From: an uncultured virus (IMG/VR IMGVR_UViG_3300033066_001594)
Lineage: Duplodnaviria > Heunggongvirae > Uroviricota > Caudoviricetes
Reading direction: 5' to 3' (one strand)
Virus record (IMG/VR): IMGVR_UViG_3300033066_001594
Length of the DNA stretch: 20,000 nucleotides
Under the pieces are notes generated by a model that saw only the letters and a list, made by a program, of their open reading frames with translations, had not been told where the DNA came from and did not search any database. Positions 1 through 20,000 of the stretch are shown here, piece by piece; positions within the stretch are counted from its first letter, which is position 1, and each line of letters begins with the position of its first letter. The position numbers were made by a program, and so were the translations under genes.

Positions 1-486
1 CATGGTAACATATTCAAGGGTCTGAACACCCGGGCGAACAACCTTCTGGCCAACAAGGCCGAGACCAACAACTACGGCAGTGAAATGCTGTCACGTGCCA
101 CGGATGAGATTGGCAACTACGCGACGGGGCAGACGCCGGTAGCTTCCAACTTCGTGGCCATGGGCAAACACCTCGGGCGGGCGGCAACGGACAACACGCC
201 GGTCGCCGGCTCGGCGTACGGCGATTCCTCTTCTGCACTGGCGAACCAGGCCAACAAGCTGACGGCCAGTCTCAGCCAGCCGGCCCAGGGTCGTTTCGCG
301 TACGAGGTGGCACCGAACGGTCGGACGATCCTGCGGGACACGACCAACCAGGCAGCCGTACCGCGTAACATACAGGAGTTGCAGCAGCTTCAGTCCCAGA
401 GCCCGGCGACGGCCCAGCAGCTGCTCGCCGCTCTCAAACAGTACATGCCTGATCGTTATCAGGAACTGACGCAGCCCACAGCCTAA
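1..486 (+). CDS. Hypothetical protein, 3' part (5' end lies outside the window)
   Basis: The frame of ORF 85..486 is open back to base 1 (HGNIFKGLNTRANNLLANKAETNNYGSEM...). GC3-rich codon usage; TAA at 484-486. Confidence 0.75.
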   Translation, partial: HGNIFKGLNTRANNLLANKAETNNYGSEMLSRATDEIGNYATGQTPVASNFVAMGKHLGRAATDNTPVAGSAYGDSSSALANQANKLTASLSQPAQGRFAYEVAPNGRTILRDTTNQAAVPRNIQELQQLQSQSPATAQQLLAALKQYMPDRYQELTQPTA

Positions 487-500
487 AGGACACAGCGACC

Positions 501-2204
501 ATGACCCCCAACGTCCCACTCGAAACACGAATCTCGCGTACGGCCCGCTATCTCGAGGGCGTGATGAAGGCGGGGCTCGAAGCCGGCCTTGACACCGAGA
601 AGCTGGCCTGTCTTTGTCAGGATGCCGGCGACGCGTTCTGCGTTCAGCAGTTCGGCATACCCATGATGGTGAAGCGTGCGGTTGCCAGCCCGCCCATTCC
701 CGGCGGACCCAACCTCGCCGATCCTGCCGCGTGGGGTGGGGGCGGTCAGCAACAGTCCAACGCGTCGAACAATTCACAACAGCCGCAGCCCGGTCAGCCG
801 CCGGTGGCCCCGCCGCCGCCCGGCCCGACGCTCCAGAACCCACAGGGCGTCGCACCGCTGCCGCACCGCTACAACTTCCACCTCGACGACACCGTGCACC
901 GCATCCGCCGCGACCAGATCGCTTACGCACAGAAGAAGCAGCGTGAGAGCCAGGAAGCCCAGCACTATGCGGGCGGGCCTGGCCTTGACGGCATCGCTCA
1001 GACGATGGACCCCAACGGACAAGCTGGTCAGATGGCTCAGACGCCGGCACTGGGTTCGCCTCCTGCAAGTGGTCCGTCGTCCACCAAGGCAGCGAGCATT
1101 GCCAATGACGCTATTGCAGGTGCCACGCTCGGAGGAGCCGCGGCAGCGGGCCTCGTCATCTCCAACTGGCTGGCCAATCGACGACAGGCCAAGACAGCTG
1201 CCGCCCAGCCCGTACCGTTCCATCAGCTGGGGAGGGACACACAGAACCACCTAGTGGCGGTGCACATGTTTCACCAGCGGAATCCTGAATACCAGGTCAG
1301 CAATCAGACTTATCTGACGTATAAGCCGTTCCTCGATCGAGCTGTACCCCCCAACGGCCATACGCGGGGTTCGAGGGCCTTGGGTGCACTCAAGGACGTC
1401 GGCTACGGCGTGGGTCTTGGGGCTGCCATACTTGGAGCTGGCTACGGAGTTTCTCAGCTGACAAAGAGTGCCAGCGATGCTCATTCGATCGCAGCGTCCG
1501 CCGGTCAGGTACTCGGTAACACCGTACGGGGCAACCAGTGGGCAGCACCGTTGATCGGGGCTGGCTTCGGGGCTACAGTCGGCGGACTGGGCGGACTTCT
1601 TAAGGGCGGGATACTCGGAGCGATCTCTGGGCCAAAAGGTGAACGTGGACGATACGCCAAGCGAGTCGGCGTAACTCATGGCATTTTGAGTGGCCTGGGC
1701 GGTGCGGCCTCCGGGGCTCTGATGGGTGCCGCGTACAACGCACAGGCAAACCAGGCTGGCGGCGTCAAGCAGGGCAACGTCGGCTTCCAGGCTGGACAGA
1801 GGCAGGATGGAGCGTATAAAACCGCGTCGTTCGCCGCACGTGTGCTGACGAACCAGATCAAAACCGCGAATATAGATGAAGCACTTACTGCGGCTCTGGG
1901 CGGAGGTGCCGGGGCAGTGGTAACGGCCCCCGTTGGCGGTCTCATCGGGTTGATCAGGGCCAAGGCAGCCGGAAAGTCGGGACGACGTGGGGTTCTTCAC
2001 GGTGCTATTCTCGGCGGAACCCTCGGAGCTACACGAGGTGCTATCGGCGGCTGGAATAACCCAGTACCGTGGAGTGAACTCGGTACGCCGCAAATGCCGC
2101 CGGGCTGGACTCCAGGAACACCGATTCAACCGTTTGACATGCTGCCACCGCAGCCGCCTATCGCCCCAGAGTATCAGTTTGATCAGGACCCGTTACACGC
2201 TTAA
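501..2204 (+). CDS. Gly/Ala-rich multi-glycine-zipper protein with a Pro/Gln-rich region and repeated K-x-A motifs (putative processed virion/membrane polyprotein)
   Basis: 567-aa ORF with AAGGA upstream. Several GxxxGxxxG hydrophobic segments (GVGLGAAILGAGYG, GAGFGATVGGLGG, GAILGGTLGATRG). 8 of its 18 Lys are in K-x-A. Function is inferred. Confidence 0.75.
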   Translation: MTPNVPLETRISRTARYLEGVMKAGLEAGLDTEKLACLCQDAGDAFCVQQFGIPMMVKRAVASPPIPGGPNLADPAAWGGGGQQQSNASNNSQQPQPGQPPVAPPPPGPTLQNPQGVAPLPHRYNFHLDDTVHRIRRDQIAYAQKKQRESQEAQHYAGGPGLDGIAQTMDPNGQAGQMAQTPALGSPPASGPSSTKAASIANDAIAGATLGGAAAAGLVISNWLANRRQAKTAAAQPVPFHQLGRDTQNHLVAVHMFHQRNPEYQVSNQTYLTYKPFLDRAVPPNGHTRGSRALGALKDVGYGVGLGAAILGAGYGVSQLTKSASDAHSIAASAGQVLGNTVRGNQWAAPLIGAGFGATVGGLGGLLKGGILGAISGPKGERGRYAKRVGVTHGILSGLGGAASGALMGAAYNAQANQAGGVKQGNVGFQAGQRQDGAYKTASFAARVLTNQIKTANIDEALTAALGGGAGAVVTAPVGGLIGLIRAKAAGKSGRRGVLHGAILGGTLGATRGAIGGWNNPVPWSELGTPQMPPGWTPGTPIQPFDMLPPQPPIAPEYQFDQDPLHA

Positions 2205-2213
2205 TGGTTATCA

Positions 2214-3404
2214 ATGAAACCACTCGAGATCTACGACAAGGTGATCGGCCGGCAGCCCGGCTTGTACGGTCCGCTCCACGGGGCAGGACCGGCAGCCGTT
2301 GGCCGGGCCGTCCTCGGGGCGGGCATCGGCTACGGGGCCGGCAAGCTCTTTGGTGGTACACAGAAGACCAAGCGAAACCTCGCACTCGGCGGAGCGGTGG
2401 CCAGCCTTGTTCCCAGTGGTCTGGATATGGCGACGATGCACGGACTGGGTAAGGGGATGAATGATCCGTTCCCTTATGCCCCACCTGTCCAATCTGTCCA
2501 ACCTGTCTCGCCTGTCGCCCCGCCCAAGGTCGCTAAAGACCTGAGCTGGGTGGGCGTGCAGATCCCCGGGCACCTTCGCAAGCGAATCCGCGAGATGGCC
2601 AAGGGCGTTGCTGATGAAGACCTGGTCCCGGCAAAGATCAAGAACTACGGGCAGGGACGGGAGATGAACCCGCACGTCACCGTGCTCTATGGGCTCCGCA
2701 CCAAGGACCCCAAGAAAGTTGAGCCGGTAGTGAAGGGGAAATATCCCCGCATCCCGTTCCGCCTGGGAGCCATCAGTACTTTCGAGAAGCCTGATTACGA
2801 TGTGCTCAAGATTGACGTGCACTCAGGCGACCGGCTCAAGGGTCTTTACAACCATCTCAAGTCCAACCTGCCTAACGCCGACGTGCACCCCACGTATCAC
2901 CCGCACGTGACGCTGGCGTACCTGCGTAAGGGCGTGGCCCAGAAGTACGTGGGCTCTCACCCGCTTCGCGACCAGAAGGTGGAGGTGAACAAGGTCCGCT
3001 TCTCGACCTCGGACCGCGACAACACCGACATCAAGCTGGCCACGGCCATGGACACGATGGCCGAGATCGCCCCGGCCCAGTACAGCCCCGTCTACTTCCC
3101 GTTCGAACCAGGACAGGACCACATCTCGGTCAACGGGGCAGCCAACGCCGTGCTCGCCGATCCCAAGATGTCGCTGTCGCAGAAGGCCGTTGCGTTCGAC
3201 GTGCTCAGCAAGGCGGCCGATGGTCGGGACAGCGGACTGATCACAAAGAATGACCTGGTGCGTGGGGCATTGGGTGCGGGCATGGGCTATGTCGCGGCCC
3301 AGACGATGGGCCGCGTGCTCGGTGCCGTGTTCGGGCTGGATCGGACCAGCCAGCGTCGGCTCTCGCAGGCCGGGGCGTTGGGCGGATTGTTCAACAGTCT
3401 TTGA
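2214..3404 (+). CDS. 2H phosphoesterase (2',5'-RNA ligase/LigT/Acb1-like) domain protein with flanking glycine-zipper modules
   Basis: Two HxT motifs, NPHVTVLYGL (His at 2673) and YHPHVTLAYL (His at 2904), about 77 aa apart as in the 2H fold. LGAG(I/M)GY hydrophobic modules at both termini. Confidence 0.85.
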   Translation: MKPLEIYDKVIGRQPGLYGPLHGAGPAAVGRAVLGAGIGYGAGKLFGGTQKTKRNLALGGAVASLVPSGLDMATMHGLGKGMNDPFPYAPPVQSVQPVSPVAPPKVAKDLSWVGVQIPGHLRKRIREMAKGVADEDLVPAKIKNYGQGREMNPHVTVLYGLRTKDPKKVEPVVKGKYPRIPFRLGAISTFEKPDYDVLKIDVHSGDRLKGLYNHLKSNLPNADVHPTYHPHVTLAYLRKGVAQKYVGSHPLRDQKVEVNKVRFSTSDRDNTDIKLATAMDTMAEIAPAQYSPVYFPFEPGQDHISVNGAANAVLADPKMSLSQKAVAFDVLSKAADGRDSGLITKNDLVRGALGAGMGYVAAQTMGRVLGAVFGLDRTSQRRLSQAGALGGLFNSL

Positions 3405-3415
3405 TAAGAGCCACG

Positions 3416-3709
3416 ATGCTGGGTAAACGGAAAGACCTCGTCAAGCTTGCAAGTGGTATCTACGACTTGATGCAACCTGGTGAGTACGGCAAAGACGAGG
3501 ATGGCGTGTGGTATTGCTGTGCCCCTGCACCTGTTGACAAGGACGGGTTTGGATTCCACGGGACACTCGGCGACGGCAAGGGCGACCGTGGTCACATTGT
3601 GACCGAGCATGAAGACGGGACAATCACTGTCTTTCCTTCGATTCTCATTACTCGTCACGACGGGTCTTGGCATGGCTACCTTGAACGGGGCATCTGGCGT
3701 CAGTGCTGA
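3416..3709 (+). CDS. Small Cys/His protein resembling the DUF6527 family
   Basis: C-terminal HEDGTITVFPSIL...WHGYLERGIWRQC fits the TxxPSI...HxxxxxGxW pattern I associate with DUF6527. ATG 3416 preferred over TTG 3401, which overlaps the upstream stop. Confidence 0.65.
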   Translation: MLGKRKDLVKLASGIYDLMQPGEYGKDEDGVWYCCAPAPVDKDGFGFHGTLGDGKGDRGHIVTEHEDGTITVFPSILITRHDGSWHGYLERGIWRQC

Positions 3710-3722
3710 TAGGATAAGTCAC

Positions 3723-4127
3723 ATGGACAAGATTGCTTTTCGTCGCGGTTTCCTCCTGGCCCTCGCTTCTTATGGCCTGGGCCCGGAAGAGTTTGGTCGT
3801 CTCGTTGCTGAGAAGCAGTCGGGTGTGAAGACCGCGTTCAATCCGGTGAACCTTCTTGATCCGTTCGTCGCCGCGGGCATTGGTGTCCCGTTGGCCTTGG
3901 GCACGCTTGCGGCCCGTCACAACGCTGACGGTGACGCAAACAATCTATACAGGCGGACGCGGATCAAGTACAACCCTATCAACGACGTTTCGAATGAACT
4001 GGCCCAGGCCACACGCCGGCTCCAGACGCTGAAGGATCGTCGTCAGCCCAAACCGGAGCTCCCGCGTGTCACAAGCCCAGCCCTCGGCAGCGAATCCTAT
4101 CTACAACCGCTTCCGCCAGCCCGATGA
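3723..4127 (+). CDS. Hypothetical protein with N-terminal leader ending in KTA and one hydrophobic segment
   Basis: ATG 3723 follows AGGATAAG just after the upstream stop. MDKIAFRRGFLLALASYGLGPEEF...GVKTA-FNPVNLLDPFVAAGIGVPLALGTLAA. Confidence 0.75.
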   Translation: MDKIAFRRGFLLALASYGLGPEEFGRLVAEKQSGVKTAFNPVNLLDPFVAAGIGVPLALGTLAARHNADGDANNLYRRTRIKYNPINDVSNELAQATRRLQTLKDRRQPKPELPRVTSPALGSESYLQPLPPAR

Positions 4128-4488
4128 GAGAACCCGCCGATACTTCGCGGCAGACCCCGGCGTCGAGTTCCGCGGACAAGTCCCCCTTATCAATGCCGAC
4201 GACCCGAACCAGCCGCAGGAGTTCATGGACGGCATGGCTCGGGTCTTCAACCTTGCAGATCCCCAGCAGGCCAAGGATTACAATGAGGTGATCAACAAGG
4301 TCGCACGAGGCATCGCGATCCTGTGTAGGGAGGATGTAACGTTCAGCGAGAAGACGGACAACTACGTGATCTACGCTCGCTGGATGGAACGGTTTTACGC
4401 GATGCCCGACTACACACAGAAAGAGACCAACGGTGCAGCCCAAACTCAGCCCACTCCGAACGCTCCAGTCGCCCAGATTTCTGTCTAA
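4066..4488 (+). CDS. Hypothetical globular protein (140 aa)
   Basis: GTG start with GGAG about 8 nt upstream. Strong GC3 bias; fills the gap between its neighbours with short overlaps. Confidence 0.7.
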   Translation: MSQAQPSAANPIYNRFRQPDERTRRYFAADPGVEFRGQVPLINADDPNQPQEFMDGMARVFNLADPQQAKDYNEVINKVARGIAILCREDVTFSEKTDNYVIYARWMERFYAMPDYTQKETNGAAQTQPTPNAPVAQISV

Positions 4489-6580
4489 GACGGCGGGCGT
4501 CGAGGGTCAGCAAATCTCCAACGCTCTGTGGGGCTCCAATTACCAGCCCGACTCCAACGGATTCCTGAAGGACCCGCTCCTGCTGTCACTGGGCACGGGA
4601 CTGGGGATTGCCGGCGGTTCGGCACTGGCCAAGTACCTCGGTCCGAAGAAAGATGTTCCGACGCGTCAGCAGCTCAGCCTGCTCAAGCAGCGTCAACAGG
4701 CCTTCAGCCAGGCCCTGCAGGGGTCCGGTGCCACGCCGCCGGCCAAGCTCGCAGCCGCTGTCATCGACAGGGCCTGTGAACTTGTCACCGAGAAGCGGGC
4801 GTTCTGGGAGTGGTATCTGCCCGGTGCCATGCTCGCAGGGACCGCCGCCTATGGGGCGAGCTACCCGCACTTCTACAAGAACAACGAAAGCTACATCCGG
4901 GCCAAGGCGATGCAGCGTGCCAAGAGCCGCATCCAGGCGGTCAAGCCGCCGGGCGTGCAGGTCGAGACGCTCAAGCCGGGTGAAACACCCGAACAGCTCA
5001 AGGCCTTGTCCACGTCTTCGGAAGATGTGGTGCCGATGCCGTCCGCCGACAAGCTCGCCGGCCTCCAGTACCTGGACGATCTGGACCTGTTCGCCGCCCT
5101 CTCGCATTCGCTGTACACCGCCGGTGCCCTGCAGCCGGACGACAAGCCGCTCGTCGATCTGCTCGTGAAGACAGCGACACAGCGATACGCACGGACCGAG
5201 AAAACGGCCAGCGTGAAGCTGGCGTTCTCGGCCGAAGAACTGCAGACGGTGCTGGACAACCCGAACGCCCAGCCGCAGCTTCTGTCCATGATCGACAAGC
5301 TGATGAAGCTCAAGCCCCAGGACTTTGCCGAATACGGCAGCACGCCGCAGGAGGTCGTCGCCTACATCAAAGACAAGATGTCGTACCCCTTCATGGGCAG
5401 CACGGTTGCGGACGCCCTCACGAAAAAGGTCGAGGCAACGCCTGAAATCGCTTCTGACATCGCGAACCTCAGATCGACAGCAGGCTTACCCGCGGCGTCT
5501 CAGGCTCCTGCCGCACAGGCACAGGCGGGACAACAGGGCCAGCAGGGACAACAAGGACAGGACGGACAGCAGGGCCAAGGTGGCTTGAAGTCCAAGGCCA
5601 TGGACTTGCTCATGGACCAGACACCGCAGGGTCTGCTCGGCATTCTGGGTGGTGCCGTGGGGATGGCCACAGACCATCCGATCCTCGGACTGCTCGCTAT
5701 GGTGATGGGTGCGTTTGGTGCACCGGCCGTTTCCTTCCTGGCCAAGCAGTACCCGAACGTCGGCATCCTGCAGAAGGTCAACCAGTTCATGCAGGACACC
5801 ACGCTTCGCAAGCTCGTGGACGGCTACCACGCCAAGACGCAGGAAGCGATCAAGGGCGACGCACCCCCGACTCCTCCCACGACTCCTCCCACGACTCCGC
5901 CCACGACTCCGCCTACAACTCCACCCGCAGCTACTCCGCCTACGACTCCTGGCGGAGCGACGCCGTCGGCACCTGCAACAACCACACCGACGACGCCAGC
6001 CACACCACAACCGTCGGCTGGTCTACCGTCAGCGGCTACACCGGCGACACAGACCACGGCAGCAGTGCCAGGTAGAGAGGTGAGACAGCCTGCTGAGGGG
6101 CCAACGCCCAATGTGAATCAACCTCCGACCACAGCAGCAACGCCAGGTCGAGAGGTGCGGCAGCCCGCTGAAGGGCCAACGCCCTCACTCTCTAGTCCTG
6201 GATCTGCGTCCCCGGATACGGGAAACCAGCAGCTACAGCCAGCAGGGGCTGCTCCTGCGGCCCCGGTGTCGATGCCAAAGCCACCGACGACCCCCAGTAA
6301 GGTTCCTGCACCGATGCCAGCGGCACCGCCGGCAGTTAAATCAGGCATACCGTCGCCGGCAGCGGTCCCGATGCCACCGAGCATGAAGAACATCATGTCG
6401 GGCATGCCCAAGATCGATGTTCCGGGCGGTGCTTCAGCGACAAGCCACGGCTCGTCGCTGGGTATGAAACAGATGACGGGCCAGGCCCCGGCGGCTTCGG
6501 CGACCACGTCGGTCCCGACGCCCAAGCTCAACCCGCTACCCCACGGTGTCACGGGCCTTGGGCCTAAAGTCACCGCTTAA
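4433..6580 (+). CDS. Large hypothetical protein with K-x-A motifs, hydrophobic segments and a long Pro/Thr/Ala-rich disordered C-terminus (putative virion protein)
   Basis: 715-aa ORF with SKTA, AKLA, EKRA, DKLA, VKTA, EKTA and VKLA motifs, a GLLGILGGAVG...LGLLAMVMGAFG hydrophobic hairpin, and PPTT and GQQ repeats. Confidence 0.75.
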   Translation: MQPKLSPLRTLQSPRFLSKTAGVEGQQISNALWGSNYQPDSNGFLKDPLLLSLGTGLGIAGGSALAKYLGPKKDVPTRQQLSLLKQRQQAFSQALQGSGATPPAKLAAAVIDRACELVTEKRAFWEWYLPGAMLAGTAAYGASYPHFYKNNESYIRAKAMQRAKSRIQAVKPPGVQVETLKPGETPEQLKALSTSSEDVVPMPSADKLAGLQYLDDLDLFAALSHSLYTAGALQPDDKPLVDLLVKTATQRYARTEKTASVKLAFSAEELQTVLDNPNAQPQLLSMIDKLMKLKPQDFAEYGSTPQEVVAYIKDKMSYPFMGSTVADALTKKVEATPEIASDIANLRSTAGLPAASQAPAAQAQAGQQGQQGQQGQDGQQGQGGLKSKAMDLLMDQTPQGLLGILGGAVGMATDHPILGLLAMVMGAFGAPAVSFLAKQYPNVGILQKVNQFMQDTTLRKLVDGYHAKTQEAIKGDAPPTPPTTPPTTPPTTPPTTPPAATPPTTPGGATPSAPATTTPTTPATPQPSAGLPSAATPATQTTAAVPGREVRQPAEGPTPNVNQPPTTAATPGREVRQPAEGPTPSLSSPGSASPDTGNQQLQPAGAAPAAPVSMPKPPTTPSKVPAPMPAAPPAVKSGIPSPAAVPMPPSMKNIMSGMPKIDVPGGASATSHGSSLGMKQMTGQAPAASATTSVPTPKLNPLPHGVTGLGPKVTA
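5528..5583 (+). repeat. Coding 9-bp tandem repeat (GQQ)n
   Basis: GQQGQQGQQGQDGQQGQGG in the 715-aa ORF. Confidence 0.75.
5864..5950 (+). repeat. Coding 12-bp tandem repeat (PPTT)n
   Basis: ccN-ccc-acg-act units encoding PPTPPTTPPTTPPTTPPTTPPAATPPTTP. Confidence 0.85.
6068..6184 (+). repeat. Duplicated 14-aa motif PGREVRQPAEGPTP (6068-6109 and 6143-6184)
   Basis: Identical peptide twice, with only synonymous differences between the two DNA copies. Confidence 0.85.
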
Positions 6581-6586
6581 TGGCCG

Positions 6587-6604
6587 CTTCCAGTAAGCTG
6601 GAAG
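6587..6604 (+). promoter_or_regulatory. Hairpin CTTCCAG-TAAG-CTGGAAG overlapping the ribosome-binding region of the RNAP gene
   Basis: Perfect 7-bp inverted repeat ending 4 nt before ATG 6609. No U-tract, so it is not a classic intrinsic terminator. Confidence 0.45.
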
Positions 6605-6608
6605 GACC

Positions 6609-9600
6609 ATGGCAAGTCAACCACTCAGCCCACAACACGATGCACCGGCTCCCATTGAGCCGGTGCATCGTGATTTCCTGGATGTACCGTCCACCCGTCA
6701 GGGCCTGTTTGACGGCGTGATCGGGTCGATTAAGACCAGTTACCCGGTGTCGAACAACCAGTTCGAGCTGCACATCGAGAATCCCAAGTACACGGCGACG
6801 CCCAAGTACAGCATCGCCGACCAGAAAAACGCGATCCTCAAGCAGCAGAGCCTGACCTGGCCGATCAAGGGCGACTGGGTGCTGAAGGACAAGCAGGGTC
6901 AGGAGATCCACCGCGTCAAGAACAAGCTGATCGCCCGCGTGCCGTACATGACCGATCGCGGTACGTTCATCTACAACGGCACCGAGTGGACGGTCTCGAA
7001 CCAGCAGCGGCTGCGTTCAGGTGCCTACGCCCGCCAGAAGGAGAACGGTGACCTGGAGAACCACGTCAACCTGATCCCCGGCACGGGCAAGAGCTTCCGC
7101 CTGCACATGGAGCCTGACACTGGTGTGTTCAAGATCCAGGTCGAGCAGAGCCACATGCCCCTCTTCCCGGTGCTGCGTGCACTGGGTGCCTCTCCGAAGG
7201 ACTTTATCGATCACTGGGGTCACGACCTGTACATGGCCAACGCCCGGCAGGGAGATCCGCAGACCGTTGCCAAGGTGTTCGGCAAGCTGGCCCGCACCGC
7301 ACAGCTCGAACAGTTCAAGCATGACCCGGCCCTTGGCATCCGCGAGATCTTCGCCAAGGCGGGACTCGACCCGGAGGTGAGTCAGCGGAACCTGGGGGCC
7401 CCGCACGCCAGCGTGGACGCACCCATGCTGCTGGCGGCCACGCGGAAGCTCCTGCACATTCACCAGGGCAAGGCCGAGCCGGACGACCGCGACTCGCAGG
7501 CCAATCAGACGGTGCACGGCCCGGAGGACCTGTTCGCCGAACGCATCACCAAGGACTCGGGACGCATCGCCAAGCAGCTCCTGTGGAAGGCGACGCACAA
7601 CCGCAACCTCAACCACATCTCCTCGTCAGCCTTGACGCCGCAGCTCAACTCGGTGCTGCTGACCAGCGGCCTGGGTTCCCCGCTGTCAGAAATCAACCCC
7701 GTCGAGATCCTCGACCAGCTGGCTCGCGTGTCGCGTCTTGGTGACGGCGGCATGGGTTCGAGCGACGCCATTCCCATGGAGGCTCGCAGCGTCCAGCCCT
7801 CGCAGATGGGCTACATCGATGTCGTGGCCGGCCCCGAGTCAGGAAACATCGGTGTCGACACCCGTGCGGCGTGGGGTACGCGGAAGGGCAAGGACAACCT
7901 CCTCTACCAGCAGATGATCAACGTCCGGACGGGCAAGCCCGAGTACCGCTCGGCACGCGACACCGTTCACAGTGTGCTGGCGTTCCCCGGTGAGATGGAG
8001 AAGAACTCCTCGTCGGTCCGAGCCATGGTCGACGGCCGCATGACGTACGTGCCGAAAGAAAAAGTGGACTACGTGGTGCCCAGTGGCAACCACATGTTCG
8101 CGTTGACGACCAACCTCATTCCCGGCCTCTCCGGCATCAAGGGCGGCCGTGCTCTGATGGGTGCCAAGATGGTCAAGCAGGCTCTGCCCATGGTCAACGC
8201 CGAGGCCCCGCTCGTGCAGTCGGCTCACCCGGATGGCGGGAGTTTCCACGAACACCTGGGACGGTTGATGGGGACGGTGCATGCCGCGACCGACGGAATT
8301 GTCCAACGTGTTGGACGAGATTCGATTCACGTCCGCCACGCCGACGGCTCGCTCAAAGAGCACGAGTTGTATGACAACTTTCCGTTCAATGCCAAGAGCG
8401 TCAGCGGCAACAGCCTGGTCGAAGTAAGGAAGAAAAATAAAAAGGTTTGGACGGGGGCGATCCAGGACTACGTATCTCAGGAAGGAGATTTTGTTCGGTC
8501 CATTCATCCCGTAACACACCAGTCCGCGTGGATGCCAATCACAGGGTTCATAAAACACAGGAACGATAAAAAGCTGTACCGCATTACAACTGCATCCGGT
8601 CGTCACGTGGTTGTAACCGAAGACCACAGCTTAGTTACTGTTGGAGACGCCGGTCAGCTCGTGTCCGTATTTCCTAAGGATTGTGTGGTGGGTGAGACTA
8701 GACTCCCCGTCGCCACGATTCCTAATACGACAACCCTGTTTGATTGGTCCTACGATTTAGGCGTGGTTGCTGGCTTGTACCTCTCTGAAGGTCACATTCC
8801 AAAAGCTCAACCGAACCTGATTAATATCGCGGTCGCTCCTGATGTTAGAGCTGCTGAAGTAAAGGAGTTGCTTATTCGGGTTAGTACGAGCGGACGTAAG
8901 CCATTCCGGAATGGGGGCAGCGTTTGTCTGACTGACGTAAACCTGTCTAAATGGTTACAGCAACACTTCGGACGAATGTCTCATTTCAAGTTTGTGTCAG
9001 ACGCGGTTCTTAATGCCCCAGAGCCGTTCCGTCGCGGACTCGTCAACGGGTACATGGGCGGGGATGGTACTCTAGCCATCGACAGCAATAACGCCGTCCA
9101 GATCAACGCTTACAGTATGTCGAGGAATCTGCGTGACGGCCTGGTACGTGTCCTAGCGTCATTGTCTGTGTTCTGCTCTGTAGACGACAGTCGATCGTCC
9201 CCAGAAGGTCCGGTTTACGGCTTTCGAGTCATCTCATCTCACCTGACGAAGCTGGACCGATGGTTCTGTTACGAAGACCGACACGTCAAGTTCCAGGCCA
9301 CTACCAGCAAGACGTACCGATCATCCCCCTACTCTGCGATTCCTGTGCCAAAATCTCGTAAGGCTCGTAAAGCCCTCTACACGGACAACAAGCCAAACAT
9401 GTTTGTGTACAAAACAGCGAGTCTAGGTTTTGTTGCGAAGGAGCGTGTAGCTAAGTTCAAAGGCCCATACGGACGCTGGGGCCGATCCGACGTTATGTGG
9501 GACATGATCACAGACATTTCGCCCGTACCGCACGAGGATTATGTTTACGACTTTTCTGTGGGCGGATCTGAGAACTTTGCTGTAAATCACGGTCTAGTTG

Positions 9601-12600
9601 TTCACAACACGTTTGTGCACAGCACGCCGGTCGTCAAGCCGGGCGATCCGGTCACCGCCGGTCAGCTCCTGGCCAAGAGCAACTACACCAACGACAAAGG
9701 CGAGCTGGCACTGGGCCTGAATTTCAAGACCGGGTACATGCCGTACCAGTCGGAGCACGGCTCTGTGGCCGCTGACACCCACGTGCTGTGGTACGACAGC
9801 GACAATCAGCCACATTTCGGACCTGTTGAGACTGTAAGTGACGCTGTTAAAGCGTTAGCGTTAGATCCTAGATCACTTAAGACGTCTCCCCTCGGGATCA
9901 CTAAGCTGTGGGCTCACCCGCCAACTGGCGGTATGTCTGAAGTGATTACATCCTCCGGTCGACGTGTAGTCGCAACTGATAACCACAGCTTCGTAACTTT
10001 GAACGATGACGGGCAACTTGTGGAGTCTAAAACTACGGGACTCACACCCAAGGTGTCTTGGATTCCTCGTCTCGGGCGGGTTGACCTGCCCGTAACAACT
10101 ACAACGGCAGAGCTTGGATCCAAGACGTTGCCTGCGATTGTGCTTCCGCTGTCCGCCGATTTAGGATTTGTTGTTGGCATGTATCTCGCTGAAGGATACG
10201 TGCGGCTACACAAAAACGTCGACTTCGCGGTCACTGATCCTTTACTCCGTGTCCATCTTGTGGGGGCACTTCAACGGTTGTTACCGCACGCGACGATCTC
10301 AGACAAGCCTCAGAATCCTTACATTCGTGTGTACTGTTCTCGCCTTGCTCAGTGGCTGGAACAGACCTGTGGAAAGCTCGCACAGCGAAAGTTTGTGCCT
10401 GGTGCTGCTTTTGGGGCTCCTTTGGTGTTCCGTCTAAGCCTCCTCGCAGGTTTCTGGGCAGGCGATGGTCGTGTCTCGAGCAAACAGTCAGTACCGACAG
10501 ACACTGACACCCTTATCACGTCAAAGAGACTCCGTGACGGTCTGGGATTACTTTTCGCCAGCGTGGGTATTAGCACCACGCACGGCCAGTACACCGATGC
10601 TGCTTACTCGGAAGGGGTTGTGTACCGCCTTGGCATTAGCTGCCGTGACTTGAATAAATTTCCTACATTCCCGCACTCAGTTAAAGCGGCTCGTCTTGAT
10701 GAGATCGTGCGTAGTTACAAGGGCTGTGGGTCTGCAGATCACGTTCCTATCCCGCGTAATGCTGCAAAGGCGTACCAACAATGTGGACGGGGGCAAGGTC
10801 GTCGGGTCTACAACCGCCTCCAGGCTCAGGCCAAGGCGAGCACTGCTAATAGAGACGACGTATTGCGGTACGTGCCGGCTGATTCTCAAGACCCAGCACT
10901 CCAAGCTCTTCGACGGTTGGCTATCTCACCTATCGAGTGGGATCGCATTGAGTCTATTCAACCTAAGACCTACGTGGGGCTGGTTTATGACTTCGACATG
11001 GCTCCACTTCGTACGTTTGTTTGTGTTGATACGCTGGTAGTCCACAACTCCAACTACGAGGATGCCATCGTCATCAGCGAGGCGGCTGCCAAGCGTCTGA
11101 CCAGCGAGCACATGAAGCAGCAGACGTACGACCCGTCTGCCGAGGGCGTGAAGGTCGACCGCAATCACTACCTCTCGGTCTTCCCGACCAAGTTCAACCG
11201 GGATCAGCTCAACAGCATCGGGGACGACGGTGTGGTCAAGCCCGGCACGCGGGTGACCCACGGCGATCCGCTGGTCCTGTCGGTCAAGACCAAGAAGCCG
11301 CAGCAGGGCATGAGTGCGTTGCACCGTCACAACAAGAGCTATACCAACGACGACGCCCTCACCTGGACGTTCAAGCACCCGGGCGTCGTGACCGACGTGC
11401 ACCACGGTAACGACGGCATCAAGGTGACGGTCAAGAGCTATCACTCGATGCAGGTCGGCGACAAGCTTTCCGGTGCTTTCGGCGACAAGGGCGTGTGCGG
11501 GGCCATCGTCCCGGACGACCAGATGCCACGCGGCAGCGACGGCCAGCCTCTCGAGGTCCTGCTCAACCCGCTCGGGGCGATTACCCGCACCAACCCCAGC
11601 CAGTTGATCGAGGCGGCACTGGGCAAGGTCGCGGCCAAGACCGGCAAGAAATACGTCCTGCCGTCGTTCGGCACCGATCTGCTCAAGTACGCCATGAGCG
11701 AGCTGGAGAAGAACGGCCTCAGCGACACCGACAAGGTGTACGACCCGCACACCCGGCGGACCAACGAGGTCTTCACCGGCAACCGGTTTCTCTACAAGCT
11801 GTACCACGAGGCAGAATCCAAGGAGACGGGCCGATCGGACGCCGGCAGCTACACGAGTGAAGGTCAGCCGGCCAAGACCAAGGAAGAGTCGGCCAAGCGA
11901 CTGGGCCTGCTCGACATGAACGCCCTGATCTCTCACGGCGTGCCTGCCGTCATCCGCGACAGCAAGCTGGTCCGCGGCCAGCGGAATGACGCCTACTGGG
12001 CAGCCTTCCGGTCCGGCCAGACGCCGCCGGCACCCGAGACGCCGTTCATCTACAACAAGTGGCTTGCCCACCTGCAGGGGTCAGGCGTTCACATTCGTGA
12101 CACGGCCCACGGCCTGCAGCTCATGGCCATGCGTGACAAGGACGTCGACCAGCTCTCACGGGGTGCTCTGACCCACGGCGACTCGGTGAGTCTCAAGGAC
12201 AACAAGCCCATTCCTGGTGGCTTGTTCGACGTCGGACTGACGGGTGGTCACCACGGGCAGAATTGGACACACCTGGACCTGAGCGAGCCGATTCCCAACC
12301 CGGTGATGGAAGAGCCGGTCCGTCGGCTGCTCGGCCTGACACAGAAGGAGTTCGAACAGCGGCTCGCGTCCCCGGAAGGGACCCACTGGTTCAAGGACAA
12401 GCTCGCGTCACTGGACGTCGATAAGGAGATCACCAGCCAGCGTCGACTGATCGAATCAGGCCGCAGGTCCAAGCGTGACGAGGCGGTCAAGAAGCTGGGC
12501 TACCTGACCACGCTCAAGCAGACAGGTATCAAGCCCCAGGAACTGCTGATGAGCAAGTTCCCGGTCATTCCGCCAGCGATGCGTCCTGTGACCAAGGTCG

Positions 12601-14882
12601 GCAACATGCAGCTGACCTCAGACGCCAACTTCCTGTACCAGGAGCTGCACAAGGCGTCCGAGAACCTGAGGGAGGCCAGAGAAGCGGGTCTCGAGTCCGG
12701 GACCGAACGTCTGGATCTCTACAACGCGGCCAAGGCCGTCAGCGGCCTGGGCGATCCGCTCTCCCGCAAGCTGCAGGAGAAGGGCGTCGCCGGCCTGCTC
12801 ACGCACGTATTCGGCAAGGGCAGTCCCAAGGGCGGCCAGTTCCAGCGTCGGCTTATCGGCGGGACGCTCGACACGGTCGGACGTGCGGCCATCACGCCGA
12901 ACCCGACCATGGACATGGACCACGTGGGTATTCCTGAATCCAAAGCCTGGCAGGTGTACCGGCCGTTCATCATGCGTCGTCTGGCCCGGCAGTACAACGT
13001 AGGGGCAGAGGCCAAGGTCCCGGTCACTGAGCTGGCCCAGTGGGTTGCCAGAAAAGACCCAAGGGCCAAGCAAGCGTTGCTGGACGAGATGCAGGAGCGT
13101 CCGGTCATGATCAACCGGGCACCGGTGTGGCACCGCTACGGCTACATGGCGGCCTGGCCCAAGCTCGTGAAGGGTGAGACGCTGCACATCAGCCCGATCA
13201 CGACCACTGGCTTTGGTGCCGACTTTAATGGTGATAGTTTTATTAGTTGTAGCGTTCCTTGTGTCATAAATGGCGAATTTCACGTAGGTTCCATCGAATC
13301 ACTGGTGGCTAAGATAATACCTGGATTTAGTGAGCACAATGCCTTAAAGTGGTGGGGTAAGCAGACAACTATTTTCCCCGTTACCTCTGGAGGTCTTCTC
13401 GTGCTTGGACTTGATAAGGACAAAAAGGCCAGTTTTGTCGAAGCTTCCCATATCAGCATTCACACGTCACACGGGCCAGACTGTTTCCGTGTGACTTCTG
13501 ATTGCGGCCTCGACGCAACTTTTACAGCACATCACAATTTCTTCGTCCTGGATGAACGCTGTGAGCTAGTACCAGTCAAGACGGAGCAAGTGCACCCAGA
13601 CGGACTGATTCCTTACGTGCGTAAGTTCCAGTTGCCCCAGGATGGTCGATCGCCGCTGGACGCACCAAATCCATTCGAGCTGACGTTTGAGACTGGTTTC
13701 TGGTTTGGCCACTACTTGGGCGACGGTTCGATTACAGGTCGTCGTGACACAATTAGCCAGGCCGCGTGTGACGCCGGTCTTCTTGGCTACGTGGAGGCAA
13801 TCGGATCCCAAATCTTTAAAGGCATCACGCCGTGGCGTGAAGGGAACAATTGTTCAACGCGTTGGACAAACACGGCGTGGGTTCGATTCTTTGAAAGCTG
13901 GGGGTGTCTTGCCGCGTCAAAACAGATACCCGGGTGGATGGTTCAATCGAACGACGAGTTTCGTCGTGGGCTCCTCGCTGGGTTCATTGCAGCAGAAGGT
14001 AGTGTTACTAAACAGGCGGTACGCATCGAGATCGTAAATCGATCAATGCTGCTTCAGTTCAAGTTCATCGCAGAGTCGTTTGGGTGCATCTGTCGAATGG
14101 GTAAAGGTAAGGAGGCTACAGATCGTAAACAGGCCACGTACCTACTTCGTATTAGTGATCTAAAATCGGCCAACATTAAGTGGCCAAGCTTTCCACGTGT
14201 TCAGCGATTTGCGACTCTGACTGTGGGAAGACGTAATTGGGATCTCGTCCCGTTACCAGAATCCGTCACTGAAGTCTGCGAGGCTCAAGGTAAGAAGATG
14301 GCAGGCTCTGCGGGAGCCGCTTACCGGAAGTCATTAAACAGGAGTCGCCACGCCCCAGAGTACAAACAGTTTACGATCGCAGCAAAAGAACAGGTATGTA
14401 CACGAGAGTTCGCAAAGTGGATCATCGACGGTTACGGATTGAGAACGCTGGACGATGTGACTATTTGTAATTGGATCAGCTGGGTGGATAACCCAACGGT
14501 CTATTGGGACAAGATTCGTACTGTCGAGAAAGTGGACCGTCCACCTGTGACGTATGACTTCAGCGTCCCTGGACACGAGGCCTTTGCAATTGACGGCACG
14601 TGTCTGACTCACAACACGATGAACTACTCGGTGCCCGTGTCCGAGGACGCCGTCCGCGAGGCCATCGACAAGATGATGCCGAGCAGGAACCTGTTCTCGA
14701 CCCGTGACTTTGGCGTGCACATGATGCCCCGGCAGGAATACCTGCACGGCCTGTTCGCGGCAACCCGCCGCATCCGCGAAGACCGGCCGACTCGTACCTT
14801 TGCCAGCAAGCAGGATGTGCTGCGGTCCCTGCGACGGGGTGAAATCGGCGTCGACGATCCTGTGGAGATAGTCGGACGGTAA
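6609..14882 (+). CDS. rpoBC: DNA-directed RNA polymerase beta subunit fused to the N-terminal half of beta', with three inteins (2757-aa precursor, about 1464 aa spliced)
   Basis: Beta motifs: VPYMTDRGTFIYNGTE, GPESGNIG, RALMGAKMVKQA, NYEDAIVIS, GDKLSGAFGDKG, LLNPLG, KLYH. Beta' motifs in the same frame: KPIPGGLFD, PVIPPAMRP, SDANFLY, NRAPVWHR, GADFNGD/TMNYSVP. Confidence 0.95.
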   Translation: MASQPLSPQHDAPAPIEPVHRDFLDVPSTRQGLFDGVIGSIKTSYPVSNNQFELHIENPKYTATPKYSIADQKNAILKQQSLTWPIKGDWVLKDKQGQEIHRVKNKLIARVPYMTDRGTFIYNGTEWTVSNQQRLRSGAYARQKENGDLENHVNLIPGTGKSFRLHMEPDTGVFKIQVEQSHMPLFPVLRALGASPKDFIDHWGHDLYMANARQGDPQTVAKVFGKLARTAQLEQFKHDPALGIREIFAKAGLDPEVSQRNLGAPHASVDAPMLLAATRKLLHIHQGKAEPDDRDSQANQTVHGPEDLFAERITKDSGRIAKQLLWKATHNRNLNHISSSALTPQLNSVLLTSGLGSPLSEINPVEILDQLARVSRLGDGGMGSSDAIPMEARSVQPSQMGYIDVVAGPESGNIGVDTRAAWGTRKGKDNLLYQQMINVRTGKPEYRSARDTVHSVLAFPGEMEKNSSSVRAMVDGRMTYVPKEKVDYVVPSGNHMFALTTNLIPGLSGIKGGRALMGAKMVKQALPMVNAEAPLVQSAHPDGGSFHEHLGRLMGTVHAATDGIVQRVGRDSIHVRHADGSLKEHELYDNFPFNAKSVSGNSLVEVRKKNKKVWTGAIQDYVSQEGDFVRSIHPVTHQSAWMPITGFIKHRNDKKLYRITTASGRHVVVTEDHSLVTVGDAGQLVSVFPKDCVVGETRLPVATIPNTTTLFDWSYDLGVVAGLYLSEGHIPKAQPNLINIAVAPDVRAAEVKELLIRVSTSGRKPFRNGGSVCLTDVNLSKWLQQHFGRMSHFKFVSDAVLNAPEPFRRGLVNGYMGGDGTLAIDSNNAVQINAYSMSRNLRDGLVRVLASLSVFCSVDDSRSSPEGPVYGFRVISSHLTKLDRWFCYEDRHVKFQATTSKTYRSSPYSAIPVPKSRKARKALYTDNKPNMFVYKTASLGFVAKERVAKFKGPYGRWGRSDVMWDMITDISPVPHEDYVYDFSVGGSENFAVNHGLVVHNTFVHSTPVVKPGDPVTAGQLLAKSNYTNDKGELALGLNFKTGYMPYQSEHGSVAADTHVLWYDSDNQPHFGPVETVSDAVKALALDPRSLKTSPLGITKLWAHPPTGGMSEVITSSGRRVVATDNHSFVTLNDDGQLVESKTTGLTPKVSWIPRLGRVDLPVTTTTAELGSKTLPAIVLPLSADLGFVVGMYLAEGYVRLHKNVDFAVTDPLLRVHLVGALQRLLPHATISDKPQNPYIRVYCSRLAQWLEQTCGKLAQRKFVPGAAFGAPLVFRLSLLAGFWAGDGRVSSKQSVPTDTDTLITSKRLRDGLGLLFASVGISTTHGQYTDAAYSEGVVYRLGISCRDLNKFPTFPHSVKAARLDEIVRSYKGCGSADHVPIPRNAAKAYQQCGRGQGRRVYNRLQAQAKASTANRDDVLRYVPADSQDPALQALRRLAISPIEWDRIESIQPKTYVGLVYDFDMAPLRTFVCVDTLVVHNSNYEDAIVISEAAAKRLTSEHMKQQTYDPSAEGVKVDRNHYLSVFPTKFNRDQLNSIGDDGVVKPGTRVTHGDPLVLSVKTKKPQQGMSALHRHNKSYTNDDALTWTFKHPGVVTDVHHGNDGIKVTVKSYHSMQVGDKLSGAFGDKGVCGAIVPDDQMPRGSDGQPLEVLLNPLGAITRTNPSQLIEAALGKVAAKTGKKYVLPSFGTDLLKYAMSELEKNGLSDTDKVYDPHTRRTNEVFTGNRFLYKLYHEAESKETGRSDAGSYTSEGQPAKTKEESAKRLGLLDMNALISHGVPAVIRDSKLVRGQRNDAYWAAFRSGQTPPAPETPFIYNKWLAHLQGSGVHIRDTAHGLQLMAMRDKDVDQLSRGALTHGDSVSLKDNKPIPGGLFDVGLTGGHHGQNWTHLDLSEPIPNPVMEEPVRRLLGLTQKEFEQRLASPEGTHWFKDKLASLDVDKEITSQRRLIESGRRSKRDEAVKKLGYLTTLKQTGIKPQELLMSKFPVIPPAMRPVTKVGNMQLTSDANFLYQELHKASENLREAREAGLESGTERLDLYNAAKAVSGLGDPLSRKLQEKGVAGLLTHVFGKGSPKGGQFQRRLIGGTLDTVGRAAITPNPTMDMDHVGIPESKAWQVYRPFIMRRLARQYNVGAEAKVPVTELAQWVARKDPRAKQALLDEMQERPVMINRAPVWHRYGYMAAWPKLVKGETLHISPITTTGFGADFNGDSFISCSVPCVINGEFHVGSIESLVAKIIPGFSEHNALKWWGKQTTIFPVTSGGLLVLGLDKDKKASFVEASHISIHTSHGPDCFRVTSDCGLDATFTAHHNFFVLDERCELVPVKTEQVHPDGLIPYVRKFQLPQDGRSPLDAPNPFELTFETGFWFGHYLGDGSITGRRDTISQAACDAGLLGYVEAIGSQIFKGITPWREGNNCSTRWTNTAWVRFFESWGCLAASKQIPGWMVQSNDEFRRGLLAGFIAAEGSVTKQAVRIEIVNRSMLLQFKFIAESFGCICRMGKGKEATDRKQATYLLRISDLKSANIKWPSFPRVQRFATLTVGRRNWDLVPLPESVTEVCEAQGKKMAGSAGAAYRKSLNRSRHAPEYKQFTIAAKEQVCTREFAKWIIDGYGLRTLDDVTICNWISWVDNPTVYWDKIRTVEKVDRPPVTYDFSVPGHEAFAIDGTCLTHNTMNYSVPVSEDAVREAIDKMMPSRNLFSTRDFGVHMMPRQEYLHGLFAATRRIREDRPTRTFASKQDVLRSLRRGEIGVDDPVEIVGR
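8397..9608 (+). mobile_element. Intein 1 with LAGLIDADG homing endonuclease (404 aa) in RNAP beta
   Basis: Starts SVSGNSLV; block B VVVTEDH; LAGLIDADG-like VAGLYLSEG and VNGYMGGDG; ends VVHN followed by Thr. Removal gives FPFNAK-TFVHSTP, matching E. coli RSNQN-TCINQMP. AT-richer codons. Confidence 0.92.
9762..11048 (+). mobile_element. Intein 2 with LAGLIDADG homing endonuclease (429 aa) in RNAP beta
   Basis: Starts SVAADTHV; block B VATDNH; VGMYLAEG and LAGFWAGDG; ends VVHN followed by Ser. Removal gives MPYQSEHG-SNYEDAI, matching MPWNGYNFEDSI. Confidence 0.92.
13236..14615 (+). mobile_element. Intein 3 with LAGLIDADG homing endonuclease (460 aa), directly after the catalytic DxxGD motif of beta'
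   Basis: Starts SFISCSVP; block B FTAHH; FGHYLGDG and LAGFIAAEG; ends CLTHN followed by Thr. Removal gives GADFNGD-TMNYSVP, matching NADFDGD-QMAVHVP. Confidence 0.92.
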
Positions 14883-14891
14883 GATGGGCGT

Positions 14892-15299
14892 ATGGACTTT
14901 GCACAACGTGTTTTGAGTGGACAGATCAAGACGGCCGGCTTTGCCAGCCTCGCCGGTAAAGCCATCGGTACCGTTGCCAAGCCGATTCTCAAGAGCTTTG
15001 GCCGGGGTGCGGCTACGGCGGCACCCGCCGCAGACCTCGGGGCGTCCAAAGGGTTTTCGCTGCTCAACACGCTGCGATCCCCGAAGGTGAACCTGGCGGC
15101 AGGCGGTGCGGCTGTCGGACTCGGGGCGATCAACAACGCTGTCAGTACCGGTGACCAGGTCCAGGCTTATGACGCCAAATCGATGGCCGGTAACTACGAC
15201 AACACGGTGCGGCCGTTGCTGGGTGCCAGCATGCTGGTCGGAGCCCCTATCGCCGCTTATCTGGCAACCCGCAAAAACGAAGTTGACGACGAACCCTGA
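14892..15299 (+). CDS. Small hypothetical membrane-type protein with N-terminal leader ending in KTA
   Basis: 135 aa. MDFAQRVLSGQIKTA leader; hydrophobic segments LAAGGAAVGLGAI and LLGASMLVGAPIAAYLA. Confidence 0.75.
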   Translation: MDFAQRVLSGQIKTAGFASLAGKAIGTVAKPILKSFGRGAATAAPAADLGASKGFSLLNTLRSPKVNLAAGGAAVGLGAINNAVSTGDQVQAYDAKSMAGNYDNTVRPLLGASMLVGAPIAAYLATRKNEVDDEP

Positions 15300-15340
15300 A
15301 CCGGGTCTGTACACTGCTCTAGGTCTTAACAAGGTTACGC

Positions 15341-16150
15341 ATGTCCCGATTTTCAACACCGACCCGCTTCAACCCCTCGCTTCTCCGAGCCGCACAGGAG
15401 GGGATTGCCGCGACCAAGACGGCGTTCGTCGCGTTCGGCCCCAACGGCGAAGTGGCCGCCCAGCAGCAACAGCCAGGTGCCCAGCAAGCCGGCGGTGCTC
15501 CCCAGCCCGGCATGCCGCCGCAGGGCGACCCGTCCGGTGGCGGTCAAGCCGCTGCACCGCCGCAAGCTCCGCCTCAACAACCCCAGCAGCCCCCGCAACA
15601 GCCGACCGCTGGTGGCATGGGTGATCCGGGACAAGCCGACCAGATGCGTGCGGTTCTTCGCGAGGAGCTGGAACGCAACGAGCAGAAGCCCAAGAAGCTC
15701 ACCATTCAGGACCGGATGACCCAGCTCGAAGGCCTGGTCCTTCGCGTGATGGAGCACAACGGCCTGATCCCGACCGACCCCAACCTCGTCAACCAGCAGC
15801 CATCATCCACGGGCGTCGATGCCCCGGCCAACACCGGTGCGACTCCGCCGGCAGGTGCCCCGCCCGCCTCGGGTGGTGCTCCGGCGGGACCGGCCGCGGG
15901 TGCCATGAAGACGGCAGCCATGCGTGACCCGATCCTGCAATCCCTGCTCTGGTCGGTTCGAGAACAGATGGAACTTGGAATGCAGGAGATGGAGCGGACG
16001 GCTGCCGAGCTGTCTGACGCCCCGGTCGTCGGCAGCGTCGACTACAACCCCATCCCGACACAGCTGGTGGCAAACCAGGACATCTTCGATCACCCCGAAG
16101 GTCACTCGTTCGCGTCCATGATCAATTCCATTTACAACGACGACCAATGA
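15341..16150 (+). CDS. Gln/Pro/Gly-rich hypothetical protein with a central helical segment and two KTA motifs
   Basis: 269 aa with ATKTA and MKTAA motifs. Its stop overlaps the next start (ATGA at 16147-16150). Confidence 0.75.
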   Translation: MSRFSTPTRFNPSLLRAAQEGIAATKTAFVAFGPNGEVAAQQQQPGAQQAGGAPQPGMPPQGDPSGGGQAAAPPQAPPQQPQQPPQQPTAGGMGDPGQADQMRAVLREELERNEQKPKKLTIQDRMTQLEGLVLRVMEHNGLIPTDPNLVNQQPSSTGVDAPANTGATPPAGAPPASGGAPAGPAAGAMKTAAMRDPILQSLLWSVREQMELGMQEMERTAAELSDAPVVGSVDYNPIPTQLVANQDIFDHPEGHSFASMINSIYNDDQ

Positions 16151-16650
16151 TCCTGCTGATCGGGCAATTCCAAGGGATGGCACTCAAGCCGATCCGCCTG
16201 GAAGGTGTTACCTCTGTCCTCATCAAACGGGCCATTGGCGATCAGCCGACGGGGCCGATCGCCGCCATCCTTCAGCTCACCCCCAACTCGTACTGGATCA
16301 GCTCACGGGGCGATGATGACTTCCAGTCGACGATCGATGACCTGGGGCTGACCCGGCTTGCCGTGCTCTTGGAAGCTGTAGTGCGATACCCGTCGTTCCT
16401 GTCCGTGCAGGTGATGCAGGGCCTCCAGGCCACGACCCATCTCGTGGACGTGGACCACGTGGCCGTGCTGGACGAGTTCGACCAGGCGATCTTCCTGGCC
16501 CGTATGGTCACAAGCTCTTCCGCGTGGCTGGGCCGGCTGAAGGACAAGGACTTTGACAAGCAACTGGATGCCCTGGGCCTGGGTCAGAGTACACTGAACG
16601 TGGACAGCCTTAATCAAGATGATTACCTCACCGGGACAATTGCTGGTTAA
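16147..16650 (+). CDS. Hypothetical protein made of two tandem ~70-aa repeats, coupled to the beta'-C gene
   Basis: YWISSRGDDDFQSTIDDLGL versus AWLGRLKDKDFDKQLDALGL. ATGA coupling upstream and a 32-nt overlap with the downstream gene. Confidence 0.75.
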   Translation: MILLIGQFQGMALKPIRLEGVTSVLIKRAIGDQPTGPIAAILQLTPNSYWISSRGDDDFQSTIDDLGLTRLAVLLEAVVRYPSFLSVQVMQGLQATTHLVDVDHVAVLDEFDQAIFLARMVTSSSAWLGRLKDKDFDKQLDALGLGQSTLNVDSLNQDDYLTGTIAG

Positions 16651-19615
16651 CGACGCCCTCCCTGAGGACCTGCGTCGACCCCAATGGCGTCTGGACAAGA
16701 AGGGCGTGACCGAGCTGTTCACACAGATCGCTAACCGCTATCCGGATCGCTACCGCGACATTGCCCAGCAGCTCATGAGCAGCGGCCACTTCTCGGCCCA
16801 GTCGTCCGGCACGACGCTCCGGCTCCGCGACCTGATGTTGCCACCCGAAGTCGAGCAGCGGATGCAGTCACTTCGCTCCCAGGTCCAGGCCCTCGCCGAG
16901 CAGGACATCCCACGCGAACAGAAAGAGAAGCTCATCGTCGATCTCGTCTTCAAGGGCAGCAACGGCCTGGAGAAGACGCTCATGGATCACGGGCTGACAC
17001 ACGACAACAACCTCGCCGCCCAGGTGTCCAGCGGTTCACGCGGAAACCCGACACAATTCAAGCAGCTTGTGGCCGGCGACATGCTCGTGGCCGATCACCG
17101 CAACCGCGTGATCCCCGTGCCCGTGCTCCACGGCTACGCCAACGGCGTCGAGCCGGCCGAGTACTTCGCCGCCTCCTACGGTGCACGGCGTGGCACCATC
17201 TCGACCAAGTTCGCTACCCGCAATGCCGGCTTCCTCGGCAAGCAGCTGGCGATGATCGCACACCGACTGGTCGTCAGTGAGAAGGACTGCGGGGCCACGA
17301 CCGGCATGCCCGTCGAGGGAAGTGACAAGGACAACATCGGCTCTGTGCTGGCCCAGGACACGGGCGGTCACAAGGCCGGCACGATCATTACGGCGGACAT
17401 GCTGGGCGATTTTCAGGACAAGAAGATCCTGGTCCGTTCGCCGACCACCTGCCAATCCTCTCGCGGCGTGTGTGCCAAGTGTGTCGGCGTCCGTGAGAAG
17501 GGTCACCTACCTGAAGTCGGCGAGAACGTCGGCATGGCTGCGGCACAGGCCGTGAGCGAGCCGCTGGCCCAGTCGAGTTTGTGCCTAGCAAAAGGAACGC
17601 TGGTCCGCATGGCAGATTCGACGGAACAAGCCATCGAAAAGATTAAACCAGGAGATTGGGTCCTCGGGGCGGATATACAAGGACGAGCATTTCCAGTTAA
17701 GGTCCTACGACGGTTCGACAACGGGCTTAGAGCCTGCCATCAGACAACGTTTAGAATCGGAACCCAGCACGCCGCTGAAGCTACGCAGCTTACGTCTACG
17801 TTAGATCACAAAATTCTCGCAACGACGTGGTACAGCAATTGTCAGAGCGAGCAATACAACAACACTGCACGGATTCTTCCGGTCGGGTTCAAAAACAGCA
17901 GACTGTCGGCTGTTTACCCGTCTTCGATTCGGTTTAACTGCACACTTAAAGAGCCACGGGCGTTACTTCTGGGTTTGTTGTTGGGCGATGGTTGCTATAC
18001 CAAGTCGGTGGGTCGTCCTTATTTCTCTTGTGACGATCCACAACTCATCAGCGAACTGGCAGCGTATCTACAGGCTATGAACCTCCAGCTGGTGTTTCAC
18101 AAGGGCAGTAAATGTTATTGGCGAGTCTCACAGATCAAGGACACCATTAACCAGGACCCAAAGACTGGACGGACAACAGCCGGTAGTCGGAACCCGGCGA
18201 AGATCTTGCTTCAGCACTACGGGATCGACGAGAAGTACGCCCATGAAAAAGAGATCCCATCTCAGCTACTTAAGGCTGACAACGCGACCGTTGCGGATTT
18301 GATCGCCGGTCTCTGGATAACGGATGGCTCGCTGTATTTGACTGAAAAAGGACGTCGCTTACACCTGGGGTTCACGTCTACATCCCCGGTACTGGTTCGT
18401 CAGTTGAAGTGGTTATTGCAATGGCGTTTCGGTATCTACGGTGCTGCGGTTCACTTTAGCCCGATGTCACAGAATAAGACGCGAAAGCACGACGTGTACA
18501 GCTTCGCCATTGCCAGGCAGGATGCAGTTAGACGCTTCGTTGAGAAAATTCCGCTACGTGGAATTAAAGCTGAGAAGGCTAGGATGTGGGCTGATCGACT
18601 CGTTAATGAAAACGCCCTTCAGCACCAGCGAGGATCACGAACCAGTCAGACGTTCGTTGGCAACCTTCCAACGTTTGATATTGAAGTTGATCACCCTGAT
18701 CACCTGTTTGTACTGGCTAACGGGTTGATCGTCAGTAACTCAGAAAAGCACTCGGGTGGTGCGGTCACCAAGCGGGCGGCCGAGACCAGCGGGTTCGACT
18801 ACATCAACCGTCTGATCCAGACGCCTAAACAGTTTTCAGGTTCGGCCGTTGTCGCCAGCAGGGCGGGTCGGATCACCGATATCGTCGACGCTCCGCAGGG
18901 TGGCAAGTTCGTTTACGTCGACAGCGAAAAGCACTACGTGCCGCCGTCCGAGACCGTCTCGGTCAAGCCGGGCGACAAGCTGGATGCCGGCGACTTGTTG
19001 TCGGAAGGCGTACCCAACCCGGCCGATGTCGTGGCCCACAAGGGGATCGGTGAAGGCCGGCGGAGTTTTACGCAGACGTTGTACAAGGCCCTGGCCGACA
19101 GCGGGATCAAGGCCCATCGCCGAAACGTGGAGCTGATCTCCAGGGGCCTGATCAACCACGTGAAGTGGAATGGCGAAGACCCGGACCATCATGTCCTGCC
19201 GGACGATATCGTGCCCTATGACAGCATCTCCAAGTCATACCGCCCCCGGGCGGACGCCAGGACGCTGGAGCCGGCACGGGCCGTCGACATGCACCTCGAA
19301 CACCCAGCCCTTCATTACTCGATCGGGACCAAGATTACGCCTCGCGTGGCGAACGAGCTGAACGAGTTTGGCGTGAACCAGGTGGTGGCCCACCCCGAGC
19401 CGCCGCCGTTCGATCCACACATGCTCCACGGCCGCGAAGTGGGGCTCAAGGACCCGAACTGGGTGACACGCATGGGTTCGTCGTATTTAGAGAAGGGGTT
19501 CCTCGAAGGCGTGCACCGTGGTCGTACGGCACAGACGTCTGACACCAGCTTCTACCCGAGCCTTGCCAAGACCAAGGGATTCGGTTCTGACCTAGACAAG
19601 AGCGGAACGTACTAG
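16619..19615 (+). CDS. rpoC: DNA-directed RNA polymerase beta' subunit, C-terminal half, with one intein (998-aa precursor, about 612 aa spliced)
   Basis: TSPGQLLVNDALP (TTxGR..N..LP), SGSRGN, bridge helix YGARRGTISTKFATRNAGFLGKQL, VSEKDCG, Zn site RSPTTC...GVCAKCVG, trigger loop AQAVSEPLAQSSL/SEKHSGG, GIKAHRRNVELI. Confidence 0.95.
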   Translation: MITSPGQLLVNDALPEDLRRPQWRLDKKGVTELFTQIANRYPDRYRDIAQQLMSSGHFSAQSSGTTLRLRDLMLPPEVEQRMQSLRSQVQALAEQDIPREQKEKLIVDLVFKGSNGLEKTLMDHGLTHDNNLAAQVSSGSRGNPTQFKQLVAGDMLVADHRNRVIPVPVLHGYANGVEPAEYFAASYGARRGTISTKFATRNAGFLGKQLAMIAHRLVVSEKDCGATTGMPVEGSDKDNIGSVLAQDTGGHKAGTIITADMLGDFQDKKILVRSPTTCQSSRGVCAKCVGVREKGHLPEVGENVGMAAAQAVSEPLAQSSLCLAKGTLVRMADSTEQAIEKIKPGDWVLGADIQGRAFPVKVLRRFDNGLRACHQTTFRIGTQHAAEATQLTSTLDHKILATTWYSNCQSEQYNNTARILPVGFKNSRLSAVYPSSIRFNCTLKEPRALLLGLLLGDGCYTKSVGRPYFSCDDPQLISELAAYLQAMNLQLVFHKGSKCYWRVSQIKDTINQDPKTGRTTAGSRNPAKILLQHYGIDEKYAHEKEIPSQLLKADNATVADLIAGLWITDGSLYLTEKGRRLHLGFTSTSPVLVRQLKWLLQWRFGIYGAAVHFSPMSQNKTRKHDVYSFAIARQDAVRRFVEKIPLRGIKAEKARMWADRLVNENALQHQRGSRTSQTFVGNLPTFDIEVDHPDHLFVLANGLIVSNSEKHSGGAVTKRAAETSGFDYINRLIQTPKQFSGSAVVASRAGRITDIVDAPQGGKFVYVDSEKHYVPPSETVSVKPGDKLDAGDLLSEGVPNPADVVAHKGIGEGRRSFTQTLYKALADSGIKAHRRNVELISRGLINHVKWNGEDPDHHVLPDDIVPYDSISKSYRPRADARTLEPARAVDMHLEHPALHYSIGTKITPRVANELNEFGVNQVVAHPEPPPFDPHMLHGREVGLKDPNWVTRMGSSYLEKGFLEGVHRGRTAQTSDTSFYPSLAKTKGFGSDLDKSGTY
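17582..18739 (+). mobile_element. Intein 4 with LAGLIDADG homing endonuclease (386 aa) in the trigger loop
   Basis: Starts CLAKGTLVRMAD; block B STLDH; LGLLLGDG and IAGLWITDG; ends LIVSN followed by Ser. Removal gives EPLAQSSL-SEKHSGG, matching EPGTQLTM-RTFHIGG. Confidence 0.92.
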
Positions 19616-19622
19616 GTCGAAG

Positions 19623-19641
19623 TGATTCTCCGTTAGAATCA
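19623..19641 (+). promoter_or_regulatory. Intergenic hairpin TGATTCT-CCGTT-AGAATCA containing a -10-like TAGAAT
   Basis: 7-bp perfect inverted repeat just after the beta'-C stop, with no U-tract. Confidence 0.3.
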
Positions 19642-19669
19642 AGCCTGTACACCATTTGGGAGATATCCC

Positions 19670-20000
19670 GTGCCGACGACTGACACCGATTTTGAAAAAG
19701 CATTCTCCGAGATCGCCTTCTCCTCACTCAAGGACAAGGCCCCAGGCTTGTTCGACTACCTGGTCGGATTCCAGGTACTGGACGTCAACGAGGAGCAGAA
19801 CCACGCTATTGGTGTGTTCGGCTGCCACGTCGGCGATGAGTGGGTTTACTTGCCTGTGTTCTTCCACAACGGCGAACTCAAGGGCAGCGAGCTCATGTAC
19901 GTCAAGGGCCAGGACATGTTTGTGCCGCTGCAGGAGAACTGGGTCAACTACTTCCTGCACCGCAAGCCCTACGCCATGGGCGAGACCGCAGACGTGACCC
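19670..20000 (+). CDS. Hypothetical protein, 5' part (runs off the window; absent from the supplied ORF track)
   Basis: GTG 19670 with GGGAG 7 nt upstream. Open frame MPTTDTDFEKAFSEIAFSSLKDKAPGLFDYLVGFQVLD...WVYLPVFFHNGELKG... to the window end, with strong GC3 bias. Confidence 0.8.
   Translation, partial: MPTTDTDFEKAFSEIAFSSLKDKAPGLFDYLVGFQVLDVNEEQNHAIGVFGCHVGDEWVYLPVFFHNGELKGSELMYVKGQDMFVPLQENWVNYFLHRKPYAMGETADVT

Follow-up and report, generated by a model that had tools for sequence, protein, structure and literature searches.

A Lys-x-Ala motif concentrated in head genes as the probable recognition site of a phage prohead protease

Head-maturation protease systems are, as a type, already well known. 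The prohead protease of T4 cuts at L/I-x-E, and the rules of the T4 and phiKZ head proteases end in Glu. For gp245 of SPN3US the P3-P2-P1 motif is given as A-X-E with Ser preferred after the cut (PMC10052503), and for the assemblin of PrV the sites have been proposed as YLQA-T and VQA-S (PMC4498786). A "divergent clade of SH peptidases" has been mentioned for group 3 jumbo phages (PMC7824862), and injected multidomain phage proteins with signal-degrading enzymes (polyvalent proteins) have been described. In a literature search beyond whose reach lay subscription papers and bioRxiv supplements, no K-x-A cutting rule of a phage was found, nor any cleavage rule for the proteases of phage G (gp19), cluster C or Arash (gp222), nor cleavage data for a single member of the group; no paper on Arash was found, no peptide table was seen in the phage G supplements (annotation and promoter tables, searched for six gene ids), and titles and abstracts gave no report of a packaged Acb1.

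The window, that is the whole stretch of 20,000 nucleotides analysed here, belongs to a tailed phage and carries beta and beta-prime homologues, as in mReC (multi-subunit RNAP-encoding Caudovirales; PMC7481178); affiliation of this phage with mReC is a lead only. A preliminary description had pointed to K-x-A at the end of leaders and between modules across the non-RNAP proteins, and all the sites that it listed (in genes 501, 3723, 4433, 14892 and 15341, named here by their first nucleotide; Table 1) were found in place. As it had also reported, 8 of the 18 Lys of gene 501 sit in K-x-A, compared with 2.6 expected (p=0.0016). Pooling the nine non-RNAP genes gives 26 vs 15.4 expected (p=0.004), and the five genes named above 20 vs 11.3 (p=0.007); KTA alone, a triplet picked post hoc, occurs 10 times vs 0.97. 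The RNAP genes show no excess (K-x-A 19 vs 17.1; KTA 1 vs 1.05). Once gene 501 is removed the non-RNAP count falls to 18 vs 12.8 (p=0.08), so that gene 501 is the driver of the signal. The motif in the window is therefore real and narrower than proposed: a pooled excess stands, but its extension across the non-RNAP proteins was overstated, genes 4433 and 14892 being near chance. From the excess driven by gene 501, the genes at chance level and the 19 RNAP instances it follows that about half of the individual instances are expected background.

Table 1. Features of the window (all on the + strand).
Feature	Position	Strand	Basis or remark
Gene 501: modular protein, 567 aa, 8 K-x-A	501..2204	+	counts and homologues
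K58-R-A, end of 501 helical leader	672..680	+	K-x-A in same column in 5/6 homologues
K196-A-A, end of 501 conserved module	1086..1094	+	K-x-A at most 2 columns away in 4/6 homologues
Gene 2214: member of a clade-wide Gly-rich two-module family, 396 aa	2214..3404	+	homologue comparison
K105-V-A, N-terminal edge of 2H domain (2214)	2526..2534	+	K-x-A in 4/5 homologues
2H phosphoesterase domain (2214)	2535..3032	+	both HxT motifs intact (H154, H231)
K274-L-A, C-terminal edge of 2H domain (2214)	3033..3041	+	same column in 2/5 homologues
Gene 3723: small conserved gene; start agrees with homologues	3723..4127	+	profile hits
K36-T-A closing 3723 helical leader, then one hydrophobic segment	3828-3836	+	
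Gene 4433: 715-aa protein, 7 K-x-A, all within aa1-264	4433..6580	+	first site aa19-21 = 4487-4495
RNA polymerase beta fused to N-part of beta-prime, three intein stretches	6609..14882	+	
Gene 14892: 135-aa orphan with K13-T-A (14928-14936)	14892..15299	+	ORF
Gene 15341: Pro/Gly/Gln-rich conserved protein; leader ends K26-T-A (15416-15424)	15341..16150	+	family alignment
RNA polymerase beta-prime C-part, one intein	16619..19615	+	negative control, K-x-A 3 vs 4.8
Start of ~800-aa core gene; weak match to Arash gp218 (annotated structural)	19670..20000	+	

The proposal of polyproteins finds support in gene 501 and gene 2214: their modules turn up singly or in different fusions, with K-x-A at the joints. 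Among the K-x-A positions listed for gene 501 are aa58-60, 196, 231, 322, 440 and 454. Its aa1-200 are found as stand-alone proteins of 155-314 aa in other phages, and two phage proteins matching this region bear another N-terminal module, one of them with a weak DUF3008 match; the product is a candidate head-internal polyprotein. In the gene 2214 protein a 2H phosphoesterase, not mentioned in the preliminary description, is inserted between the two modules. This domain scores above the cut-off of PF13563 and below that of Acb1 PF23474 (17.5 bits vs 27, E 0.0035), the Acb1 model passing its cut-off in two distant homologues; a PDB sequence search with the domain returned no match. A third homologue has the counterpart of K274-L-A 10 residues later. 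What appears new here, as read from the sequence, is an Acb1-like 2H phosphoesterase domain flanked by two K-x-A sites.

The leader profile of gene 3723 finds K-x-A 10-60 aa past the leader in 35 of 37 hits. A mobile leader domain common to unrelated cargo was considered and mostly rejected, as 35 of these 37 hits are N-terminal and nearly all belong to one family. The K-x-A count of gene 4433, which is only weakly alike to the syntenic gene of relatives, is at chance over the whole length (7 vs 5.65, p=0.32) and stands at 7 vs 3.0 in aa1-330. Gene 14892 has 1 vs 1.6 expected, and neither for it nor for gene 1-486 were homologues found among the related loci. In the 15341 family 53 of 63 members carry K-x-A-x-[VIMDFT] within the first 50 aa, and gene 15341 has a further K-x-A at aa190. 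The RNAP gene at 6609, an internal negative control, gives 16 vs 12.4 (p=0.16). The Gly/Ala-rich modules, taken in the preliminary description as candidates for a membrane role, are only weakly hydrophobic.

The statistics of the head block cover 67 of 80 related loci, the other 13 having given no head-block genes; record G004 was left out of the genome statistics because of antisense frames among its gene calls. In these 67 loci K-x-A ranks first of 1584 gapped pairs (3186 vs 1459), and their RNAPs show 482 vs 483. After dereplication at 40%, which kept 143 of 526 proteins, it again ranks first, of 1528 pairs (710 vs 371), with R-x-A at 0.99, E-x-A at 1.06, K-x-S at 0.74 and K-x-G at 0.71. 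In three long related records the head block is enriched 2.0-, 1.4- and 1.7-fold, neck and tail 1.03-1.15 and the remaining genes 0.99-1.08; the large RNAP of one related record is itself enriched (20 vs 12.4, p=0.03). Cultured phages behave likewise: gp218-225 of Salmonella phage Arash give 44 vs 19.7 (controls: 32 enzymes 46 vs 53.3; 42 other "structural" genes 67 vs 69.9), genes 266-273 of Vibrio phage D69 49 vs 20.2, and six head-region genes of phage G 40 vs 18.0 (37 others 39 vs 37.7). The phages of distant protease homologues, Dickeya JA11 and Pseudomonas Illi-2, showed no clear excess. The comparison of structural with metabolic genes, called for at the outset, thus places the excess in head genes of related genomes, and the motif is lineage-wide, not special to this window. 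In whole proteins the excess stems from a few core families: a sign test per family was negative (only 8 of 26 above expectation), and the small accessory families have 54 vs 20.0 in their first 60 aa and 27 vs 72.9 beyond.

These figures bear on the view that chance, composition or a DNA-level repeat explains K-x-A, which we regard as very improbable. Single window proteins other than 501 lack significance, kinship inflates pooled scores (K-x-A reaches 1.59-fold in a redundant T4 set) and chance still holds for many single sites, but it is contradicted already at clade level, where the excess survives dereplication and reappears both in unrelated proteins and in distantly related cultured phages. 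The codons of the motif show no bias relative to those elsewhere, no DNA repeat family corresponds to it, and scans for promoters, terminators and repeats found nothing linked to K-x-A. An origin of K-x-A as a side effect of helices, amphipathic or coiled, in scaffolds rich in Lys and Ala, without any signal role, would agree with flanks rich in helix formers (E, Q, A, L) and poor in P, G and D, and with enrichment that peaks in helical segments; it is nevertheless quite unlikely. The enrichment is specific to the i,i+2 spacing and to Lys (K-A 1.03, K-x-x-A 1.18, K-x-x-x-A 0.97 and R-x-A 0.91 in the head block of the 67 loci). In the 19670 family, where K-x-A stands at 2.3 times expectation limited to two segments, the long C-terminal helices are depleted (6 vs 27.4), and homologues of 501 and 15341 keep the motif in linkers of low complexity. 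Finally, T4-like scaffolds show L-x-E and not K-x-A: in the same test applied to T4-like head blocks as positive control, L-x-E ranks 1, I-x-E 2-3 and K-x-A 181-226.

The preliminary description had suggested looking for a protease gene, and one with a predicted prohead-protease fold is present in relatives, which share 50-63% identity with the window in the anchor stretch. It lies ~6 kb beyond the point matching the window end, outside the window, and the protease evidence is therefore borrowed from relatives; a single-protein search for close contigs found one distant locus only, and we infer that the phage of the window encodes the same gene. In relatives the protease, scaffold-like and capsid genes come after the 19670-family gene, and in records G001-G003, Arash and D69 the protease gene is upstream of the scaffold and major capsid genes. 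H56, H118, S170, D178, D222 and S224 are invariant in the aligned sequences of the 44 homologues, H118 and S170 aligning with phage G gp19, which is annotated as head maturation protease and is matched in profile at 98.97%. The model (pLDDT 80.8) is predicted to adopt the SH beta-barrel of clan SH prohead and assemblin serine proteases. Its best two structural matches in PDB are T4 gp21 (Z 8.5 with 140 aligned at rmsd 3.4; best hits among unrelated structures come close to this Z) and the VZV protease (Z 6.0, rmsd 3.0, 107 aligned), with HCMV at Z 4.2 and KSHV at Z 3.3. Foldseek against PDB gave nothing at E<=0.001 (gp21 at rank 33), and the search of BFVD 35 hits at this threshold, several named prohead protease. 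The Pfam S77/S78/S21 profiles had no hit in the 44 members, PF04586 none in 5 records, and the PHROG head maturation protease profile scored weakly in 6 of 44. The protease was recognised by its predicted fold alone; neither Pfam nor a PDB sequence search nor a comparison of its profile with that of T4 gp21 revealed it. The 19670-family model retrieved in the fold search a single match, uncharacterised.

Positional conservation, also raised at the outset, was found in the 501, 2214, 15341 and protease families. K-x-A precedes the protease domain in 44/44 and follows it in 42/44 homologues, and occurs on both sides in Arash, D69, phage G and mycobacteriophage Alice. Another reader of the motif, be it a non-SH host or phage protease, a Lys-modifying or cross-linking activity, or an SH enzyme cutting after Lys, would suit the fact that Lys varies least: some 15341 homologues have Ser or Gly in place of Ala and yet always keep the Lys (in alignment A6, pre-chosen for the motif, the invariant Lys carries no evidential weight). 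In its favour as well, the HK97 protease cuts after Lys. However, it is the SH protease itself on which the motif shows the strongest conservation, and a host enzyme is hard to reconcile with the persistence of the motif in phages of Salmonella, Vibrio, Bacillus/Lysinibacillus and Mycobacterium. We hold this reading to be marginally less likely than a helix by-product.

A less remote, though still unlikely, alternative is that K-x-A is a docking or capsid-targeting tag, one that stays uncut and brings proteins into the head by binding to the prohead core or to the protease. Leaders are often helices with two K-x-A ~20-25 residues apart, many K-x-A fall in predicted helices and within the protease domain, and in T4 the capsid targeting sequence mediates incorporation; the same source has the T4 targeting sequences cleaved too (PMC7411985), which speaks against an uncut tag. 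So do the sites on either side of both the protease domain and the 2H insert, and the residue after Ala, strongly biased to small, with Pro, Val, Leu and Trp avoided. Four conserved sites lie within the protease domain (aa47, 110, 152, 160) and many in confidently predicted helices of the 19670 family (aa191-214, 585-609), indicating that not every site can be cut.

We therefore favour, with a probability of about 0.7, K-x-A as the recognition site of the clade's prohead serine protease (clan SH, phage G gp19 branch), in the fuller form [FLMI]-[EIVQT]-K-x-A-[SAE] with x rarely Pro, Gly or Asp. The maturation protease of K-x-A specificity proposed earlier is supported by enrichment, conservation and the protease-fold gene of relatives; from these we infer cleavage, the bond cut and packaging. 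Weak support comes from the predicted complex of the protease domain with the 15341-family leader, which scored 0.49 vs 0.02 for the best control (runs 0.71, 0.02 and 0.49; contacts agreeing in no less than 34%, the partner with a pLDDT of 43 or more), at a mark reached by 116/157 solved complexes and 2/215 mismatches, of which only 18 solved complexes and both mismatches scored <=0.60. The precursor would free its own protease domain via K-x-A on both sides; in the prohead the protease would cut scaffold-like proteins at many sites, the pieces leaving the head, trim leaders of 15-60 residues from internal proteins and split the modules of fused proteins such as those of genes 501 and 2214. 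The P3-P2-P1 rules known from T4 and SPN3US, like the Ala-Ser/Thr bonds that herpes assemblin cuts, suggest by analogy that the scissile bond follows the Ala. The capsid protein, a match to phage G gp27 (E 5.6e-9), is unlikely to be a substrate: it has 1-2 K-x-A vs ~1 expected, close relatives lack an N-terminal extension, and its conserved K-E-A was rejected as a cleavage site, since it aligns with a non-K position in gp27, whose deposited chain is near full length (280 of 282 aa).

If true, the rule would connect one branch of phage proteases with the herpes assemblins, which are Ala-specific, would be the first maturation rule in the lineage of phage G and would make head-internal or injected proteins predictable from sequence in a clade of mostly hypothetical genes. 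It is directly testable, because the cultured Arash, D69, phage G and cluster C mycobacteriophages carry protease and motif. A broader and more doubtful reading is that K-x-A is a general cargo joint, any domain between two sites being packaged, freed at maturation and injected; gene 2214 would then deliver a 2H phosphodiesterase against cyclic-nucleotide defence at infection, and the rule would span these same cultured phages, rendering their internal proteomes predictable from sequence.

Compared with known systems, T4 gp21, which acts on the core proteins gp22, gp67 and gp68 and on the targeting sequences of IPI-III and Alt, has the fold predicted for the protease of relatives, and there too a short gapped motif is concentrated in scaffold-like proteins and N-terminal leaders. 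The T4 site has an acidic end and the relatives' motif is K-x-A; their protease, which has no sequence-level match to gp21, differs from it by Cys residues clustered behind the Ser and by an extended C-terminal tail, and their capsid protein seems to be without propeptide, unlike that of T4. Concentration in head core and leaders, and not in tail or metabolic genes, is thus shared with T4/phiKZ-type systems, and the Glu-ending motif is not. SPN3US and phiKZ (gp175) are also large phages with their own multi-subunit RNAP and many head substrates, and resemble the clade in a P3-P2-P1 motif that has Ser favoured behind the cut, but their motifs end in Glu and the clade's in Ala, the clade's RNAPs are not enriched overall, and its capsid lineage is phage G gp27-like. 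Herpesvirus assemblin (R and M sites) matches in fold and has its release site directly after the protease domain; here, in contrast, Lys stands two residues before Ala, an extra site precedes the domain, and there are dozens of sites, not two. With Acb1 and 2H phosphoesterases the insert of gene 2214 shares the HxT pair and the PF13563 match, although, unlike Acb1, it is confined to one lineage and placed between two K-x-A sites of a conserved Gly-rich protein. The head proteases of phage G (gp19), cluster C mycobacteriophages and Arash (gp222) are direct sequence homologues with the same flanking motif, in which mycobacteriophage Alice has Arg as well as Lys.

Loci related to the window were gathered by alignment of the family of gene 19670 (genes are named by start coordinate; 80 of the 112 confirmed loci were retrieved), and 532 distinct plus-strand proteins encoded downstream of the 19670 homologue were obtained from 67 of these 80. 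In this head-block set Lys-x-Ala (K-x-A), put forward in the preliminary description as a maturation-protease site, ranks first among 1584 gapped pairs (3186 vs 1459, observed vs expected as in all counts below), and in 50 RNA polymerases (RNAPs) of the relatives it stands at 482 vs 483. When the set is dereplicated at 40% identity, which keeps 143 of 526 proteins, K-x-A again comes first, of 1528 pairs (710 vs 371), with R-x-A, E-x-A, Q-x-A, K-x-S and K-x-G at 0.7-1.1. The positive control, a set of 80 T4-like loci, places after dereplication L-x-E first, I-x-E second or third and K-x-A at ranks 181-226; L/I-x-E is the cleavage rule of T4. The T4 record lists gp22-24 as gp21 substrates.

In three long records (a fourth, with unreliable gene calling, was left out) the excess is local: K-x-A is 2.0, 1.4 and 1.7-fold in the block bounded by the 3723 homologue and the capsid gene, 1.03-1.15 in the neck and tail genes of the next 38 kb and 0.99-1.08 in the remaining genes, one large RNAP being also enriched (20 vs 12.4). 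It is uneven as well, being carried by four core families (2.3-3.2-fold), and of 26 families only 8 have whole-length counts above expectation. When 44 small families are represented by a single member, the first 60 residues hold 54 vs 20.0 sites and the remainder 27 vs 72.9, to which uneven composition may contribute. The longer homologues of gene 19670 (123, of which 120 are listed) show 2.33-fold K-x-A, concentrated in two segments of the family (3.0 and 5.1-fold), with 0.2-0.8 in the N-domain, beta core and C-terminal helices. The sites share the context [FLMI]-[EIVQT]-K-x-A-[SAE] and show no codon bias. The gene richest in K-x-A in the three long records (G001-G003; 16-17 sites vs about 5) stands alone on the opposite strand, distant from the head block, with matches to DUF5661 and, weakly, DUF6582; its product is predicted to be a head-core protein.

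The relatives carry a putative protease gene of ~485 aa about 6 kb beyond the 19670 homologue (71 matches); downstream of it lie scaffold-like genes, a gene of decoration type and a capsid gene like phage G gp27. K-x-A lies directly before the protease domain in 44 of 44 aligned members and directly after it in 42, and both flanking sites also occur in Arash gp222, D69 gene 270, phage G gp19 and Alice gp90. Residues H56, H118, S170, D178, D222 and S224 are invariant in the 44 members. Compared with 48,161 chains, the protease model (pLDDT 80.8) has T4 gp21 (Z 8.5) and the VZV protease (Z 6.0) as its best matches; in BFVD it matches prohead proteases, and a Foldseek search of the PDB gave nothing significant. 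Profile comparison gives a 98.97% match to phage G gp19, a head maturation protease by annotation (PMC12484599). Three unusually long homologues, at two to three times the norm, may contain inteins or be fusions and were excluded from the alignment. Complex prediction of the protease with the leader of the 15341 family gave a score of 0.49, with 0.02 for the best control (runs 0.71, 0.02 and 0.49), contacts agreeing at least 34% and partner pLDDT at least 43. Of 157 solved pairs 116 reached the score mark, as did 2 of 215 mismatched ones, 18 of the solved pairs and both mismatches being at 0.60 or under; the prediction weakly supports the pairing.

In cultured phages, K-x-A stands at 44 vs 19.7 in Arash gp218-225, with 46 vs 53.3 in 32 enzymes and 67 vs 69.9 in 42 other structural-annotated genes (103 genes analysed of the record's 272 features, 50-60 kb left out), and at 49 vs 20.2 in D69 genes 266-273. 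Phage G gives 40 vs 18.0 for six head-region genes, picked after preliminary inspection from the 43 analysed, and 39 vs 37.7 for the 37 that remain. Alice gp90, of mycobacteriophage Alice, contains the protease (K-x-A 19 vs 8.8, R-x-A 16 vs 11.0). In Dickeya JA11 and Pseudomonas Illi-2, whose protease homologues are more distant, there is no clear K-x-A excess. Alice gp90 has 1511 aa, with an N-terminal protease homologue, a scaffold-like C-terminus and K/R-x-A throughout; gp81, gp83 and gp89 are likewise rich in R-x-A/K-x-A. Arash gp242, the product of a structural gene away from the head block, is also rich in K-x-A (8 vs 3.5) and is a candidate substrate.

In the window all K-x-A sites listed earlier are present, and the excess in the non-RNAP proteins holds for the pooled signal, about half of the single sites being background, as counts and matrix scores indicate. 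Gene 501 has 8 vs 2.6 (p=0.0016), the nine non-RNAP genes together 26 vs 15.4 (p=0.004), the same without gene 501 18 vs 12.8 (p=0.08), and the RNAPs 19 vs 17.1; KTA alone gives 10 vs 0.97 in the nine genes. With a matrix learnt from the relatives, the 26 non-RNAP sites average 0.54 vs -0.75 for the 19 RNAP sites (p=0.009). The leader site is found in 53 of 63 members of the 15341 family and 35 of 37 matches of the 3723 family. Among six homologues of gene 501, K58 is kept in 5, K196 in 4 and K34 in 2, and its first 200 residues occur elsewhere as free proteins or K-x-A-joined behind another module. Homologue comparison gave no evidence of conservation for the 4433 and 14892 sites, and full-length gene 4433 is at chance (7 vs 5.65); its K-x-A-free low-complexity tail has 12-nt repeats of PPTT type and also a 58-nt duplication at 75-nt spacing. 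The membrane modules suggested earlier are unproven, because the Gly/Ala-rich modules are weakly hydrophobic.

The most telling of the window's proteins is gene 2214, overlooked in the preliminary description and at chance in K-x-A (3 vs 3.0). Of 31 related records 18 contain its C-terminal module, but the match never extends across the 2H part (a phosphoesterase domain with two HxT motifs), and the family frames recovered in 7 of 20 all lack these motifs; in the window's lineage the 2H domain lies between the two modules. Of five homologues, four have K-x-A where this domain begins and two where it ends, a third having a site near that end. On P0132, a 373 kb contig of a different large phage, a 2H domain ends a multi-domain protein with K-x-A immediately before it.

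The window is a plus-strand block of a large tailed phage, with RNAP genes and small unknown genes. Among cultured phages the RNAPs match Vibrio phages D69/D181/D148 and Salmonella phage Arash best, at 29%, and the RNAP genes recall the mReC group (PMC7481178), a possible affiliation. Arash lengths suggest the same split of beta-prime with its N-part fused to beta. At the four intein/LAGLIDADG stretches GC falls to about 54%, vs 59-66% elsewhere. The 167-aa gene looks like a tandem duplication of a ~75-aa domain, its homologues in G002 and G003 having 75-82 aa; the 102-aa gene, absent from related loci, matches phrog_15183 and weakly DUF6527.

Coordinates of features in the window and related records
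Feature	Record	Coordinates	Strand
RNAP beta fused to first part of beta-prime, three intein stretches	window	6609-14882	+
Remainder of beta-prime, one intein	window	16619-19615	+
102-aa gene	window	3401-3709	
Repeats in gene 4433 tail	window	5864-5950, 6052-6184	
167-aa gene	window	16147-16650	
Long protease homologue	L008	17503-20157	
Long protease homologue	L051	16616-19972	
Long protease homologue	L009	16411-20301	
Arash gp242	L124	33537-35335	
Alice gp90	L126	17678-22213	
Gene richest in K-x-A	L086	13075-14802	-
Gene richest in K-x-A	G001	87075-88802	

The simplest reading is a T4-like maturation (scheme in PMC7411985) with a different specificity, in which the protease would release itself from its precursor, core proteins would be destroyed by cuts at many sites, leaders would be removed and cargo domains set free. 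The cut would fall after the Ala, given the P3-P2-P1 geometry of the SPN3US motif A-X-E, with Ser after the cut (PMC10052503), and the herpes sites YLQA-T and VQA-S (PMC4498786). Counted against cleavage are K-x-A sites in predicted helices and within the protease domain, and a capsid protein probably without a propeptide; the main rival is that K-x-A acts as an uncleaved targeting tag. The cleavage reading can be tested in cultured phages. The literature searched gave no phage K-x-A rule, though subscription papers, including a 2020 phage G study, may bear on this; passages of PMC7824862 on a divergent clade of SH peptidases and on polyvalent proteins that are injected give no such motif. By comparative evidence the K-x-A system is well supported as what would be a new specificity in a known type of system.

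Follow-up and report, generated by a model that had tools for sequence, protein, structure and literature searches.

In phage T4, IPI, IPII and IPIII, which are internal proteins, each carry a capsid-targeting sequence (CTS), a propeptide that is removed by the prohead protease gp21, and the CTS has been proposed as a means of recruiting varied cargo (available portions of PMC9026906 and PMC5694885). In phage SPN3US, the head proteins gp53 and gp54 are paralogues of 34% identity with identical N-terminal 15 residues. In SPN3US and phiKZ, the gp245 protease acts at A-x-E sites, several of which occur per propeptide, the virion RNA polymerase (RNAP) genes lie among head genes, and an ejection protein contains a transmembrane helix (available portions of PMC5694885 and PMC10052503). 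For phage G and the group 3 jumbo phages, head proteases are named, and no site is given, in the available portions of PMC12484599 and PMC7824862. The cultured relatives of the phage studied here are Salmonella phage Arash and Vibrio phages D69, D148 and D181, with which it shares about 31% RNAP identity and which have a related RNAP, a protease-like gene and a capsid protein; more distant relatives are the Bxz1-like Ceeclamvirinae, Rhodococcus phage E3 and phage G (capsid fold). Our literature search, which covered mainly the main texts of openly available papers, found no report on cleavage, packaging or a Lys-x-Ala (KxA) site in this phage family, including Arash.

The window is the whole 20,000-nucleotide stretch of DNA analysed, from an uncultured virus (IMG/VR record IMGVR_UViG_3300033066_001594). 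A preliminary description of the window had reported one 13-residue leader, FAxRVLxxQIKTA, inside P0001 and at the start of P0002, with 10 of 13 residues identical, different codons and different sequences following. All of these statements, and the positions given for the peptides, were confirmed (Table 1). The peptide is real and specific to the lineage, and two unrelated proteins keep it at the level of protein sequence.

Table 1. Coordinates of the leader copies and of the genes and modules around them in the window
Feature	Position	Strand	Remarks
P0001 ORF	501..2204	+	567 aa, modular, 8 KxA sites
Conserved N-terminal module of P0001	501..1055	+	about residues 1-185
P0001 module STKAA to RRQAKTA	1071..1199	+	K at 1086 and K at 1191
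KxA site K440-T-A, 5' of internal leader	1818..1826	+	
Internal leader copy FAARVLTNQIKTA	1830..1868	+	P0001 residues 444-456, in frame
Cargo behind internal leader	1869..2201	+	
RNA polymerase, fused beta/beta-prime-N	6609..14882	+	with inteins
P0002 ORF	14892..15299	+	135 aa, orphan, directly 3' of RNA polymerase gene
N-terminal leader copy FAQRVLSGQIKTA	14898..14936	+	P0002 residues 3-15, in frame
Pro/Gln-rich protein	15341..16150	+	conserved in family; own N-terminal propeptide ending K-T-A-F
RNA polymerase beta-prime C-terminal part	16619..19615	+	with intein

The two copies agree at 25 of 39 bases. The same codon is used for 3 of the 10 identical residues, where full randomisation of synonymous sites would give 4.1, and comparison by the Nei-Gojobori method gave a pS of 0.81 versus a pN of 0.21, which points to protein-level constraint on the leader. 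The internal copy is a predicted amphipathic helix ending in K-T-A, with a hydrophobic moment of 0.54 (0.47 for the N-terminal copy), and it is directly preceded by Y-K-T-A-S, so that KxA flanks it on both sides. A six-frame scan of the entire 71,462-base contig found all 10 specified residues at these two sites only, and all remaining places scored 5 or less. The non-RNAP proteins of the window contain 25 KxA sites, which form 300 pairs; among these, the leader pair was alike at 7 of 10 upstream residues and the runner-up pair at 3. The DNA flanking the two copies is unrelated (identity at 6 of 30 bases on each side), and BLASTP of P0001 against P0002 revealed no further clear likeness beyond the leader, in keeping with the earlier view that it is common to unrelated cargo.

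Two candidate features near the copies were rejected. A 12-base likeness, GATGG(A)GCGTAT, lies just 5' of both copies and occurs at these two places only in the contig; as a relic of a gene start it had a post hoc P of 0.01-0.07, and it is also disfavoured by the saturated synonymous sites and by a related phage that already differs there. An internal start ahead of the internal copy was discarded after no in-frame ATG, GTG or TTG was found from the GGAG at 1809 to the motif.

The internal copy was bridged by contigs from three other runs of three studies (X2, X6 and X8), demonstrating that it is not an assembly artefact. Strain contigs carry the leader version FATRVLTNQIKTA. The X2 bridging contig has 24 differences overall and only two inside the leader, one synonymous and the other an A-to-T replacement at the free third position; X6 has the same two and X8 has none. 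At the second locus, the leader of P0002 occupies the N-terminal 15 residues up to K-T-A, and its counterpart has the same location in a related phage, which differs from the window at 32 of 188 bases at the end of the RNAP gene. After that gene, M-D-F-K-T-R-V-L (read by eye) stands in place of the P0002 start, encoded by ATG-GAC-TTC-AAA-ACA-CGC-GTA-CTC in all four runs (three studies). F, R, V and L are retained there, all four with another codon, and the sequence beyond the leader start no longer aligns at 80%. The strain contigs and this related-phage core, with the pS and pN values, bear out the earlier claim of protein-level conservation.

A homologue of P0001 has the leader version SFATKVLTGQIRTA at its C terminus. 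P0003/P0009 still match the internal copy at 11 of 14 residues, lack a counterpart of the 250 P0001 residues ahead of it and end in ...GQIRTA, with K changed to R and no cargo behind; the stop after QIRTA was seen in two members that have the same length and come from separate sources. The P0009 leader additionally has a helix-breaking L-to-P change. Conservation in homologues, which the preliminary description had named as the test that could refute its reading, was found in that homologues of both loci keep the core F-x-x-[RK]-V-L. The consensus is looser than the one first given, since positions 2 and 3 vary and one homologue has R for K, and the leader is not purely N-terminal, with one homologue carrying it at the extreme C terminus in the absence of cargo.

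The motif is not general. The exact back-translated motif had no match in IMG/VR and none in JGI metagenome contigs, and the leader was absent from more distant P0001 homologues and from 94 related loci, including the cultured relatives. A fuzzy six-frame scan of 1.26 Mb (the window plus L001-L094) gave other scores of at most 32 versus 51, mostly in non-coding frames; a match in the Arash capsid protein (score 29) fell inside this background tail and was discarded. A profile of three copies, run against proteins of 71-2000 residues (2272 candidates), returned only its three inputs, a weak test with a motif so short. Of 27 other phages or loci, 4 have leaders of their own before KxA that are common to different proteins at 6 or more of 10 residues, and two of these 4 (G001 and L037) have internal copies too. 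The other 23 sets, most of them 20-kb loci only, had no common leader at this threshold, and the 40-kb stretch of Arash had no leader common to two proteins.

P0001 is predicted to be a capsid-internal polyprotein. Its N-terminal module occurs in six homologues as shorter proteins with differing C-terminal parts, and the P0001 region is hypervariable among strains. In strain X2, the module between the two KxA sites listed in Table 1 is duplicated with a period of 291 bases, and strain X6 has 456 extra bases at the CCAAG of A-K-T-A (1189-1193). Both lengths are multiples of three and would keep the frame; two such lengths would happen by chance 1 time in 9. Modules are gained or lost at this KxA junction among strains, and the earlier proposal that the long protein grew by fusion is supported, in the form of modules joined at KxA sites, by these gains and by the shorter homologues. 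The cargo behind the internal leader comprises a Gly/Ala-rich hydrophobic segment (residues 467-485), a basic loop, a second Gly-rich segment and a Pro-rich tail; it weakly resembles P0001 module 325-439 (E = 0.009), and its ESM Atlas matches were glycine-zipper clusters below the 0.9 bar. In P0002, the leader is followed by two Gly/Ala-rich hydrophobic segments, and a search for P0002 homologues found none at E ≤ 1. Neither Pfam nor PHROG gave a family for P0001 or P0002, nor did ESM Atlas, where matches were below 0.9. Nearby, an inserted 2H phosphoesterase is flanked by KxA at both ends; L006:1881 and L010:2369 were left out as orthologues of ORF 2214. A targeting signal in mid-protein looks redundant, as P0001 already has an N-terminal module.

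Relatives were retrieved with the RNAP gene as the marker, and about 920 stored metagenome stretches match the RNAP patterns of the group. KxA was found at 2.68 times expectation when the N-terminal 35 residues of 639 non-RNAP ORFs from relatives were counted, versus 1.03 times in 126 ORFs resembling RNAP; Lys and Ala at other spacings gave 0.88-1.01. The relatives are not independent, and the z-values of this enrichment are therefore inflated. RxA, the form at the end of P0003/P0009, was not enriched in these phages (0.99). In Arash, the ratio was 1.98 in nine head-module proteins and 0.95 across 13 proteins of other kinds (tail, helicase, sigma and RNAP), and in the window's own contig it was 1.56 in the 11 ORFs of the leader cluster and 1.00 in 43 others. 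In the N-arm of the capsid protein, KxA occupies a single alignment column in 6 of 6 close relatives while its middle residue varies, and K/R-x-A was found in Pleione head proteins. The preliminary description had called the shared leader the strongest support for its KxA model, but the sites on the relatives' capsid protein, scaffold and protease are stronger.

The protease-like protein of the relatives has a conserved domain. Of its 5 members, 4 match PHROG 18299, labelled "head maturation protease" (lowest E, 1.7e-6), and the protein also matches Rhodococcus phage E3 gp77, annotated "prohead protease." No match was found among PDB sequences. With VIA-align, a poor model (pLDDT 51) weakly matched the varicella-zoster virus (VZV) protease (1vzv; Z 5.1, rmsd 4.1, 108 aligned) and T4 gp21 (5jbl; Z 4.7, rmsd 3.6, 119 aligned), with an unrelated structure ranking above both at Z 5.6. 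In all 5 relatives compared, the gene lies 3.6-4.2 kb 5' of the capsid gene, and in Arash gp222-gp226 it is upstream of the scaffold and capsid genes. No homologue of the protease was found in the window's own contig, which is 37% complete, and the link to a protease therefore rests on the relatives.

From these comparisons, we consider it moderately probable that the leader is a capsid-targeting propeptide of the T4 kind whose cut site is new, placed in a modular cargo polyprotein. The predicted amphipathic helix would bind the prohead core, and the leader would be cut off behind Lys-x-Ala by a head-maturation protease of the phage itself, KxA being the putative P3-x-P1 site of a protease of the T4-gp21/herpes-assemblin type that would cut after Ala. 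The Gly-rich hydrophobic modules of P0001, a putative polyprotein, would be freed within the head and delivered to the host on ejection. Both leader copies may stem from one gene start copied through recombination, the internal copy perhaps arriving with its cargo as a leader-cargo unit fused in frame after a KTA that was already there. Lying between two KTA sites, the P0001 leader would be freed as a peptide of 14 residues. The C-terminal copy of P0003/P0009, with its K-to-R change, could reflect either decay or a cut-free role.

An alternative that we hold to be unlikely is that the helix only lengthens the docking site and so improves the neighbouring KxA as a substrate of the protease, prohead targeting being left to other parts of the protein. 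This would suit a helix that always adjoins K/R-T-A, is equally usable at N-terminal and internal positions and differs among phages in what is placed before KxA, and it would suit the family-wide enrichment of hydrophobic residues at -2/-1 ahead of KxA. However, the shared helix is mostly absent, 299 of the 300 pairs of KxA sites matching at 3 or fewer of 10 residues, which indicates that the protease does not need it, and in the available portion of PMC9026906 the targeting residues of T4 propeptides are separable from the cleavage residues. Less probable still is a permanent protein-protein interaction element, of use in scaffold or inner-body assembly, next to a KxA that is structural and not cut. 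The persistence of a C-terminal copy with R for K is consistent with this, as are the repeated helix-plus-KxA units of the scaffold-like Arash gp223. The capsid-protein KxA, moreover, aligns to a stretch inside the deposited phage G gp27 chain (6WKK), and so it could be structural. Against such an element, KxA brackets the protease domain itself on both sides in 5 of 5 relatives, ends short N-terminal extensions in relatives, encloses the inserted 2H phosphoesterase and fits the P3-x-P1 pattern of the T4 and SPN3US sites.

It is very improbable that the copies are functionless leftovers of gene-fragment duplication in a fast-shuffling region. The hypervariability of the region, the restriction of the peptide to very close relatives and the helix-breaking Pro of P0009 would all be expected of leftovers, but 10 of 13 residues have been kept while synonymous sites neared saturation, and F, R, V and L persist in an independent relative through four different codons amid neighbouring DNA that no longer aligns. 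A chance likeness, or convergence against a background of low complexity, could be argued from the facts that three of the 10 matches (K-T-A) belong to the common KxA motif and that the pair was chosen post hoc. It is refuted for practical purposes by a column shuffle over all pairs, in which the 7 matches in the remaining 10 residues were reached in 3 of 20,000 trials, and by the related-phage copy, the third and fourth copies lying at orthologous places.

Beyond the capsid-targeting propeptide, we tentatively suggest that, in a large and mostly uncultured lineage of phages, injected cargo forms an evolvable array of cassettes in polyproteins. Leader-cargo units bounded by KxA would be gained in frame through copying and insertion, and lost by deletion, as fast as strains diverge; each lineage would have its own position-independent targeting helix, and a protease of novel specificity, with Ala at P1 and Lys at P3, would free membrane-active peptides and anti-defence enzymes in the head; the neighbouring Acb1-like phosphoesterase, bracketed by KxA, would be an example of such an enzyme. 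If this is true, the injected proteome of this widespread group could be read from sequence, with leaders marking cargo and KxA marking mature ends, large capsids could be loaded with proteins by means of a short tag, and in-frame gain and loss of KxA-bounded modules would show how phages swap ejected effectors quickly. The cultured relatives open the protease specificity to direct test.

The phage resembles mReC, the multi-subunit RNAP-encoding Caudovirales of Weinheimer and Aylward 2020 (available portion of PMC7481178, which does not deal with the processing of head proteins), in being uncultured and tailed and in its cell-like beta and beta-prime RNAP subunits. As with SPN3US gp53 and gp54, short N termini are common to head proteins or, here, predicted cargo, but gp53 and gp54 are paralogues with Glu-specific sites, whereas the two cargos of the leader are unrelated and carry KxA; phiKZ-like phages are also a different lineage. 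The likeness to the T4 CTS, as far as the available portions of the T4 sources describe it, is one of design, in which no sequence likeness is expected and whose function has been shown for T4 and is proposed here. Both are short propeptides (10-19 residues in T4, a putative one of 15 here), each is common to proteins with unrelated mature parts, and both end in a three-residue motif, the P3-x-P1 site (L/I)-x-E in T4, e.g., LIE-9 (PMC9026906), versus the putative site Lys-Thr-Ala here. The T4 CTS is N-terminal only, whereas the leader is also internal in P0001 and C-terminal in P0003/P0009, and a position-independent targeting helix, if true, would extend the T4 rule of N-terminal signals.

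Both 13-residue peptides of the pattern FAxRVLxxQIKTA were confirmed in frame, at residues 444 to 456 of the 567-residue protein P0001 and at residues 3 to 15 of the 135-residue protein P0002, whose gene directly follows an RNA polymerase (RNAP) gene. A six-frame scan of the contig gave strong motif matches at these two places only. With K-x-A excluded, the two copies agree at 7 of the 10 residues upstream; none of the remaining 299 pairs of Lys-x-Ala (KxA) sites in the non-RNAP proteins of the window agrees at more than 3, and a value of 7 arose in 3 of 20,000 column-shuffle trials. The codons differ, as the preliminary description had claimed (same codon at 3 of 10 identical residues; pS 0.81 and pN 0.21 over 13 codons), and so do the sequences beyond the leader, since the flanks and the remainder of P0001 and P0002 are unrelated. 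At the sequence level, the observation is real and the likeness is attributed to descent and selection on the peptide, with chance excluded. The string GATGG(A)GCGTAT lies ahead of each copy and nowhere else in the contig, a feature judged weak (P 0.01 to 0.07).

The window forms the final 20 kb of a virus contig, 71,462 bases long and 37% complete. Among cultured phages, Salmonella phage Arash and Vibrio phages D69, D148, and D181 come closest by RNAP (about 31% identity), and sludge metagenomes contain close strains. The Gly/Pro-rich open reading frames (ORFs) around the RNAP genes matched no Pfam or PHROG family. The counterpart of the fused RNAP in the related locus L001 has 1448 residues and is intein-free.

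Features of the window and of related phages (unprefixed coordinates refer to the window)
Feature	Coordinates	Remarks
P0001 gene	501-2204 (+)	
Module changed in strains	1071-1199	duplicated (X2) or extended (X6) in frame at A-K-T-A junction
GATGG(A)GCGTAT	1806-1817; 14883-14893	
Internal leader copy	1830-1868 (+)	
2H phosphoesterase ORF	2214-3404	
Leader-class ORF	3723-4127	begins MDKIAFRRGFLLALA
Protein with seven KxA sites	4433-6580	Pro/Thr-rich tail with tandem TTPP repeats and a direct repeat of 13 residues, GREVRQPAEGPTP
Fused beta/beta-prime-N RNAP	6609-14882	2757 aa; three intein stretches and LAGLIDADG domains
P0002 gene	14892-15299 (+)	
N-terminal leader copy	14898-14936 (+)	
RNAP C-terminal subunit	16619-19615	one intein
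Arash gp222	L013:33093-34568	
G004 RNAP ORF	L010:6539	extra opening stretch
G001		five copies LG[RE]xL[FY]RK[LM]A, one internal
G002		shared leader MTRYExGFLxKCA
L037		three leader copies, one internal
G004		shared pre-KxA segment, at least 6/10 residues

As a refutation test of the preliminary description, motif conservation was checked in homologues of both loci. The internal copy is spanned by contigs from metagenome runs X2, X6, and X8 (three studies). The X2 contig has 24 differences in total, two of them in the leader (one silent, one making the free third residue Thr); the X6 leader has the same two, and that of X8 is identical to the window. At the second locus, all four runs (three studies) carry a related phage with 32 of 188 bases different at the RNAP end. 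Its DNA departs from the alignment five bases past the RNAP stop codon and then reads M-D-F-K-T-R-V-L, within 30 letters that end before the KTA position, retaining F, R, V, and L, all four by different codons. Its following DNA (379 letters in X2) gave no alignment to the window's gene at 80%. Among 1.84 billion representatives, P0001 had six homologues, all confined to its N-terminal 185 to 207 residues. The nearest, P0003 (69% identity), consists of the N-terminal module, a short linker, and SFATKVLTGQIRTA as the protein end; P0009, its cluster mate from another source, is of equal length with an L-to-P change. The motif is absent from the other five homologues. Thus, the core F-x-x-[RK]-V-L is kept in close relatives, and the consensus is looser than the one proposed. 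The leader sits N-terminally in P0002, internally in P0001, and C-terminally in P0003/P0009. The C-terminal copy, without cargo and with K changed to R, fits either decay following cargo loss or a binding role independent of position.

Eight KxA sites divide P0001 into an N-terminal module, which is conserved, and several hydrophobic modules rich in Gly/Ala; the homologues retain the former, and what follows it differs. In X2 a module is duplicated with a period of 291 bases: the joint returns to a point 123 bases earlier, across 168 unmatched letters (lengths only). An X6 contig matches 1107-1193 and, after 451 letters of other sequence, matches again from 1189, a net 456 bases (lengths only), and its joint falls exactly on the CCAAG encoding A-K of A-K-T-A. 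Both length changes are whole numbers of codons. Loose ends before 1071 differ in X4 and X6. In the neighboring ORF, a conserved Gly-rich protein, K105-V-A and K274-L-A flank a 2H phosphoesterase (PF13563; weak Acb1 match, E 0.0035); the syntenic protein of L001 has both ends in common with this ORF and is without the 2H domain. The proposal that the long protein grew by fusion is supported because strain modules change in whole codons at KxA and the neighboring ORF has the same logic; the direction of leader copying is unsupported. By sequence, this 2H enzyme is a candidate capsid-packaged anti-CBASS enzyme. In L005 and L010, too, 2H domains are found in KxA-rich ORFs.

Across 639 distinct non-RNAP ORFs (simple calls from the window and related loci without L013 [Arash] and L014, the relatives not being independent), K-x-A was the top enriched one-gap pair, with an observed/expected ratio of 1.50, rising to 2.68 within the first 35 residues. 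Control ratios were 1.03 for K-x-A in 126 RNAP-like ORFs, 0.99 for R-x-A, and 0.88 to 1.01 for K-A at other spacings. The K-x-A ratio was 1.98 in 9 Arash head-module proteins versus 0.95 in 13 others, 1.56 in 11 ORFs of the window's cluster versus 1.00 in 43 others of the contig, and 1.13 over 28 proteins of Vibrio phage Va2. Capsid proteins of Arash and five relatives have K-x-A in a single alignment column, near residues 21 to 29. Herpes assemblins are cleaved at an Ala-Ser site, and with its help we infer by analogy a cut after the Ala of KxA. The P3-x-P1 pattern is as in the T4 (LIE) and SPN3US/phiKZ (AxE, SxE) sites (parts of PMC9026906 and PMC5694885).

By analogy, the leader is most likely a T4-like capsid-targeting propeptide. 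The first ten residues of T4 IPIII suffice for packaging foreign proteins, and IPII bears a propeptide identical to IPIII's (parts of PMC9026906). In the predicted leader helix, F, V, L, and I line up on a single side; the hydrophobic moments are 0.54 for the internal copy and 0.47 for the N-terminal one. The helix would bind the prohead core, and a protease would cut after K-T-A to free the cargo. Because cargo segments are hydrophobic and Gly-rich, they may enter the host membrane after ejection. One rival is a docking helix with a role limited to aiding cleavage. Another is an assembly helix left uncut; the capsid-protein stretch aligned to K-x-A falls within the chain deposited for phage G gp27, which counts against cutting. 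A relic without function, the last rival, is set against the selection on the peptide.

No protease gene was found in the virus's own contig (37% complete), a further point against a cut at KxA. Arash gp222 is likely the prohead protease, although its sole annotation is "structural protein." Homologues of gp222 and of the capsid protein are present in 5 of 5 relatives searched; those of gp222 have an invariant K-x-A ahead of a conserved domain and an invariant Lys opening K-x-A-type sites directly behind it. They match Rhodococcus phage E3 gp77, annotated as a prohead protease, and 4 of 5 match PHROG 18299 (head maturation protease). A structure model of a gp222-type protein, of poor quality, aligned weakly to varicella-zoster virus protease and T4 gp21. 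Arash gp223 is scaffold-like, with repeated helix-plus-KxA units. In Mycobacterium phage Pleione (L108; gp91, gp99, gp100), a homologous protease domain opens a 1369-residue protein, and R-x-A and K-x-A are enriched in head proteins of Bxz1-like mycobacteriophages, an easy cultured system for the KxA site.

The exact motif had no match in IMG/VR and JGI contigs, and no convincing match came from 94 fetched related loci or from a separate profile search. Of 27 further phages or loci analyzed as the window was, 4 had a pre-KxA segment (at least 6/10 residues) common to different proteins, a lower bound because most sets are 20-kb loci; two further sets attain 5/10, and in Arash the repeat is confined to one scaffold-like protein. 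The leader design spreads, and every lineage has its own helix. The L006 gene directly after RNAP starts MAFNYKLIGQIKKA, weakly like the start of P0002. Separately, ORF 3723-4127 falls into a leader class found across the family, F/Y-x-x-G-F…K-x-A (25 of 227 leaders), a variant of which the P0001 N terminus resembles. The extra stretch opening the G004 RNAP (…INKHALVAGFDLLLKES…) resembles a fused KxA leader, a sequence hint that this RNAP may be packaged.

We found no description of a Lys-x-Ala site or of internal leader copies in the literature covered, mostly open-access main texts without supplements. Cleaved targeting leaders common to several proteins are known in T4 and suspected for SPN3US gp53 and gp54 (parts of PMC9026906 and PMC5694885). 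Beyond these systems, the present locus gives direct evidence that one leader is under selection in different strains and that modules turn over at a KxA junction with the reading frame preserved.

Follow-up and report, generated by a model that had tools for sequence, protein, structure and literature searches.

A 2H phosphoesterase domain in the K-x-A-marked linker of a phage scaffold protein: a candidate processed virion cargo

The window analysed here is a stretch of 20,000 nucleotides from an uncultured virus of the Caudoviricetes (IMG/VR record IMGVR_UViG_3300033066_001594). We found that it encodes an intact 2H phosphoesterase in the linker between the two glycine-zipper modules of a small carrier protein, hereafter the scaffold, and on balance we take the enzyme to be a virion-borne cargo that is processed at the short motif K-x-A. 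What the sequences show directly is the domain, its catalytic motifs and borders, the absence of the insert from most relatives, the enrichment of K-x-A and the gene neighbourhood; the virion role of the scaffold, the processing, the ejection and the substrate are inferred. In the mechanism that we propose, the enzyme likely reaches the prohead by virtue of its fusion to the scaffold. A predicted head protease would there cut the scaffold after KVA, and probably after KLA, freeing the 2H domain, which would survive prohead proteolysis because its fold avoids K-x-A. The freed enzyme would then be ejected along with the DNA and the polymerase into the next host, and would likely hydrolyse cyclic or 2′-5′ oligonucleotide immune signals, lowering the nucleotide alarm early in infection.

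Gene layout and domain borders

Both modules, the linker and the 2H domain share a single frame, a plus-strand ORF of 396 aa (Table 1), on a linear record of 71,462 bases that is estimated to be 37% complete. All the strings quoted in the original prediction lie in this frame, and its identification of a 2H enzyme was confirmed by the Pfam profile PF13563 (38.8 bits, above the cut-off of 27) and by two intact H-x-T motifs. Contigs of other runs span the 5′ junction (X2 record 5, X5 record 9) and the 3′ junction (X2 record 6), indicating that the fusion is no assembly artefact, and the N-module/2H/C-module architecture is kept in homologues at 77%, 73% and 37% identity.

The domain of about 169 aa had been proposed to begin and end at K-x-A. 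In a model built from 58 sequences (pLDDT 91.3), the first strand spans residues 111-116 and the last strand residues 270-274, and the alignment with LigT covers model positions 5-175 (residues 107-277), reaching LigT C-terminal residue 176; the borders as first drawn are thus right to within about two residues. The upstream KVA proved to be conserved, but the downstream KLA is not the conserved downstream site and overlaps the last strand. When the 396-aa protein is shuffled, 1.1% of the shuffles have K-x-A in each of the two border windows, which were chosen post hoc. The resemblance claimed for the two flanking modules was detectable (37% over 46 aa, pairwise E 6e-5), but it is weak and lies in glycine-rich sequence. 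The full-length fold, predicted from a four-row alignment, was unusable (pLDDT 33), which leaves the scaffold without a structure, and a complex prediction for the N- and C-modules scored 0.00, giving no evidence either way.

Table 1. Coordinates of the features in the window
Feature	Position	Strand	Basis
Whole gene: N-module, K-x-A, 2H phosphoesterase, linker, C-module	2214..3404	+	ORF; full-length homologues; both junctions spanned by contigs of other runs
N-terminal glycine-zipper module of the scaffold and proline-rich linker, residues 1-104	2214..2525	+	Alignments; weak scaffold-profile match (E 1e-4); mildly hydrophobic
K105-V-A107, conserved upstream K-x-A, predicted head-protease site	2526..2534	+	11 of 13 non-redundant carriers (shuffle, 0.86) have K-x-A no more than 12 residues ahead of the first strand
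2H phosphoesterase domain, residues ~109-277	2535..3041	+	Pfam PF13563, 38.8 bits; model pLDDT 91.3; VIA Z scores
H154-V-T156, first H-x-T motif	2673..2681	+	Sequence
H231-V-T233, second H-x-T motif	2904..2912	+	Sequence
K274-L-A276, end of last beta-strand (270-274); may be a substitute cleavage site, but is in part a feature of the family	3033..3041	+	Model; column counts; kept in the two closest homologues
E-I-A, degenerate remnant in the column that holds K-x-A (M-x-K-x-A) in other carriers	3063..3071	+	Alignment; offsets of P0005, P0025, P0026 and P0040, +8 to +10 from the last Leu
C-terminal glycine-zipper module, conserved across 288 protein clusters	3072..3401	+	Scaffold profile, E 4.6e-38
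Intein-containing beta/beta′ fusion of a multi-subunit RNA polymerase; homologue of Arash gp206	6609..14882	+	Profile and homology searches
C-terminal part of RNA polymerase beta′, containing an intein; homologue of Arash gp216	16619..19615	+	Profile and homology searches

The 2H enzyme and its candidate substrates

The domain shows both features of the 2H superfamily, namely two H-x-T/S motifs and a two-lobed fold (Z 15.9, rmsd 3.6, 163 residues aligned to 5h7e). Both histidines and T156 are invariant in 58 aligned relatives, and T233 is kept in at least 90% of them. Among solved structures the closest folds were drCPDase, TT0787, YjcG and LigT (Z 15.2-15.9), with Usb1 also among the top matches; by VIA, Z was 15.9 for drCPDase, 15.2 for LigT, 12.8 for Acb1 and 12.2 for PDE-9. 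The cellular enzymes (LigT/ThpR, drCPDase, YjcG, Usb1) are thus the best fold matches (Z 14-16 over 150-163 residues, 10-16% identity), although they differ from the query by its phage head-gene context. A profile search of solved proteins ranked PDE-9 first (E 2e-7), followed by archaeal ThpR-like proteins and FBB1 Acb1 (2.6e-5). A single-sequence PDB search gave no match.

The original prediction had pointed to Acb1. Membership of the Acb1 family was rejected, since PF23474 gave 17.5 bits against a cut-off of 27 and the fold is nearer to LigT and CPDase. The match to the LigT/ThpR equivalog TIGR02258 was far under its cut-off (33.1 bits vs 65.7), and so was the score of PRK13679. Two of 11 other scanned carriers do pass PF23474 (33.2 and 31.6 bits), which places the carrier 2H clade adjacent to Acb1. 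Compared with Acb1 (T4 gp57B; FBB1, 7T26/7T27) and PDE-9, the query shares the 2H fold, the HxT/HxT tetrad and a phage origin, but it is about 25 residues longer, has two more C-terminal strands and no identified lid, is embedded in a larger protein, and is known here from its sequence and a model. Acb1 has a short C-terminal lid with Glu141 and Trp147 (PMC13577500). It aligns only to model residue 165-168, and the stretch that follows in the query, 262-276, lacks Trp and takes the form of strands in the model; prediction of lids is poor, and some are N-terminal.

The sequence relatives of the domain either stand alone as short proteins or form part of large ones (34 below 260 aa and 53 above 700 aa among 106 non-redundant loci), and they sit in portal, MuF, prohead-protease and polyvalent proteins, the last of 1,500-5,600 aa. 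Thirty hand-picked relatives gave 8 portal, 4 MuF, 3 ART-PolyVal and 1 InPase profile matches, some of them below the Pfam cut-off. Judged by sequence, the 2H domain belongs to the group of Iyer et al. 2017, whose members are found as fusions to portal, MuF and polyvalent proteins. A quick 2H tree, unfinished and poorly resolved, intermixed carriers with head-fused and polyvalent relatives (8 changes) and gave no support for carrier monophyly.

We also noted other settings of this domain. Tunturi 5 gp321 (L097:6462-10550) is a 1362-aa protein among structural genes that is annotated as NUDIX and holds SprT-like, 2H, three ART-PolyVal and GNAT domains, with its 2H domain flanked by KAA and KTA. 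In other large phages (loci L122 and L164, and protein P0006) the same 2H domain follows K-x-A at the protein C-terminus, and in L122 and L164 the N-terminal part weakly matches the nucleoside 2-deoxyribosyltransferase-like family PF15891.

The fold does not reveal the substrate. PDE-9, the 2H enzyme of Burkholderia phage BCSR5 (9Q2G), cleaves 3′3′-cGAMP, and in the accessible part of the same preprint substrate follows the core, with two tested structural groups cutting none of 18 messengers (Doherty et al., bioRxiv 10.1101/2025.08.21.671373). If the enzyme is indeed processed virion cargo, we give immune oligonucleotides an even chance of being its substrate; RNA 2′,3′-cyclic phosphate ends are a doubtful second choice, and some other substrate is less likely again.

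The alternative that survives best, though we hold it to be rather unlikely, keeps the virion cargo and makes the enzyme a LigT/ThpR-like RNA 2′,3′-cyclic phosphodiesterase or a Usb1-like RNase, which would heal or trim RNA ends after attack by host toxins or anticodon nucleases and so support the early transcripts of the co-packaged polymerase. It is in keeping with the top-ranking folds, with a full-length model whose two C-terminal strands extend beyond the Acb1-aligned part, and with the TIGR02258 match, weak as it is, and an RNase is one of the two options given by Iyer et al. 2017 (PMC5512222). That match is, however, far below its cut-off, Z-scores are biased towards longer targets, PDE-9 ranks first among solved proteins in the profile search, and in the accessible text of Iyer et al. 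such 2H versions were never seen with RNA ligases (PMC5512222). A search of the 37%-complete contig gave no Rnl1 or RtcB match, the Rnl1 control itself giving no signal.

The scaffold family and the K-x-A motif

The C-terminal 120 residues of the scaffold, scanned against 1.84 billion representatives, matched 288 clusters, and the family counts below are for the best 150 of these 288. Together with the query and one near-copy they give 152 scaffold proteins, of which 15 carry the 2H domain and 137 do not, in line with the expectation that homologues would lack it; the share of carriers is overstated if anything, since the ranking puts the proteins most similar to the query first. Both modules were matched in 103 of the 107 non-carriers of at least 185 aa (44 built the profile). 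In a rough scaffold tree (FastTree, 101 columns) all 15 carriers fell in one 37-row part among 22 non-carriers, with four changes, and one or a few insertions of the 2H domain followed by losses would fit this tree. In the carrier P0043 the 2H domain lies ahead of the entire scaffold.

That homologues would swap the domain for other cargo was not borne out, as no other known enzyme was recognised in the slot by Pfam on 93 relatives (the longer ones of 148 new relatives) or by PHROGs on 16. P0078, P0084, P0125 and P0142 have long inserts without a Pfam or PHROGs name, and the scaffold itself has no name in either; the best hits of an ESM Atlas search (best score 0.86) were hypothetical viral clusters, a lead only. 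A shared-word search for shorter proteins with the C-module only found none; an HMMER scan gave 28 C-module matches of at most 161 aa, some perhaps fragments, 10 of which have K-x-A within their first 23 residues. At L196:9466-10300 the C-module forms a separate ORF of 126 aa after a glycine-rich ORF of 168 aa, whose N-module match is unconvincing (1.4 bits).

Of the 118 non-carriers that remained once 19 with too little upstream sequence had been excluded, 73 have K-x-A within the 36 residues that precede the C-module, against 22-25 by shuffle; many of those without it read K-x-S. In P0012, a close non-carrier, two K-x-A lie 17 residues apart in the slot. For the carriers we used 13 non-redundant proteins, with two near-copies dropped and P0096 anchored by hand. 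Here K-x-A coincided with the domain borders as predicted, occurring upstream in 11 against 0.86 expected, downstream in 10 against 1.77 and on both sides in 9 against 0.13, although shared ancestry means that these are not independent events. Inside the folded domain of the same 13 carriers the motif occurs 5 times against 11.2 expected, as would be expected of a piece meant to survive. Across the contig, K-[TLVI]-A was enriched in nine ORFs of the structural region (21 vs 4.4 expected) but not in the remaining ORFs, some of them spurious (11 vs 10.8). The signal for all K-x-A in the structural ORFs was weaker (29 vs 18.0), ranking sixth among X-x-Y patterns.

T4 head proteins carry capsid-targeting tags of the form L/I-x-E. 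Among the 2H relatives, L/I-x-E stands just upstream of the domain in 19 of the 34 short ones (<260 aa). In a test of motif covariation across the 106 2H loci, a single locus reached the K-x-A threshold, and the signal for L/I-x-E was weak (6/10 vs 24/96, p 0.03).

The head protease of phage SPN3US recognises the three-residue motif A-X-E, and the pieces that it releases mostly leave the head (PMC10052503), a point against cargo that stays in the capsid. By analogy with this protease, which cuts after A-X-E, K-x-A is most simply read as a maturation site, and we consider it a likely one; no report of cleavage at K-x-A was found in the literature searched. Processed internal head proteins are marked by a short motif that is over-represented both in head proteins and where domains meet, and such a motif is present here. 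Like SPN3US/phiKZ and the internal head proteins of T4, the present system combines a three-residue motif repeated in head proteins, a virion RNA polymerase and likely ejection; it differs in that the motif is K-x-A, the lineage is Arash-like and the processing is putative.

The downstream border is less clear-cut. In other carriers the downstream K-x-A lies 2 or 8-10 residues past the last leucine, and the column at 8-10 reads EIA here and EIA or QIA in the sub-lineage of the query. All three members of this sub-lineage retain KLA. However, K is the commonest residue in column 274 (16 of 57 relatives) and column 275 is hydrophobic (L/I/V in 47 of 57); K and a hydrophobic residue at the strand end are thus family features, which makes KLA weaker evidence than KVA. 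It may be a replacement cleavage site or chance. We see the case for a downstream cut at KLA, which would excise the 2H domain fully rather than leave it on the C-module, as evenly balanced; against it stand the loss of the conserved downstream site and the overlap of KLA with a folded strand.

This bears on a second alternative, an unlikely one, in which the domain is cut upstream only, or remains uncut, so that it would work where the phage enters, tethered to the C-module, a possibly membrane-associating ejection protein. The degenerate EIA/QIA, the family character of K-L in the last strand, and three carriers, two with only K-x-S downstream and one with no site within 22 residues, would agree with tethering. 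Against this, KLA has persisted throughout the sub-lineage, 9 of the 13 carriers have K-x-A strictly past the domain, and both modules are only mildly hydrophobic (19-residue means 1.1-1.3).

Head-gene setting and relation to known systems

A portal gene lies at C1 48289-50070, and the scaffold gene stands between the portal and the RNA polymerase genes. The order portal, scaffold, RNA polymerase recurs in two of three other IMG/VR contigs, and the third has portal and scaffold; in all three the scaffold is without 2H and downstream of the portal homologue. The RNA polymerase beta/beta′ split is unlike that of cellular enzymes, with three intein stretches in 6609-14882 and one in 16619-19615. 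Directly after the scaffold gene, a 102-aa ORF (3401-3709) matches phrog_15183 and, weakly, DUF6527. The long proteins of 501-2204 and 4433-6580 are made of glycine-zipper or Pro/Gln/Thr-rich segments parted by 8 and 7 K-x-A, respectively. They gave no informative Pfam or PHROGs match, and they are probably further processed head proteins.

The portal matches gp204 of Salmonella phage Arash (28.8% over 489 aa), and the polymerase subunits match Arash gp206 and gp216. The proteome of the Arash particle is topped by the polymerase beta subunit and includes gp204, gp206, gp216 and gp218-226 (PMC10585845, Table 2), although its authors caution that enzymes in the particle preparation may be carry-over (PMC10585845). 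In gp218-226 (37729-46607) we counted 46 K-x-A against 21.0 expected, compared with 46 against 60.1 in a control region. Across gp218-gp226 the K-x-A consensus is L/M-x-K-x-A-S/A, on which the accessible text of the Arash paper does not remark, and the Arash capsid protein has K-E-A at 27-29. Pfam on gp218-220 and gp222 was blank, and no head protease was identified among them.

A search with the scaffold profile, run without a positive control, found no match in Arash, Tunturi 5, LR756511 or two IMG/VR records (0/5); with the scaffold not found in Arash, no proteome places it in a virion, and the main text of the Tunturi 5 paper has no mass spectrometry. We nevertheless regard the scaffold as a probable virion protein. 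The 2H profile found no match in Arash or the three scaffold-only contigs (0/4; contigs 51-66% complete), in a search that also missed Arash gp143. This protein (27465-27917, minus strand) is annotated as 'RNA ligase', yet it matches Pfam Acb1 with 57.8 bits (cut-off 27); it has no K-x-A. With 14 unique peptides and 204 spectra in the particle proteome, under the same carry-over caveat (PMC10585845), gp143 is a cultured candidate for a virion-associated Acb1.

The remaining alternative, a late-expressed scaffold-type or non-packaged protein whose 2H domain would serve the cell that makes the virions, at the assembly stage at which CBASS is triggered by structural proteins, and would be lost once the head matures, is improbable: K-x-A-rich proteins may be degraded scaffolds, propeptides mostly leave the SPN3US head (PMC10052503) and CBASS is reported to be triggered by prohead protease (PMC13728456), but K-x-A is depleted within the 2H domain and a cytoplasmic role needs no fusion to a head-cluster protein.

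The principle behind the preferred reading, a packaged 2H enzyme acting on nucleotide signals, is already in print as a prediction for other carriers. Iyer et al. 2017 predicted that phage 2H domains fused to polyvalent, MuF or portal proteins are packaged and act as RNases or degraders of immune nucleotides (PMC5512222). Our case has the same portal, MuF, prohead-protease and polyvalent relatives, virion-gene setting and predicted role. What is new is the carrier, a small conserved two-module glycine-zipper protein, and the bracketing of the domain by the short K-x-A, neither of which is in the accessible text of that paper. Our literature search, which most subscription papers lay outside, found no description of this carrier, of the K-x-A motif or of a test of packaged Acb1, and no experimental test of the 2017 prediction.

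Acb1-type activities in the accessible literature are those of enzymes made during infection or purified as recombinant proteins, while a packaged 2H enzyme would act at the moment of entry. The sharp natural borders of the cassette offer a clean construct for assays. The K-x-A idea can be addressed in cultured Arash, whose virion proteome also lists the Acb1-family protein annotated as RNA ligase, and, if K-x-A is a protease site, mature products and cargo would become readable across hundreds of uncultured phages. A bolder reading, which we hold to be rather unlikely, is that Arash-like phages use K-x-A as a so far undescribed head-maturation code and a conserved core head protein as a loading dock, the linker of which accepts cassettes; one lineage would have placed there a phosphodiesterase against the messengers of CBASS or type III CRISPR, to be freed inside the capsid and to enter the cell alongside the virion RNA polymerase, with no phage gene yet expressed. 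If so, a messenger-destroying enzyme would arrive in the host ready-made, ahead of anything that the phage itself expresses.

Follow-up and report, generated by a model that had tools for sequence, protein, structure and literature searches.

The window analysed here is a stretch of 20,000 nucleotides from an uncultured virus (IMG/VR IMGVR_UViG_3300033066_001594). We identified in it the genes for two RNA polymerase (RNAP) chains, interrupted by four inteins, with the following features:

6609..14882, + strand: large RNAP chain, complete beta plus the N-terminal half of beta' (precursor of 2757 aa, 1464 aa without inteins)
8397..9608, + strand: intein 1, in beta (404 aa; Ser1, His-Asn end, Thr+1, LAGLIDADG)
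9762..11048, + strand: intein 2, in beta (429 aa; Ser1, His-Asn end, Ser+1)
11457..11492, + strand: beta double-psi barrel motif GDKLSGAFGDKG, containing the two catalytic lysines (lysines aligned)
12087..12116, + strand: beta/beta' fusion join (10 residues; two short strands and a turn, without spacer; from an alignment of 39 family members)
12243..12266, + strand: deletion site of the beta' N-terminal zinc finger (about 32 residues with 4 Cys in bacteria)
13221..13235, + strand: catalytic Mg loop, reading DFNGD (AAT at 13227-13229 puts Asn in the place of the middle Asp)
13236..14615, + strand: intein 3, immediately 3' of the Mg loop (460 aa with LAGLIDADG; Ser1, Thr-His-Asn at the end, Thr+1)
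14616..14882, + strand: final 88 residues of the large chain, which stops immediately ahead of the beta' TTxGR helix
14892..16650, + strand: three intervening ORFs (135, 269 and 167 aa; K-x-A motifs in two)
16619..19615, + strand: small RNAP chain, C-terminal half of beta' (precursor of 998 aa, 612 aa without intein)
17147..17248, + strand: bridge helix (by alignment to bacterial beta')
17288..17482, + strand: second beta' zinc site, retained (Cys 224, 278, 285, 288)
17582..18739, + strand: intein 4, inside the trigger loop (386 aa; Cys1, Ser-Asn end, Ser+1)
19670..19999, + strand: start of a conserved gene 3' of the small chain, homologue of the Arash virion protein gp218

An earlier note, made from the sequence alone, had proposed that beta is fused to the N-terminal part of beta' and that the rest of beta' lies three genes downstream, and both halves of this proposal were borne out. 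The large chain is encoded in a single open frame without internal stop, along which the matches to beta-family profiles reach residue ~1829 and those to beta'-family profiles begin at residue ~1914. The NCBIfam profiles rpoB (E 5e-69) and rpoC (E 5e-43) both match this chain, and the Pfam matches Rpb2_6 (E 2.5e-41) and Rpb1_2 (E 1.5e-11) point to two double-psi barrels. The motifs PETPF, LQGSG, LMAMRDKD and KPIPGGLF start at 12033, 12072, 12120 and 12204, respectively. In an AlphaFold2 model of the join, strands were placed at model residues 346-350 and 355-359 (block pLDDT 86 and 72); with a pTM of 0.46 and undocked halves, this model speaks for local folding only and says nothing on global geometry. 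After the three small ORFs, for which family profile searches gave no match, beta' resumes at 16619, where the rpoC profile (E 1e-54) aligns its position 549 to residue 2 of the small chain. The earlier figure of about 89 aa following the catalytic motif holds for the exteins, in which 88 residues are left once the intein is removed, but not for the precursor, which has 548; in all 148 resolved two-chain homologues, the tail after the catalytic loop measures 63-107 aa. The gene at 19670 matches gp218 (E 2.8e-6) and its homologue in the complete relative G004 (3e-40), and its homologues were matched in 60 of 82 loci. An Rfam search of the window gave no match.

The layout is found well beyond this assembly. 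Another study (X6) yielded a contig at 11991-12141 that spans the fusion join, narrowly, with no differences at a depth of 2.1; contigs of run X1, possibly the source sample, cover the Asn codon and the stop as well as the junction; and the beta-beta' junction lies within one chain in 150/150 homologous clusters among the matches listed, as well as in four cultured phages. Relatives are also present at 15 loci in GTDB representative genomes, as would be expected of a cellular polymerase with the same layout. However, each of the 15 loci sits on a MAG contig, the taxa concerned are unrelated, and 13 of the 14 genomes possess an ordinary rpoC besides, so that these loci look like binned phage contigs. 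With the same layout in cultured phages and complete viral genomes, we consider a cellular origin or an assembly artefact extremely improbable; in the trees below, the polymerase does not nest within the bacteria sampled, and its non-cellular context, suspected earlier, is that of a tailed phage.

By alignment, the polymerase corresponds to a bacterial-type core in reduced form, with ~2,076 aa in both chains once the four inteins are removed, compared with ~2,750 aa in Acinetobacter. It is 30-32% identical to bacterial enzymes over 1,361 kept columns, and every one of the PDB neighbours listed (best 60 of 178; top 50) is a bacterial beta'. Bacterial RpoB/RpoC and the window enzyme have in common both barrels, the flap, the clamp, the bridge helix, the trigger-loop His and the second zinc site, but the window enzyme is ~25% shorter, has lost the beta' zinc finger together with a portion of the clamp, and has beta' split. 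The trigger loop is present in the small chain, with the His kept and the Arg replaced. The four Cys of the retained zinc site are the sole Cys in the small-chain exteins and account for 4 of the 5 Cys in the 2,076 aa of extein. The deletion of the beta' zinc finger is, in the aligned sequences, family-wide: at most one Cys occurs in the 50 residues after the deletion site in 267/267 mapped homologues (2 unmapped). The window departs from the aspartate triad DxDGD, its Mg loop reading DFNGD, not DFDGD, and the letters of the Asn codon agree in an X1 contig and, at a contig end, in X2. Neither the DFNGD loop nor the zinc finger deletion had been noticed in the earlier note.

Among cultured phages, Salmonella phage Arash encodes gp206 and gp216 (OQ632216.1), two chains of 1525 and 606 aa, of which gp206 is collinear with the large chain over residues 15-1460 (30.6% identity) and gp216 is 27% identical to the small chain. 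Arash and the Vibrio phages D181, D148 and D69 are like the window in the join, the split, the zinc finger loss, the second zinc site and the location in the head module, but share only ~31% identity with it, have no inteins and carry the canonical DYDGD; the break in D181 beta is a group I intron. Part of the Arash paper (PMC10585845) names gp206 'beta' and gp216 'beta-prime', and that part leaves the fusion unmentioned and the activity untested. We found no paper on the two-chain layout or on the link between intein and Asn described below. In IMG/VR, where loci were recovered with an alignment query (single-protein queries of viral contigs gave none), the small chain is a separate downstream ORF in 72 of 80 loci, and the remaining 8 loci end within 5.5 kb. 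Furthermore, sister phages carry a one-chain form, a seamless chain of 2,020-2,140 aa; the 120 listed of 174 matches all have at least 636 residues after the catalytic loop. The two-chain form comprises at least 150 clusters at 50% identity and the one-chain form at least 120 clusters at 90%. The lineage is not a one-off but very large, with a cultured member.

In two trees, the family and the bacteria each received a support of 100, with the 13 and 9 bacterial rows forming one side. The window falls in the two-chain group with Arash (support 96 and 98), which also includes D181, and the one-chain and two-chain forms are sisters (96/90 and 96/98). The trees cover limited phyla, without an archaeal root, cyanobacteria, Helicobacter, Wolbachia or mReC, and carry a risk of long-branch effects, and both forms were sampled from single-query searches; within this sampling, the family is a distinct viral lineage, on a branch separate from the bacteria sampled, in agreement with the lineage proposed earlier.

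The RpoBC proteins of Helicobacter and Wolbachia, whose profiles span 2,839-2,890 positions, share the fusion order with the window, and these fusions keep beta' whole. Cyanobacterial RpoC1/RpoC2 have a similar beta' break shortly past the catalytic barrel, but beta is fused in the window, and the small chain begins ~18 residues earlier than RpoC2 (RpoC2 profile position 7 corresponds to residue 25), which places TTxGR on the C-terminal chain. The phiKZ/AR9 RNAPs are likewise phage-encoded, without alpha or omega, and have beta' broken after the barrel (PMC7598289, in the part consulted), but they form two enzymes of 4-5 chains with a split beta and no recognisable sigma, whereas in the window beta is whole and fused and its relatives have one enzyme (5/5) and a sigma. 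Similarity to the phiKZ/AR9 type is weak (tblastn E 1e-4 to 1e-14; phiR1-37 21% on kept columns). The mReC phages (PMC7481178) and Carin-5, GN1, RHph_Y65 and Va2 are comparable as tailed phages with bacterial-like two-barrel RNAPs on a deep branch. In the latter four, beta and beta' are separate and the zinc finger is kept, and the 61 phage rows in the consulted section of PMC7481178 give beta and beta' as two distinct proteins, each ~900-1560 aa long, with no entry close to 610 or 2,100. The mReC capsid family is PF07068, to which Arash gp226 has no match; the mReC phages are set apart here by description.

YonO, crAss-like gp66 and P23-45 gp64/gp96 carry both barrels on one polypeptide, as do the large chain and the one-chain sisters. 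Compared by description, YonO and the crAss-like enzymes have few residues in common with cellular enzymes, whereas the window family aligns over more than 1,300 columns; for YonO, the homology is limited to a few residues, with none to the trigger loop, in the portion of PMC5467207 available. A link to the YonO/crAss-type enzymes was considered and found unsupported, given the 1,361 columns that align to bacterial RNAP. The idea that the enzyme bridges multisubunit and single-chain two-barrel polymerases therefore calls for correction, given a reduced bacterial-type core with bridge helix, trigger loop and flap, and with a sigma-70-like partner in relatives; what is left of it is a transition within the family, between the one-chain sisters and a two-chain form that is most likely derived.

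In the scenario that we favour, beta and beta' would have been joined by a short turn in a family ancestor, in which the beta' zinc finger would also have disappeared, yielding a one-chain enzyme, and one branch would then have split beta' at a surface turn before TTxGR, while the sisters stayed one-chain. The two-chain split is thus probably secondary. Since the one- and two-chain forms are sisters, the order of events is not given by the trees alone, and the secondary split is favoured because one split is more parsimonious than a split followed by refusion. The same sister grouping would also accommodate an ancestral split form, with modules fused stepwise (beta to beta'-N, then beta'-C) and the window as an intermediate; in this direction, RP13, IME392, Ab1 and phiKZ-like phages have a two-part beta' near the same region, and PMC7824862, in the part consulted, argues for the antiquity of split phage subunits. 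However, this course requires two events instead of one, and the one-chain join, no longer than in bacteria whose loops are short, shows no scar of a linker and agrees with the intact beta' of bacteria. Moreover, the trigger loops of the one-chain forms are nearer to bacteria (AMKAFHTGG is the commonest and two read TMRTFHTGG, whereas two-chain forms read QISSKHSGG), and beta' is unbroken at this place in bacteria and five other aligned phage enzymes. We regard an ancestral split as improbable. This alternative is close to the bridge idea of the earlier note.

Intein 1, with boundaries set by alignment to Arash, matches Pfam Intein_splicing (E 1e-17) and has a GC3 of 0.55, compared with 0.79-0.88 in the exteins. 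The N-extein adjoining intein 2 has a 3-residue insertion, and five homologues have an intein at the same site. Removal of intein 4 restores EPLAQSSLSEKHSGG, including the trigger-loop His. The structural model of intein 3 (pTM 0.81) has its best fold matches among LAGLIDADG inteins (7qss, 2cw7, 1dq3), whereas its flanks are of low confidence and the contacts of the Asn are unreadable from the model. Sequence and fold place intein 3 in class 1 (Ser/Cys1, block-B His, terminal His-Asn, +1 nucleophile, Hint fold). It shares the fold, Ser/Cys1, the terminal Asn and Ser/Thr+1 with class 1 LAGLIDADG inteins such as TliVMA (7qss) and PI-PfuI (1dq3), but differs from them in being tied to an Asn in place of the catalytic Asp three residues upstream.

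This association extends across the family. DxDGD is the norm, present in 256/256 intein-free sequences, and Asn variants occur in 36 of 103 intein-bearing but 0 of 256 intein-free sequences (profile-based count, 5 unresolved). In the intein tree, DxNGD and DxDGN each form one clade (0.89 and 0.98), whereas in the extein tree DxNGD needs 7 changes for 7 members and DxDGN 26 for 28; in these trees, the Asn variants follow the inteins, not the polymerase. The DxNGD inteins are mutually just 23-57% identical, a divergence which indicates that the Asn has persisted, although a single transition would revert it. Alternative splice junctions of intein 3 that would restore DFDGD do not exist, no other Asp flanking the intein, and a requirement of Cys1 inteins for Asn at -1 is ruled out by 16 Cys1 inteins that follow DxDGD.

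We suggest that the Mg loop would be translated as DFNGD because the intein 3 lineage carries and maintains the Asn, and we predict with high confidence that the mature spliced enzyme is active. For E. coli beta', a 2005 study by Sosunov reportedly dealt with substitutions of single aspartates. The most likely option, to which we give an even chance, is that the Asn is tolerated in the predicted mature enzyme at some cost in rate. Such tolerance is not obvious, because the middle Asp of the E. coli enzyme binds both Mg ions (PMC13198411) and YonO with a triple Asp-to-Asn substitution is dead (PMC5467207, in the part consulted). Otherwise, with a distinctly lower probability, the Asn-Gly site would undergo deamidation, which would turn the Asn into Asp. 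More tentatively still, the polymerase could be a pro-enzyme, in which the intein needs the Asn and either splicing or the freed Asn-Gly loop makes the Asp, activating the enzyme. In the DxDGN lineage, with an intein ending in Asp, the extein Asn may replace the absent terminal Asn of the intein and be left as Asp. The Asn could also be a neutral-to-harmful hitchhiker that arose once in an intein-bearing allele and spreads solely by homing co-conversion, leaving the enzyme impaired or dispensable. Each of the four codons that precede intein 3 has T in its third position, despite a GC3 of 0.84 in the extein and 0.51 in the intein; this pattern, which fits co-conversion, was noticed post hoc and is absent at the other three inteins. 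However, every other active-site residue is retained, the branch is not long (0.46, compared with 0.36-0.39 for its neighbours), inteins only 23-30% identical still share the Asn, and Asn has been paired independently with two intein lineages at different positions, all of which makes a hitchhiker rather unlikely.

The partners of the enzyme and the phage hallmarks were read from relatives ~55% identical to the window on kept columns, not from the window's own genome. The complete relatives encode a single beta in 5/5 genomes. As in bacterial RNAP, a sigma-70-type partner is present in these relatives: a gp10-like sigma was found in G004 and in 4/4 further complete genomes, with Arash gp10 as query, whereas Sigma70_r2 missed the phage sigma in 4/4 metagenomic genomes. 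Complete one-chain genomes have an Arash-type capsid and a sigma in 5/5. In contrast to bacterial RNAP, profiles detected alpha in 0/5 two-chain relatives and 0/5 one-chain complete genomes, and omega in 0/5 two-chain relatives, the only group searched for it, with positive controls in both cases; the negative result for alpha is compatible with use of the host alpha or with a diverged helper. The search for alpha, omega and sigma that the earlier note had called for thus yielded, in relatives, a sigma-70-like factor alone. We propose that the four inteins would splice out, that the two chains would fold together without alpha or omega, and that the phage sigma-70-like factor would set promoter choice. 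The window enzyme is probably the sole RNAP of a ~200-kb Arash-like tailed phage, with a reduced core and two reassembling chains.

We lean towards a putative role in the virion, with the enzyme packed in the phage head and delivered with the DNA. In purified Arash particles, gp206 ranks top by spectra and gp216 fifth, and the sigma gp10 is also present, according to the accessible portion of PMC10585845; in the same portion, the particle proteins number 116, ribonucleotide reductases among them, and carry-over is conceded as possible by the authors. The RNAP genes are located in the head module, which in G004 is rich in K-x-A (4.6 motifs per 1000 aa, compared with 0.9) and poor in Cys (3.7 per 1000 aa, compared with 20); the polymerase exteins are likewise poor in Cys (5 in 2,076 aa) but have no K-x-A excess (2 matches). 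Alternatively, the enzyme could be a non-virion middle or late polymerase made after infection, with the host enzyme serving the early genes. As it is the sole polymerase in 5/5 genomes, late transcription has to rely either on it or on that of the host; a further sigma, gp196, is encoded by Arash; the window enzyme keeps its zinc site; and carry-over could account for the particle data. On the other side, gp206 ranks above the capsid protein in the particle spectra (PMC10585845, in the part consulted), and the RNAP genes lie among K-x-A-rich, Cys-poor head genes. We hold a non-virion enzyme to be the less likely reading, and the two roles are not mutually exclusive.

The family marks a very large phage lineage, with Arash as its cultured member and a recognisably bacterial polymerase that is apparently independent of alpha, omega and the beta' zinc finger. 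The one- and two-chain versions side by side provide a test of the need for assembly subunits and the zinc finger and of the origins of fusion and split. The intein-linked Asn challenges the 'universally conserved' triad: either two Asp and an Asn work, or the residue is made post-translationally. If the pro-enzyme reading is true, a mobile element would have rewritten a universally conserved catalytic residue, and the same family would also hold a one-piece, alpha-free, sigma-dependent bacterial-type RNAP of ~2,050 residues. The cultured Arash makes such tests practical, and a single-gene polymerase of 2,050 residues with its own sigma would be an obvious tool for orthogonal transcription.

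Two long ORFs separated by three small ones encode the polymerase of the window, and four LAGLIDADG inteins interrupt them:

6609-14882, + strand: large RNA polymerase chain, 2757 aa (1,464 aa without inteins)
8397-9608, + strand: LAGLIDADG intein
9762-11048, + strand: LAGLIDADG intein
13236-14615, + strand: LAGLIDADG intein
16619-19615, + strand: small RNA polymerase chain, 998 aa (612 aa without intein)
17582-18739, + strand: LAGLIDADG intein

Profile searches assign residues 1-1,830 of the large chain to beta, the part after them to the front of beta', and the second long ORF to the back of beta'. The combination of fusion and split claimed in an earlier note is right, and all its coordinates check out; the "about 89 aa" that it placed after the catalytic loop hold once the 460-aa intein is removed (88 residues), not in the precursor. 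GC3 is 0.51-0.55 in the inteins vs 0.79-0.88 in the exteins. The join consists of two strands and a turn; in bacterial RNA polymerase, the beta C-terminus and the beta' N-terminus are adjacent. The beta' split point lies directly ahead of TTxGR, about 18 residues before the cyanobacterial RpoC2 start. A separate group of cultured phages of 110-170 kb (Ralstonia phage RP13, locus L126; IME392, L127; Ab1, L128/L133) also splits beta' near this site, with the zinc finger retained and beta' not fused to beta, and the site common to this group and the window is a recurrent split point. At 9747-9761, just ahead of intein 2, there is a three-residue N-extein insertion that five homologues carrying an intein in this position lack.

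This layout is not an assembly artefact, because cultured phages, homologous clusters and contigs from two sequencing runs (X1 and X6) carry the join. A 728-aa stretch over the join has full-length, single-piece matches at 31-32% identity in Salmonella phage Arash and Vibrio phages D181, D148 and D69; the two chains of the window align collinearly with Arash gp206 (1525 aa) and gp216 (606 aa), and the beta interruption of D181 contains a group I intron. One chain spans the join in 150/150 of the 50%-identity clusters listed, and the large chain ends 63-107 residues past the loop in all 148 such clusters that were resolved. Relatives are encoded by at least 590 IMG/VR stretches; 80 loci were kept, on contigs no longer than 235 kb, and in 72 of them the small chain has an ORF of its own downstream, while in the remaining eight the contig ends within 5.5 kb. 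X1, which may be the source sample, has contigs over the join, over the codon for Asn and over the stop, and in X6, from another study, a 151-base contig crosses the join with zero differences at low depth; matching pieces with few or no differences came from X2 (activated sludge by its label), X4 (riverine) and X6 (wastewater). At eight loci (L010, L011, L018, L042, L045, L058, L062 and L076), frameshifts or inserts divide the large chain into two ORFs; Rfam detected no intron in the four of these tested, and the breaks could reflect split inteins, unrecognised introns or errors.

The non-cellular context proposed earlier is borne out by phage-gene homologues beside the polymerase and by GTDB representatives, where only 15 loci matched, all on MAG contigs from unrelated taxa; 13 of the 14 genomes concerned also carry ordinary rpoC. 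In G004, a complete 200.9-kb phage genome, there are clear homologues (E 3e-8 or better) of three window ORFs next to the polymerase and one of a fourth at E 2e-4, and the gene 3' of the small chain is homologous to that for gp218, a protein of the Arash particle. Homologues of portal, capsid and protease of the Arash type are present in G004, together with a baseplate J, a DNA polymerase A and a sigma-70-like factor akin to gp10 of Arash; this sigma factor is also encoded in four of four further complete genomes. Five relatives carry one beta per genome, and neither alpha nor omega was found in their genomes. G004 also has a gene for a tubulin/FtsZ-like GTPase (35957-37189; L105), which immediately precedes its polymerase module, and about nine paralogous 160-aa genes in tandem (5023-9064; L104).

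On two MAG contigs (L100 and L102), the entire enzyme is encoded in one ORF. This region as a query retrieved 174 proteins; all 120 of those listed extend at least 636 residues beyond the loop, and 117 have the same beta/beta' join, the other three being N-terminal fragments. The intein-free full-length proteins among those listed are mostly 2,020-2,140 aa. Five complete one-chain genomes (175-209 kb) have Arash-type capsid and sigma in common, and no alpha was found in them. Trees were built on 1,367 columns with FastTree (61 rows) and with an IQ-TREE mixture model (short search, 34 of those rows); they sampled neither archaea, cyanobacteria, Helicobacter and Wolbachia nor mReC sequences, and the one phiKZ-like row in them, joined from two halves that may come from different enzymes, sits on a long branch. 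With support of 100 for the family and 100 for bacteria, they uphold the distinct lineage previously suggested; the bridge to single-chain two-barrel enzymes suggested alongside it, taken as a link to YonO/crAss-type enzymes, is not supported. Two-chain (96/98) and one-chain forms (96/90) are sister groups. Because the root was set on bacteria and sampling was limited, polarity rests on parsimony, on the one-chain join, which is scar-free, and on the trigger loop, which is more bacterial in one-chain than in two-chain forms; from these we infer that the fusion came first and the split later. In the one-chain protein P0250, 25 residues containing two K-x-A motifs are inserted precisely where two-chain forms are split, and a head protease might cut there to yield the two-chain form post-translationally; a K-x-A-like insertion in beta'-N is also seen in Arash gp206 and the homologue from D181.

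The catalytic loop of the window is encoded as DFNGD, immediately followed by intein 3; Asn-Gly deamidates readily. We surveyed 364 sequences, some loci duplicating proteins and five being unresolved: DxDGD is present in 256/256 without an intein at this site, and the 103 with one comprise 67 DxDGD, 28 DxDGN, 7 DxNGD and 1 NxDGD (deduplicated, 243 intein-free DxDGD, and 64, 28, 7 and 1). A DxNGD loop always precedes a Ser1...His-Asn intein, whereas the intein after DxDGN has Cys1 and a terminal Asp. Each of these two types forms one clade on the intein tree and is scattered over one-chain and two-chain hosts on the extein tree; therefore, judging from the sequences, Asn moves together with the intein and not with the polymerase. 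The codons directly 5' of intein 3 look intein-like, consistent with co-conversion, but Asn has persisted among inteins that share only 23-57% identity, which points to selection. Extein residues flanking an intein are reported to influence splicing (PMC4031507). As for the loop, both Mg ions are described as bound by the middle Asp in E. coli (PMC13198411), YonO with triple Asn as inactive (PMC5467207) and PolD as functional with two of three aspartates (PMC4996933). Among Mg-loop inteins, the first residue in a 23-member clade (P0002, P0008, P0011, P0026 and others) is Gln, Ala, Glu, Asp, Gly, Tyr or Leu, not Cys/Ser, 22 members ending in Ser-Asn and one in His-Asn; in a large group (P0151-P0269), the last two residues are Gln-Asp or Phe-Asp and residue 1 varies freely between Ser and Cys.

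Compared with Acinetobacter, the enzyme lacks beta segments 229-349, 392-416, 943-1066 and 1149-1200 and beta' segments 63-94, 141-177 and 944-1121, most of which we take to be lineage-specific inserts. Segment 63-94 of beta' corresponds to the N-terminal zinc finger, which is missing in 267/267 mapped homologues but present in bacteria and the other aligned phage enzymes. The enzyme retains the two beta lysines, bridge helix, trigger-loop His and second zinc site. The pattern of this second site is patchy among relatives, matching in 8/67 small chains from L003-L082, and several two-chain and one-chain clades, including some among P0152-P0230, are entirely Cys-free.

By analogy with Arash, the polymerase is likely packaged in the virion: in the published particle proteome, gp206 has the highest spectral count (3,516), with 1,210 for gp216 and 467 for gp10, and the authors concede possible carry-over (PMC10585845). 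ORFs neighbouring the polymerase contain 17 K-x-A matches vs 3.4 in shuffles (maximum 10 in 1,000), and Arash head proteins are likewise K-x-A-rich; the motif is probably a head-protease signal. Low-complexity Gly/Pro/Gln/Ala proteins full of K-x-A motifs (501-2204, 3609-4127, 4433-6580 and 14892-16150; KTA 10 times vs 1.1 in shuffles) are probably carried in the head as cargo and cleaved by the prohead protease. The Cys-free 396-aa protein at 2214-3404 has a 2H phosphoesterase domain (Pfam 2_5_RNA_ligase2, E 1e-9), an Acb1 anti-CBASS profile match below cut-off (E 0.0035) and homologues in 20/82 loci, and is possibly a packaged counter-defence enzyme. The 102-aa DUF6527-like protein at 3401-3709 (phrog_15183, E 3e-8; three Cys) has no homologue among the 82 loci, and its gene is likely a recent insertion in the head module.

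In the mReC paper, 61 phage rows of supplement 5 have separate full-length beta and beta', which sets the window apart from those rows, although the remaining rows could include exceptions; jumbo-phage enzymes, as outlined in reviews, have a split beta and occur as two enzymes (PMC7598289, PMC7824862). In the literature searched, which mostly excluded subscription papers, we found no description of the layout, the one-chain form or the intein-linked Asn; a single paper names phage Arash together with RNA polymerase, the text seen describing no fusion (PMC10585845). By its sequence, the window enzyme is a real, functional-looking variant, new among phage-encoded multisubunit-type RNA polymerases. 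Its inteins would be spliced out of both chains, which would assemble without alpha or omega, the fusion perhaps replacing part of their role; the phage sigma would be bound via the retained flap and clamp, and phage genes would be transcribed.
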